This document shows, one piece after another, positions 1 to 64,000 of a DNA stretch of 64,000 nucleotides. This stretch comes from Balanoglossus misakiensis (Eukaryota; Animalia; Hemichordata). The stretch lies in assembly GCA_040954595.2 (NCBI GenBank), contig CM082592.2, forward strand, positions 3,736,735 to 3,800,734. Direction: 5' to 3'. Position 1 is the first letter of the stretch. The number at the start of each line of letters is the position of its first letter. Under the pieces are notes generated by a model. The model saw only the letters and a list, made by a program, of their open reading frames with translations. It was not told the origin of the DNA and did no database searches. The position numbers were made by a program, and so were the translations under genes.

Positions 1-1
1 C

Positions 2-475
2 GTTGTCCAAAATCTTGGTGAAGACAAAAAACTCGAGGCCTATTCATTAAACGTTCGTCCACTCGATACAAGTGTGTATGAAGACAACTTCAACCAGCAG
101 GTTCGCAACACTCTGTTGGGTAGTATCACGCTTAAAAATAACGGTGATCCTGGACGAAGACATTGGGGAAAGCACGGTGCGCACGACGGTGTGTCCGGGA
201 AGGAAAATGTGCAGTTGCTGGTTGACGCGTGCTCTCTGGCTTGGCAAGATTTTATAATAAATGCAGCTCTTGCCCCGTGGATTGAAAAAACGGGCGTTCG
301 TTTGATACCTAAAAGAAGTAAACGCATCGAAGACTTACATTCAATTATCCCTTTCATGAAATATATAAAGAAGGACAGATTCACGAAAATACTCGCAGAA
401 ACGCTCGACGTACCAATGGACGATTTTGATACGGGTGTAGAACAAAATTTGGATATATTTAAAGAGTTTGATTAA
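2..475 (+). CDS. Viral hypothetical protein, 5'-partial (frame open from base 2)
   Basis: Frame reads VVQNLGEDKKLEAYSLNVRPLDTSVYEDNF... with no stop from the window edge to TAA at 473-475. Confidence 0.7.
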   Translation, partial: VVQNLGEDKKLEAYSLNVRPLDTSVYEDNFNQQVRNTLLGSITLKNNGDPGRRHWGKHGAHDGVSGKENVQLLVDACSLAWQDFIINAALAPWIEKTGVRLIPKRSKRIEDLHSIIPFMKYIKKDRFTKILAETLDVPMDDFDTGVEQNLDIFKEFD

Positions 476-478
476 CAT

Positions 479-1372
479 ATGTTTATAGAAGTCAAAATGG
501 TCGACAGTGACAGACGGATCGTGTCCACGCACGACATTATTTCGAATCGGTTCCTGAGATGCCGATTGAAAATTTACTTGCCTGGTTTAGTCTTATCCAC
601 AACCGTTATCAGTTCCGTTGATATGTGGCGAATTGGAATGCGTGAAATGAAGAAGGTCATGGATCAACGTGGTAAAACGCTAAACAAGAATATCATGCAG
701 ATGACGAAGTGTCCTCTGACATATTTATCCCATGAATTTCGCGATAATGGCGTTAAACGCGAATATTCAAGGGTAATAGCTAATTATAAAACGAGGGAAC
801 GTAAGAGATTAGAGGCAAAGGGGATTCGCGCGCTTGTGCATAGATTAACAGAATCGACGTACAATGACAAAGAGTCAATCGCAGCTTTAAGGTCTGATTT
901 GACTAAAAGGGAACAGCGTATTTCGAGACTCGACCTTAAAACACACACACAAGCGCCAATGTTACCATCGGTTAACCAGGTATGTCAATGTGCAAAAGCG
1001 GATATCTTGTATGATGGGGAACAAATGCCACCGCGTGAAATTAACACTGGATCATCAGATAGTGAAGAAGAATATCAGACTGGTCACACCAGTGACAGCG
1101 ATGGATACAACCACGACAATGAAGATAGTTCGGATGAGGAAGACATTGACGGTGACAGTGCGTTCGCACCCACACATAGAGAAAAACTGTGCAGTATGGC
1201 CTTCTTGAGACACAACCCTTATGGGGTTGTAGGGTTTAACACAAGGCACGATGAAGAGAGGTTACACTGGTATAGGCTAGTAAAAAAGAACGAGAAAAAT
1301 AGGATAAACAGTGTTAAACATCTCAGTATACACGACGTGCGTCAATTATGGGCCAGAAAGCGTGTAAAGTAA
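479..1372 (+). CDS. Viral hypothetical protein with basic coiled-coil and acidic tract (start may be ATG 497)
   Basis: 297-aa ORF. TATTTAAA at 456-463 lies 41 nt before ATG 497, which has a good aaaATGg context. Confidence 0.75.
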   Translation: MFIEVKMVDSDRRIVSTHDIISNRFLRCRLKIYLPGLVLSTTVISSVDMWRIGMREMKKVMDQRGKTLNKNIMQMTKCPLTYLSHEFRDNGVKREYSRVIANYKTRERKRLEAKGIRALVHRLTESTYNDKESIAALRSDLTKREQRISRLDLKTHTQAPMLPSVNQVCQCAKADILYDGEQMPPREINTGSSDSEEEYQTGHTSDSDGYNHDNEDSSDEEDIDGDSAFAPTHREKLCSMAFLRHNPYGVVGFNTRHDEERLHWYRLVKKNEKNRINSVKHLSIHDVRQLWARKRVK

Positions 1373-1415
1373 ACTGTATATTAACGGGGTGGTTATGTCA
1401 ATGGCATGATTGACG

Positions 1416-1961
1416 ATGATCAAATATTTCGCGTTCTATTTGGCATTTGTGTGCGTCGTAAGCGGCGTTACAACCGGTTACGGCATGACATTGTTAGACC
1501 TTAGGAAGTGTACCAATGAAACAATTCCGTGGTACTGTGCAGACCATAGTTACTGTCCACCATGTAATGAATCTAAAACATATACGCGTGTTTGTTCTGA
1601 TATCATAACAATAGGAAAATCTGACGACGATCAGACTGTGTCTGTTGTCGGTAACATTTGCAACTGTACTTGCGGCAACATCACATGCGGCCGCATAAAT
1701 TCCACATTCCATTTATACATTCGACAGCCATCCGAATGTCAACTACCTGTAGATTGGAATGATTATCCATCTGTTGGTGATGATGTAACGCCCAATGACC
1801 GGTACGCACCAAAACAAGTTCAACAGAACGTGCATACGTCAAATGACGGCCGCATCAGTATCTGTCCAATGTTTGGAGTGAACACAGCTGATTCTCCCAT
1901 ATCTTCAAGGTCGTCATTGATAACAGTTATTCTCACATTGAGTGCGGTTGCTTTTCAATAA
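1416..1961 (+). CDS. Cys-rich secreted or surface glycoprotein with signal peptide and hydrophobic C-terminal tail (possible GPI signal)
   Basis: Signal peptide MIKYFAFYLAFVCVVSG; several N-x-S/T sequons (NET, NES, NCT, NIT, NST); tail LITVILTLSAVAFQ; AATAAA overlaps the stop. Confidence 0.75.
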   Translation: MIKYFAFYLAFVCVVSGVTTGYGMTLLDLRKCTNETIPWYCADHSYCPPCNESKTYTRVCSDIITIGKSDDDQTVSVVGNICNCTCGNITCGRINSTFHLYIRQPSECQLPVDWNDYPSVGDDVTPNDRYAPKQVQQNVHTSNDGRISICPMFGVNTADSPISSRSSLITVILTLSAVAFQ

Positions 1962-2072
1962 AATCACCCACTTCTTATTCACATACTTTTTCGTCTGAAC
2001 TTTTATCAACATGCACAAGCACTTCTGGTTATAACAACAATGTTTTATTACGAAATTACATATACATGTATT

Positions 2073-2092
2073 TATATATATATATATATATA
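2073..2092. repeat. (TA)n microsatellite
   Basis: Read directly from the sequence. Confidence 0.9.
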
Positions 2093-2380
2093 TTTCTACA
2101 GCGATAATTGTGGAGTTCACACGGATATATAGAGTACTGCTCTCCTGTTATTACGTAACATTTAAATACACGCCAAAAGCAGATACACACAATGGCCTCA
2201 AGAGGGCGTCCTACCACGGTGTACTTTTAGACAATGGTAAGTATTTAGCACGGACACTACAATAATCATATGATTTGAATAAAAGCATAAAATCGGATCT
2301 GATCGTTCAGAATACGTGTGGTGACGTGCTACACTTTATAAGTGTAGAACTCTGGATAGTGTAGATTATACACCCACGCG

Positions 2381-2944
2381 TCATGATTTCTTTTGTTTGT
2401 ACTTTTCATGTTCTTTGCATATTAACCGTAACTCGCCGCAGATTGACCTTAACAATCTAAGGGTTTCCATAGTTATCGTTTTTATCCCAGAGTCCGGATC
2501 ACATGCCTGTGTTTCTACCATCAACAGTAATGTTCGGAACAGCCGGATCTGTTCGGCGTGCAGACGCTCCGCCGATGGAATCACGTGTAAAACAAAATGT
2601 ATGTTAATTTCATCTTTTGTCAACCGCTTCAGGCTACATTTCAATGCATGCATGTCGGGTGATGACTCAGGAAAGGCGTTCGCGTAATCCGTCAAACATT
2701 CTTGAACATCGTCGACAAGGTTGGCATCTGGGACGTACCCTGATTCGGCATATTGTCTTTCAGCCCATGCGATGGGGTTAAGAGAAGGAGCGTTTCGTTG
2801 TTCGTTAGTGAGTTTAATCTTACATAATGGACAGGGGTTCTTATTCACTCCCATCCAATCCAGTTTGATCGTGGCTATTGGAGACAAATCGGATCGATTT
2901 GTACCGCCGTTTATCACGTCAATGAAGTCAATGCTACTGTTCAT
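2381..2944 (-). CDS. Viral hypothetical protein with putative split Zn site (CPLC ... HFVLH)
   Basis: 187-aa ORF with CxxC and HxxxH motifs and a helical C-terminus. Confidence 0.7.
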   Translation of the reverse strand: MNSSIDFIDVINGGTNRSDLSPIATIKLDWMGVNKNPCPLCKIKLTNEQRNAPSLNPIAWAERQYAESGYVPDANLVDDVQECLTDYANAFPESSPDMHALKCSLKRLTKDEINIHFVLHVIPSAERLHAEQIRLFRTLLLMVETQACDPDSGIKTITMETLRLLRSICGELRLICKEHEKYKQKKS

Positions 2945-3171
2945 TGTTATGCCAATTACAAATTATGAAATATTAAAGATGTAATTACATGGTGTTTTTG
3001 TTCGATACAGACAGCTACTATTGTATAGACTTTCTCTCGGCTGAATCCTCGGACAAGCGCACCTATGGATTATAACGAAATTGCGTAGTAAAGTCCCACT
3101 ACATTTAATTACCTGCTACATTACATTAATACATACAAAAATGAGTATAATACTTGCGAGGGGGGGTGTGA

Positions 3172-3546
3172 TCAAAATACGACAAAATCTTTGTCATCAA
3201 GTATTAATTCTGTCCGGACATGCGTCTTTTGTAGGGGCTGGTCTATGCAATAATGTTCAGTTGTGGGACTAATGTGGCTTGAGGTAAACAGTGAGCTACC
3301 AAAATCCTCATCGATTAGTATGCTACTGCCGGCGTCGCTATTGTCAACGTCTGATGGGGTCGTGATACCAACATTTTCAGGCGGGTGTGAGTGGTCTGTT
3401 TTATCATAGTCGCCAACTAACGTGCTGTCATCACTGTCAGAGTCTGACAAGAGTTTGTTACCACCATCTTGAAAGGAAGACAGTTCGTCTGCATTTGGTG
3501 ATCTAGGCTCGTCGCCATGGTCCATGTATCCACTATGTTCAGACAT
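3172..3546 (-). CDS. Acidic Ser/Asp-rich hypothetical protein
   Basis: 124-aa ORF with biased composition, divergent from ORF 3614. Confidence 0.55.
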   Translation of the reverse strand: MSEHSGYMDHGDEPRSPNADELSSFQDGGNKLLSDSDSDDSTLVGDYDKTDHSHPPENVGITTPSDVDNSDAGSSILIDEDFGSSLFTSSHISPTTEHYCIDQPLQKTHVRTELILDDKDFVVF

Positions 3547-3613
3547 TCGATACTCTGTACAATCCTCTTATATTTAAGTCCACTCTTGACGCTAATACGT
3601 TTAAGTATATACC

Positions 3614-3835
3614 ATGAGCCAACAGGGTACTGAAGAGTCCCCTGCTCCCGTGCAGCGACCTCCTTCTTCGCCCAAATCTTCAAAATCACCTCTGTCTAAT
3701 GTCAGAGAAGCCGCAGATATCTTTATGAGGATGTTACAGATTACAGTGCTTAACGTAACCGATTCAAACCCTGAAGGCAACAACGAAAGCCATGACGACA
3801 GGAAGCACAAACAACTTGTATCTAGTCTCTCATGA
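3614..3835 (+). CDS. Small Ser/Pro-rich hypothetical protein, overlapping the next ORF by 44 nt
   Basis: accATG context; TATTTAA at 3571-3577. Confidence 0.5.
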   Translation: MSQQGTEESPAPVQRPPSSPKSSKSPLSNVREAADIFMRMLQITVLNVTDSNPEGNNESHDDRKHKQLVSSLS

Positions 3836-5312
3836 CTGTTCTTTGACACACATTGTTGGCACGCTCGAAGCACAATGTTCATTGGCGTGGCTTCGGTTCC
3901 TATACGAAAACAGACTGAGGCCATCGGCACCCAGAGAGACTGCCTCACTGACAACTGACTTATATGACATGGGAAAAACAATTGACAGGCACTATGTTAA
4001 TGTCTATCCACCTCTATCGGAAGATATTGCGCAAACACTACAACCCCTCCTACTCTGGTGCAAAACTCAACTCTCATTTCTGGAGCTGGTGAAACAAGGT
4101 CAACTACGGGCGACCTTGAACGGGTTAGCGAAGGGCCGTTGTACCGACCTGAAACTATTCGACAAGACGCTAAATGAACACATCCGTTTCCAATGGGCAG
4201 AAAAGGAGACAGATGAACTCTGTCAACTCGCAGATGTGGTGATGGATTTTTTAATAATGTTCGGAACCATGCCCGCCCTTCCAAGAGACGTTATACACTC
4301 CTCATATGCCTGTTGGGAATGTCGTTTCGAAAATGCTTTACTGCCAAGAAATAGGGAGGAATTAGAGGTTGGTTGTTGCCATTTATATCGCGCGGTGTCA
4401 TGCTCGGAGCAAGAAGACGACCCTATACCATGCCAAGCAACCAATAAACCGGAAATTATCGATACATCGGACGTTTCTGTATATCCGCTGGATGTACAGA
4501 TGAGAGTTAGACAAGTGGCCCGTGAAAAGCAGCGACAGACACTCATACTACAAGAGATTGAAAAAGAAATCCAGACGTTAAACGTTCGATTGGAGTACCA
4601 ATTGGCGCCGAAAGTACTATCTCTCGACGTTTTCAACAAGGTAAAACGAGTGTGCGATGGTTTGGAACTAAGAAAGTCAGCGGCAGCTTTTTTCACAGAT
4701 ACCACACAACCAGTCCATATAGACAATGCATGTTGTCGCAGATTGATGTATTTGATGGAACAGGTTACATGGAGCGAGATGCTACAAAATCGTGCGTTAG
4801 ATCTATACTTTTGGTTGACGATGGACCCTCTTACTCTAAGTAATAGCTCGTGGAGACTCGAGACCACATATAGAATGTGGAATGATGCCGCGGGTATGGA
4901 CATTTTTAAAGTATGTACATTTATAGACCAACTGAAAAAAACCCGCCCAGCCGACGTACTACGCGATGAAGGTGGTCCATGCAACCTATTATTCCGAAGT
5001 TGTTACATGCAGTGTCTACTGAAGGAACTAGGACAAATCCATCACTTTCAAGCCCCTACAGCACACCGTGCAGATACCTGGGATAATACTTCCGACGGCA
5101 TGATATTTTACTATGATAATGACTCGTTTGGTCTGTACATTACTGGTCGCGGTATACATTCTTTCCAGTACAAAGAGTCCGCAATCGCATTCACCGTGTG
5201 GTTATATCATACCACAATGAAAAATCAACCTATACATAGACATGTTTTTCAAGGCTGTCCACTAAAACCGGAACAACCGCTCTTTTATAGCGTACCCACC
5301 ACAAAGTCATAG
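3792..5312 (+). CDS. Viral hypothetical protein (506 aa) with central coiled-coil
   Basis: Long ORF followed by AATAAA at 5436; no family recognised. Confidence 0.8.
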   Translation: MTTGSTNNLYLVSHDCSLTHIVGTLEAQCSLAWLRFLYENRLRPSAPRETASLTTDLYDMGKTIDRHYVNVYPPLSEDIAQTLQPLLLWCKTQLSFLELVKQGQLRATLNGLAKGRCTDLKLFDKTLNEHIRFQWAEKETDELCQLADVVMDFLIMFGTMPALPRDVIHSSYACWECRFENALLPRNREELEVGCCHLYRAVSCSEQEDDPIPCQATNKPEIIDTSDVSVYPLDVQMRVRQVAREKQRQTLILQEIEKEIQTLNVRLEYQLAPKVLSLDVFNKVKRVCDGLELRKSAAAFFTDTTQPVHIDNACCRRLMYLMEQVTWSEMLQNRALDLYFWLTMDPLTLSNSSWRLETTYRMWNDAAGMDIFKVCTFIDQLKKTRPADVLRDEGGPCNLLFRSCYMQCLLKELGQIHHFQAPTAHRADTWDNTSDGMIFYYDNDSFGLYITGRGIHSFQYKESAIAFTVWLYHTTMKNQPIHRHVFQGCPLKPEQPLFYSVPTTKS

Positions 5313-5495
5313 GACGGAATGAAAATAGAGTGTGCATATAAGTTGATTCTGAATTTCATTCAATTCAAGACACGGTACACGTCTATGGCTTACGAAAAAA
5401 AATACTCACTGGTTGTGCATGTTTGTTTTATCATCAATAAATAACAAGTGACACATTTTCGATGTATTTGTTCATTACTTCGTTTTATTTTTTTC

Positions 5496-6092
5496 CTAAA
5501 CTCTCTTCTTAGTGTCGCGAATGACTCTCCAGTTTACATCCAACTGTTTGTGAACATAAGGAAAAGTCCAGTCTTCACTTTTAATATTTTCGTCCCTGAT
5601 TGTAGTCATCGCTTGAATAAATTCCTTATATTCTCTCCGGATAGATTCTATGGGATGGTCTAACTCCATGACAGTTGTGCGACCCCAAACAACAACCATG
5701 TTCTCTAGTTCCTTTAGTCTACTTCCTGCTTTGATGTGCATACTCATTTTCTTTTGTGGAGATTGGTCTGAATTATTTAGTATCATCACAAGTGACAGCA
5801 CGATCGAGAAAACGGACAACTGGAGGACAAACAGACATTGAAACGGTCGCTGATGGGAACTTACGTAGTCATTGAGTACGCTTCCGACATTTATCATACA
5901 TCCACTGATTATTATTATCGATATAAATCTCAAAAACCTTGTCCAAGTCTCGTATCGGTCAGCGCTCAGATAGTGCGATACACAGTGAAAATGCAACGAA
6001 TGTGTAAAGTTTTCCGCCATATCGCGGAAATTCCTTCTGACATCTAATGCGTCGATTGGCCGATTTAAACCACAATGGCTTGAGTTTTCCAT
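5496..6092 (-). CDS. SLATT-like two-transmembrane protein (198 aa from ATG 6092)
   Basis: SHYLSADRY, then TM1 (FLRFISIIIISG), TM2 (LFVLQLSVFSIVLSLVMIL), then MHIKAGSRLKELE; this fits the SLATT pattern H..aa.rY-TM-TM-H..ag..y..L. Poly(A) signal just past the stop. Confidence 0.65.
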   Translation of the reverse strand: MENSSHCGLNRPIDALDVRRNFRDMAENFTHSLHFHCVSHYLSADRYETWTRFLRFISIIIISGCMINVGSVLNDYVSSHQRPFQCLFVLQLSVFSIVLSLVMILNNSDQSPQKKMSMHIKAGSRLKELENMVVVWGRTTVMELDHPIESIRREYKEFIQAMTTIRDENIKSEDWTFPYVHKQLDVNWRVIRDTKKRV

Positions 6093-6197
6093 AATTATTA
6101 TACAAACTGTACTAACGTTCGCAAATTGTGACCGCGTTCTTCTGTTTTCTCGCACGCATGGCTGGGTACTTGGTGTGCCTTTAATATCAATATATCC

Positions 6198-6470
6198 GTG
6201 GAAGGCATCTATGCAAACATTGACTTTGAAGACAGACTCTGTGAAATATGTACAGGAGGTGTGGAGGATGAATTTCATGTAATATTTTTATGCCCATTGT
6301 TTCAGAGCTTAAGATATTCATTACCACACGACAACTCCGAGTCTCTTTATGAAGAGAAATTTGTAACACTGATGAGGTCAAAGTCGCCAGCAGTGTTAAG
6401 AAACCTTGGCAAATTTGTACATGTCTATATCTCGTCGGTAAATCACCATCTTACATGTACTTCGATATAA
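6198..6470 (+). pseudogene. Fragment resembling the C-terminal CCHC zinc-knuckle region of a non-LTR retrotransposon ORF2
   Basis: GIYANIDFEDRLCEICTGGVEDEFHVIFLCPLFQSLR...FVTLMRS...LRNLGKFV matches the typical LINE tail RLC..C...vEDE.H....Cp.y...R. No in-frame ATG precedes the motif. Confidence 0.6.
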
Positions 6471-6477
6471 CCTTAAG

Positions 6478-7020
6478 CTATGCGAACCCCTTTACAACCT
6501 GAGCGACTTTATCTTCTAATTCACCCAGGCGCTGTCTCAAATTGTTTGTTTCTTGGCCGTGTACAGTACGGTGATTATGTAATACCCGAGCATTGGATAT
6601 TGCATTGTACCTATTATACAGTGCCATCAAGACAACGGACATCATATCTCCTACGTGAATACACAATCTGGCGTGGAAATCAGTTTCGGATATTTGTCGA
6701 AATCTTAAATCGAGCAAAGATAGACTGGCTAGACGAATAAAAGATTCCGCCAGAAAATATGAAAAGGTATCCGTTGAGTCATAAACACGAGATAGAATCC
6801 CCACCAATGTCCACTTTAGCCCGCAAAACAAAGCGGCAAAAAACAATTGGAAATTAATTCCGACTGAAGATATATAGTTATAACGATCATCCCCAAAAGT
6901 CTTGGCGATACTACCGTTGACTTCAAGATGGGAAATAGACAGATAAGTTCCTATTATATAGGCCAACGATGCAAACACTAACGTGGAATATTTAGCAAAT
7001 CGACTTTCTAACCGTCGCAT
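6478..7020 (-). CDS. Multi-pass membrane protein with C-terminal coiled-coil
   Basis: 180 aa, three to four hydrophobic segments, tail LRQRLGELEDKVAQV. Confidence 0.7.
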   Translation of the reverse strand: MRRLESRFAKYSTLVFASLAYIIGTYLSISHLEVNGSIAKTFGDDRYNYISSVGINFQLFFAALFCGLKWTLVGILSRVYDSTDTFSYFLAESFIRLASLSLLDLRFRQISETDFHARLCIHVGDMMSVVLMALYNRYNAISNARVLHNHRTVHGQETNNLRQRLGELEDKVAQVVKGFA

Positions 7021-7085
7021 ATTGGCACTTATGGGTTATTTACGTCAACACGATGCACAAGCAACGTTATTAAGTTCTCATAGAT

Positions 7086-7727
7086 ATGTGGTTATTTCGG
7101 AACAAACGAGCAGAAAGCAAGGAAGAAGAAGCGCGTAAGAAACGCATTGAAAAACAGAGGGAGATCGCATTGCTGATCAAATCAAACGAACAGAAAGCCA
7201 ACGACCTAGGTAAAAAAATTGTGTCGCTAGCGCTGGATAATACCGCCCCCACGCGTCGCTTTTCTACAGCCTACAAAGAAAAACTAGCCGCAGTGAATGC
7301 CACACTCCTCGAGAAAGTAACCACTGGATTAGTCAAGTTAGAAAGTCTGTCAGTGGATATCCAACTAGAAGATCTCCGCGTCCAACAAAGTCGTTTTCAA
7401 CAGTCCCGATATAAACTACTTCAAGAGGAAGAACGAGTGTTGGCGCGTAATTTGAATAAGTGCCCACCAAAGAGAATTAGAGCACAGTCCAATCGTTTAA
7501 ACCGACTACGAGAAGCCAACCGTTACAGAGACGAAATTATACAAGACTTGTACGAAGACAGTGATGAAGACTGTCAAGATTCGGCCTTTTGTCAAGCCGG
7601 TCTCGAAACTGTTGAAGAATTGCGCAATCAATTCACGGAGTCATCGTTGCTGGAGGCACCTAACGTTGTTTTAGGCAGCCTATCTTTAGAAGACAACGAT
7701 ACAGCAACACGCACCAAGCACAGTTAA
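7086..7727 (+). CDS. Coiled-coil protein resembling ESCRT-III (Snf7/CHMP family)
   Basis: 213 aa; MWLFRNK N-terminus; basic helical N-half; acidic DEIIQDLYEDSDED...VEEL...LLEAP C-half. The ORF is solid; the family call is tentative. Confidence 0.55.
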   Translation: MWLFRNKRAESKEEEARKKRIEKQREIALLIKSNEQKANDLGKKIVSLALDNTAPTRRFSTAYKEKLAAVNATLLEKVTTGLVKLESLSVDIQLEDLRVQQSRFQQSRYKLLQEEERVLARNLNKCPPKRIRAQSNRLNRLREANRYRDEIIQDLYEDSDEDCQDSAFCQAGLETVEELRNQFTESSLLEAPNVVLGSLSLEDNDTATRTKHS

Positions 7728-8239
7728 TTGCGACTATTAAAATAAAACCTCCTCAATTAGTTCTAACTTTTATTGACTCACGCATTTACTTCACACCGTG
7801 ATGTACACGCCCCACAGCGAACAGAAGACAACGATACAGCAACTCGCACCAAGCACAGTTAATTGCGACTATTAAAATAAAGCCTCCTCAATTAGTTCTA
7901 ACTTTTATTGACTCACGCATTTACTTCACACCGTGATGTACACGCCCCACAGCGAACAGAAGACAACGATACAGCAACTCGCACCAAGCACAGTTAATTG
8001 CGACTATTAAAATAAAGCCTCCTCAATTAGTTCTAACTTTTATTGACTCACGCATTTACTTCACACCGTGATGTACACGCCCCACAGCGAACAGAAGACA
8101 ACGATACAGCAACTCGCACCAAGCACAGTTAATTGCGACTATTAAAATAAAGCCTCCTCAATTAGTTCTAACTTTTATTGACTCACGCATTTACTTCACA
8201 CCGTGATGTACACGCCCCACAGCGAACAGAAGACAACGA
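7688..8239. repeat. Tandem array of 4 x 135 bp plus a 12-bp partial copy
   Basis: Unit starts AGAAGACAACGAT at 7688, 7823, 7958 and 8093, with a partial at 8228; copies are near-identical. Confidence 0.97.
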
Positions 8240-8374
8240 GGAAGAAACACGCAAGAAACGCATTGAGAAATAGAGGGGCCATAAAATTGTTGTCGATAGT
8301 GCTGGATAATGCAGCCTCAACACGTAGATTTTCTACAACATACAGAGAAACACTAGCTGTCGTGAATGCCACAC
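8238..8374 (+). pseudogene. Degenerate, internally deleted copy of the 5' part of ORF 7086-7727
   Basis: AAGAAACGCATTGA and GCTGGATAAT...TTTTCTACA...GTGAATGCCACAC match ~7120-7305; peptide LDNAASTRRFSTTYRETLAVVNAT versus LDNTAPTRRFSTAYKEKLAAVNAT. Confidence 0.85.
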
Positions 8375-9618
8375 CGTGGGGTACACATCCCACAGAGGCC
8401 ATCTTCAAAAGCAGTCAAATTGTAACATTCTTGTGACCCGCCTCTGCAAACGCGGATGGTTGGAAAATCTGGCTGATCAATGTATAATGCCACACCATGA
8501 CTAGGATATAACAGCGGTATTTTTACCAATCTATATGAATGACAGAGACCACACCTCGGAGTTAACGTGTCTTGTTCTAAATAGTACGTATATCCCGGAG
8601 CTCTGTTTTTTATATGCAAACAGGTTAGCACGCCGTAGCAATGTCGACAAAAAATAACGCTGGTGCGGTGAGCGATTGTAAACTGGACCTCTTCGCGGAC
8701 ATTGATCGCGCGTTTTAGTTTGGCGAGAATCAATCTATCCATGTCGTAAAAGAATTTAACCTGTCCCGCTCGGCCGTGTAGTAATAGTATCGCCTTGATA
8801 AGCCTCTTTTGCCACAGGCCTAACCGACGTATGAGACCGTTTACTGATTTTGAATTGTAATCAGTCAACTGTTGTCGAAGAAGGTGCAGGCGTGTCAAGA
8901 AGTGTCTATCGTTTGCAGATTCTCTATGGAAAGCCACGAGATTCAATGGCCAAGACCATACCATTCGCTCATAAACATGTTTGAGGGTGGTAGGTAGATG
9001 GGCGGCCGAAATCCGAGGCATCCTATTCAGAATAATTTTACATAATTGTCTATGGGTGGGTGTCCTGAGCTTGGGAATACATCGTTTCAATTTTGCTTTG
9101 AAAGAATCAGAGTCACACGTGCTTAGATGAAGGACAGTCGAGAGTCTCTTCACCGAACAAACATTCCCTTGGTAGTTGTGGAACAATGAGCCACTCCATT
9201 GCATCGTTGGCTCGGCTAGCTTGTCATAAAAGTGGATTAACACGAGTAACCTAATCCAGTTAGGATGTTGCAGGCACCATTCAGTGGTTAACGACAACCG
9301 TGTTATACGGTTGTGTACCCGCTGCAATATAGAAAGAATATCTGTCCATTGATTTTCTCTCACTAGATTATTTAGTCCGTGCGTGTCTTTACAATCAATC
9401 GCAAACGTCACAAAGTCATTTACAAAATCCCTCGTATTGGGTGTCTGCACTCCGGGGAAAGTGATGCTTGCGCGATTGAAGCAAGACTGGAATAAGTCCA
9501 TACCTAATGCGCGGGGGGGAGCTAATGCGTCGATTTTATGAATGTCGTGTGTTAAATATGTCATACACAGCGTGCGTGTACAGTTCAAAGTTCCCTTATG
9601 TGAGAACAGAAATACCAC
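8353..9618 (-). CDS. Protein with four C-terminal Cys pairs, similar to beta/gammaherpesvirus UL49/ORF66/BFRF2 late-transcription factor (true start may be ATG 9564 or 9501)
   Basis: IFCRHC, RCGLCHSYRLVKIPL, VCRGGSQEC and LCGMCT follow the order and context of the four Cys pairs recalled for KSHV ORF66; size is similar. Confidence 0.55.
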   Translation of the reverse strand: MVFLFSHKGTLNCTRTLCMTYLTHDIHKIDALAPPRALGMDLFQSCFNRASITFPGVQTPNTRDFVNDFVTFAIDCKDTHGLNNLVRENQWTDILSILQRVHNRITRLSLTTEWCLQHPNWIRLLVLIHFYDKLAEPTMQWSGSLFHNYQGNVCSVKRLSTVLHLSTCDSDSFKAKLKRCIPKLRTPTHRQLCKIILNRMPRISAAHLPTTLKHVYERMVWSWPLNLVAFHRESANDRHFLTRLHLLRQQLTDYNSKSVNGLIRRLGLWQKRLIKAILLLHGRAGQVKFFYDMDRLILAKLKRAINVREEVQFTIAHRTSVIFCRHCYGVLTCLHIKNRAPGYTYYLEQDTLTPRCGLCHSYRLVKIPLLYPSHGVALYIDQPDFPTIRVCRGGSQECYNLTAFEDGLCGMCTPRCGIHDS

Positions 9619-9869
9619 AAGTAAACATGCAATGGACGTGAATACAAGAACGCTCTTTTATTCGCTCGTTCAGGTATACATTTTCTTGTTATGTTTCAAC
9701 CTCGTACAAACAAAAATACCACAAGTAAACATGCAATACCGCAAAAGAAATATTGGACGGTACGCTGGCAAACCGCCCTCTACCGGCGGATTTAGAATTA
9801 CTGTCTGAATGAGGGTAAGTGATTGTGCTTAGTTGAGTAAGTAGAGGTCTGCTATGTGTCGACGCCCTT

Positions 9870-10832
9870 TTAAATTAACTGCACCGCTAAATATATACTC
9901 ATGAATATGGAAGAACAAATACATAAAGGGTAAACTACCGACGACCACCGCCACAGGGCAGACTTGGACACATCAGGAATGACTTCAAATGTTAGGTCAA
10001 CCGCCGGATCTTTGTAAGCAGCATCGCATTCTGGGGGTTCGCAACAACTTAAGTATATTGTCAACGTTGAATGATCGTCACTCGCCCAGTCTTCGACCAG
10101 ACAACAAGTATAATTGTACTCGTAATAAGTGTACAAAATCTCGTGTAACATGCATAACCGTTTGTACAAATGATACGTCTCGAAAGAATCTTGCAATTTC
10201 GCAACTATCTTATAACAATGAGTCAAATGACCAACTGGGTCATCCACACTGTCGTATCTGGTGATCTGTCCATTCACACAGTTTTCGATAGTCTGGTACA
10301 TGTCTGTCCCTTTCATATCTTCTTTCTCTTGACTATAATAACATGTACTCGCCCTTGTGTTGAAATCTGCTTCCAAGCGTATCACCAACCTCCTGTATAA
10401 TTTTGACTTTAGAACTGTTACATCGAAGCACATACTGTAGGTTCTTTCAAACATTTTCAAAGAATAGACTAGACTTCCTATGTCACATCTGTCAACTTGT
10501 CGCTGATCGCTACTACACATTATAAAATACATGGTATACAGACCGTCTTCGTTTGCACAAAGAGAGTGATCTCTTCCCGACAACAATTTTAAATTGAACG
10601 GGTGCCGGGCCAGTCCAAATATCAAAACGTCCATTATATCACGGTCTGATACAACGTCGGTTTCCGGAAGTTTTTCAAACCAGACGGGCCATGTTGACAC
10701 GCTTAAGTTAGATTTGGCAACGTGTACATCGTCTAACATATATTCCGTGTTCGGATGTTGTTTAGATTGGGAATCACTTGAAACTGCGTCTGAAATCGCA
10801 TAGGCTCTATTCGACCACGCAGGGTTGTCCAT
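9870..10832 (-). CDS. Membrane protein with C-terminal transmembrane anchor
   Basis: 320 aa ending in VVYPLCICSSIFMSIYLAVQLI; Cys-rich body. Confidence 0.75.
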   Translation of the reverse strand: MDNPAWSNRAYAISDAVSSDSQSKQHPNTEYMLDDVHVAKSNLSVSTWPVWFEKLPETDVVSDRDIMDVLIFGLARHPFNLKLLSGRDHSLCANEDGLYTMYFIMCSSDQRQVDRCDIGSLVYSLKMFERTYSMCFDVTVLKSKLYRRLVIRLEADFNTRASTCYYSQEKEDMKGTDMYQTIENCVNGQITRYDSVDDPVGHLTHCYKIVAKLQDSFETYHLYKRLCMLHEILYTYYEYNYTCCLVEDWASDDHSTLTIYLSCCEPPECDAAYKDPAVDLTFEVIPDVSKSALWRWSSVVYPLCICSSIFMSIYLAVQLI

Positions 10833-10948
10833 GTTGGGTTCCCCTCTTGAGAGAATGCGACCACGGCAGGTGTTACGTCACCCAACTGAAGACCATTCAC
10901 AGACATTAATAACATCAAAAGAAAAGGGGTCGTCATTGTCACCAGCAT
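10733..10948 (-). CDS. Short signal-peptide ORF, possibly the frameshifted N-terminus of 9870-10832
   Basis: MTTPFLLMLLMSVNG signal-like sequence; TATTAA 49 nt upstream; overlaps the next ORF in another frame. Confidence 0.4.
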   Translation of the reverse strand: MLVTMTTPFLLMLLMSVNGLQLGDVTPAVVAFSQEGNPTWTTLRGRIEPMRFQTQFQVIPNLNNIRTRNIC

Positions 10949-11031
10949 GTGTATGTGTGTTGGTAGAGTACGATTGTAGATAACGTATAAATTAATATAT
11001 GCACATTAATAATTCGGGAGGTGTTATTCTT

Positions 11032-12357
11032 TTACAGGCAACAACACAGCGATGCAAGCGGTGAACACAGGTCGTTACACAATTGTTTAGCCTTAGAAGG
11101 AAATTGTTGATGAATGTCTTTAACTATGGATTTTTCAACCACAAAATGTATAGGTTCCCTGGACGATTTTATCCCAATATCCTTTTTTTTTATTGGTTGT
11201 AAATTGGCCATGTCCTGAGACGAGGGTTTACAAGTCTTGTATGACGTCAAAGACACAACATTATCTATATGATCCAAAAGGCTACCGTTGTTGTTTTTGT
11301 GTAATATTTGTGCGTGTGCATCATCTTGCTCGAAAAGATAGAATGTTACCGACGAAGAATAAATGTCACTTTCGTGAAGATGTGCACGGTCTGGTCCGAT
11401 TTCAAAATGTTTTTCGATGACTATTGCGACTCTATCATTACAGTGGTTTTTCATCGCCCTTAACACGGACGGTTGCAGTTGCTGCAGACGCAACGAATCT
11501 TTACGGCTGAAATTCCGTGGGGTCAGAGGATCATCCAAAACAGAGGTTGTGGCGGAACACATGACTGCAACGACTTGTTTTAACAGAGGCAGTAAACCGT
11601 CTTCCGGTGACATTAGGCGATGGATGTAATTTCTGTACGCAGACCGAGTGATGAATGGGTTATTCGTAGACATGCATACTTCATGAATAAACCTCTTTAT
11701 CCGCACATACAATTGATCAAACTCTATATATTTTGATTCTTGGGTGATACCAGCGATTATGTTTTTCACCAGAGCAAACAATAGTTGTAGATGTCTTTCC
11801 AGACAACTTATTGCAAATAATGCTGAATAAAAATTGGCCGACAACCACTGTGGTGTAGATTGAATCCAGAAAGGGTCGTCAAAGTCACTGCGTGTACTCA
11901 GTCCATGGCCCGCGAAAGTTTCCACGTCCGTTCTACACTTGACAGCACGTGGTACTTGTAAATGTTTCAGCGAATTCTCGATGGTTACCTTCCATTTTCT
12001 CAACCTCGCATTGTTTATAACATCCACCGTAACGAACGAATGGCATATTCTCCGCAGTGTCCTCATTAATATTTCGTAGAAAGGGTTGTCACTAACATAC
12101 GTAACTCCGTCAAATGTCCATGAAAATACGTAGTAATCAAACCGTTCATATTGAATGTATTCCTCCCAATTCCCTTTCAACGTGTCGTCAAATAGCGAAG
12201 TTATAAGTTCTTCATCCTCGACGTCCTTTAACAGAATGTAAACATCTCGCCTATCCCGACAAGTTCCTAAATTGATAATACTTTCCCACTCTTGACAGTT
12301 TTCTTTGCAAGGAACAGGGCCTACTATGAGTTCGGGAGGTTGTTTGACAATATCCAT
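11032..12357 (-). CDS. Viral hypothetical protein (~441 aa)
   Basis: Long ORF with first ATG at 12357; no family recognised. Confidence 0.8.
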   Translation of the reverse strand: MDIVKQPPELIVGPVPCKENCQEWESIINLGTCRDRRDVYILLKDVEDEELITSLFDDTLKGNWEEYIQYERFDYYVFSWTFDGVTYVSDNPFYEILMRTLRRICHSFVTVDVINNARLRKWKVTIENSLKHLQVPRAVKCRTDVETFAGHGLSTRSDFDDPFWIQSTPQWLSANFYSALFAISCLERHLQLLFALVKNIIAGITQESKYIEFDQLYVRIKRFIHEVCMSTNNPFITRSAYRNYIHRLMSPEDGLLPLLKQVVAVMCSATTSVLDDPLTPRNFSRKDSLRLQQLQPSVLRAMKNHCNDRVAIVIEKHFEIGPDRAHLHESDIYSSSVTFYLFEQDDAHAQILHKNNNGSLLDHIDNVVSLTSYKTCKPSSQDMANLQPIKKKDIGIKSSREPIHFVVEKSIVKDIHQQFPSKAKQLCNDLCSPLASLCCCL

Positions 12358-12544
12358 AGTCAATTCAAAGACTCTCAAAGCAGTCTGTTAATGGTCTCAT
12401 ATTGACGCAAAGTAGAATTACGGCTATGAATAAAAGAATTACTGTTAAATTGATTGTTTTGTCCAAAACGTTTTGAATCTGATATCAACGTGACAGGCGA
12501 ACCATGTCGGGCGAAACTGGCTGATATCAGTAATGTTTACAGTT

Positions 12545-12870
12545 GTTGCTGATTGGTTGAACCATCTTCAATCATCTGCTCACTTGCAAAACAGAATAAC
12601 AAACTGAACAGTATCGGGAATTTCAGAGTTTGGGTGGGAAATTTTCCAACAACATTGTATTGTAGACACACAGAGACACGATTAGAACAGAATATTGAAG
12701 GAGATTGATTATTGATGCGTGTGACATTGCAGAGGGCGTTCAGTTGACTTCAAATACACGGTAGCCACCATGCAAATTTAGTCACCGTTTCCATGGAAAG
12801 TTGAGATGAAGCCAATCACATATTTTGGCGGGGTGGCCGAATGATCGGGGAATACACTATAAAAAAAACA
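12545..12870 (+). promoter_or_regulatory. Pol II-type promoter region with kappaB-like sites, CCAAT and TATA
   Basis: GGGAATTTCA at 12616-12625, GGGAAATTTTCC at 12636-12647, CCAAT at 12812, GGCGGGG at ~12827, TATAAAA at 12858. Confidence 0.4.
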
Positions 12871-13196
12871 AGACAGTGAACACCCATGTGTTTTCTTTAT
12901 TTACATACATTTAAATGCGAACTAAAGACCCCGAACCCAGATAGCCCTTCTATAGACCGGACTTTGAAACAGCCATGCCCCTAATTGTTCTGACCCTAAA
13001 AGATGTACAAGTTGGCACGTTTGTCCTTGAATTAGCTCGTGGATGACATCGACTGTAGTATCATGTCGCGAGTTCGACAGGTATGTTCACGGTGTACCTA
13101 CTTAAACGAGTAGGTTTAATTAAAAGTCACCACAACGCTCAACTACTTTCTACGTAAACGATCGGCGTTCATACTGTTCGAGAAGCTATCAGCAAA

Positions 13197-13634
13197 ATGA
13201 CAGAACGGGCCTCTGTTCGAAACGGACAAGTATTTTATGTGTGCACAACGCTAGACTGCGAAGCTGTCGGTTTCAAATCTCTCGATGGACTCTGTTGTAG
13301 GTGTTACGCACTGAAGGCCCCGAACCCAGATAATCCTTGTACAGACCGGACTTTGCAACAGCCACCGGGTAATGCCACCCACTGTTCTTACCCTGCTTGT
13401 TCCAACGTCGCCGTGTCGGAAAATATCCTATTATGCCGTGTATGTCTAACCATCTTAGACGAAAAGGGAAAGACACCCGGCAAAGAAAGACGCATGTCAA
13501 CAATCAAAGAATCCACCACAGAAGACAATCCCTCTGTACCCAAAACTCTGTGCAGGTTTCCGGCTTGTACCCACTTCGGCAACGAAGATTGCGTGGGATA
13601 TTGTAACGAATGTTATAAAGTGTTGACGAAATAA
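13197..13634 (+). CDS. Protein with three A20-type zinc fingers; the last is TNFAIP3 ZnF7-like
   Basis: Three C-x4-C-x11-C-x2-C motifs; the last reads CRFPACTHFGNEDCVGYCNEC. aaaATG start; AATAAA at 13695. Confidence 0.9.
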   Translation: MTERASVRNGQVFYVCTTLDCEAVGFKSLDGLCCRCYALKAPNPDNPCTDRTLQQPPGNATHCSYPACSNVAVSENILLCRVCLTILDEKGKTPGKERRMSTIKESTTEDNPSVPKTLCRFPACTHFGNEDCVGYCNECYKVLTK

Positions 13635-13779
13635 TAGGATTTGACGCTTCCATAGTTTCGTTGTGGACACACTTGACAGCATTCAAAAACTGGCAATAAA
13701 ATGACCAACATAACTAATATTTTTTTCGTCTATTGTCTTTTGTAGTAAGGTCGCAATGCTTTCCCAGCATGCACGTGTC

Positions 13780-14655
13780 TCATTTGATCCCCGTGCATGA
13801 CTTGTTAAAGACATGTCTTCGACGACAGTATGTGGACTTCCCATATTTATGTGCTGTTATCTTCGGATTTAGTTTGTGAAGATGGTATTTAAGTTCGCAG
13901 TAAAATAATGCAATTTCTGATTCCATAATTTTTAGAACAGTCTTCAGTAGTGGCCAACATCTCGTTAAAACAACCACTAATATTATTCCTTTATACAAGA
14001 GAAATTCGAACACGTATTGGAGGCCAGCCACGGCGCAAATATCGGTCATGACAGTAGGGTTGCAATCTCCACGAAGTGACACCCAAAAAAGTAACTGAAG
14101 TGGGTAGTACATGACATATCTCGAAAGTGTAATACTTTTGTACCACTGCAAATCTGCACACAACCCACCGGCCCCGACACCTCTCTGTATCCAATAAATG
14201 ACATCTTGCCACCAATTGCGGATGTTCGCGCAACCACCACGTGTGTTGAGAGCTGCCATGGCATCGAATATGTCCATATGCCAAGCGATTTCCGAATGAA
14301 TAGGTTTTCCAGAAAAACAATGTCCTTCAAAACACCTTTTGAATTTCTCAAAACCTACGGCTAAAGGATCTATGATTCCTCTCAAATCTTTCACAATAGC
14401 GCTCAAAACAACACCTAAACCACCAGTGATTTCCTTGAACAACTTCACGAGAAACAATCCTATGATTGAAACGACAGCTGTTGCCAGCGCGATGTACAAA
14501 TATGAATTCCAAGGTGCAAATCTGTAAAGAGTCCGACATACAGCTTTTGTGAGATGCCAAGCGGAAAGCTGGTGTTTCACAGTATCCTTATGTCTGTATA
14601 TCTGAGCCTCGTACTGGTACACGACTTTATCGTCTGCCTTGTGCCCTAAAACCAT
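13780..14655 (-). CDS. Cys-containing membrane protein with N- and C-terminal hydrophobic segments
   Basis: TMs LYIALATAVVSIIGLFLV and FLLYKGIILVVVL; first ATG at 14655; head-to-head with the terminase. Confidence 0.75.
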   Translation of the reverse strand: MVLGHKADDKVVYQYEAQIYRHKDTVKHQLSAWHLTKAVCRTLYRFAPWNSYLYIALATAVVSIIGLFLVKLFKEITGGLGVVLSAIVKDLRGIIDPLAVGFEKFKRCFEGHCFSGKPIHSEIAWHMDIFDAMAALNTRGGCANIRNWWQDVIYWIQRGVGAGGLCADLQWYKSITLSRYVMYYPLQLLFWVSLRGDCNPTVMTDICAVAGLQYVFEFLLYKGIILVVVLTRCWPLLKTVLKIMESEIALFYCELKYHLHKLNPKITAHKYGKSTYCRRRHVFNKSCTGIK

Positions 14656-14727
14656 GGCGCCCAGTGGTATCTCAAGATATAATATATTTATCACGTTATT
14701 AATGTGTAAAAATATTCTCTACCGGTC

Positions 14728-15432
14728 ATGGAGGCAGACAAGCTCAGCCCATTTGTCAGAGATGCCCAGAGAATGGACGCTCTCATTACACAGTGTAGAC
14801 AACAACAAGACCAACTTAGGGGTGTGTTTTTAAGAAAACACGCGTACAAGGAAAACTATATGTTTTCTCGCGTTGAAGACGTAGACGCGAGACTGTCTTT
14901 AATGAAAAGGGCTATACAAACCATCCGATTGTTATGCAAGGGGAAACAATTTACGTTCGAACCTTTCCAGGAGGAGATGTGTAGGGCCATAATGTTAAGT
15001 CGCTTACGACATTTTTTTGGTGAGGAATCTAAAAAGTTTTTCTTGCCTGTGATGAAATACCTAGGTATAATTTCAGCACACTTTGACGAGCGAACATGCG
15101 ACAGAATCAACCTATCGAGAGTACGTAGCCAAATAGAAGAATATAACCATAAGTTTATCGTTGTCATGGTACCGAGACGCTCTGGTAAAAATGCCACCGC
15201 GCAAATTATTGCCACGACACTTTTATTGTACGAACCAAATTGTTCAATCATAGTTTGGGCTCAAGACATGAACTGTGCGTTACTGAACAAAGAAGGTATA
15301 TGTGAAAATCTATCGCTGCTCAAGACAATATCTGACATACCATTCGATTTTCGCGTTTCCGGGGATACGGTGACAGTCGTAAGATGTGATGGTAGTAAAG
15401 GCACTCTGCGCGTAAAGCCTAATTCGCCTAAT
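14728..15432 (+). CDS. DNA-packaging terminase ATPase subunit, exon 1 (herpesvirus UL15/TRM3-like)
   Basis: FEPFQ adenine-binding Q motif; hydrophobic strand plus Walker A FIVVMVPRRSGK; IIVWAQ strand. Ends KPNSPN|GTAAGT, a phase-0 donor at 15433, 81 codons after the Walker A Lys. Confidence 0.85.
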
Positions 15433-16009
15433 GTAAGTGTAAACACATTCCATCTACTATTATGTATTTGCATTGTATCCAGTTTACATTTTGTGTTCAA
15501 TATTTATTTCATTATTGCGTACACTTGGATGGTCATCTCAATGTAGTTGTATTTGTAGAGGCCTATGGCAACTGGCCATGGCGAAAAGATAAAGGTGCCA
15601 CGCTCGACACTCTATCACTATTTGATTTACGTTTGTGTATGGGTTCGAATGGCACAAAAGTCACAGGACGCAAATGTTTAGATCACAGTGTATCATTTTA
15701 TTGCGTGTCATACCGATATACAAAGTTAGTACGTACAATTAAACGCTTTCTTAAAGAGTCAGTCAGTGTACTAATCTCAAAATGTGGTCGCTATCCATTC
15801 ACACATGGATCATGCTTCCTTTGTCCCAATGATCGTAAAATTCATCCCATCACACCTGTTTAGATGTGTACAAATCAGCCGTCGAGAGTTCACAAATACT
15901 ATTCTACTTAATCGCCATATAATGGTCACGAGAGGGCGCCGTCGCTTGCTGTTTTGTTAGTACAGCACAGGTCAATCAAGGTCATCTATTGTGTTCTGTC
16001 ACAGTCCGT

Positions 16010-18082
16010 TCAATTGGCAAATGCGAGGCAATTCATTCTTCGCGCTTGGCTGGCACACGACACTGCGTCAGTGGGTAGTTTAAGATGATCATATATTTCA
16101 TCAAATCGACGTTTAAACGACTCTTGCATCACCGCTACATTTCTTTGGTGCATTTCCATTTGCCTGGCCTGGGACGCGACCGTCTGCGTTAACTCATCTA
16201 CTTTCGAATTGAGCTGTGCCTTATCAGACTCCAATTGGACTATGCGCATTTCTCGCTCTTTTAGCATAGCCATTACATTCTCCGCGGCTGCTGATTGCTC
16301 CCTACAGTTTTCCAACTCGGAACGGAGCGACTCGATAGCAGCTGCTTGTTCCGCACTATGTTCTTGGTGACGTGAAATGGCATTGTACAGACAAGCGCCC
16401 TGTTTCGAGTTGAGAAACTGTACGATAGCTTGAAAGTTCTCATGACTATTCCTTGTACGGGGGCTGTCTTTCACAAATTCTTTCAATAGTTGACATTCTA
16501 TAGTGGCGATCGTGATATCGCGTTCTGTTTTCTTGAGTAGGCGACTACCGACCTTTTTCGACATGCCTGATGTGATCTCGTCAACGCCGAATACAACAGT
16601 GGCGCCTGCCAACACCGAGGACATGGCAGTGACGTAGCAACCTAACACAGTATAGCCGAATTTATCATACTGTGTGCACAAGTCGACGCGTGAAGAGTTG
16701 GAATATTGCGGTTTTGAGCGAATGATTCGGGCCACGGTGGAAACAATCGCACTATTCTGACATGGTTCGTTGTTTTGACCGGATAATCCTAACGGACACT
16801 TGAATTTAGTTCCAGATCTGCTTTCTATCAGTTTTATTGCGATTCGTTTTGTTGGGCCAGACGATTCGATTACTTCAATGGTTGGGTTGTCCGGGATAAT
16901 TGCGTCGTTAGAAACGGTTACATTTATCACTTTGCAATCTTCTAAGGGTTTCATAATCTTAAACCAATAAATTGTCGCTGGATACACTTGTTCACCAACG
17001 TGCATGTAGTACAAATTGTTCTTTAATTGTGGGGGCAATTTATCGCAATCTCCATACAGCACAGGCATCCCAACCACAGCCGCGGCAGAATTTATGTCAT
17101 CCTCTGTCGACAGTTGAATCAAAGGAGGGGTTTTCGAGTCCAAGAAATCGCATACATAATTCTTGTTCCGTTTACAGTCTTTCATTCGCTTGCGCTTGGC
17201 AGTTACCGAAGTATTGTCTCCCAACAGCGAAAACTGATCGTTTCCACATTGCACAGTAATAAGGTTCCAGGCCTCTTTCGGAGATAGCACGTGATAATGC
17301 CCGTCTTTCATTAAAGCGATGCACGGAAAATCATTGCTTTGACCTTTCTGTAACATGTATGATATAGGTGTTCTGATTGCGTCGTGAAACTCTTTCATAC
17401 AGTCATTATCGCTTGTGTATAATGACAGAATAGCACCAAAATTGCCGCGAATGGTCAAATGGCGTTCCGCGTCGTTCGATTGGTCTGGTATTAAATCCTG
17501 AGTATAAGACATCGGACTTTGTGCGTCGAGCGGGGGGTGAATTTCAGCGGCAGATGCGCGAATTTCCTCTGGAACTTGATAACTGGTGCATGGATGAGAA
17601 ACTGCAGTGGCATTCTCTGACGGCCCCGGGTTATATTGTTCAGTGTGGTTGTCGGATCCACCGTGCCGGTCCGCGTGATAGAACGGAGAAGAGTCTATCG
17701 AACTGGGTTCATTATGGACTAAGAATTCGGTCGTTGCCTCTGTGGCATTCACGCTCGGGGCCTGACGGGTATGATCTGATACGCCTAGCAACAAATCTAT
17801 GATGTTTGGAGACTCGTTCACCATTTCGGCCGAAAAATCTTGTTCAATATCGTCTCCAAATAAAAAGTCTTGGACGGTGGTATAAGGCTCATCGCTCGAT
17901 ATATCAGGAGCCATTTCTACATCACAAGCCTGTATGACAAAAAATGAGGAAATGTATTAACAGTTGTGCGAAGACACAGTGGGTTAACAAACAAAATGCG
18001 TTTAATGTGTATATGTACTCACGGGAATTTGAACCTGTCGGAGTACCGTCTGTAGAAAATCACTATAATCGGTTTGAGCCAT
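16010..18082 (-). CDS. Spliced hypothetical protein (~659 aa; exons 18082-18023 and 17929-16010) with C-terminal coiled-coil
   Basis: 93-nt GTGAGT...TACAG intron joins MAQTDYSDFLQTVLRQVQIP in frame to ACDVEMAPD; TATAAA 42 nt upstream of the ATG. Confidence 0.8.
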
Positions 18083-18491
18083 CTTCAATAATAAGCTGTA
18101 CTCGTGGTTGACGTTCGCTTTATACATGTGCAACGTGTGTTCACATCAACATGCATGGGTTAAATTCATGTATGTTGTTGTGTATCCATCCCAGTTTACG
18201 TGTAGGCCGTCGCGATCACGTGACAAAATACGAGGTCATTATTACCACCACAAGCTACATATAAGCTGCCGTGACCACGTTATGTGTATGTATTTGTATG
18301 TATAAATTACTTCATGTACGTGATGTGTAACTATAAAGGTGATGTAGTTACATCGAGACACCATCTTAGTACACACACACTGCACAACTTGCATAAAATG
18401 TAGTTCATACACGTATACAAGCACGGTGTTTTGTATCAAAAATAGTTTAATAACAGCTATTCTACAATGACTTTAACAACCACTGTAAGTA

Positions 18492-19381
18492 TCATTCTGT
18501 CAAGTTCATTTTTTCGTCTAGGCCAGGGACCATCTTACACATTTCGGATAATGCTAGAGCTAATATTCTGTTTTCCAGTTCTATATTGGATATTTTATCT
18601 ATGGGGTTGTTTTCAAAATCTGTAACGCTTTCGTCATCATGCAACAACAATTTGAACCACAAAATAATCGCTACGTATGAGTCACCTTCGAAATTGATGA
18701 CGGATATTGAGTCATTTGCATAATCAGATATATCACATAGTACCGGCATTCCAAACTTCGCATACAACCACCTGTTGGATCCTTCAACAAAACGGTCTGT
18801 TTTAAGTCTGGGTGTCTGTTCTACAAAATTACCTAACGCACGTGGGTTTGTAGTTAACCCAAGTTCACGAAGGATATCATGGCTATTTTGCAAAACCATG
18901 GATTCTACCGCGTCTAAATAATGCATGGCTTGTACACTGCCATCTTCCCTTAGGAAAAGGGTTGAACACCTATCAACACCAGGAGTAGCTAAAGCTTCCA
19001 GCGAAACAGTACACGCACTGGGGACTGATTGCCAAACTCCTCCACGTTGTTTATAAAAAGCTATGTATTCTTTGAAACACGACCCGTGTGCTTGTATCGT
19101 TTTTATTTTATTTAACAGTATCATTGGATGGTGATTTTGCGACCTCCGGTGTGTTGATTGGTGAACATCCTCAGAGACGACCTAAACAGTTGCATTGATA
19201 GAGAGGAAGATAGAAAGAGTGGTTTAGTGGAAAGTAATATTTAGTCAAATGTTGGGCAACCCGATTTACATGTAGAATGACATGTACGTACCTCAGTTGT
19301 ATTTTCAGTAGATATATCCCGGGATGAATCGTCGGGTTCATGAATAGGCGTTTCCGTATGTTGTTCTTGGATCACACGAAC
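18492..19381 (-). CDS. Spliced paralogue of the 16010-18082 gene (exons 19381-19292 and 19181-18492); first exon not found
   Basis: GTACGT...TTTAG intron at 19291-19182 keeps the frame; a further acceptor TTTTGTAG lies at 19382; shares DG, TPxL, GMPVL and YxAxIxWFK motifs with its neighbour. Confidence 0.75.
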
Positions 19382-19466
19382 CTACAAAAAAACAAACAAA
19401 AGTGTAACATTTTTAACATTGCTTGGGACCACTCCGCTTAATGGTTAGCACACACACACACAATCG

Positions 19467-20020
19467 CTGGCTCGCCGTTGACTGTACAAGCGCGCCCTCA
19501 ACCGTTAACAAACAAACGAACACCGCTTCGCAATGTCCCAGCGTAAATCTCTCTTGACAGTAAAGTTTAATTGGCGGTCCACGGGATACTAATTAAACAG
19601 TTTTCAAAGCAATGAAGCCCTTACACGGAGGCGTGAAAAACTAATTGTCCGCCTCGAGCTAGCTAAGTATTCGGCTTCAACCGACTCGCCATTTTTAAGC
19701 GCAGCCAGATAGTAGCGCGTGTTAACCCCCCCCCCCACCCCAACCAAATCAGCGACGAACCTTCAATGCCGGCTGACTGGTAGCAGAAAACACAAACGAC
19801 CTTGAATCACACCACGACAGTAGTCGGGTCTGTGAGCACCCCCAAACGCAAATTTATCGGCGAAAAACTACGGGAGCTTTTTGAAACAGCGACACTGGCT
19901 CGCTGTTGACTGTACCAGCGCGCCCTCAACCGTTAACAAACAAACGAACACCGCTTCGCAATGTCCCAGCGTAAATCTCTCTTGACAGTCAAGTTTAATT
20001 GGCGGTCCACGGGATACTAA
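19467..20020. repeat. 126-bp direct repeat pair (19467-19592 and 19895-20020)
   Basis: CTGGCTCGC...CCACGGGATACTAA occurs twice with 3 mismatches by eye. Confidence 0.95.
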
Positions 20021-20039
20021 AATGATCGACCCAGAAGTG

Positions 20040-21486
20040 GCCAGTAACGTTTGAATTCCTAATTTGCATACAGTTCCCCAACTTTGTTTAGCAATTTGCA
20101 ACCCATTTCTGACAATAATTCACCCCAGGCACATTACTGGTACTATGAGTTTACTACGTGTGATTTTTCATGAAGTTTTAAGAAATTCTTTACCTTCACT
20201 GACAAAATGTCAACGTGACCTTGAAGTTACAACTTTTGTAAACAAATATCTGCCATACCCACACAAAAATTAACCCCTCATGTTTTAGAAACATTATTAA
20301 AACCCTCTATTCATCATTTTGACACGAATACAATCCCCCCCTCCCCTTCAACTTGAAAGAGTTATCGCTGCCCGAGTTGTAGGTAGATCAAAATGCAAGT
20401 CATCGAGAGCTATTTGAGCCATAGATAAACAATGCGTAAATTTCTGCTGTATTTAGATAATAATCGCGGTCTCTACGTCAGTCGACAACTTTTGCCGGGC
20501 CGTTGATACTTGCCATAACGTAATTCGAATTGTATATTTGCCATAGCGCTACAAATCTCATTCACCTGACATGTCTTATTTCGGGCCACCAACACGTTTT
20601 TGACAAATAGTTTACGATACAAGTCGATTGAAATGTGGCAAATAAATGTTGAATTAAACGTACGTACCAGTTCTGTATCTCCGCCGGACAGATATATGTT
20701 GAAATCATTGGATCGACAAATCGGTGTTTCCTCTTGCAGTTCACGGAGAAGGCGGTTCTAATAACAACAAATACCATAAAAAAATATTTGATAACATTGG
20801 ATGAAGTTGTTAAATTCTCACAAAATCTATTTTACCTCATTTACATTGACAAGAGTATTTGATACATCTCTGCACACTCTGGTGAGAATAAAAAACTTAC
20901 GTAATCATCTTGCCCTAGTAATGATTCGGATATATTTTCATCCAGCCCAATCAAATCCATGTTGTCTGATAACAGTTTATACCAAGAAAATGGTAGCAAC
21001 ATGAAGACAACCCTAATATTTATACAAGAACACTTCAGAAGTTAATTAAAATCACATGTAGGCACTTGACGACAATTATTCATGCCATCAGACAGAAAAT
21101 GACATTAGTTGGTCTCTCGTGTATAATTGTTTGACTCGAATATTGAAACTTGACGACAGACATTGGACATGGTGCAACGCAAACGCTTGAACTTGCCAGT
21201 AACGTTTGCATTCCTCATTTGCATACAGTTCTGGCAATTATTTCACCCCAGGCACATTACTGGCACTATGAGTGTACTACATGTGATTTTTCATTAAGTT
21301 TTATCAAGAAGAATTTCTTTACTTCCACTGACAAAATTGTGAACACGAAATTCAAAGTGACCTTGAAGGTAACAAAAACAAAAAACAAAGAAAAAAAAAA
21401 TATCTGCCATACCCACACAAAAATTAACCCCCTCAGGTTTTAGAAACATTATTAAACTCATCTATTCAAAATTTTGACATGAATAT
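20040..21486. repeat. Diverged ~290-bp direct repeat pair (~20040-20329 and ~21195-21486)
   Basis: Shared blocks GCCAGTAACGTTTG, CACCCCAGGCACATTACTGG, TATCTGCCATACCCACACAAAAATTAACCC and TTTTAGAAACATTATTAAA. Confidence 0.9.
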
Positions 21487-24400
21487 ATCCATGCAGCGTT
21501 GGAAAGGAAGTCATAACGTCATAGGTCAACATGCCTTGACTTAGTTCATGGGGAAGACAATTTTTACACCGTCATTACTCCTCAAGGGAGCCGCTCGCAA
21601 CATTATAATTTCACGGTAACTCAGTTCAATATCTTCCTAGCCTACCCAATTTTTTTTCAAGACAAGAAATCTTTTATGTGAGTCAGGGACCACAATTTCA
21701 GTCAACATACCGAAACTGTCTTTCTCGGGAACGCGTCGTTAAAACTTCACGAAAAATCATCCTATCATTGACTGTGGTGATTCATACCCGTACCACTCAG
21801 TGAAATAGATCTCTTTAGTCTGGGCGCCTTAATGAGCCCATTAAGCGCAAGAATGTTCCCTCAAGAAATAAAGACGGTCGGGAAACTCTCGGGCCTCATT
21901 ATGGTTCGCTTAAATGTTGATTGGGTTCAACAATCCACTTAACTCTCCACACCCCCCACCTCCCTATCAGAAGCATGCCACATCCTGAACAGTTAATTAG
22001 CCATGCCAAGCACCTGTTTTCTCGGCGGTCTGCGACATTTCCGCAGGAAAACTGACATTTCGGACAGTTTTATTTGGTCAGTTCTAATTGTTTCTGTTGT
22101 AAAGGGCGGTGGGACGTGTAAAAAACGTCTTTATCATTGAATATTTCAATCATTTTACGACAACAGAGTGTCACACTTTCGGGTATCGTAACATTCGACG
22201 CTGGGATTTCACACTCAAGTGTAAAACACGAAAAATCACTTGTCGCGTCGGCACGGCTTTGGTCAATTTTTTGATAGTGTGAAGTAGATTTATCGCCGAA
22301 ATAAGCTTAGCACTGTCGTTGATAATACAAATGAAAGCCATGGGTTGGATGAGATCCCCGGCGGAGATCGTCCGAGATGTCAACATCAAAGGCACGGCTT
22401 TTCAAACGCACGGACTTCATTCCGCGACACAGTGAAGGCGTGTCGGGTCGCGGTCAGTGACCATGGCAGCGCCGATATGCCAAGACGTCACTTGCGGAAG
22501 TGACCTCGTGTGGAGAGCTCATTTTGCGCTGTTTGAATGTTACTGACATCTAGCGAGAACTATGACAGCTTCGATACATTAACGTATGATGAAATCATCG
22601 ACTTTGTTTCTCAGAAATAAACTCATGGCATGAAAAATTAGGACGATAAAGAGAACGAGACACTAGCTTTAGCGAAATCTACCGTGGCCATGGAAGGCCT
22701 ACGCACGTTCATGGTTTGTTACGATAACCGGCCACATACGATGTTGAACGGATCAGAACATTGCAGCTTTGATTTCGTCTTTTTTTTCTTTCTTAACCTT
22801 TTGAACTCCTAAGGCCAAAAAAAAAAAAAAGAGTTTTGTTTAGCGTCCTCGCGCGCGTCACTTTTAAACATGCGCGTCGAGGTTTTTTTTTTCGTAATTT
22901 TCGAACCCGGAAATCAACTGCAGTGTTTTCTCCAGGACGCGCGATTCCCCCTCTTTTACACTTGAAGCGCCCCTTGTAACAAGTTCAGGGGGCGACAATC
23001 GCCCCTTCTTGAGCAGCCCACCCGGCCAGTACATGCGCGTCCAAGCCTCCATAGCAGGCACCGTAGGTCAAAACACTGGGAAAACGGCCTATACATTTTA
23101 ACTTCCCCCCCCCCCCCCCAAACTATGTTGTAGATGACTTTCACATTCATTTACGTGTAATTTAGCTCCAGGGCTATAGTGTGCAATTGTTGGAACAGCC
23201 TATCTGGATACCGTAGTGAACTTGTTGATATGGCGACTTTTGAAATTGGGTTGGCAGAACGTAACAATTTTATGCAAATGAAAGAAACTGCGTTCCTGCC
23301 ATGGCGATTATCAAGAATGTATCAGTTTATAATAATATAACCCGCCCAACAGGTTCGGATAATCGGTGTTCCACTGTATATTCAATATGGCGAGCTCAAC
23401 ATGTAAACACACAACTTCTCATCCCTCAAAAACATACAGGGGACCCATCTTAAGTAACGTCCAATGTAAAAGGTCACTGAACTCGTCAGCGTATTATGTG
23501 GCTACTCGTACATTGACCTTTTGGGGCGGGATTCTTTTTTGGCGCGCAACCACTAGTACCAGGCCCCAGACCAGGAACTGGCGACCCGCCGTTTGTTTCC
23601 AACGCCAAATTTGATTCTAATGTTGAATGTCCGAGAAAACAATTTATCTGACCTGTAGTTTTCTTGGCTCGCTTACGTTTTAATTTGGAAACTTTTAAAA
23701 AAATCAAACGCCACCGTCTTGATGACTGGCCCCTATTTTAATAATGGTTTCGTCGTTTCGCAATGGAAAAGGTCGCTGAACTCGCCAGCTGAAGCGATTG
23801 CGAAACAGCGAAACCACAAAAAACTGACATTATTTCCTTAAAGACCACAGAGCGAAGGATGCATATTGCAATTAAAGGGACAAAGTCTCTCTCTCGCTGC
23901 CCTTTTTTTCCATTAATTATATTTGATACAAGACACCGTTTGTTATTCTACATGTGGATATATAGTGAATGAACGTTCAACCACACAAAACTTCCATCCA
24001 ACAACCCAATCAAGACTTGCACGCACTTCCCTCTCGGAGAAAAGAATGTAACAGCAAAAACACTTAACCCCTGTGTCATTTACGTCACCACTCCCATGGG
24101 ATACGACGATGAACGAAGTTAACGAGGTTAGAAAAGTCGTGTAAGTCAAACATGTCTATAGTGGCCAGTCAAGGGATTTTCCTAAATTGGTCTGTGCAAA
24201 CAGGTGGCTTTTATAGACCGGTCAAATAATGCACAAGTACTTTGCACACTGCAGGGACTGTAACAAAGCGGCCGTACACGTAAATTGGGAACAGTATAGT
24301 ATATAGGAATGTCTGTAAACCCCCACTCCAAAAATCGAATCGTTCAGCAGTGTATTGTGACATCACGTAAAAGTAGAGCAGACGGACTCTAAACAATAAT

Positions 24401-27400
24401 GGTCGCGATAAACCAAATGATGATCCCGCCAAAGCAGGTCACTTCATTTAATACCCGGATGAAGTTTTGACCATGTTACAAGGATGCAGCGACGAGATGA
24501 TATCAATTCTAAACTGCCGTGCCAAACTATATCTGTAGCCCCTGTGGTCCAATTTGACATGGTCGACTTGTCATTTTGACTGCAATCCTGATTTTTTCCA
24601 TGGTAATGGTATCTTGGAAAACTTTTCAGGATACATGGCTGGTGTTCATAATTAAGAATGGCAGGTGATGACCATTGCGAGAGTTTCTTAAACCGGGGTC
24701 ACTTTATTTGGGTCGCTCAACGATATATTGTTGGATCAAAATAAGCAGTATTTGGCTGGATGTAGCATAGCATATTCAATTTATTCGCCTTAATAGGGGA
24801 CCTCTCGTCCGTAAAGTACTTATGATAAGAAATATGACTCGAGACGAGGTTTAAATGCTTTACATTGGCGCGAATGCCCGAATGAATTCAGCGTAATGTT
24901 TTCTTCTTATGTGATGTCCAAGTGGAATAATTACAGATTATGTCATCATAAATCGCCAGTACTCTTTTTTGCCTGTCTCACCGGTGTTATGGCCTGACCA
25001 CCATTTCATTCTTATAGACACCTAGTTAATTGTCTGTAATACGTACATGTCAACGCTGTGCCTTTTCTGTGCCATAAAGAACACCCTAAGCGAATTATTG
25101 CCAATTGAATGCGTGCATTAGTAAATCAATTAATGAATCGATAAATCGATACGAACGCCATGGGCGTAGAACTTGATTAAAGGTACAAGTTTGCCTTGAA
25201 ATGCCCTTGTGCTTTGACAAGGTCAACGAAGGCCTCACGAAGTTTGAAAACGTCTTTAAAAATGAAATAATTAATATTGAGTAATAACGTTGCTGGGCAT
25301 TGCAAACATGGTTTAGTCCTGTCCTGTTGAACACAAAATTACACAATCTCAATGATATTGAGAAATGGCAGTTCGCCTGTTCTTTGGAAAGAACGGCATT
25401 TGAAATATGCATAAACTGATATAAATGTTGACAGCGATTCCCGCCTACACTGTCAGACAAATAGAATACTGACGTGTCACAAAAATATGGTTGCAATCTT
25501 CGTTCTCAAGCACCGTGGGCACACTTAAACATTGGTGTCACGATTTAAACATAGCGATGTAGTTAAGGTATCGGATACGGCCTTGTGTACTGTTGTTAGT
25601 TTCCTATTGTTGCATGGCGATTATGAAGTTGACGGAATGACCTTTTTGGTGTCGTCACTGAACCGCACTGTACCGGAGTTTAACGCGACTGGGGAAATAT
25701 TTGGGATAATTTCATATGAATGAATGTATTTATAATAACAGTATATGTTGTATATTTGAGTCGATTTGCCACTAGGCTATATATGTCCATAATTTAAATG
25801 AACAAAGTTCGGCGAAGTGTGTCTCGAGTTATTACAAATAGCCTGAGTGGGGTGACCCCATTTTGATTGGTGTGAGTGAACAGTGTGACCCTGTAGCCCA
25901 TAACGTAATTCCAACCAAAGCATATAATGTGGCGAATGATAAAATTGGTTCAGGTTTATGACTAAATTAGTCCATAATATTTATTGATACACAGAAACAC
26001 AAAACAAACACCAAATGACCATTGGGATAGTCCGGTATACACTTGAGGAGAATGTTGACCGTAATTTTGCAATCATTGTTTGATCAAAACAAGATGATAA
26101 ATATAGCGTGTGCGTATAGTAACATAAAGCAGAAAGGGACTGTCTCTTACTAAGTGGATGTAGTCTGCTGAATTTTTACACATTTCGTCTACATGCATCT
26201 AAAAACCTCATAATGTGTTTCTACTGTAGCGTCACAGTAATGAAACGTTCATTTAACCTTTTAGGGTAGGACCTTAGGACTATAGTTTACTACATTCGGG
26301 AAACAACAGTGCTTCGGATCAGATTCTACTGTATAATATTAGCAGAAATACTCGCATATTTGTACTTATACAACAAGACAGATTGTTGAATTCGCAGGTT
26401 CAACATATAAAATATAAGATATTTCTGGTTGACCTTTGATCCTTGTTGAAAATGGGCAAGGTAACTCACGGCTATACACGCTATCTGGTCCAGGCAGCGT
26501 GTACTATATTCCAGAGCTTTGAGTTGAATAAATAAACAAATGAGTATATGCCAGACTCGGGCAGATGTACATGTATTACTAGACAATTCCTGAGAACCCT
26601 TAGACCTGATTATATCGAGGTTACCGCCTGTCTATAATATGGCGTCTAGATAGTTTACCGTTTATTTTGAATCCTGTCTCGTGATAGGTTTAATTGAATG
26701 CACGGATAAGGACACTCAGTTGTGTCGGACACTTGTGGGACACATCAACAAGTCTATAGGAGCGCAAAATGGTGAAAATTGTTTTGGATCATTTCATCAG
26801 CTCAATAGAAGACAGACCTTGCTTCAAGTAACACATTGTATAACATAATAGACTCTGCAGTGGCTGAAACCTAGAACTTTTGGACGTGTGCCAAGTTGTA
26901 GCAGATTCTCGAAAATTTAATCAAGCTCATTAAAATTGACGCAAGTTACCTGTTCTAATAAGACTGTGTGATTGTCATTAAATTATGCCGGGACACGCTC
27001 TGTTTTGTGTTTATTTCTTGCCTGTTAATTGGTGACGTCTAACAAGTTTGAGGAACAACAATGGAGTGACATTGATCCTATTCTTGATAACATTCCTCAG
27101 TAACCTGCTTTCTGTCGTCTTTTAGGCTGCTGACCGATTCAACCAGTTTGAAGAAAACAACTAGTTAATATCGGCCCGAAGAAAATGGGGTCTCTGTCAC
27201 AGTAGAGCAAAGGGTCTCGGAATATTCGCATTAAAATATTGATCGTTAATCGTTGTGCCTTTGAGTGCAAAAAGCTGCAATTCAAGACAGATGTTATGTA
27301 ATTGTTTTACCTGAGATGACAATCACACAGTTGAATTGAGTCGATTTTGGATACCGTACCACGCTTGTATCAAGTCCAAGCTGTTTTGGCGTGGCCGTCA

Positions 27401-28315
27401 ACACCGTTCTGTAACGGTGGTGCAATGCTTTTATATCGTGATTTGTTAGTGACGCGACACCAAAACAGTCACACAATCAGTCTTTCAAGGTTATAGCAAA
27501 ATACCAGGCCTGTGATTATCGTGTGTAGATTGTATAAGACTCGTACTGCTGAAAAAAACGTTGCCACGAATTTAAAACTTCTCTAGAGACTGCAAACTAC
27601 ATTTTGTATTCATGAGCCAATGTCTCACGCTGACATTTAGCTCGTCGTCGTCAGCTGTGCCAGTTGTCTGACTCTTCAGCCCAGCTATGACCTTTACGCA
27701 CGGCGAGAAGTTTTGTCTTTCATTCTGAGTGTTTACCACCCAAAGTTCTAATTCTCTCGTTTTTGAACGGATGGGTTGCTGTTCCTCTCGTTAAAACATT
27801 CTACCATTTAGCGATGAACGACTGAGAGCGTATTATCTTACAGTAAAACGACAGACGACGACTTCAAATGCCAACATCACCTCACTGTCGCGTTCTGGGT
27901 TTTTGTCATCTCGAAGTCTGACGGTAATCACCTGCGACGCTTTAGCGAAGGCGCCGCTTTGAAGTCGGATCGTTCTGTGTGTGTGAATTTCTACAAAATA
28001 AACACGGAGCCATTCGTTTCGGGGAGCCCAAAATGGTGACCGTGTTTGGCCGAACAATATACATTTAAATATGTAAAGGAGTAACTATTAACGCGAGCTT
28101 TGGTCAAACACTTTGCACCGATCTGTTCAACGGGGTCTATTGTCAAACGGTCTACAAGACCAACTGAAAGCAATTTCGCATTTCTGTCGACAAGTCAGCC
28201 AAAACCGACGAACTTATACCATGACAGCAGATTTTCGAACGCCTTTATAAAGGTTGGACACAATATGGCGTCGGCGAATTTTTGACAAAGTTGTAAGTGG
28301 GGTAGGTGTACATAC

Positions 28316-28406
28316 CTGCACATCGGCAAGGGTCATGTTTGTCCAGGTAGTGTTCTAGCGTATCCCAGCCTCCACCTACACGGACCATCACGTGACTCCG
28401 TAAGAT
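28316..28406 (-). CDS. GAS2L: GAS2-like protein, coding exon 3 (GAR domain, second half)
   Basis: TTTCAG|[30 protein letters not shown]|GTATGT; not present in the ORF track. Confidence 0.95.
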
Positions 28407-28880
28407 CTGAAAACCAATAACAGAAGAATGCGATACTGAGAATGCTCACCACGTGGTGGCGCCGTCTCATTTGGACACCTGTTGATCGGACAATCCAGTG
28501 TACAAATGGATCAGCCTTTTTTTTTTTTTATCTCGCCTAGATGTATGTTCCCTCATATACATACAGGATCTACTGTAATATTTGGGGGCGGGCAGATTAT
28601 ACTACATTTTAAACCATTTCTCTTCAATTGTAGTTTTATTACGATACACAATATATACATATATACAGTTACACAACGGATCTGCTAAAGTATAACTTTG
28701 GTAATATACTTCGATATGAGATTTTATTGTATTCATAAAAATGAAAATACTGTAGTTAGCAGCAGTTCCTTAAACAAGAGCTCACAACTGCCAATATTCA
28801 ATACATTCGGTGCAAATTGACAAAGATTATGAATATTGCGTTTGTCAATTGGGAAATGGAGTTCAAAAGAAAGAACTTAC

Positions 28881-28988
28881 TCTGACAAAAATGAGCGTAC
28901 TAGAATCACCAATTCTGTATTTCCCGTCAGAAATCCGAACCATAGGAAACTGTACTGGACAAGAACATCTGCTGATGAGATCGCGAAC
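28881..28988 (-). CDS. GAS2L: GAS2-like protein, coding exon 2 (GAR domain, first half)
   Basis: CTAG|[36 protein letters not shown]|GTAAGT, 108 nt. Confidence 0.95.
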
Positions 28989-31900
28989 CTAGAGGAACAA
29001 CATAAAACAATGTTGATATTTACATTCGAAACAAGGAAAAATATAAGGAGATATTTTACATGCAATATCATATAAATGGGATATAAGGTTACAAAAGTAC
29101 ACATATCAATATTTTGGATAGTTTATTGACCCCTTGAAGTTGTCGTCAGAGTCTGTATTGAAATCGTCTACATAGATCCCTATACGCATGTGCAGTTTAA
29201 TGCTTGGTTGTTGACATAGAAACTTTCAGTTGTAGCGCAGTGGTCCGCAACTCGCAATGTGAAACCACGACAAGTCATATTATCCAGCGAAACTCGGACT
29301 ACGTGACAACAGATTGAATTCACGCGTTTATTCTGTCTCGTGTTGACTGTTTCCGATGGCTGTGGGCATTGCCGATTAAACTCCACGCAGTGAATGTTAA
29401 ATGAAAATATAAACAGCAAAATATATTCATTGTGGCACACTCATTCCCCTAGGTGTGCAACTACAAGAGTGAATAAAACTTCCCTGGCCCGCGGGGTGTG
29501 CAGGGTGCAGAAAAAACATTGATAGCGCCATCTACGACAAACTTGGAACAGTAATCCAAGCAACACAAAGGAGGTGGATGGACCATGTTTACCTAGGGAC
29601 AGGACACCCACAAATACTGTCAATATTTTTTCTAATTGCACAATATGCAAAAACCAGGTCAATGTGAACTACCAACATATAAATAGTCATTACTGAAATA
29701 CAGTGATTTTAAAGATTGTGTGATTGTGTATTTTTTCCAAAATGCGCGTTTTGTGACGACCAAACTTGTCGGTCGATGACCCCACCATGACATTGTGTAC
29801 GTGTACTTACAGGTGCCATTGATTATACTTGACACATTCATCAATCGAAGTTCACTGCCATTATTCAAGTACTTAATTACGTAATGGTGCAATGAGACGA
29901 TTACTTGGCATCGTGCACGATCGACGTGGCGCATTGAAAGTTTTTTTTTAAAATACCACATCTTTCCGTAGCCATGGATACAATAAAACAAAATGCCTAG
30001 CAATTTTCGTGAGTTTATTCTTTCGAATACATTTGTATTATGAGGAGGTGGTCCAAACGCTACCTAAACTAGACAATTAGATTCTGTCGCCGTTACTAGA
30101 TTCTGATTCTGGTCATTTTCCATGGATGTCATGGATGAATTTTAAACAACAAAAACGTGAATATCATACAAGAAGTTTGTTTCTGAAAAGTATTAATACA
30201 TTTTTCATGTTTATCTTTGCCTTGTACTTGTTTTGTTATTTTGTCACGACTAGTGGTGATTTAAAATGTCTATTCAGGAAATCATACTAGAAGACCTTGG
30301 GTGACAATGACAGGCAACATCTTCAAACGTGCCCATACGGCACACGCCCCTAATATGTCTGAAGACGTATTCAAACGTTCTTTCACAAATACCCAACACA
30401 ATTTCACTATTGGTGTACCAGAGTTGCTTAGATTCCCCCCCCCCCCCCCCACAAAGGTCCGATTTTAGGCAACAATTTTATAGTTTATTTAATTTATTCA
30501 GGTATTCTGGAAAGTGAACAAAGGGTAAACTAAACCTATTATGACAGTCCGCGTGGTGATAAAACAAACCAAGTTGCTGAAGATGACAATGGGGCATTGT
30601 TGACCCGCAGACAACATTAAAGACATATCTATTGTCCATTTCGCATTTGTAGGTAAAACCCTCAGACCAGGAAAGTCATCCTTTCGCTGACGTGTTTGTT
30701 TGTCTATCTGTGTATACGTTGTACTTGCATTTACATAAAACCCAGTGGCGATATCACAGTATACTGAAATCGGACGATTTTTGTAAATCAATCTGCTTGG
30801 CACTGTATCACAAAGCAACACGGATAAGCTGTATCTGCAGCGAACCACAACAATACCCCTTTATGTCAACGACCACCTTGGAATTGCGCAACTACAAAAT
30901 TAAAACTTTACAGGGGGTATTTACCAGGTCTCTGTAGTCTTGCAGATTGTGGAATTCGCCATTTTGTGCGGATTATGCGGGGATAAACTTGTGTCGGGGC
31001 CGCATCAATCTCGGCGACGTCTTTACGATTGATTACTTTGTGAACTGAGCGACCAACACAAATTGAGGAATTATTAGGTTCGCTGCATGTGCTCGAATGT
31101 GTCTGTGTGTCTGCTGCTCTCTTGACAAATTGCAATTTATGATCGGCAAAGGCCGCACTGCATACCAACAGGTGAGGTTTTAACACCTGTGCTTGAGTGT
31201 TGCCACTTACATGTATCCTCGCACGGTAATAATAACATCAACTACACACACCCTTCGGGAACAGGCCCTGACAATGATACACTACACATGCGCAATTCCA
31301 ATCAGCGTTAGCAGTAACGGTTGGTCTATATCCAACTTCACATAAATCAGCCACTACGTTGAGGGAGAGGTCGTGTCCAAAAATTACCCAGCCAATCTCT
31401 GATGTATGTAAACATATTGGATTAATGATAGGTGGGAGTACAAGACAGTGTGAATATTTGCCAGAGGCGTCAACCACTAGACCAAGCACACACATATATC
31501 TTGTGGGCTTTTCTTGCAAAAACAGAGCAGCGAAAAGCTCGAAGTCACAGACAAGTTTTCAAAGAACGCGCTGGTCCGGGAATAACACTATAGGGCGATG
31601 CCAAAGAAGGACAAAATGGTAGCCGTATATTCTGGGGCAGATATCAGTACAGACGACTGCACTCGTGTTTTGCGATGTTGTTGTGCGTTCTCTTGTCATT
31701 AACCCTTTCAGACCCGAGTTTCTGGTATATAACCCAATCGCAATTTCATTGGTATCGATATTGGATATGATTTTAGTCCGAGAGGACCAAGGATAATGTG
31801 ATCTCTTAGTTTGAAATCTCAATATTGATAGTGTGCTCAAAAATCACGAAGATCATTGTCAGTTTCCCACAGCGTGAATGTCCAAAGACATTTGAAGACG

Positions 31901-32231
31901 GTATTGAGTCTACCACGGTTCCTTTGTATGTAGAAACTAGCCAGCAGACCATCCATGTAAATACAGTTGTCCAGTGGACGATCGACCATCTTCTCTTTCA
32001 ATTGGCCTTAATAGAAATCTTGACGTCAAATTGGGTCATTCCGCATAACACCTTTACGTCCACAGTTGATCACTAGAGTGTGGCATTCAGTTTTTGATCA
32101 CAGTGCAGTGTATTCACATTCTCTTTGTTCGGTGTATAGACATCATTTCATGCATTTGAAGAGAGTGTTGAATGAGTCTTTTCGCTCGATAGTATGATGC
32201 TATTTCTCTAAGATTAATGTAATTTCAACAT

Positions 32232-32265
<34 letters not shown>

Positions 32266-33320
32266 TCAGAGGACACTACAGACCAAAGTTCAAAGCAACT
32301 GCATGGAAAGTTTCTCAAAATTATTTTATGACCAAAACGACAATAAACTCCAAAAATTACTTTCGTTATACTTTTCTACGTATATTAACCCTAGGATCCT
32401 TCAAACCAATTTACGAATTGCCCCCAAATGCGATAATTTTGCTACACCATTTTGTAGAAGACAACAGTTTCAAAAATAACCGATTTGGCTCAAAAAGAAT
32501 GCATACAATAATTTTAATTCCGAAGTTAGACGACAATCTGGACTGTGTCGCATCGACACTCAATTGAACGAAAGTTGTAAGGGGTTGGAAATACCACGCC
32601 TGTGTTATCATGATATATGAACCCAAGGGCTTTCCTCCTGTGAATTGTGTGCGAGAAAGGTTGCGCCATCTCCTGTGCGCCAGACAAAAAGTGTACCGAC
32701 CCATAAAGAGAGAACAGGACATCTCACACTCCCAGAGTCGACTTAATGTTTTCTTTAAATTCTTGGTGTTCCAATGGAGTCTGTTGGCAACCGTTACGTG
32801 ATAATGGGTGCGTTTGCCCTTTGTCGACGGTATTTTTTCTGAGTCTCTTAGTCTGTGATTCAACTTAGCTGTCTGCCAGTGTAAAACTCTAAATCATGCA
32901 TATACAGTCTTTTCGATTTTAATTATTTTAATTCATTTATCAGGGAAGTATACACATTTTTTTTAACAAAGCAAATATCACACAACGGCGAAAATGCACG
33001 CATATCCTCGACTGGATGTGGCAGTTTCACGCGTCGCTAGCGGGGGCTTTTTCGTACTAGTCAGCCCACAAGAAAATATGAGAAGCACAGCAAATAGCTG
33101 CCATTGTGCTGTGGATAGCTCGGTAGGCTGTATTCACACCCACACCGACAAACCATTGTCAAACATTACAATAACACCGTGAAAGGAAATGAACAAACCA
33201 ATATATGCTATGTGAATAGTCGTCCAAACACTCGGTTACTTTCTCGCATCACTGCCGGCGTAACTTTTGAATGCTAACTAGATGACAAACTTGGCCTTAA
33301 ATCAACACCGTAGTTTACTT

Positions 33321-33323
<3 letters not shown>

Positions 33324-33351
<28 letters not shown>

Positions 33352-33423
33352 CGGGGGGGGGGCATAGAGACAGGGAGAGAAAAACAGACTGAGAGGTGGA
33401 CAGAGAGAGAGAGACACACACAC

Positions 33424-33476
<53 letters not shown>
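33324..33476. repeat. Compound (GA)n/(GACA)n microsatellite
   Basis: Read directly from the sequence. Confidence 0.9.
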
Positions 33477-36400
33477 ATACACGTAAGTTATCAGATTTAG
33501 AAGCTGTCAGATTTCATAGTTAAACCATATAACATTTGTTATCAAGGTGACGGTGTATATCGAACAGATTGACACCACGCTATTTTTTAAAAGTTAACGT
33601 CCACTGTTCTCACGGACACTCTTTGCTCGAACTAACAACGAACACACAGCTGTGAGTTTTCGTTGTTTTGCACAATAATTCTTCTGTTTCCCTTTTCTGT
33701 CTGCGCCCCATCAACATCAAAAGCCACAAACCCTTTCCAGACAAAATGCAAGAAAGCTAAGTCCGCCATTAATGCCACGAAAGGCAAACAATCCATCTTT
33801 GAACAATCGCTCACTACAATACCCTTGTTATCAGCGCTTGGAACTTTTCACGAGCAGAACAAAAGCAGGATATGAGAACGGGCAAGTCGGGGCAGCCTTG
33901 ACCTCCACAATACAACAATTCCAACTTTAAACACCTTTAATTATTTCTACTGTCCACACGCTTTGTCCCGTTCTATCACGGCCCCAGCACAGTTTATATC
34001 CGGCCTTTTATGATCATTTCTCCTCGTTTACTTCTCTGTGCCAACAGTTTTATGACTAGAAACCGCACACATCGAATTCGAATTCTTTTTTAACCGGCGT
34101 TTGAAACTCCTCTGTGATGGCACATTCTGGGGATGAATGATTATTTTTACGGCGAACGAAGCGATTCACGGAGCTTTTTATACTCAGTTGTAACATGGTG
34201 GAGTCAATAAAGTCCAAAACGTGCCGAGACGTGCCACAAACCTCAATCTACACAATCAGATAGAAGAAACTGACCAGTAAAAGTGTATACACTGCTTTGC
34301 CAGCATCATCGGTCTCAATCGTATGGCAGTGGACCATGAAACTACGGATCTCTAGGAAAGTATACACAACTGGACGAGTTTTTGGAAACACCCAAAGATA
34401 AAAAAGAAAGAGAAATGCTTTGTCTTCGCATTTGTTGACTCGGACAGAAGCAGCCTGGACGAAACTAGCAAATATCACAAAAACTTGACATATGGTCAGC
34501 TTTTAAAAAAGTCAACGAAAATAAACCCCATATTGTTTTCTTGGCGAAAAAGTAATATTGACAAAGCAGGAAAATTAACCCTTTCCGATAAACTAGTATT
34601 TCAATAGACGCTTACGCATGTGGTCTGAGTTGCAAGATTTATAACCTTGATTCTTGATTGTGACAATTTATAAACTATTCAGCTTCACTTTTAAATTAGG
34701 AAACATGTATGCCATAAAATATCTGAATATAGTTGGCATTGGATCTTTGAATGGATTACTTTTCAGGATTGATTGCCTGCTGGCATAAAAATAACTCAGT
34801 GAAAATATTTATTACTCCACTAGGATATCAATAACATTAAAATTGTATTGGCGTTGCACCGACAGTACTTAAATATATATAACTCACATTTTGTGGTTTA
34901 CGCGCGCGCCTGTTTGCTGTATAGTTGTGACATGCAAGTCTCTGTCTAAAAATATCTTGTAAACTTATAACCTCTAAAATCCTCTGTTTTCGTGTGGCTT
35001 CACGACTGCAATGACATAATATGCAACTTTTTCTTCTGAACAGCTGATTTGAATCATGAACTTGAAAGTCGCGGTATAATGGTACCGTCATTATGCACAG
35101 TACATGGAAACATTGAACCAAGAATTTATGTCAAAGATTTTCACAGGGGTAAGATTGTACAGGGGCCAATAAACTATGATTGTGTGTTATTTTTTACCTA
35201 TAAAAGATATTAATATATCTAGACATATTATATTAAAGGTACGTGGGGTCCTGTAATAATTGACCAGGTTCGTTCTCCCCGACATACCGTCACATCTTTG
35301 CCATCTTGTACGTTTAATTAGTAAACAGGTGGCGTTCTCTCGGGGGGATTTATTGCGAGGAAGTTAATCACCGGTAGTACGTACGTGTAGGGTCTATGGT
35401 ATAACCAATTGAGCACTGCACGTTTAGCAGGCGTTTTACCGAAGATTAGACTCGTATTACCACTGTCTCGAAATGCACACAAACATGTTAAATCCGCCCA
35501 GCGTATGCTTCCATCAAAGATAGTACCCTGTTTATCACATTCAGACACGTTTTGGCTGACATCAGTAAACGTTGTATTTGGTTTTCTTGGCGACGTACAT
35601 CGAGATGCCAACTCGCCGGTTTCTAAGCGTGCAGGTGCGACTGTCAAACAGTGGATATATTTGCAATCGATAGAAGTTCAGACTTCCTTGTTTACCCACT
35701 TGATGCGTTCCTTCGCTGAGCGCGAAAGGCCAACTTTGTCACCGCTCGATCGGAGTCCACCGCGTGTGAATCAACGCGTCGCTTGCAGTCGATATAAAAC
35801 CTTCAGTGAAGGTGGACATGTGCGTCAACTCAACTTGGATTCTTTGACAATAAATCCACAGTTGTTTCAAAGAGCTTATAATCAATACTCCCACCTACTT
35901 ATGTATGAGAGTAGCTTTGTCCTGCGTAATTTCACCTTTGTTTTATTTTTATGACGCACGGATAAGTCAGTAATTACCTCTATCAAACGCAGAGATGTTT
36001 TCACTTGCAACGTGAAAGCGGTTGATTGCTGTTCGATCGCGTCACAGTAAAACAAAGTTAATCTGTTTCGAGCTGTATTGACGATTCGTGTTTCAGTCAG
36101 TCGATCGCGATGATGTCGACAGGACAGGGGATGACGTAACACACAGTGGAATGTCACTGCCGATTACCTAATACACGGTAGTTATATGAATAGCCACTGC
36201 TATTGTACGGCAGACGACAAGTAAAATTTGAAAACTGGCGCCATTTTGTTGGTGGTCGTGGAAGTAAAATGGCAATGTGAATTTTGGTGTTGATTCACGG
36301 AGCTCTAACGATGCGACATTGACGGTGACAAGAATGTCACATAAAGTGAATTGTGTGAAACCATTGGTGTTTGTTTATTCATGTATCAACATCACCACAC

Positions 36401-36545
36401 CATCATCGATCATATTCATTCAAAATACGTCGTGTAGTTGTAGATCGTGGAGTTAAATTATTATAATGGTGGCGACGGATATGTATTGTGACAAGAGCTC
36501 ACGAGTGTTATTATTGTTATGTCTACATTGTGAGGTGGGTAATTG

Positions 36546-36586
<41 letters not shown>

Positions 36587-36601
36587 GGGAGGAGGAGGAG
36601 G
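36546..36601. repeat. (TGA)n(GGA)n microsatellite
   Basis: Read directly; explains the spurious poly-His ORF. Confidence 0.9.
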
Positions 36602-38077
36602 ACTTCGACGATGATGTAATATTGCTGATAAATTAAATAGCACAAATGCTATCGAAGAAGACTCCATGACCACTGGCTATTTTCAAGCAAAGCGAGAAGC
36701 GTAAAGCATTTGAGGGTCAAAGGTGTGACGGGTGGGTCACCTACAACGTCACGAAAAGAACGAACGCCGCGGGTGCCGTGTGCTTGCTTTATTATTTGTA
36801 CAAAAGTTTGTTCTACCTGTGCTTGAGGGTGCGGCGTCTGCGCCATGCATGTTCCTACGCAGAAGCCATGACATGCCGTAAATCGATCACGGATCCTTAT
36901 CTAAGATGACGTCAACCTTCTTCAAGAACACATAACTCGAGTCAATCAAAGCGTCAAGACGTTTATTGTATTCGGGTTCGAACATTTATTTTGAATTTTA
37001 CTGGAGAATAAAACGTGAGATATCTGGAATGCTCACAACAGATCGATGTTTTATTCGGAATTGTGTAAAGGACTGGAATTCCTCACAAGTCCATCTATTG
37101 TGAATGTGAATGAGTCACGCTGAGACCAATAAACACGTATCAGTAAATGTGTTTTTAAAGTCGTCTCATTCCACGTCCTTGAGCACTGACTGTGTAACCT
37201 ATGACAATAACTTCACCTTTCTATTGTGTCTGGTAATTGATGACGTCACATCCGCCAGAAATACAAAAACTATCAGACACCAATTTTTAACTGCACTGTC
37301 GAACTGTTATACCGTTTTCTTTACATTGATGGTTGAAGTCCCCTAATGTCTGAGTTGGTATAGGTTATAGCTTCAAACATGTACACGAATATGCGCATTG
37401 GCATGAGAATGTACGCAATGTGTAATTTCAATGATGAATGTTGGTTCATCATCCATATATCTTAACAACAGACACTGGGAACTCAAGTGATAGGACTAAA
37501 ACGCTGCATAACGGATATCGGGCGCGAATGGTGTTTCCGTTTAAGCGATAAGAGGTGTGAACAGCTTGCGGAAATTCGTGCCACGAGGTGTAACGGTGAA
37601 AGGAGATTTAGTGCGAGAGGTCAGCTAAGGTTAATGGCCGGAATAAGGCTATTTGTGCTTGTGGTCTCGAAAACCAACCACCAGAGGTTTTCCATTTAGA
37701 TCGGGATAATGTTGAGATGCACTTAACGGAAAGTATAAAACCAACAAAACGTCTACTATCCAGAAGTAGTTTCTTCGAGGTGAAGCAATGGGATTACTTA
37801 ATGCATGGAGGTAGAAAAGTTAAGGGTATTATAAACAGTGCACCTTCAGAAAACGATGACTATCATGGTTACATATTAAATGGGCAAGCTTAAACATCCA
37901 TTAGTTATAATCTTTTGGCATTTCTAGTATTTCTGTTTTGTGTATATACTGCAATTTCTTGGTCGAATCACTGACGCATGACTGAATGCCCAGTACTAAG
38001 CTGATCCACACAACCTGTAAGCGTATAGTCACCACGATTATTATTGGTGAAAACTGTATTCGGGCCCGGACTATAAT

Positions 38078-38126
38078 TCGTCGTCGTCGTCGTCGTCAAC
38101 AACAACAACAACAACAACAACAACAA
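38078..38126. repeat. (TCG)n(CAA)n microsatellite
   Basis: Read directly from the sequence. Confidence 0.9.
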
Positions 38127-41100
38127 AAACTAGTATGTGCAGATTTCAGCACGTATGTCATCTGGTCGGACCTATTTCCATAATTGTAAGGTAGAAATCT
38201 CACATAACACCGACAAATGTTTGATTTTTATTTGTCCAGATAAAAGAAAAAACACGCAGATTTGTCCACGCATTGTTATGGGGCTAAGAAGAGAATCGGT
38301 CATTATGTTCAAATTACCGGGTGTGACACAATGCAAGTTGTTGCTTCACCAGTATATCACAGGGATTACGCCTGCGATTATCGTTCTCTGTTGGCGTTTA
38401 GACGTTAATCGCCACTTTCAAGAACCCAGACAAACTTGGAATTGATCCAATAAGGGTGTTCACTTGACCATGGACAGTCTACGACTCGAATCCAACGCCG
38501 CCATCTTTTCCAGCCCCAACAGTGGCGTCTTTCAACGCGGCAGGCAGCCAGAGCGCGGAAAAGTGACTTCTTTTTAAAGAGCGACACCGACACAAAACCC
38601 TGCCCATGTGACATTGCTTTCAACCACTTTACAGCGGTAAATTTAAGGTTGCCTCGTAATACAATGGACGTGTTACTTAATCAGCTTTCTTCTGGTAACA
38701 AAAGACGCGCTACTAACAGCAAAGAATACCCGCCAGGCAGAGCACACTGTAGAGGCAAGTTAAAAAAAGACAAGAATTGAGATCGCAGCCTGGGTTAAGT
38801 GACAGTGTATATGACTGGAAGCCGTGATTTGAGCGTGAGCTTATTAAAAGTCGCGCGGGCTTCAAATATCAACGATGTACTTAATATTACCATTTTCACA
38901 AAGGCAGTAACTTTTGTTATGTTTATATGTTGGCGTGAGTTCAATAAGCTTGTAGAACTGCCTTCCAACTCAAACCAGGGCCTAAAGATGTTCAATAAAG
39001 AAACTCTTATGGGGAAAAAACTAGAATGTTTAAAAGGCATGCAGCGAACAGAGACAGAAGTAATTCGGGGTGGGTGCTTAGAGGGGGGGGGGGTTTAATC
39101 GTATTTTTTGCATTCATCAATTTCAATGTCAGATAAATCTGTTTTGGTGCGTTTTTGTCAATGTGATTTTATTCTTCTATACAATTTAAAGCTTTCCGCA
39201 TTTTATTGGCACAACAAAGTGTATGTGTGTGAGTCGCATGCTTCAAGTACGGAGGAGTGATTTACTGAAGGGTACTTGCAGTCGTAATGGGGGGATTTCT
39301 TGACTTTTGACTTGCCAATGTTGTCAACAGTACGACCGTTCAAAAAAGGTTCATGTTTGTTGACACGTACTGACAAAATAGCATTCGTGATATGTGGTCG
39401 AGTCGTGATCTCGGTGACATCCACAATGGCGAACGACGAGACTTTCTAAATTTATGACAAGCGCCATTATGGTCACGCCTTCGTGCGGCGAGTGGCAATA
39501 TGGCCGCTGCACAAATGTGAACCACGGTACTAAACTGCACACTGCTTGTGAATGGAACAAGAAAACTCTCTGTTACATATTTAGAATGATCATCTTGGTG
39601 CAGAATTTCAAAATGTCCACCCCCGGTGTTTGCGTTATTAGTCTCAAAACACTCCACCTGCGTTCCATTCTTGACACCTTGCCCTATCTTGAGCGCAACA
39701 TACCAACGCACACATGTGTCGGTCGTTTCTGGGGACGAGCGAGAAATGCCGACATTTTAGTAGTGTCAAACTCGACCCCGTGTTTCTCTGTCGAGTGGGT
39801 CCGTTTCTATGGCGACCGAAATGCGTCTGTCACGCAGACGACGGGGTCAGAGTACACACATTGATAATGCAGTTTTGATTTAGACAGTACTGGTGACTAG
39901 GGCGAGTTTTCTTTGTCTTTCATGAACCGGTCAATGCTTATGTTTGGATCAGAGGAGGATTTTGTGACCCACTCGAATTATTTGGTCAAATATCGTCCTC
40001 TGTGGTATAAATACACGCATATATGATGCCAGTAATCATTCGATGTTGATGACACGAAAACTTTGAAGTGTTCGATTTGGAAATTTAGCAGTTTGGTTGA
40101 CGTGTTGTGTAACTATAAGGAAACGACATGGAAACGTCGCATTCCTCAACCTCCGTTTGAAGTTCGAGAACAACCCCCTTCTTTGCTGGCATACTTGCTC
40201 GATATGCCAATATATAGATACATGCATGCACAGGTACCAAAATAATGAGTACGTGGTACTTGAATGGAAAATGGCTTGCATGGTACTGTGATGTTGTGCT
40301 CGAATTAGATATTCGTAAAATTTGAACGACATTGGAATCTGAATGTCACACAGAGGTGGGGACGCGGCAAATGACTATTATCAAAGATGCGAGCGTAATC
40401 AAACCAAACAGTAGTTGTTGATAAACTAATTACGTATACTCCGTGCTCTACCAAAGCGTGGAGAACGTTCAATGTCACACGGAGACGATATGTACACACG
40501 GTAATGAGTTAACTGTACAACTCGATTATCGTATACAGGTGAATACTGTATAATCTGACATTCAGACAATAACATACATGCAGATCATTAGACGTTCTTC
40601 AGTGGTCGTTCTGGCGGGAAAATTTATGATGAACGGAAACAAATATCCCGAATCAAATCCACTGCCCCACAGACCAATACACACAAAATTTTTGAAGTAC
40701 TAGCCGAGTTTGTTATTTTTATGGCACAACCCGCCTGCTCATTACGACCTGTATATTTTACATCCGCGCAAAACTGAGCTCGGCTTATTGTGGGTCCACC
40801 ACAACTGTTCAGGGGTAGATATATTAAGCTGTCATGACCCCTGACCCAGTGTTCGAATACCGATGGAATTACAGACGACATCTGCGTGTACAACAAGCAC
40901 CGACATGTTCGTGAATGCGCGCCGAACAGTGAAGCGCGGAAGATTTACAAGGAGCCCGGGTCTGTTGCTTAGCAACCAAGCTGTTGACGGCAGCCATTAC
41001 CCCCTTCCATTTTTGTTTTGCAACGGTCGAAAATGGCGTCTGAAATTGGTGGGACTGTGGAGTGTTTGATACTCTCCGGTTTCGTTCCAGGGATTAAGCA

Positions 41101-41432
41101 CTAAAAGTAATTGGACTTTGGCTATTCATCTTCGGAATGGCCTCGAGTATTTGCTATCGGCTCTTTGTTCACTTGCTGTTCAATTTTAGGGGGGAGGGGG
41201 CGATTCTGTAACAGTGTTGAGTAGTTGGCATGCTGTAATCCTGTTCAACGTTCTCCGCATGGCTTCACTCTGTAATATACCATTCATCGACGATTCCCCG
41301 CACAAAGTCTTCACCGAGCTATAAAACTGTCAGTACAAAACGTCAGCTTTTGTATATATAAAAAAAACCAGCTGCTCAGAATATTCAGAAGTGCAAACAA
41401 CTCGATGAAAAATTAACCCCCTTGCAAATGAC

Positions 41433-41449
41433 GACAGCAACAACACCAA

Positions 41450-41481
<32 letters not shown>

Positions 41482-41588
41482 TACATACATACATACATAC
41501 ATACACAACAACGATGATAATGACGACGACGACAACAACAACAACGACGACGACTTCAACAAATTGATGACGAAGACATTGACAACAG

Positions 41589-41619
<31 letters not shown>

Positions 41620-41640
41620 AACAACAACAACAACAACAGT
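41433..41640. repeat. Compound (CAA)n/(ACAT)n/(GAC)n microsatellite
   Basis: Read directly from the sequence. Confidence 0.9.
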
Positions 41641-43928
41641 GACGTCAACAGCATATAACTGAAAGTAGGCAAACACAGTGCAGTCACTCTGACAAACAAT
41701 TTATAATAAACCGTAATGATGAGGTTTTTGGAATAAACGCACTTGATATAACGCAGGAAAACCGATTCTAAACTCAAAGGAGCTGACCATCGATCGTCGC
41801 TGCGAGTGCCGTGGAGTACGTCCTTAAATTAGTTTTCAAGTGTTTTCAAAATATGTAAAGTAGTTTAGTAGACAGGGCCTCACTCCCACTCGCCGCACCT
41901 ATCTAAAACTCGTTCCACATTTCGTAACAACCCGAGTATTTACTGTTTTATTTAATCGAAACGCGACCTCTGATCAGCAGACCCCGTCTGTCCACAAGCA
42001 AGATCTTAAAACGGTCAGAGGTCAACTTGACGCGTAAAGTACGGAAATATCCTTAGAAACGCAATCGCCTAATTTATACAACGGATGAAAGTTCGAATGA
42101 CGTATATCACAGCGAAATGTATTGTAATTTCTTCAAGCGCAACATTCGATTTACTTTTGTGTACCCATGCAGCGGAAGGCAAATACATATTGGCCAATTA
42201 CTTTTAAATTGACAATCGTCAGAGTTGAAAATCTTTACATGAATACCTTTTGAACAGTGGTAAAAACAATAAAAACACATAATGTAATAAACCGCCACAT
42301 TTCACAGTTATGTAAACATTCCGTAATACACGTATAAATGGTTTTAATTTCCTCGACAGTCAGTTGGACAAACAAGTAAATTTAATAACATAGGTACTTC
42401 TAAGGATCCAGCCACCATGGTCTGTTCTGTACAGTTTGCAGATAAGCTGATCTCTCATATCCCTTTTGCAGGATGTCAAGTCAAAACGATGATATCAGAT
42501 ATCCGAAAGTCTCATTTTTATTGGACGGGGTCACGAGGTCAACAAGAACCAAACGAAGGGAAGTGTCAGTTGCATAATATGATCCACTAATCCTGCGTGT
42601 GTCTTAAGGAAACATGGCGGAGAGAATTCGATATCCGAAAGTTTACACCCTCGCCAGTTTTACATGAAAGTAATTTTAGTCTCAGAATCCCCAGATATGT
42701 TTTATTGGTCAAATTAATCAGCCGTCGAACGTTCGTTCTTGCTGTCCTACCCACTGTTTGGTGAAAACGTGCAATATAATAATTTTGAGATTAGACAATT
42801 TCAACGCATATCGTACATATTTGTGAGCACCGTTTGGCCAAAAGTCATTCCAGCATTGTCTATAGCCGTAGAACAAGTACGTCATTTAAAGAGCACTACA
42901 TAAGCACGTTATTTAAATAGCTCCTCGGATTTCATGCATAACTACTAGTATTTCAACAACAATATAGCCACTAAAACATATTTTAAAAGAGGACCTGCCC
43001 ATAACAAGAAGTGGCGTCGTGGTGATTTCGAACATGATTTGGAATTCTCCCACGCTGAGAAGGTTTGCGAAACCCGAATTGGTCGATTCCATTGTTTCGC
43101 TCGCAATAAATCCCTCTAAAGCACCACACTATGGATGTTTTGTTCACCCTGGCTGGTGCGTGCTGGCTTTTAGCCCATTTAATTAGAGCGAGTTAACAAG
43201 TCCACACAATATAGCACGTTTTACACGGTTCGATATCACGATCGATGCAGTAACCTACAATTGCCCGGCGTCGCAGCAGTGGAACACTGCGCTGGGGGCC
43301 AAAACAATGAAAAGGCGAGCCAGCTTTGCTGGCGTTTTAATTTTTGGGCGGTGCAAAGGTTCTCCCTTCTCACAACATATCAAATTATTTGGTGGAAGAA
43401 GCTAATACTGGAGCTGACACGGTATATGTGGTGTACCCCTGGCGAGTTCATGTCCCTGGGTCTATATACTACAATAGCAGAGTGTCACCCCTTTGTCGCC
43501 TGTATCTAGCCTTGGGTGATTCACCCAATATTAGACGCACGCTGCGCAGTGTCTTTCTCCGAGCAATGCACCCACCTCCGCACTAACTATCTGACAGCTA
43601 CCGGAGTGTTCTGAGTTCAAGTGGGTTCTTCCTGCAAACTTACAAAGTGCCAGTGTTTGTGCACATACACGCCGGATCAAAAAAAAATAAATTGGCAATT
43701 CCTGTTATGAACTGAGGGAGTGGTGACCAAGATGAAAACATTGCATTGGGGGTATGGACCCGGGTTTTTGTGTTGACGTGTTGGAACCCTGCCATCAAAA
43801 GGTGTGCATTGTTGAATAAAAGCGCTGAATCGAGCCGTTAACCTTATCAAGAGTGAGCAAACAGAGCGATACTGAGCCAGTGTTTGAATGCTCTCGGATC
43901 AGCGTAGATCAGAAGTGGGGCTACCTAC

Positions 43929-44555
43929 CATCTCGTCCAGCGACATGACATCGCACGTTTTCTTCTGGACGAATTTGATCGGCGGTTCCTCGCCGGCTAT
44001 TTCGGCCTCGATCTCCCGTTCCATCTGAATGATCATGGGGGCTTCCATTCCAAACTTCGCCCCGCGCCGCGCCAGCTCCAGCAAGCACAGCACAAAACTT
44101 TTCTCGTTCTTCCGCAGAACCAAATCGTCCGTTTCGAACAACAGCACGTCTTTGACACCGAGCGAATGCCGACACCAGTATATGAAATTGCTGATATTAT
44201 CCCGGGCCATGAAAGTTCCAGGCGGAGCGAGCGGTTTGTACCGTATTTCTTTTTCCGGAATCTGGAGTCCATTTCTGGGCGAGTTTTCCCCCAACGATTT
44301 CCTGAACTCTATGGCAGCTTTGTGGACGTTGTTGGCATGTTGGCACAGAACGATGCCGGACTCCAGTTTCTCCAAGAAGTTATCGGCTGTAAGATCCAGG
44401 TTGTACATGTCATTGAACCACTCCGCCAAGTCCTCTTTCATGGCGTAGATATAGTCACGGTTCGACTTGAATCCCCGTATCGGCGTGGCCTCCCATTTCT
44501 TGTTGTACAGATTGCTGTACGGGTCGGCCAGCTCCTCGGTGTCCGAATCTCCCAT
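43929..44555 (-). CDS. GAS2L: GAS2-like protein (GAS2L1/2, pickled eggs type), coding exon 1 with calponin-homology domain
   Basis: [10 protein letters not shown]...[12 protein letters not shown]...[14 protein letters not shown]...[27 protein letters not shown]; donor SLDEM|GTAGGT joins exon 2 in phase 0 across a ~14.9-kb intron. Confidence 0.95.
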
Positions 44556-47090
44556 TTTCGGTCGTCAGTCGACGAGAGAACCGCCAAGAAAAGCGCGGGC
44601 GAACGACACCCGAAAGGAACCGACGCGATATTTTGACAGACTGCGTGTATAAAGCGACAACACACTATAGACACCCGACTCGACGACTCCCAGGTAGTAA
44701 AATACACAGTCCAGTATGCAGGTCACGTGACCGGAGACACGGGGGATTCTCTGTACACGGCCAAACAATAGTCGGTGATTTGTTTGTTGTGTATTGACAA
44801 ATGTGCGAGTTTAAACCGTGTACCTGGCTCACTCCCGTCGATCGCGGTCCTGCTCCAAACGCTGCTGTGTCAGTCTGACCACGAAACACAGCTCCGCCGC
44901 GAGCTTTTACAATCTCCAATGTTGATATCGTTACATGACAAGTGTTGGAATGTTTCACAGCCATACGTCCTTGCGCACCTTGGGCTCGTACCATATGGTG
45001 GCGCCATTCTACCAAGATCTGACAAAAGTTACGCAGCTTCCGGTCATATGCAAAGCTTTCCGAGGGTATCGTCCTTCGAAATGACCCTAATGTCGTCAGC
45101 GATTTCCCACCTACCTCTATATGTCTATTGAAACTCAGGGGCAAAGAGTCTGCAAGTTTCCTCTAATATAATGTGCCCATCCGTCCGCCTCTGTTAGAGG
45201 CACCATAGACTGCTGGTGCACGTGTACCCGAAGTGACCCAAAAGCCACATCAGCTTAAGGTCATTCTTCTGGAAGTTGTTCGAGGCATCACAAATGATGG
45301 GGGGGGGGGGGGGGGGTACAATCTGGAAAAGGAACTCAAAACTGTGACATGACCTCTCATCCGTTTCCACATTGACTCGGTGCTCCGCGTGATCAATAAT
45401 TTCTTGACCATTACACGCATATGGAAGTGATCAGGGGACCCGTTTCTCTGAATGCAATAGTATGCCACTCTTCCTAAATATCTGAGTCATCAAGTTCGTT
45501 CCCAACGATTTCTATAATTTTTCTCTGACGGAACAATTGATATCTGACGTATAGCTTAAGACAAGAATCCAGTGTCACCAAATTAATTTGTGAAGCCAGA
45601 AGGACTAAATATCACGGAGTTATAGAAAATTTTATCCGATATTTTTAAAAGAAGAGACTAGAATCCTATCTTCAATCCCCAGTCATACTAATGTAGAGTT
45701 TCTACTACCCCCTAGTATTAGAATGGGCGCTTTAAAAATCACAATGACGTCTACACATTTACAAGACCCCATAATCTTAATATGATCATACAAACAGGCG
45801 ACTGTCCGCTTTTTACGATTCTGTCGAGATGTCTCTCATTTGCTTTCCATGTCAATTTGACCAAGTTGACATTTCAGTCACCGTGACACAATTTCCATTG
45901 TAGATATGTTCGCCATTGTGACTCCGATCATCCCCATCTAATCTCTGAAATGTTTACTCATCGCTCTGGGGTCAAGGGTGCGCGATGTAACAACGGGATG
46001 CGTGACAGATCATCGCGGGGATATTGGCGTTGTTACCAGTCAGCGCTGCGCCAAACCGTCGCATGGGGACCGCAGCGATGCAAATATGTCAATACGCATG
46101 ATGGCAAACACCAAGTTCAAGTGGATAGTATTGACAGATACAACAAACTGTTTAGTGTGAAGTTTAGAACTACCAGCTGCAGACTGTCTGACTTACACGC
46201 ATTGTAGAATGAAACATTGTTCGTAAATATGAACACAGACAGTGGATATGAACAAGACGGCTGCTCGGTTCAGTCAGAGATCATTTGGTAGTGTTTTACC
46301 CACTGCATGTGAAATTCAAGTTCATTGGTCATGAGAAGACTTGTAGATCAAGGACGAGTATTTTCTGAAGCCAATGGGTCACTGTTGTATGCAAATCACC
46401 CTATAGTCTTTCTTCCAACGAATTGAACGAATCTGTCACCACATAAAAGGAAATATGTCTATTGGGGAGAACTCCGATGGATCAACAGTCGTCATAAAAC
46501 AAGGAAGCGAAAGTTGCTGTTAAACTTTCGAGAAGTTATGAATGATATTTTTTTTTAATATACACAGAAAACAGGAAACTGTGGTAATCTAAAGCCGACA
46601 TTTCTTATTTGTTCAAATGTAATCAAGGTCACCGATCCATATTTATTTCCGTACATGTTTTAAAGATTTTCTGGAATAACAGCGGTACTTTCTTTTCATT
46701 TAAGTCTGTCCCACAAGAAAGCTAAAAAAAATCCCACATGTTTAACCAAGAACTTCGGAGGTATACACTGATAGTGGACAGACACATAGGTAAAGATAGC
46801 TGAGGGTTTAGGGTAACATAATGCAATTTATTTTATTGATAATAATCAACCAATAACTGATAAAATATTAGTAAGCATGCCATATAATCCCTGTGATCAA
46901 TTGGTCAATACACGATTTCCCATTCCATCTTTCAGCGTAGCCTGAGAGGGCGCCGCGTATAATATCTTCATTTGGTGTAGCCCCTCCAGAGGGCGCCGCG
47001 CATATCTTCATTTGGAACGCGTTTATTATTTATACATTATAGGATTTATCATATATTCATTCATTGTAGCCTCTCTTTCAATTGTTTAAT

Positions 47091-47936
47091 TCACTTGAAT
47101 TTGAACATAGTGTTCCACGAATTTGTTTCTTTGAAGCCTATTTTGGCGTGCATGACAATTGACGTCTGGTTTAATACGTTTACTTTAACGAACGGGATTT
47201 CTCCAGCCTCGTGTAGGATTTGGGCCAACTTAGCTGTCAGAATGGTGGCAAAGCCCCGACGTTGGTAACCGGGTGCTGTGTATGTGTTGCCGATGTCGCC
47301 CCACTCCTTGACGGTGACCCAGGAGACCGGGTGCCCGTGCTCGTTGTAGATGGCGAGGGACCGCTGGTACCTGATGGTGTTCTCGTACGACTCCACGGCG
47401 TGGGGTGGTCCATAGGTGTCCCTGTATGCGTCGCGTATTAGCCTGCCGTGCTCGGGTTCCAGCGGGGCTATCCTGTAGTTCGCCGGGATCTCCCTTCTTG
47501 CAGCCAGGTCCACCGAGTCGAGGCGGTCCAGAATATACGTGTGCGCCGGTCCAATGACGCACAGATCCAACCCCATCTCGTCGACCAGCTCAGCGATGAC
47601 ATCGATCGCCAGATTCTCACAGTTTATCGAAATCTTGTCGTTCCCCCTCACGTCAAAGACACCGGGTCGTCTGATGAGAACGCGTAGTCTCTGCGCATCC
47701 ACCGTGTAGCAAACATGCCACTTTTCCCTGCCGTCTCTCGTCAGTGACCACACCGCCACCACGCTGGTCACTTCTTTCACATCCCCGCTGTCCACGTAGA
47801 CGTCCAAATTTGGCCAAGCGTTGTTCGTTCTGTGGCTGTTCTTCATCAGATAATACACATTCAAAGATTGTGGCATCCCTTTCTTCAGCTTTTCAATCAA
47901 CGCCGGCAAATCGGATGATGTCAACTTTACCGCCAT
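47091..47936 (-). CDS. Glycine N-acyltransferase-like GNAT (GLYATL/FR47-type), single coding exon
   Basis: PQSLNVYYLMKN N-terminus; GHPVSW...GNTYTAPGYQRRGFA acetyl-CoA motif A; N...S..MHAKIGF; splice acceptor just upstream of aaaATGg. Confidence 0.85.
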   Translation of the reverse strand: MAVKLTSSDLPALIEKLKKGMPQSLNVYYLMKNSHRTNNAWPNLDVYVDSGDVKEVTSVVAVWSLTRDGREKWHVCYTVDAQRLRVLIRRPGVFDVRGNDKISINCENLAIDVIAELVDEMGLDLCVIGPAHTYILDRLDSVDLAARREIPANYRIAPLEPEHGRLIRDAYRDTYGPPHAVESYENTIRYQRSLAIYNEHGHPVSWVTVKEWGDIGNTYTAPGYQRRGFATILTAKLAQILHEAGEIPFVKVNVLNQTSIVMHAKIGFKETNSWNTMFKFK

Positions 47937-48132
47937 TTTGGCCGTTGGCTGTGCTGACAAAATAAATGTTTAAGTATGTATTTTTTGCCAATATGACATA
48001 TTTGTATTTCACCCAACCTTTCACATGTGGGGCGAATAGTCGATTTATAAGTGTCATTCAATCGGTCGGAACACTACAACCCATAGCTCTCGTTTGTTCA
48101 GGTACGTGGGCTAATGTCGATCGTACCGATTG

Positions 48133-48224
48133 ACTGTCTGTCTATATGTCTGTCTGTCTGTTTGTCTGTTTGTTTGTTTGTTTGTTTGTTTGTTTGTTTG
48201 TTTGTTTGTTTGTTTGTTTGTTTG
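48133..48224. repeat. (TGTC)n(TGTT)n microsatellite
   Basis: Read directly from the sequence. Confidence 0.9.
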
Positions 48225-48606
48225 TAACAGGTGAGCTAATTTCTTACCTTGTATGAAAAAGCGAGCTAAACAGGAATTTGGTAAAAGGTGACTGATATAT
48301 ATTGATCTTAGATAGTGACACCCATTCGTATTCTAAAGTTCATACATGTACGTCAAACAAGTGATTGTACACTTCACATATTCGATGGAAATTTCATCGT
48401 GCTTCAGGATTGCGGACAAGAAGGTAAAGAATTGCAGACAAAACAATACCCTGGAAATTAGCCAATACGGCTAATCGGTTCATAACGTAACTACACATTC
48501 AGGTAGTGGCTAAAACTAAGAGTGTTTTTATACTTACCGTGTCGGTCAGTTGGTGGCTCGAATGTTGGTACTGGGAGCTGTACAAGCCACAAAGACACCC
48601 TACCCC

Positions 48607-49094
48607 TAGTCTCGGTTACCCAGACGCCTTTGCTTCTTCCGATTTACCCAGACGCCTTTGCTTCTTCCGATGCTCTCCAGAAAAAGGGTCTGGGGAAATG
48701 CTATTGAAAGCTTTGTAAAACAAAATGGCCGATGTCAGGATTTTGATCATCGCCTGATTGGCTGAGCTGTCAGTATGACCCGGGTCACTGACTGTCGACA
48801 ATGTGTGATTATTTGTCGTATCTTCATATCAAGAGACCAGTACTTGTTGGTTGATGCGAAAGGCAAAAGGCGTCCTCTGTTAGCATTGTTGGAGAAATTA
48901 TATGAAATATCTTTGGTAGACGATTGTCGAATCTATTGCAGTGACCCGGGTCATACTGACAGCTCAGCCAATCAGGCGATGATCAAAATCCTGACATCGG
49001 CCATTTTGTTTTACAAAGCTTTCAATAGCATTTCCCCAGACCCTTTTTCTGGAGAGCATCGGAAGAAGCAAAGGCGTCTGGGTAACCGAGACTA
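48607..49094. mobile_element. Non-autonomous DNA transposon (MITE) with 156-bp TIRs and a 9-bp TSD; Academ(H)-like termini
   Basis: TAGTCTCGGTTACCCAGACG...CGTCTGGGTAACCGAGACTA, flanked by CCCTACCCC at 48598-48606 and 49095-49103. The left TIR carries a 28-bp internal duplication. Confidence 0.9.
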
Positions 49095-51971
49095 CCCTAC
49101 CCCCAGAGTTGTTCACAGTCTGCAATGGCCTGTTTGATTAACATGGCTTGTTTTGGGCAGAAAGGTCAACCCGAACTCTTTTATGTTCACAGTTGCTATC
49201 GCTAGTATCAGTGACATTGGGGGCAAATGGCAGACGTGACGTCATTAAGTTTTTTGTAAGCTGGCCATTGATATCATATGTCACGTATGAACGGACTGCA
49301 AAGTACTTTAGCCCCAAAGTCATGGTGCTTGGAGTATAGCGTTGGTCAATTATTGACATGGGTACATATAGGGTCTAATATGTCGATAAGGTTTTTATAA
49401 TACTGCCGACAAGGGCAAAATGCCGCTTGATGCTACTCATCGAATTTTCAACGACGGACTGTGCGACAATTGAGAGTAGGCTAAAATCTTATCAACACTG
49501 CATTCGGGTCAGGGCCGGTGTAGGCCTGAGCTCTTGCATATGAAGTGCAATTTTAGCTGGCGTTGATCACGTGAGCTAAGGTCGCGCTGATGTCTGTCTG
49601 TCTGTCTGTCTCACTGTCTGTCTGTCTGCCTGTAAGTCTGTCTATCGACATCGATGCTTATGAACTGCTTGAAGGATTGGGGTTAAACTTGGTGTACAGC
49701 TACAGGTACAGTTTTGAAGTGACGAGAACTGGTGAGACTGTTATTCGGGAAGTCACAGCGCCCTCTATTAACATGCGCATTAAATCTAGTGTTTTTAGTT
49801 ATCTCGTTTCTCAACTTTACAAGTACATGTACGTACAACATAATGTGGAAAACTGGACCTGTCGTCAACCTCATGCATTGACTTGGGACAATAATTTTGC
49901 TGAATTGTCATTCAAATTTATATCATCATATAAAAACTATAGCATGAGAGTGCTGACTCAGCACCCCCCCCCCCCCAATATTTTAGACCCGTAACTGAAA
50001 AAGTAAGATGGGAACACCCCAGTTTATTTCCTTTTCTTTAATTATTTAATTCCACTGATGTACAGCATATATAAAGATCGGGAAAATGACAATATTTAAA
50101 ATTTTGAGTAGTCCGTAACTTCAATTGCAAAACATGCGTTACTAATATACTATATAATCGTAACCGACAATTATGTGTAGAATTTTTCTTCTTGAAAGAC
50201 ACCGAGTGCTGGATAATCCTTTTCATGAAAAGTTACATAACTCTCAGATAATTTCCGTGTCATGGAATTTTCTCCTGATAATGTTTTTCCCTTTTGTTCT
50301 GTGTATATCAACTATCATTACGTGTCATAATCTTTTTCTTCCAATAAAATTGCCTAATAATCGGATGGTCGACCCAGTCTTTATGTGCATATGCACTGTT
50401 TCATTATCAGAATTACTACCGCTCATCATTAGAGATATTACTGTGCTGATACATGCCTCTGGCTGTGTACAAGATTTTTGGAATTGACACGCAAGTCTAG
50501 AAAATAATCAAAGTATTAATCCAATTTTGTGTTTTGCATTTGTCGCCGAATCAGTCAATATTCTATGCCACCAAATCTCTTAGCGGTGAAGGACAAACCA
50601 CAACCGCTAGTGGCCAGCTCCCTGTTGTCAATTAACGTTTGTACGACCTTGCGAAATATCGTTGCGGTTGCTTTTAATTTTGACAATACTTTCGACGACT
50701 AAATGTTTAATACCCAATTGCAGCACTTTTAAAACTTTCTGGCCCCGGTTTTATCATAGCGTCACAGGGTTTACGTCTGAGAGAGTAAAAATAAAAGGTT
50801 GATACGTTACTACATTACTCGATTTTGTCCGCAGTGTACTGTATTCACAGAGCAATAGAATAATACAGTACATGTACCAGTATATGCCAATTCCTTTTAA
50901 TTTTGGGAAATTTAATGCGAACTCATTATCATATGAATGGCCGAAAAAATAAATCAATTAATTATTGCTATGTAAATTAACCACATTCATGTATTAGAAG
51001 TTACGGGTTAGAACAGTACACAGTACCATGGTACTACCACCTCCATGACTGTACATACACTATTAATAGTGTCATTACTGACGTTTTGATGAGGGACGTG
51101 AAACCGTTTTTATAATTCCCTCCCCCTGTCGGTGGTGTTTGCGAATGCTACGTAACTGCACATTCTTACATTGATGGTGCTTTAACATAAATAAATTGAC
51201 GGCTTTTACACAATGGTCAAGCTACGGCACTTGTCATTGCGCGCGATGCATATGAATGACTGGAGACAAAGGTGGTTGTGTCCGCAAACAACAGCAAGAC
51301 AGAGCGGAAATCACTGCATGTCGTCACAAGAAAGGCTAGTTCAAAGCATTGGTGTGTTATGTCAGTGAAATATTCACTACTGCTCCCATCTTTGTCAAAG
51401 TTTACCCCCCCCACCCCCACCCCCCCCCCCCGATTTCACCGGGCATGTCAAACCGGTGACAAATCTCTGGTGGTGAAACTCGTCATTTCGTTGACTGCGC
51501 AGTAGTGGTTGTTACCATGTCGGCAGCTGGGATGAAGGCACCAACCACTGTCCCTCTGTCACAGGGACTTTGCACAAACAGAGCTACACAGTGCAGTAGG
51601 GGAAATGTCAAAACGGTAAATCTTGCACTCGTACCCAAATTTGCTAAACTCAACAGTTACTTCCAGTATGGGCTACAGGTTAGCCTCTGTACTCATCAAA
51701 TCTTGGAAGCAAAAAACGTATGTTATCATTCAGCCCCCTCCCTCCCCCCCCCGATGATTAGTGGTGGATCCCTGACCCTGGAGATACGGGGCGTACTTTC
51801 GCAGGTGGAGACGTCCACACATAGAATTAGCAGGTGACCATTCATCGTCAACCGATGTTACGAATTATTACGCAACGCTATTTGTTCACTGGCGATTCTC
51901 TGATCGATCACTTTTGGGAGACACACCCGTCCACACCACGAGAGAGCAGCGCCTACGACCGGCGCGCAATC

Positions 51972-53213
51972 ATGTTTCCCCAAACCCTGAAGAAAGCCAA
52001 ATTCCTTTCACTGGTAGCGTTTCTGGCGACAGTCGCGCTCCTCCGCGTCGGCTGGCAGTCCAACGGGAAGTGTAGCGCCGGTACCTGCAACACCATGCCG
52101 CCACCGGCGCCCCGAAGCCACGGTAAGCGAAATGGCGACTCCACCGCCTCCGCTAATACCAGTACTGTCGTCCGCTCTTCTTATCTGGCACCCCTGCCCG
52201 TACTGGACGTTTCCATCGACTGCGCTCGCGTTCTGGCCGACAGGAACGCGATCAACGCCAGGGACTGCCGGGCCAACGATATACTGCTGAGGGCCTGCCC
52301 GCCGACGGCTCGCCACGGGAGGAGGCCGCTGGACAATTTCTACTTGTCGTTCGAACGACAGCACGTGACCCACTTCAAAGAGTTCGCCAAGGACTACAGG
52401 GAGGCCAACATCGCGTTCGTACATTTGCCAAAAAGCGGCGGCACTTCAGTTGAGAAGGTCCTCATGGACACACCGTCTCTGGCATACAAGGGCAGACGCG
52501 GCGGGGTACAGCTGGGCCACTGCCGGGACTTTCACAAGGCCGCCCGAAGGGGCTACGCACGCAGCGGGAAGGCCATGTACTACTCCAAGAGAAGTTATGG
52601 AATACATCACTATGCATACCCGGACAGACCGTTCGCCTACGTCACTTGGTTCAGACACCCCGTGGAGAGAATCGTGTCAACGTTTTACTATCTTAAAAAA
52701 CACAGGTGCTTCGGGGTTCATATGCTCTGCAAGAAGTTGTTACTGCCGAGTAAAAGCCTGACCGATTATCTGAAGCAGACTGAAAAGTATAGCCAGTCGT
52801 TGCAGGATATTGATAATTACAGTGTTCGGTTATTGATTTACGAGGAGTTTCCCGAAGTGCTCACCTCGTTCGAAGACTGCTGTGGTTCCACTACCGACCA
52901 CAGGAAGATTCCAGTCATCGAAGAAAAACACTATCTGCGAGCCAAGGAAAATCTGGAGCAACGCATGGCGTTTGTTGGTTTGCTGGAAGACTGGCAGACA
53001 TCACAGGACATGTTGACGCTGATGTTCAACATCCACAGTGACGACCAGGAGGTCCACGTCAACGGAAACTCGCACAGGACACAACTCAGCGACTACGAAC
53101 TGAATGAAATCGAGAGGCGAAATCACTGGGACTTAAAGTTGTACGAAGACGCCCTTAAAATCTACGAGAAACAGAAAGAAGTGTATTTCAAATTGAGAGA
53201 GCAGTTGAAATAA
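51972..53213 (+). CDS. Golgi type II membrane carbohydrate sulfotransferase (Gal3ST/HS6ST-like), intronless
   Basis: N-terminal TM FLSLVAFLATVALL; 5'-PSB FVHLPKSGGTS; 3'-PB FRHPVERIVSTFYY; AKENL...FVGLLE and N.WDLKLY motifs. Confidence 0.9.
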   Translation: MFPQTLKKAKFLSLVAFLATVALLRVGWQSNGKCSAGTCNTMPPPAPRSHGKRNGDSTASANTSTVVRSSYLAPLPVLDVSIDCARVLADRNAINARDCRANDILLRACPPTARHGRRPLDNFYLSFERQHVTHFKEFAKDYREANIAFVHLPKSGGTSVEKVLMDTPSLAYKGRRGGVQLGHCRDFHKAARRGYARSGKAMYYSKRSYGIHHYAYPDRPFAYVTWFRHPVERIVSTFYYLKKHRCFGVHMLCKKLLLPSKSLTDYLKQTEKYSQSLQDIDNYSVRLLIYEEFPEVLTSFEDCCGSTTDHRKIPVIEEKHYLRAKENLEQRMAFVGLLEDWQTSQDMLTLMFNIHSDDQEVHVNGNSHRTQLSDYELNEIERRNHWDLKLYEDALKIYEKQKEVYFKLREQLK

Positions 53214-56200
53214 CAGCATCAGCAATGATCGCCGTTGGATTTTAAATTTCAGACGGAGAAAGCCTTGAGTTTATGTACTGTGTGGGCGAGGCAATGTTGA
53301 CATGTGTTCTTCGTTTAAATTTGTTTATACATGTAGGTGATCGTGAAAGCTCACCCGAACACCGCAAGTCGAGGTCAAGGGTTAATGAGCAACACATATC
53401 GATCGTTCTATTGTTTTATTGAAGGTGTGTATTGTTCTTTATAACGTATGGGTTAAGATTTTTTCATCGGAGCAACTGTGTTGTTCTGTGGATCACAAAT
53501 TACATGTATAGAGTGACTCCTATTTTCCAGCCTGAATGTATTGTTGGTGAAGATAGGGATCAGTTTCGATCTGTCTGCACGTCCTTGCACCCATCAATCG
53601 TTTTCGACGTATGAAATTTGAGTTATTTTTTCAAAGTTAAACCTGTACTTGAAATTACCATCCTATACTTACGCAATCATGCGTCTAAACCACAACTTTC
53701 TCCCACAACGTCGCCCTTTCCAGTTTATATCATTGTCTTTTATCTGTTTGTGCTTTTGTCAAACATAAAACGTGTAGTCATAGGTGACGCTGAATGTTGA
53801 ATAGGAGTAAACCATTTTGATCGAGGGGTGGGGGGTTGATGAGTTATTGAAAATATATGTTGCCGGTAAACATTTCCAGGGAGGACAAAATTGCTAAGAT
53901 GCAACTTGGCTGATACATATTTGTTTTCAGTGATCTCTGGACCTGTCGTCTGCGGCGGCATCTGTGAGCAAATTTTATGCTGCAATTGTCAATCCCTCGT
54001 TCTCTTTTCTTTTGAAGTTGACATTGGCGTTTAACATTTTGTTTCATCGCCACTTTTATTGCGAAATAAATGGAGTACAAGTAAACACCAATGATATGTC
54101 GTATATTGTACATGTATCGATAAATGAAATTTTTCGTAGAAGAAAACGGAACTGTGACTCGATTTCGGAAAATCCATCCGTGATGTGATATTCTTAGCAC
54201 GTGCAGCTATAACTCGTATCTTCAGTCATATTTGTTGACACTGACTTAGTGTTCCTGTTTTAAATAAACGATTGATGAACTGAAGTGTGTGAAATGTCGG
54301 GGGGGGGGGGGAAACGATGAAAATTGTCGGTGTGATCACTGACAAAGAGAAAGACCCACAATCGCGTGCCGGGAGATTACACACACGCGATCAGTAATAG
54401 GCCACTTTCATGGCCAATGAATGACCTTACATGACATCATGCAACGTTACGCACAACATTGATCTTTCTCAATCAGCCCAGCCTTACATTCCGACATAAA
54501 AGTTCCCAAATCAATCAAATTCCAACTAGAAAGTTCTCTCATTGATGGAAACTTCCATCAGAATTCAGTCCGGCATTGTTCATCATAGTTCTCTCCATTG
54601 TTCATTGTTCTGATAATTCCATTGGATCATACATGGAATACTAATATTCCTTTCTCTAATTGTTCCTGATCGAATGATAATTTTTCTACGTGCTTATTGA
54701 ACAATGATATTACTATGTCATATACATATTTAATCAAAACCATGTGAAAAATATTAGTCAGCAGATTCTAATCCACCTTCGATTAATCATCACTCAGGTG
54801 TAATAAAATGTTATTTGGGAGTAATTCAATATTAATGTGGTCCAAATTTGAGCACTGTCCTCTCCTGGTCAAACCGTAGACTCGCTCAAGGTGGTGAGGG
54901 TCACGCGCAGAGCACCATGGGGGGTCCAACATGAGTAAGCGTTCATTTGACTTCAGGCTGGCCTCGAGTACACACGTCAGCAGTGTCTGGACGATCACTT
55001 TCTTTGAACCTTTTACGTAGGATATTTTGATTTTTGTGACACCGGACATTTAGTTGTGCACATATTGGTACCAAGTTCGTTCTCTGTGATATTTTCGGCT
55101 CGCTTGACGTTTTTAACCGTCTATTCGGATCGATGTACTGGCCGCGGGGCTATGTGCATACGTCGACGGGGCGTAGCTGCATGATGGCCGCCGAGCGTGA
55201 AAAGCTTTACCGTAGGCCAACATAACATTGCAGCTTTTCTATTCGTTCTATTACAACTCAGTTTTCTTCTCAAATATGTACAGAATTTTTTTAAACCCCA
55301 CTCCAAACCGCAAATAAACGAAAAACAGAAGACTTCTTTTTATTTTACGCACAATGAGTACAAGAAACCTACATGCATGTTTGTAAATATGTGGTTAGTT
55401 ACGCAAGTCAAACGGCGCGCGTCCTTAACTACCACATAAAAATCGTATGTAAGTGCTTGAAAGAAAATTTTACTGCCACTGGAATGGTACTGAAGTGAGC
55501 ATAATGTCGTTGGTCTTTTTCAGGAACGTGTTGACTGTAATAGGGTTATTCTAAAATTTAGTATTACAGTAAGTTGCGATCACCACGGCCTTCACATACG
55601 GATAGGGAATATGTTGGGCGCCTATTATATAGTACAGTTTCTAAATAAGGTGAAATCGATAAAATAAAAGGGGTTGCTTTGGGGCTCCCATGCAATTTCA
55701 CACACATTACATATTAGTCTTTCAAAATATACAAATAACAAAGCTGTGCTACCGCTATTTAGTCTGCCTGCTAACTTCAAACTACGTCGCCCGAGTACGA
55801 TCGTTGGCAACAGTACGCCATGATGCCAGCTGACATATGGAGTGGAAAAACACCAAAAATCGCGACTCGGAACAAAATCGACAGTACTTTCCTCACAGAA
55901 CGATGCTAACATACATGAACTTACAAAAATTCGATTGGTTTTTCGTTCGATAGGAGTTTCCTTTACATAACCTACGAGAACATAAGTCGATTGCGCACAG
56001 AAAGCTACACGCGTGACACTGCTGGGTCGACCATGTTTTGCTGAGTTAAACCGGAAGTGACGTCGTGACCCTCACCACCTTGACTCGCTCATAGCTGATG
56101 CGCCCTCAACGGTTTGACTGCCGACTGGACCGGTTTGCAAGCCGGGGAAAGTTGACAGAACGCAGAGGGCGCAAATTCGATAAGAGGTGACACTCGATAG

Positions 56201-57710
56201 GAATGCTGGTCTAGGGGCGATTTTATGAAGAGACAAGTAATAATTCGGTACTTCATAAGTGGAGATACTGACACGTAAGAGGAGTGTTGTCGACTTCTCT
56301 CAATTTAAAATAAAAGACAGTGTTGTCGACTTCCGTCAAAATAAAAGACACATGTGAAGTCTAGACTAGTCTGCGCAAGCATTCAATTCAGAGAAAGACT
56401 ACAAGTGTTCTACTGAACGAACAAAGCCATTATTTTGGGCGGCAAGGGTGGGGGAAAAACTGTAAACACTAGATGATGTATTCTACTAGTAAGCAGATAT
56501 GAACTGACTTTGTTGTAGGTATAAACCACATCAGTGACTGTATGATATTTTGGACAGAAGAATATTACCTCAAAATAACGGTCAAAATCTTGAATTTCTG
56601 AAACCAAGATGATGGAATTGTATGCGTTTGCAACCGTACAAGATTGAATATACTATTATTAATAGTAAATATTTTTTTTCCATCTTAGTCATAAGTTCGA
56701 GTTGATACCAAAGTAAACAGACGCACCCAGGTTTTGTACACAACCTATTGTGAAAATTTGGCGCAAGTCATCACTGACTGCATACCTTATCATTGGGACA
56801 ATGAGTTATTTCATGTCTTTGTCGTGTGTGGTACGTGCATCGTCGTGGCCGTGTGATAGATCGTTCGCTCGATATTGGCCATCCGTGCCACTGGACACCG
56901 TCTTCAACCCACACATTTCAGTGGGGAGGATTCGGTAGTTGCAAATTACTGGACATGCATGCATGGATTTGAGGGAATGGGAAATCATGGGTCAAGTAAA
57001 ACACTTCCATGTCTGGCAATGGATGCATGAAGAGGAACTGGGGAACAACGAAGAAACACAGAAACACGTCAACGCCACCGCCAGTTCACGATCCGGAAAA
57101 ATGTACATTCACTACACGATGCTCACTTGATGGTCAGATAAAAACAATGCTCTGTTGTGTTGTGTTGGGCAGCCACTAATCAAATATAGATCGAGTAATT
57201 GTAGACTAAATGTAACAGGAACGATCATTCCGAAGATAAGCGATTGTCTGCTGAAATACATTCATTAAAATTCAATTGCCATTATAATGATATGTGTCAC
57301 AAATAAACCAAAGCTAAAATTAAAACTTTAGCAGATAGTTATACTAGTAAATGGTGATTAGAACCAGAGCTCGCAAAATTGTGGGTAATAAAGCGATAAG
57401 AACTCTGCGTGGAGTGTGTGAATAACAGACTAAAGTTACGTTAGTCATACTTTTTTTGAGCAAGCAAATATTCACTTCCCGCACGATGCTTTCTGGTACA
57501 AGTACGAGCCCGTTCATTTGTCATCGCCGAATTTACATGTCCTGAGAAGTCCGATGTATTTGTTATTCTTGCGCATGCGCAATTCCATAAGATAGCCAAT
57601 CTAAACTTAGTCGGGATCTATTTGGACATATTTAACCAGAGAGGGTCCCAGGGGTAGTAACACTTTTTGATAGCAGCGTTGTAGTCTGGAAAACACACAG
57701 AATTGACAAG

Positions 57711-59085
57711 ATGCGTATCTACATACAGATTTGTGTTATGGTTGTCATGACTTCGATGCTTCTAACACACGTTACCGGTGAGTATACAATTGGTTTGTAT
57801 AAGTTAACTTGACAATGTTTTAAACTGTTCTCAAGAAAACGAACCGCGCCATCGTAAATTCTTTTGACATTAGAATCCAAAGTATGTCAAATCGACGACA
57901 AATGTCCTCCTGGATTGTTAATTTCCCTTTTCCTTTGGACGATAAACACAATTAATTCTTTTCAACTTTAAAAGTCGTAGTGTCATAGAAGTGAACAGAG
58001 AACAATTTTAACGCTTAGTCATAAGGTTAAGTTGGCGTCAAGAGGTTGCCGGACGCACCCAAGGAATCAGCAATGGCTGTCATGAAAATTGGACATCAAT
58101 CATCGCAGTATTGACCTCTCAAGACAGTTTACATGTTTTTGTGTTTACCCGAAGAGGACCACCATAACTACTTCCAATGTTGATGTTTTCGTGGCTGCGA
58201 CCGAAAGAAACGCGCTCGTTACCAGGGAAAATTCACGTAGCCCGGACACTCAAAAACCAGAAAGTTTCAGCAAATTTTCTCACATGCGCTGCCCTAAGAA
58301 ACTCCGAGTGGTCAAGTTTGGGATGAGCATGCGCGGTTTAAGGTCAAGCGATGATCATGAACCTATACAGTAACAGTGGGTTGAATTCCAAATACCAGCC
58401 AATCCTTGTGTGGGGGATTTCATTTGGAAGGGAAATGCAATGGCTGATTTGTTGTAAGAATTAATAAGTTTTAAAGAACCGTTTTGCTGAAGATTCCCAC
58501 AGGGTAAAATCTTATCTGAAAGCCGTTAGCATACATAGTAAGCTAAGTAGGTCCCACGGTCCACTCCGCGACGTATATCAAATTACATGAAGCAATGCGT
58601 TCTTCACCACCAGCACTATACACATGTACACATCACATCACTCGACCGTAATTTATTTGTCTGCCTGTTTTTTTTTCTTTTTCATAGTTATGTCTTGAAC
58701 TGCCTAATATAATAACTTCAAAGGATATAAAAACACTATGCTATCTTTGGTTATGTAATATTTGATGGCATGCTCTGGGATTATTCAAGGTTGAGATAAT
58801 TCGGCCAGTAAAGATTGTACGGTACCAGCCCGTATAGGCCAACTGAGATATGGTGTACGGCTTATAAGGACCTAGTTGTCAAGGAGAGGGGCGAAGGTCA
58901 ATTTGTCATCTGGAATCTACGCTCGTATACATAGATCACTGTAGATGCTGAGTGTGTAGAAATTACAGTAACAAGTGTGATTAATAGAATCTCACACTCC
59001 CAAGGACCTGGGGTCCGATTTCCAGCACAGGGAATTGAGGAATAGATCGTTTTGTGTTTGTTTGTTTGTTTGTTTGTTTGTTTGT

Positions 59086-59123
<38 letters not shown>

Positions 59124-60905
59124 GAGAAAGAACCATGTATGTGTTTGCGTTTTACGGAAAATAATTCGAATTAAACTTCCGATGTTTCTCCTAGGTAACG
59201 CCGAGTGTTCCTTTAATGAGACTACGTACTTGGACGACTGCGGTCATGGCTGTTTAAATGGAGGGACATGTCAAGTCATTCCTGGCGTTCCTGAAGACAG
59301 TTCCTGCACTTGTCCTGATGGGTTTACCGGACAGTATTGTGATATAGGTTAGTTTAACCCTTATCCAATGCGTCTCTGTCAATGAAATCAAAACAACACT
59401 TTTTTTTTCTCCCCGACCTAATACAATATGAACAGTTATATGCAAGTTCTGATATTAAAATCTAAGCCTACCTTGATTAAGATCACGGAGTTTTAAAAAA
59501 TGCTGGAGGATATAGAAAGTGCTTATTCGTCCTCGGATAAGTATCTCATTTGCATACGACTATTGGCGCAACACGGGAAGCAAAACAGTGTATAACACAG
59601 TATACAGTAACACAGTACATGTATACAGTACAGTACAGTACAGTACAGTACAGTACAGTACCGATTGTTTACATCATATCTGTATGTTTACCTTACACAG
59701 AGGTCATACTTTGCGATGAAACTGACTGCTATAATGGAGGCACGTGTAATAATAATGACCCAAATGACATCTACTGTGATTGTCCATCTGGATTTACCGG
59801 TGGGCTCTGTGAAACGGGTAAGGATTTGATGAAAGATTCTATTATTATTTTTTCAGACACTCATTGCGCCACTTGTGTGTGAATATTGTTAATCAAAGTT
59901 GGTCTCTGTCTCTCCTTAAGGCGCAATAGCTTATGTTTGTGTTTTGTCAGATTTATACGTTACAGCTACTGGCTTTTGTTTACCTGTTCATGGTAACATA
60001 GTCTTTGACAGAAAAAATCTTAAAATGGATATGCTATTTTTGTTAATATTGGCAATGCTTACTTATGCAATATTGTCAAACGGTACTCAATCATCTGTGT
60101 CATTCATTCTTTGTGTTTATTATATGAGATATTAACATTATTGATTTGCAACCGACTTGCAGCCTATTGTCCAAATTTACTAAATTTTACGGATTTCGAG
60201 GACTGTTACCAGCATTGCGCCGTGCCGTAGCTGGGGATAGTCGATCCATAATGTTGGCGAAGACTGCATTAGACAGTTGTGAAATTGGTAAACCTATTTT
60301 TCGTATGTTATGACGTCACAGACATGCGCTGTTCGCCAAGTAACCCGTGTCTCAATGGCGGCACTTGCCAGAATGAAGACTGTAGCTGTCCCGAAGGTGT
60401 GAGCGGTTATCTCTGTGATACAGGTGAGCTATATCCTCAAACATAATTTGATATCCTCCGCGAGAAGTAAGTTTGGTTTCGGCCACTGATGGTTATTTAT
60501 GACATTATTTATGGACTGTGCCATAAAGCAGCATTCTGCACGGCCCTGACTAAGTCGTGTATGAGTCTTGAATACGCCAGAATACCCAGAAGGACACTGG
60601 GCGAGCTGATGTCTGCGTTTTGAAATCTCACACCTGTTCCACTGTGCTTATCCTGTAGTGTACGCTGAATGTGGTTGTCATCCAGACATAGATTGTCCAT
60701 CTGAAACCTCTTGTCCATGTTGTCTGGTTGGAGAACTGTGCGAAGTGGAAGAGGAACCAACAGATGAAGCACCAACTGGAGAAGCGCCAAGTGAAGGTGG
60801 GCCTATCGGCTGGTTGGTTGGTTGGTTGGTTGGTTGGTTGATTGACTGACTGACTGACTGACGGACTGACTGACTGACTGACGGACTGACTGATTGATTG
60901 ATTGG

Positions 60906-60957
<52 letters not shown>

Positions 60958-63259
60958 CTGGCTGACCCACTTGACTTTGTACTATATGTTCTCTCGCATC
61001 CTTAAACCTGTGGCTGTTTTTCATCGCACGTCATTTCTCCTATACATGTACAGGTAACGCCGTGTGTTACTCAGATGAGACTACGTACTTGGACAACTGC
61101 GGTCATGGCTGTTTAAATGGAGGGACCTGTCAAGTCATTCCCGATGATCCCGAATACAATTCCTGCACTTGTCCCGATGGGTTTACCGGACAGTATTGTG
61201 ATATAGGTTGGTTTTTGCCATTATCGCTAGGGAGATATTAATGTACACCTTACAAGTACTGGATATTAGAAAAGGGAAAGTTGTTAACTCTCGACCACTT
61301 TACATTGGATGTTGTTTATTTATTCCAAACAACTGTATACATGACTAAGTCGTGAACAAGGCCTGAGTTATGACTGAAAACTAACTAGTACAGCACTTGC
61401 CAGTGAAATGATTCAATTGAGCTTCAAGCTGGCAGAGTAGTTATACAGCGATGGATGAAAGGAAGGGAAATATTATGGGCTTCATGTTAAATATGGGAGA
61501 ATTCAGGGTGTCTCACATATAGTGTGTTTTTGTTTCTCTCCGTTACACAGAGGTGATACGGTGCAGTGATGAAACAGATTGTCAGAATGGAGGCCAGTGT
61601 AACATTGAAAGCGACCCATCTTCCAACTACTGTGATTGTCCAAGTGGATTTACTGGCAGGCTATGCGAAACGGGTGAGAATTTGACAACGAAAAGAAAAC
61701 ATTGACTCTTGGCCGGACATTTGGCTGTGTCGCGTTTGCAAAATTATATTTCTTTACTGTAGTTCTCGTATACTTACAATATATATAGATAATCCCCTTT
61801 GCACTCGATTAGAGAAATTGCATACATGTATCAGGACGTCTTCACTAATTGTCCCGAGGATCTAGAGTTTCAACATCACCAGTTATAGCATATTTGCATC
61901 CCCAGATACCATTTATAAATGTGAAAATTTAGTGTTTTACTGAAAGCTATTATGTGAACGTTTTACCTAAAGTGGGTGCTCCCCATTTCAATTTTGTGAT
62001 ATCGCTTTACAGACATGCGCTGTTCAGACAGCAACCCTTGCCTCAACGGCGGAACCTGTGAGAATGAAGACTGTGTCTGTCCCCCTGGTGTGAGTGGCTA
62101 TCTCTGTGACACTGGTGAGATGTCTCTAAATATGTTCATGTGAAATCAACGAATTTGATGAGAGTTTTATCATCTTACTGTCGGTATTTACCATTACAGT
62201 TGTGCGCACAATGCACGTAATAGGGGTAATATTGAATAGAGAAGAGGCGACCCCATAAAACTATTTTACTCCCCCTTGACCCCAAATTATAGTTTAGTCA
62301 TGTGGTCCTATGCTTAACGTAGACTTCGAAACATAAGTCAAGGCATCAAAACTTTCGTCATTTTCTCAAAGAAGAGGAACGTCCACTTATTAATGAAAAT
62401 AAAATTTGAAATAGGAATACCTAGGCAAACGGCGAAATATTTCGTTTAGTGCATCGTTAAATTAAAGAGACGTTATCTACGGCATACACTATGTACATGT
62501 ATACATGTAATCAAGATGATGTCTGTTTGTGAAATCTCATATCTGTTCCCGTGGGTCTATCCTGTAGTGTACGCTGAATGTGGTTGTCATCCAGACATAG
62601 ATTGTCCATCTGAAACCTCTTGTCCATGCTGTCTGGTTGGAGAACTGTGCGAAGCGGAAGAGGAACCAACTGAAGGTGAGCCTATCACTGGATTATTTGA
62701 TTGATTGATTTACTATTTATTCATTTATTAATTTATTCATTCTCATTTTTGATTATTGTCATTATTTCATTTCGATTCAACTCATATACTGAATGTAAGA
62801 CCGGTGTTGATGTCAAATGGGGTCAGTTGTCGCATGGACGTACGGCAGAGGGAACGTCCGTGGTTGTAATATTACATGCCTACATACGGCATCGCAGTAT
62901 CTGCATTGTGTTAGGGGCCTTTATATAGGTTTTAGCCACAACCTATAACGAATACGTAGAATTTCCACTTCGTAACAATAGCAGTAAACAATGATCCGAT
63001 AACGTTACTGAAATCTGGATGTGCGAAATGTGTGAGTCATGAAAACTTCACCAAGAGAGGGCAAATTTTTCACTTGTCCGCCCAACTAGTGAAACATATA
63101 GTACGCAAACACGAAAATTTATAAATTACGTAATTATTAATCATCTCTTTTCATTTTATTTCATTTACAGATGGCGGCAGCAGCAGTGCGGCGTTTACAT
63201 TTTCGTCAAAACTTGGACTCCTGTTGACGATAACGCTTGGAATTTGCATGAAGTACTAG
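57711..63259 (+). CDS. EGF-repeat cell-surface protein, probably GPI-anchored; 10 exons, ~383 aa
   Basis: Exons 57711-57777 (signal peptide), 59195-59347, 59701-59817, 60322-60423, 60659-60796, 61054-61206, 61551-61673, 62013-62114, 62568-62675 and 63171-63259 (GGSSS plus hydrophobic tail). All introns are GT-AG and phase 1; C.NGG.C...C.CP.GFTG..C motifs. Confidence 0.9.
60810..60956. repeat. Compound (TGGT)n(GACT)n(GATT)n microsatellite in an EGF-gene intron
   Basis: Read directly from the sequence. Confidence 0.9.
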
Positions 63260-64000
63260 AGAAGTCGGGTGTACTATGTTTCAATAATGAAAACTGTCTA
63301 GCCAAACCATTATTTTTGTACGTGCAGGCAAAGGAGAGTTTCTTAATCTCGAACATATCTAAGTATATCTATATCTCTAAAGGGGGATGTGCGATCCCAT
63401 AATAGACATATTCATATTGTCAAAAAAGAGCAACGTGTAATTGTTGCAATTGAAGGTGAATCATTGCAAACTAAGCGTTTATTCCTTTATTTCACATTGT
63501 GCATCATCTCAATGTCTCGACACTTTTTATCAAAATCCCAGGTTACTTTGATATACATGTACCATGCATTACATCTCGGGTATATAGGGCCATGGGAAAC
63601 ACAACTAATAAAGGGTTTGTAAACCCCTCTTCATAAATTCTGAACTTGGCTAATGTCAAACCAAGTTCAATTGATATGAAGAGCCCATGTTTACCTCTGT
63701 TGTTCCACATTATGTCTGATATTGGAGAATATACGGCCCCCTAATAAAAACATAGTACAATGTAATTGTTTTATGACTATAATAAAAATTCCATGTTTAT
63801 TTCAAGTCAGTAATAACATATTTTTTTTATTAAAAGCATGAAATAAAATCTACAAGTATGAAAGGAAAAATATACTAATTAAAGTCGCCGTAGTGATACG
63901 AAGGGAAAAGGAAGAACATGTTCAGAAGTCTGTCTCTTTCTGATATGATCCCCACGCGTCAGAAATTGTCACCTGAGAACGAATGTGACATAACAATTAT

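Follow-up and report, generated by a model that had tools for sequence, protein, structure and literature searches.

Results and Discussion

The left 21 kb of the 64-kb stretch of DNA analysed here (the window) are best explained as the right end of an integrated virus that is young and multi-copy, probably latent and probably borne by an invertebrate, from an unnamed lineage nearest to the alloherpesviruses among the named groups tested. We hold this reading with a fair degree of confidence. It was built on a split terminase exon with its donor and its exon family, a second shared gene, the higher depth of the left-hand block, one spliced joint and the character of the DNA to its right. The features are listed in Table 1.

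Table 1. Features of the window (positions in nucleotides from its first letter).
Feature	Position	Strand	Evidence
157-aa ORF, open at the 5' end of the window	2-475	+	no Pfam, PHROG, NCBIfam or PADLOC match
297-aa ORF, basic and acidic tracts	479-1372	+	no family at cut-off
181-aa Cys-rich ORF, both ends hydrophobic; sequence suggests a likely secreted or surface protein	1416-1961	+	no family match
187-aa CxxC...HxxxH protein	2381-2944	-	profile of 5 homologues
124-aa acidic ORF	3172-3546	-	ORF call
506-aa ORF	3792-5312	+	no family (Pfam, PHROG, NCBIfam)
260-aa ORF, weak SLATT/two-transmembrane-helix resemblance	5496-6278	-	NCBIfam, PADLOC
180-aa hydrophobic ORF, likely membrane protein	6478-7020	-	no family at cut-off
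213-aa charged ORF	7086-7727	+	Snf7/ESCRT-III look by eye only
135-bp tandem repeat, 4.1 copies, 99% matches	7688-8239	+	spans 3' end of ORF 7086-7727
403-aa protein, four C-terminal CxnC motifs	8353-9564	-	2 unnamed homologues
320-aa ORF, C-terminus hydrophobic	9870-10832	-	ORF call
441-aa ORF	11032-12357	-	ORF call
145-aa Cys-rich ORF, A20-like zinc finger	13197-13634	+	Pfam zf-A20, E 2.9e-4, below cut-off
291-aa ORF, hydrophobic segments, likely membrane protein	13780-14655	-	head-to-head with terminase exon, 72-bp gap
Terminase ATPase exon 1, 235 codons, Walker A	14728-15432	+	PHROG, BFVD, 6m5r, donor
634-aa ORF (16010-17914), C-terminal coiled coil	16010-17929	-	ORF call and predicted acceptor
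Four-exon gene	18492-20960	-	one joint seen, three predicted
High-copy repeat block	21292-24321		bin depth 3,000-540,000 in X1 and X2
GAS2-like CH-domain exon	43899-44564	-	Pfam
GNAT	47091-47969	-	Pfam
Sulfotransferase	51831-53213	+	Pfam
EGF exons	59-62 kb		Pfam

Gene-dense left block

Stop-to-stop frames of at least 150 aa covered 0.75 of positions 1-19440 and 0.10 of the rest of the window, in line with the first-pass annotation, which had described about 19 kb of compact ORFs. Microsatellites of at least 20 bp numbered one to the left of 19440, none in 19440-24321 and 11 further right. The ORFs were also said to be mostly without a recognisable family, and none of the 17 on the left reached the curated Pfam cut-off (the nearest was zf-A20, 21.1 against 21.6 bits) or that of NCBIfam. 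HK97-fold major capsid protein, triplex, portal and family B polymerase genes gave no match among the window ORFs in Pfam, PHROG and NCBIfam; the greater part of the element lies beyond the window.

The proposed host-manipulation genes were represented by weak matches, none at cut-off. The A20-like zinc finger would make its product a candidate ubiquitin/NF-kB modulator, and the SLATT-like two-helix protein matched NCBIfam SLATT_4 (E 2.9e-5, 24 bits against a cut-off of 55) and the PADLOC 2TM effector (E 0.006). The 213-aa charged ORF gave no Snf7 match in Pfam or PDB at E<=10; behind the 135-bp repeat, positions 8223-8374 held a diverged piece of its 5' end. A splice acceptor was predicted immediately before the 634-aa ORF (its AG ends at 17930), and a contig of run X3 spanned 15768-17928 with 30 extra letters unplaced there.

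Terminase ATPase exon

The terminase exon carried the Walker A motif VPRRSGKN and matched the PHROG_9 terminase (E 8e-4). At E<=1e-3 its AF2 model (pLDDT 87) matched 18 BFVD entries, of which 15 came from herpesviruses, and herpes terminases were ranked above phage terminases. Ranid herpesvirus 3, white sturgeon herpesvirus 2 ORF62 and Ranid herpesvirus 2 ORF68 took the top three places with 14-18% identity. The best solved match was HSV-1 pUL15 (6m5r; Z 14.8, rmsd 13.7, 198 aligned), with model residues 15-235 lying on chain residues 108-342; the next chain reached a Z of only 9.6. The herpes-type terminase exon named at first pass is thus confirmed.

The exon ended in a phase-0 donor (AAT/GTAAGT, donor at 15433), and Walker A began 88 aa before it. 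This distance was 84-87 aa in the orthoherpes-size loci parsed and 95 aa in one alloherpes-size locus, which upholds the claim of an intron at the UL15 position. Orthoherpesviridae UL15/UL89 have their exon end at the same position and phase, but their profile scores against the window exon were near background and no exon 2 was found a few kb downstream. A motif scan of the window, which could miss a divergent exon, found no Walker B/nuclease exon. The further claim of traits typical of vertebrate herpesviruses, taken in the orthoherpes sense, is not supported, as the exon was far closer to alloherpes-size references. A terminase split near Walker B is also reported for alloherpesviruses and most mirusviruses (PMC12768974), so the split is not a vertebrate trait.

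An exon family of 50 unnamed members was recovered, all broken at the same spot just ahead of the Walker B region, uninterrupted and uniform. The residue after the exon end was V in 50 of 50 homologues aligned (49 VS, one VC), and GT(A/G)AGT stood at the exon end in all eight related loci (L002-L009). A profile of the window's 8-member clade scored 47-53 bits on four cyprinivirus-size references and 5-18 bits on 12 orthoherpes references, with HHalign E values of 9e-13 and 4e-8, respectively. The orthoherpes profile gave its own members 253-333 bits and the window exon 9.8 bits, so the exon is not close to UL15/UL89 in sequence; the AU test, taken by itself, left a grouping with the orthoherpes references unrejected (p 0.086).

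The 40-row tree, computed on about 228 columns (half a gene), had four cyprinivirus-size references as its alloherpes side and was built without ictalurivirus, batrachovirus, Teratorn, malacoherpes or mirusvirus sequences. The window clade had a support of 100/99, and the three unnamed groups came together (93/91) apart from both reference sets. The exon stood on a separate branch with alloherpesviruses as the closest named group by profile, and the AU test rejected neither window plus orthoherpes (p 0.086) nor window plus cyprinivirus-size references (p 0.097). With its split terminase exon and own branch, the element fits the Duplodnaviria herpes-like, apparently unnamed lineage first suggested, and is likely an endogenous virus of an unnamed lineage on the alloherpes side.

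Comparison with named viruses

In structure and by profile, the ATPase exon was matched best by Alloherpesviridae (Ranid herpesvirus 2 and 3, white sturgeon herpesvirus 2, cyprinivirus-size genomes), with which it shares the LEPFQ...PRRxGK layout; in the alloherpes-size locus L071 the donor aligns to the same position. These likenesses would also follow if the element were a true but divergent alloherpesvirus, or a fusion of transposon and virus like Teratorn. Teratorn, the medaka alloherpesvirus-piggyBac fusion, is also multi-copy and intact (PMC5601938); it resembles the window element in its kept open reading frames and in being integrated, as the window element likely is. We nevertheless consider this explanation distinctly unlikely. 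Identity was 14-18% to the alloherpes BFVD matches and 14-21% to the alloherpesviruses compared; the exon formed its own branch; no named protein occurred among 42 profile matches or 20 terminase clusters looked up; and the host is likely an invertebrate, not a fish. In the alloherpes loci L066, L069 and L072 the frames break after Walker A, whereas the window exon is without extra introns. The right end of the element had neither a transposase frame nor a clear terminal repeat, and the one TTAA+CCTT site in 18-26 kb (TTAACCTT at 22793) lay inside the repeat block. Teratorn, whose hallmarks are a piggyBac transposase, CCYT terminal repeats and a TTAA duplication, was compared by description and at this one end of the element.

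Apart from two orders, mirusviruses mostly have a terminase that is split near Walker B and trans-spliced, in some cases at alloherpes positions (PMC12768974). A mirusvirus-related element outside Herpesvirales would share this trait, and BFVD may lack mirusviruses, as the terminase tree does. In the part of the element inside the window, no mirusvirus-type capsid protein or RNA polymerase was recognised. Such an origin appears improbable to us. The family exons are uninterrupted and uniform, unlike those of intron-rich mirusvirus orders. None of four family motifs occurred in 10 supplement files accompanying PMC12768974, a weak point since the files may hold no sequences. Mirusviricota, compared here by description only, are reported from protists and are often intron-rich, whereas the host and the gene cargo of the relative L002 are animal-like.

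The best-known invertebrate integrants are malacoherpes-like viruses of lancelets and Capitella, likewise lying among repeats (PMC12373286). BelcheriHV-1 and B. floridae scaffold 217 resemble the window element as herpes-like, repeat-flanked blocks with few variants in invertebrate assemblies, and a clam herpesvirus terminase ranked 5th in BFVD. Against such a virus, mollusc and amphioxus malacoherpes terminases are without introns, that of B. floridae being 31% identical to OsHV-1 (PMC2994540), while the window terminase is split; OsHV-1 ORF109 ranked only 18th, at 11% identity. Coverage of BelcheriHV-1 was about 0.7x host (PMC12373286), against 2.5-3.9x for the window element. We give this origin hardly any credence. 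Other non-malaco herpes-like invertebrate sequences, the first of them embedded, whose polymerase or terminase puts them between Ortho- and Malacoherpesviridae, were likened by description only.

Second shared gene and regulatory claims

The 187-aa CxxC...HxxxH protein ranked first among 794 window frames (E 4e-4) with the profile of its homologues from L002, L003, L004, L006 and L008; its score of 15.4 bits exceeded the maximum reached by 2000 shuffles (10.0). In related loci the homologue and the terminase exon are about 2 kb apart at most. Judged from sequence, it is a second gene common to the wider unnamed lineage, and our guess is a terminase-associated role. L002 also encodes Bcl-2, EGF, ankyrin and RING genes, a cargo that points to animal hosts.

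The 403-aa protein had been called a UL49/ORF66-like factor. Its two homologues were 55% and 43% identical, and the likeness to orthoherpes ORF66 was confined to the order of the four CxnC motifs. Against a profile of 24 UL49/ORF66-family sequences it ranked 30 of 1001 with shuffles; higher scores came from at least 6 of 100 column shuffles, the HHalign probability was 1.2%, and the AF2 model (pLDDT 37) was too poor for structure search. Homology to UL49/ORF66, a late transcription factor of beta/gamma Orthoherpesviridae, is not supported. Nor are the TATT boxes reported at first pass, a late promoter type of the same viruses: strict TATTWAA occurred upstream of one of 16 ORFs (p 0.31-0.48; background 0.02-0.04 per site), and the relaxed form, upstream of 4 of 16 (p 0.015 against intergenic DNA), was a weak signal and the best of six patterns tried.

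Right boundary and depth

The junction had been placed at about 19.45 kb, but element-level depth and the largely predicted four-exon gene cross 19,440 and continue to at least 21.3 kb. The bin 19114-19764 had a depth of 160 in X1 and 453 in X2, and an X1 contig at 20240-21291 (depth 156.5) extended into two copies of a repeat from a family with a depth in the thousands. The predicted exons of the four-exon gene (20960-20901, 20757-20668, 19381-19292 and 19181-18492) were all in phase 0, with TATAAA upstream. The exon 3/4 joint, 19179 to 19290 (CT..AC), was seen at depth 136 in X3 only, a run not on record as RNA. Exons 2 and 3 have a common donor (GTACGTAC) and are alike at 9 of 30 residues, a score reached by 2 of 5000 shuffles.

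The repeats at 21292-24321 are likely host interspersed repeats and likely contain the right boundary of the element; unique host depth starts at 24322. The 19.3-24.4 kb region held no tandem telomeric repeat and no open frame above 98 aa, hence no transposase-length frame. The depth comparison proposed at first pass gave a median bin depth of element over unique flank of 2.5 (X1) and 3.9 (X2), in contig depth, which is not copy number. Among the best 40 of 199 entries, the letter differences listed were four in 10-19.4 kb and dense in the flank. Runs X1, X2 and X3 are not independent because they come from one sample, which may be the source of the assembly.

These depths, above the host and unequal between runs, could also come from a free or episomal virus of the same lineage that the assembler misjoined to host DNA through shared repeats. 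The long, open ORFs would suit it, and the boundary falls in a 3-kb high-copy block (21.3-24.3 kb) bridged by none of the contigs listed. We find this unlikely: the depth is just a few-fold over the host, element-depth sequence is contiguous with high-copy repeat copies, including a copy that falls within an intron predicted for the terminal four-exon gene, and one unnamed homologue cluster sits on contigs of 5.0 and 1.3 Mb, as integration would give. Integration into the host chromosome is likely.

Host flank

The animal DNA noted to the right was borne out by the GAS2-like CH exon and the GNAT, sulfotransferase and EGF genes of Table 1. GAS2-like homologues showed 49-63% identity in 30 compared (chelicerates, an echinoderm, a mollusc and vertebrates), and the exon did not group with the vertebrate rows. 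Vertebrate genomes are CpG-depleted; the flank, with CpG o/e of 0.7-1.2, showed no depletion, which fits an invertebrate host. The host is likely an invertebrate.

Proposed mechanism and meaning

For the integrated virus that we prefer, the genome would rest in the host chromosome among host repeats, and its end genes (the four-exon gene and the 634-aa gene) would rely on the host for transcription and splicing. The ATPase exon faces the end of the element and no Walker B/nuclease exon was found downstream, so a whole terminase mRNA would need trans-splicing, as shown in mirusviruses and proposed in alloherpesviruses, or cis-splicing once the genome has left the chromosome and its ends have joined. 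Either route would tie packaging to the lytic state. The element may also be simply truncated after the ATPase exon. Transposase, integrase and telomeric repeat were absent from the right end.

More tentatively, and with more doubt than belief, we propose a family-level Herpesvirales branch, sister to alloherpesviruses, with at least 50 unnamed exons. Its members would be intact, multi-copy, transposase-free invertebrate proviruses with an ancient split terminase oriented to force trans-splicing or circularisation, and the CxxC-HxxxH protein would be a small-terminase-like partner. To our knowledge, the invertebrate herpesviruses named so far are malacoherpes-like and their terminase is unsplit. 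If true, an alloherpes-side invertebrate lineage with a split terminase would bridge the gap from mirusviruses to vertebrate herpesviruses, the herpesvirus lineage of 'fish and frog' would predate vertebrates, and it would become testable how old the terminase intron and Alloherpesviridae are. Alongside Teratorn and telomere integration, it would also offer a second way of entering the germline. The 50 unnamed exons are a ready marker for spotting the group in animal assemblies.

Terminase exon

The first-pass annotation had claimed a herpes-type terminase exon split at the UL15 position, and both the structure and the place of the split bore this out. The exon encodes 235 residues with a Walker A motif, ends in AAT before a GTAAGT donor, and was matched by PHROG_9 (E 8e-4). 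Its AF2 model (pLDDT 87) had Ranid herpesvirus 3 (E 1e-8), white sturgeon herpesvirus 2 ORF62, and Ranid herpesvirus 2 ORF68 as best structural matches, in that order, followed by gamma-, malaco-, alpha- and betaherpes entries; all 18 matches at E ≤ 1e-3 were 11–19% identical to the exon. Among 48,161 solved chains, HSV-1 pUL15 ranked first (Z 14.8, rmsd 13.7, 198 residues aligned). The last residue of the model aligned to pUL15 residue 342; UL15 exon 1 is 343 residues long. The donor lies 88 aa from Walker A in the window. The end motif was parsed in 31 of the 56 IMG/VR loci with an orthoherpes Walker A (25 were left unparsed), and here the donors (30 GT, 1 GC) lay 86–87 aa from Walker A. In one alloherpes-size locus, a GTGAGT donor falls at the position that aligns with the window's donor. 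An apparent GC donor (GCAAGT) was seen at the terminase intron of L058, an orthoherpes-size genome from IMG/VR.

PMC12768974 and PMC13595911 describe a terminase split near Walker B in ortho- and alloherpesviruses and most mirusviruses, and PMC2994540 describes mollusc and amphioxus herpes terminases as intronless. The split in the window's terminase excludes Malacoherpesviridae. The split had also been proposed as a vertebrate-herpesvirus trait; it is present, but as it is common to alloherpesviruses and most mirusviruses it is no vertebrate mark.

No Walker B exon (exon 2) turned up when the window was scanned for its motifs in six frames. Because the ATPase exon faces the element end and no partner exon was found, the terminase mRNA would need trans-splicing, as demonstrated for mirusvirus terminase (PMC12768974), or cis-splicing after excision and end-joining of the element. 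The plain alternative to both routes is truncation of the element after the ATPase exon.

Terminase family and placement

A phmmer search of 1.84 billion proteins gave 23 matches, 22 of them genuine (22–66% identical, none with a Pfam family); P0022 was dropped as a repeat protein. The profile search gave 42 matches, of which 28 were new. The exon ended at the same column in all 50 family members, with GT(A/G)AGT at the exon end in 8 of 8 fetched loci. None of the 20 family clusters looked up had a name beyond 'hypothetical', and the contigs bearing some of them are 144 kb, 335 kb, 1.3 Mb, and 5.0 Mb long. IMG/VR searches returned one phage locus (L001), four cyprinivirus-size genomes, and 11 other loci, and no family member.

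The family splits into three groups: that of the window has 8 rows, and the remaining two have 3 and 40. The window-group profile scored 47–53 bits for cyprinivirus-size references and 5–18 bits for orthoherpes. A tree of 40 rows united the three groups at 93/91, separate from both reference sets, and with a phage outgroup they sided with the alloherpes rows (SH-aLRT 91); AU tests rejected neither the window with orthoherpes (p 0.086) nor the window with alloherpes (p 0.097). These trees drew on 24 of the family's 51 rows and, for orthoherpes, on 12 of 56 loci, and three of the four alloherpes-size rows end early at an intron. The reference set, with names deduced from genome size and sequence, lacked other alloherpes genera, Teratorn, malacoherpesviruses, and mirusviruses. 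Judged on its terminase, the element would belong to Herpesvirales; it is assigned to no named family.

Endogenous malaco-like viruses are described from lancelets and Capitella in PMC12373286 and PMC5552708, and Teratorn from fish in PMC5601938 and PMC10175614; the mirusvirus host survey (PMC10827195) left out Metazoa. The literature searched did not describe an invertebrate lineage on the alloherpes side, which Rosani et al. 2023 (Front Mar Sci) and the supplements of the bioRxiv survey could already include. The starfish and ribbon-worm elements may belong to the same group as the window lineage.

A second gene is shared with these relatives. The 187-aa CxxC...HxxxH ORF corresponds to a gene that five loci have close to their terminase exon (E 4e-4 in a search of 794 frames; score above 2000 shuffles). 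It had no PDB match, and its Atlas matches were RING clusters scoring under 0.9. No convincing viral match came from the single ORFs or from the 10 remaining locus families or artefact groups. Genes for Bcl-2, EGF, ankyrin, and RING proteins in one relative, L002, make animals the likely hosts of the wider family. In a distant clade (L002:1076-15257, L004, L008), a conserved block of at least five unnamed families surrounds the terminase exon in shuffled order. A 525-aa ORF of L002 (10746-12323) looks by eye like an XPG/FEN-type nuclease and had no Pfam match.

Boundary, depth and copies

Three public runs of one sample (X1, X2, and X3), none listed as RNA, contain the stretch 14500-24000, and their contigs were placed on 10000-29500 for depth. 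The median bin depth of element vs unique flank was 146 vs 58 in X1 and 473 vs 121 in X2, a depth that is not equal to copy number. A junction had been placed at about 19,440; depth showed no step at 19440, a contig at element depth spans 20240-21291, and a gene crosses the site. By prediction from splice signals, this terminal gene continues through a pair of related 90-nt exons and starts at an ATG at 20960, which TATAAA precedes. The element therefore reaches at least 21.3 kb. From about 21.3 to 24.3 kb the depth climbs to thousands, and unique host depth begins at 24322.

A joint in X3, absent from X1 and X2, removes 19182-19291, a minus-strand GT-AG intron, and one X3 contig ends exactly where the 634-aa ORF has its predicted acceptor. 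Run X3, which is not on record as RNA, thus appears to behave like an RNA library; it is uncovered over most of 10-15.2 kb, which says nothing on expression. A joint 12141-23872 was set aside as a likely repeat match, with 21 letters on one side.

Among the contigs listed, none bridges the repeat block from element to flank, so integration in host DNA is only likely. Neither a tandem telomeric repeat nor a transposase frame was found at the right end of the element. The element works like an endogenous herpesvirus. It would be latent, a provirus of which the host has several near-identical copies, and host polymerase II presumably reads its terminal genes, whose transcripts are then spliced.

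Layout and other ORFs

The claim of compact ORFs mostly without a recognised family held. Frames of at least 150 aa cover 0.75 of 1-19440 vs 0.10 of the remainder, and 0 of 17 left-hand ORFs reached the curated Pfam or NCBIfam cut-offs. Rfam over 1-26000 and ARAGORN gave no match. GC is mostly 0.38–0.45, GC and CpG o/e are nearly alike in both parts, and CpG o/e over the window shows no CpG depletion, which makes an invertebrate host likely. The right part holds microsatellites, GNAT, sulfotransferase and EGF exons, and an animal GAS2-like exon, 49–63% identical to the 30 homologues compared and grouping with none of them in a tree. A lancelet host, considered at first, gained no confirmation from this tree, whose rows included no lancelet.

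Features of the window
Feature	Position (strand)	Observation
187-aa ORF	2381-2944 (-)	
SLATT/2TM-effector-like ORF	5496-6278 (-)	weak likeness, below cut-off, in ORF of an animal virus
ORF	7086-7727	Snf7 reading not confirmed by Pfam or PDB
Local duplication	7086-8374	near-perfect 135-bp tandem array over ORF end, then diverged copy of ORF start running into the stop of the opposite-strand 403-aa gene
403-aa ORF	8353-9564 (-)	
58-nt diverged duplicate	12918-12975, 13307-13364	part of A20-like gene, just upstream of it
Terminase exon	14728-15432 (+)	
634-aa ORF	16010-17914 (-)	
Terminal gene	18492-20960 (-)	
126-nt direct repeat	19467-19592, 19895-20020	98% identical, in predicted terminal-gene intron
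Short element, likely MITE	23872-23999	very high copy, many different flanks; depth >1 million at 23903 (X1, X2)
147-nt inverted repeat	48644-49085	perfect, 148-nt spacer; likely young non-autonomous DNA transposon
EGF-exon units	59193-62673	tandem duplicates in host flank, spacing ~1.9 kb

For the proposed UL49/ORF66-like factor, only the cysteine order agrees. Cys pairs of the 403-aa ORF fall at 306/309, 338/341, 373/380, and 391/394 and follow the same order as those of ORF66 (295/298, 341/344, 393/399, and 424/427; bioRxiv 10.1101/728139). Pfam at E ≤ 10 and the PDB profile gave no homology. UL49/ORF66 profiles built from 12 and later from 24 of 26 loci also gave negative results, the ORF not being separable from shuffles. 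Its best ESM Atlas score was 0.80, a lead only, and its AF2 model had pLDDT 37, which makes the Foldseek list meaningless. The TATT-box claim was weak, with strict TATTWAA upstream of 1 of 16 ORFs. Overall, the first-pass observation was confirmed in part and its interpretation supported in part: the herpes-type terminase and compact ORFs stood, while the junction site did not hold and UL49/ORF66 homology and TATT boxes were not supported. Weak sequence matches mark both the A20-like finger and the SLATT-like protein as candidate modulators of the host.

Follow-up and report, generated by a model that had tools for sequence, protein, structure and literature searches.

The window, i.e. the whole 64,000-nt stretch of DNA that was analyzed, contains a gene-dense virus-like segment, which carries one exon of a terminase gene, and host-like animal DNA to the right of it. 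The following features were identified:

1–20020: gene-dense virus-like segment, open at the left edge of the window
3792–5312 (+): candidate gene for terminase subunit 2 (UL28-like), a 506-aa ORF with a CxxC-x17-CxH motif at about residue 174, as in alloherpesvirus-type ORFs
14728–15432 (+): exon 1 of a herpesvirus-type large terminase, encoding N-terminal helices, an EPFQ motif and Walker A
14959–14970 (+): EPFQ motif, inside terminase exon 1
15172–15189 (+): Walker A motif PRRSGK, whose lysine is K154
15433–15438 (+): splice donor GTAAGT in phase 0, conserved in the family of homologs and in alloherpesvirus-type and orthoherpesvirus loci
15433–15546 (+): non-conserved read-through, 37 hydrophobic codons with a stop at 15546
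16010–17914 (−): antisense gene of 634 aa, coiled-coil C-terminus, no known family
18492–19124 (−): antisense gene of 210 aa, no known family, with a candidate upstream exon at 19292–19382
19467–19592 and 19895–20020: 126-nt direct repeat (98% identical), likely the right end of the viral DNA
20034–64000: host-like animal DNA with microsatellites, CH-domain, glycine N-acyltransferase-like and sulfotransferase genes, and EGF exons
43902–44564 (−): CH-domain gene (E 7e-16)
47094–47969 (−): glycine N-acyltransferase-like gene
51831–53213 (+): sulfotransferase gene
58981–62700: tandemly duplicated EGF exons

Positions 14728–15432 code for that half of a herpesvirus-type large terminase which contains Walker A, and their end is marked by a GTAAGT donor in phase 0. 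The frame opens with an ATG at 14728, is free of internal introns and closes with codon 235 (…KPNSPN), which ends at 15432, directly before the donor. This confirmed the frame and donor described in a sequence-only reading of this DNA, and a recount from K154 to codon 235 (K+81) reproduced its distance of 81 residues between the Walker A lysine and the break. The P, R, R, G and K of the Walker A motif are invariant (alignment A2). The read-through past the donor, which the same reading had regarded as hydrophobic junk, indeed consists of hydrophobic codons, and the corresponding tails of the relatives lack conservation. Given the frequency of GTRAG in the element (0.00095 per base), the chance of finding such a site in phase 0 within ±2 codons is about 0.005.

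Both sequence and fold searches identified the encoded protein as a terminase. Exon 1 matched the terminase large subunit in PHROGs (PHROG 9, E 8e-4); direct sequence searches of PDB and Pfam with exon 1 alone gave no terminase match except one weak member, and a 24-row family profile aligned with HSV-1 pUL15 in PDB from Walker A to the last strand (E 0.12). An AlphaFold model of exon 1 was obtained with a pLDDT of 86.8. The top matches of a BFVD fold search were ranid HV3 (E 1.3e-8), sturgeon HV2 ORF62 and RaHV-2 ORF68, down to E 6e-7, followed by clam and orthoherpesvirus terminases. A Foldseek search of PDB ranked P74-26 TerL and the HSV-1 terminase highest, with no row at E <= 0.001, and a VIA structure search aligned 163 residues with HSV-1 pUL15 (Z 15.1, rmsd 2.5). 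The exon-1 product has the N-terminal ATPase region of the UL15 family, with a PRRxGK Walker A motif in the TerL fold.

Loci for comparison of the intron site were collected by two motif scans. A Walker A motif scan of IMG/VR provided 92 loci with the orthoherpesvirus motif, which were fetched. A second scan with an alloherpesvirus-type motif gave 14 loci: 10 chance matches and four terminase exons of large genomes, which we take to be of the alloherpesvirus type from their motif, their size and weak Pfam hints. In 79 of the 92 orthoherpesvirus-motif loci, a GTRAG donor in phase 0 lies at K+76 to K+82; in 31 of the 92 it is exactly at K+79, with exon ends such as SHNTN; exon 2, where a locus reaches it, starts with [SG]-[ILM]-R-G. 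These results agree with what the sequence-only reading had stated on UL15, namely that exon 1 ends in …SHNTN about 79 residues past the lysine, just before GIRGQ. The 13 loci without GTRAG in this range include three with N-V or N-A at the same place, three with an early stop yet with exon 2 present, and one that is cut. Two of the four alloherpesvirus-type loci could be mapped, and both have a phase-0 donor after Asn; in loci L098 and L101 an earlier intron stops the frame.

From the residue numbering of HSV-1 pUL15 (T265, W266, R346 and E357; PMC7196598), the HSV-1 junction is at 343|344 and the arginine finger is the third codon of exon 2. The profile alignment of the window's family with the orthoherpesviruses is colinear up to window residue 232 (probability 96.6, E 6e-10), from which three residues lead to the junction in the window and four in the orthoherpesviruses. 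With the alloherpesvirus-type locus L100 (hhalign E 2e-17), the final residues of the exon are in exact register, although the read-through was included. The alignment of the orthoherpesvirus and L100 profiles with each other is weak (E 2.5e-4), and their junctions fall two columns apart. In the structural comparison, model residue 235 aligns to residue 135 of P74-26 TerL, four positions short of R139, which corresponds to R346 of UL15 (PMC7196598); on pUL15 the aligned range ends at chain residue 363/364, not 343, which is a range only, with a tail pLDDT of about 67. From these alignments we read the window site as homologous to the UL15 intron site, with 1–2 codons of uncertainty in the loop, and by the same comparison the end point of exon 1 would be three codons before the UL15 arginine-finger position. 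A phase-0 GT donor at this distance from the arginine finger is thus matched exactly by L100 and with a one-residue loop difference by the orthoherpesviruses. The alignments did not place the break elsewhere, and the proposal that the intron has the same position and phase as in HSV-1 UL15 holds within that one residue.

Searches for homologs retrieved 3, 23 and 42 proteins, none with an informative name. The family was aligned as 51 rows (the window and 50 homologs, 18–70% identical to it); P0021, a repeat protein without Walker A, was dropped before counting, and 11 cluster members at least 90% identical to others (P0025-29, P0057-62) were omitted. Immediately past the aligned junction, V occurs in 51/51 and V-S in 50/51 rows, compared to a V-S background of 31 in 9,230 dipeptides; Asn directly precedes the junction in 46/51 rows, and the Walker A lysine is separated from it by K+79 to K+85 in 49/51. 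Past the junction conservation collapses, with tails of 3–347 residues in the relatives. The donor DNA itself was seen for two of the 51 rows (the window and the JGI locus L094, both GTAAGT), and in the protein-only rows the donor was inferred from the V-S read-through, because V-S is the phase-0 translation of GT(A/G)AGT. Since it has been kept over such a sequence distance across the family, the donor is very likely used in splicing.

Each of the 50 homologs is known from an exon-1 ORF only, without read-through into Walker B, and a search limited to 798–2275 residues found no longer homologs. The longest near match, P0037 (635 aa), was considered as a full terminase and rejected, being a read-through. 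Window exon 1 is 62–70% identical to its three nearest relatives. The proteins P0008-P0056, from ENA, Logan, JGI and NCBI assemblies, form a larger sister group of exon-1 proteins, with a Walker A motif that is mostly APRRNGK, and all end at the same site. Scans for family loci returned only a phage (L001) from IMG/VR, none from GTDB and a single locus, L094, from JGI.

When exon 1 was compared by phmmer with 2,135 frames of the loci that had been fetched, alloherpesvirus-type frames scored E 2e-7 to 1e-5 and the best orthoherpesvirus frame E 0.006. An unrooted tree of 59 rows was computed from 31 of the 51 family members, 24 of the 79 orthoherpesvirus sequences and the four alloherpesvirus-type ones (three of them partial), a set without malacoherpesvirus, ictavirus, ranid herpesvirus or mirusvirus rows. 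The 24 orthoherpesvirus rows form one side of this tree at 100/100; the window is on the other side, in a group of eight family rows on long branches and outside the four-row alloherpesvirus group. Judged by these comparisons, the window terminase resembles those of alloherpesviruses much more than those of orthoherpesviruses, and the alloherpesvirus terminases are its nearest, but distant, relatives among the named groups compared. The proposed tie of the split to UL15-type viruses was not upheld, since the protein is closer to those of alloherpesviruses and the split has been published for alloherpesviruses and mirusviruses (PMC12768974).

The sequence-only reading had noted that antisense genes are contained in the orthoherpesvirus intron and also follow the donor in the window, and both observations proved correct. 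In the 68 orthoherpesvirus loci with both intron ends, the introns are 2,367–4,716 nt long, exon 2 follows right after in 68/68, at least one antisense ORF of at least 250 aa is present in 68/68, and two or more in 66/68. In the window, the donor is followed by the antisense ORFs of 634 and 210 aa. An acceptor-like site at 17930 suggests that the 634-aa gene has an upstream exon; this gene gave no match in the Atlas, and neither antisense gene matched the ORFs of the orthoherpesvirus and alloherpesvirus-type loci. The two genes are separated by an AT-rich non-coding gap (18000–18480) with short imperfect palindromes, recognized by eye, which may be a promoter or an origin.

Over the 48.5 kb of the window past the donor, motif, acceptor-led motif and profile searches of both strands gave no exon 2, the profile control (the orthoherpesvirus exon-1 profile on window exon 1) reaching only E 0.08. 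A search of weak sensitivity likewise found no arginine finger, Walker B or RNase H-like nuclease in the window or in L094. A candidate exon 2 at 43940 was rejected, as it is antisense over the CH-domain gene. When the orthoherpesvirus exon-2 profile was applied to the four alloherpesvirus-type loci, nothing was found within 10 kb; in these loci, exon 1 is followed by about 10 kb of mostly antisense genes. The orthoherpesvirus layout, an intron of 2.4–4.7 kb with UL16/UL17 homologs and a subsequent exon 2, was thus not seen here.

Past the same donor, L094 contains a sense mini-ORF, an antisense primase gene and a large sense ATPase gene, and only the terminase is common to this locus and the window. 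The mini-ORF (675–893, +) starts 54 nt past the donor and encodes a 72-aa histone-fold-like protein (Pfam Histone E 0.023); a TATAAAA sequence overlaps the donor and AATAAA is present at 895. A sense gene that lies inside the intron and brings a poly(A) signal along would hinder cis splicing. The antisense gene (901–2091, −) encodes a homolog of the primase whose gene lies antisense past exon 1 in the four alloherpesvirus-type loci (hhalign E 1.6e-8), and by this match L094 and the alloherpesviruses have a terminase–primase neighborhood in common. The third frame (2132–5770, +), open over at least 1,213 aa, has a P-loop (GPPGSGKS) and only weak AAA matches, and may be MCM-like. The sequence-only reading had concluded that the intron and its nested architecture are both deeply conserved: the intron site and phase bear this out, but the nested layout does not, as no exon 2 was found, the antisense genes are unmatched and the neighbors in L094 differ.

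ORFs cover 76% of positions 1–19500 and 15% of the sequence beyond 20020. The 126-nt direct repeat is directly followed by a partly duplicated host-like repeat. The virus–host junction appears to lie near 20020–20034, as seen in one assembly and with no sharp boundary in composition, so that about 4.6 kb of viral DNA appears to follow the donor. The observed/expected CpG ratio of the flank is 0.93–1.00; vertebrate genomes are strongly depleted of CpG. Since the flank has animal-type genes and no CpG depletion, the host is likely a non-vertebrate animal. Of the 16 tandem-repeat rows, 15 are beyond 32 kb, and the host flank also contains a 147-nt perfect inverted repeat (48644–48790 and 48939–49085).

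Several other ORFs were observed in the viral segment. The UL28-like ORF at 3792–5312 gave an hhalign E of 0.52 and a model with a pLDDT of 36.6, unusable for a fold search, and its assignment as terminase subunit 2 is unproven. The region 7086–8374 contains a 135-bp tandem array (4.1 copies, 99%; 7688–8239) with a 213-aa ORF on one side and, on the other, a degenerate and incomplete copy of the start of this ORF (7107–7305 vs 8223–8374). A 403-aa ORF (8353–9564, −) has a cysteine-rich C-terminus with several CxxC pairs and no family match, and an ORF at 13197–13634 (+) encodes an A20-type zinc finger (E 3e-4), an 86% duplicate stretch of which is found upstream (12918–12975).

The element was then compared with the known groups. 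The closest in sequence and fold is terminase subunit 1 of the Alloherpesviridae (of the CyHV ORF33, AngHV-1 ORF10, SalHV-1 ORF72/80/82 and IcHV-1 ORF62 type). Both have the EPFQ motif, a phase-0 donor after the same Asn and an exon 2 that is, or would be, far off, and in the relative L094 an antisense primase gene follows exon 1 as in the four alloherpesvirus-type loci. Unlike these, the window is on a long branch away from the four alloherpesvirus rows, lacks extra introns in exon 1 and does not have a primase gene beside it; its likely host is not a vertebrate, and the flank CpG argues against a fish or amphibian host. With respect to the 12 core genes of alloherpesviruses, the 20 kb of the element covered by the window contains the unproven UL28-like candidate, and a primase homolog was seen in the relative L094. 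The Orthoherpesviridae (UL15/UL89/ORF29/BGRF1-BDRF1) resemble the window in having the phase-0 donor at K+76 to K+82, compared to K+81, and antisense genes past it; they differ by one more residue in the last loop, a compact intron of 2.4–4.7 kb with exon 2 adjacent, nested genes that are not homologous to those of the window, and a separate clade, outside which the window terminase is placed.

The remaining groups were compared by published description. Mirusviricota have a stand-alone ATPase front-half exon ending before Walker B, and some of their sites match alloherpesvirus sites (PMC12768974); they differ in having protist hosts and often intron-rich genes, whereas the flank of the window, if the junction is real, has animal-type genes. 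Malacoherpesviridae and the herpesvirus integrated in amphioxus share with the element an invertebrate host and integration in an invertebrate genome, but their terminase genes are described as intronless (PMC2994540), whereas that of the window is split. [quoted passage not shown]

The best explanation, to which we assign a probability of roughly 0.8, is that the window contains what is likely terminase exon 1 of a herpes-like virus integrated in a non-vertebrate animal, with a donor at the intron site of ortho- and alloherpesviruses, likely spliced to a distant exon 2 of which the window searches gave no trace. If UL15 is taken as the model, two codons of exon 2 would precede that of the arginine finger, which acts in trans, and Walker B and the RNase H-like nuclease would be encoded further on in this exon. 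On its own, the product of exon 1 would be half an ATPase without activity, so that the packaging motor would be made only after splicing. Such a long-range layout resembles that of alloherpesviruses and mirusviruses and differs from the UL15 intron, which is compact (3.4 kb). As to how the gene is completed, given exon 1, we tentatively place trans-splicing with an exon at another place in the element first, with the loss of exon 2 from the integrated copy as a real possibility in second place; splicing across fused genome ends is unlikely, and any other route has only a marginal chance.

A sub-case of this explanation, which we consider rather unlikely, is that an ancestral donor has been left in a gene that is dead in the integrated copy: the viral DNA would have been cut about 4.6 kb past the donor with loss of exon 2, and the intact virus would have a long cis intron. 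The apparent stop of viral DNA near 20020 beside a partly duplicated host-like repeat is consistent with such a cut, the gene order past the donor, different from that of L094, fits a rearrangement, and since cyprinivirus introns are about 24 kb long (PMC11259805), a 4.6-kb cut would remove exon 2. Yet exon 1 is undamaged and shows the same degree of conservation as its metagenomic relatives (62–70% to the three nearest), the neighboring ORFs are long and open, and the right end has spliced-looking genes and the 126-nt direct repeat, which may mark a true genome end. If the repeat near 20020 is indeed a true end, the intron would span the genome ends, with exon 1 facing outward at the right end and exon 2 located at the left end. 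This is doubtful in our view, but there is a precedent in LMP2 of EBV, which is spliced across fused terminal repeats (PMC3540077). If true, splicing would occur only from circular or concatemeric genomes, motor expression would be tied to genome topology, and the element would represent an undescribed lineage of invertebrate herpesviruses with 50 or more relatives.

It is improbable that the element is an endogenized mirusvirus, or belongs to some other lineage of Duplodnaviria outside Herpesvirales, and that its terminase is trans-spliced. Mirusvirus terminases are trans-spliced, at sites some of which match those of alloherpesviruses (PMC12768974), the 50 homologs have no informative names, and mirusvirus sequences were absent from the comparison set and from the BFVD matches; against this, the flank consists of animal DNA, exon 1 is uninterrupted by introns, and the primase neighboring the terminase exon in L094 matches the alloherpesvirus-type primase (E 1.6e-8). 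Still less probable is a fossil donor, with the front and back halves of the ATPase as two separate proteins or the gene simply truncated. Although the absence of Walker B and of longer forms among the homologs would fit, an unused donor would decay, yet V-S is retained in 50/51 rows at 18–70% identity and with tails of 3–347 residues, and the break falls inside the ATPase domain. That the two antisense genes, which lie within 3.7 kb of the donor, are UL16/UL17-like content of an orthoherpesvirus-like intron with exon 2 next is scarcely credible, even with two or more antisense ORFs in 66/68 orthoherpesvirus introns, as no exon 2 is found in any plus-strand frame at 19130–20100 or beyond, neither gene is similar to orthoherpesvirus or alloherpesvirus-type ORFs, their size order is large-then-small, L094 has other genes in this place and the terminase falls outside the orthoherpesvirus clade (100/100).

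The spliced orthoherpesvirus gene and the multi-exon terminase genes of alloherpesviruses and mirusviruses have been reviewed, with post-transcriptional control suggested as the reason for the intron's retention (PMC13595911), and the matching split sites of mirus-, allo- and orthoherpesviruses have been aligned (Extended Data Fig. 8 of PMC12768974). Trans-splicing was demonstrated by metatranscriptomes for mirusviruses and hypothesized for alloherpesviruses (PMC12768974). The terminase intron of CyHV-2 is about 24 kb long and contains 12 genes, nine antisense and three sense (PMC11259805); in SalHV-1 the exons are in ORF72/80/82, with the primase and subunit 2 as ORF73 and ORF74 (PMC13030845). 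Nothing on the intron position was found in the accessible parts of PMC12031113, PMC5601938 and PMC11092209, and a literature search, which left most subscription papers outside its reach, found no earlier report of a terminase intron in an invertebrate herpesvirus. The shared split is thus a published trait of related viruses, which limits the surprise, and is here found in a new invertebrate lineage.

Because the split has also been published for alloherpesviruses and mirusviruses, it is likely ancestral rather than a link to UL15. [quoted passage not shown] Invertebrate herpesviruses have so far been known for intronless terminases (PMC2994540), and a split at the site of ortho- and alloherpesviruses in an invertebrate element and 50 homologs argues for an ancestral intron and not a feature of vertebrate viruses. 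Genome surveys would see only half a terminase here, which may explain why the homologs lack names. An integrated animal copy without a downstream exon 2 is also a place to compare cis and trans splicing.
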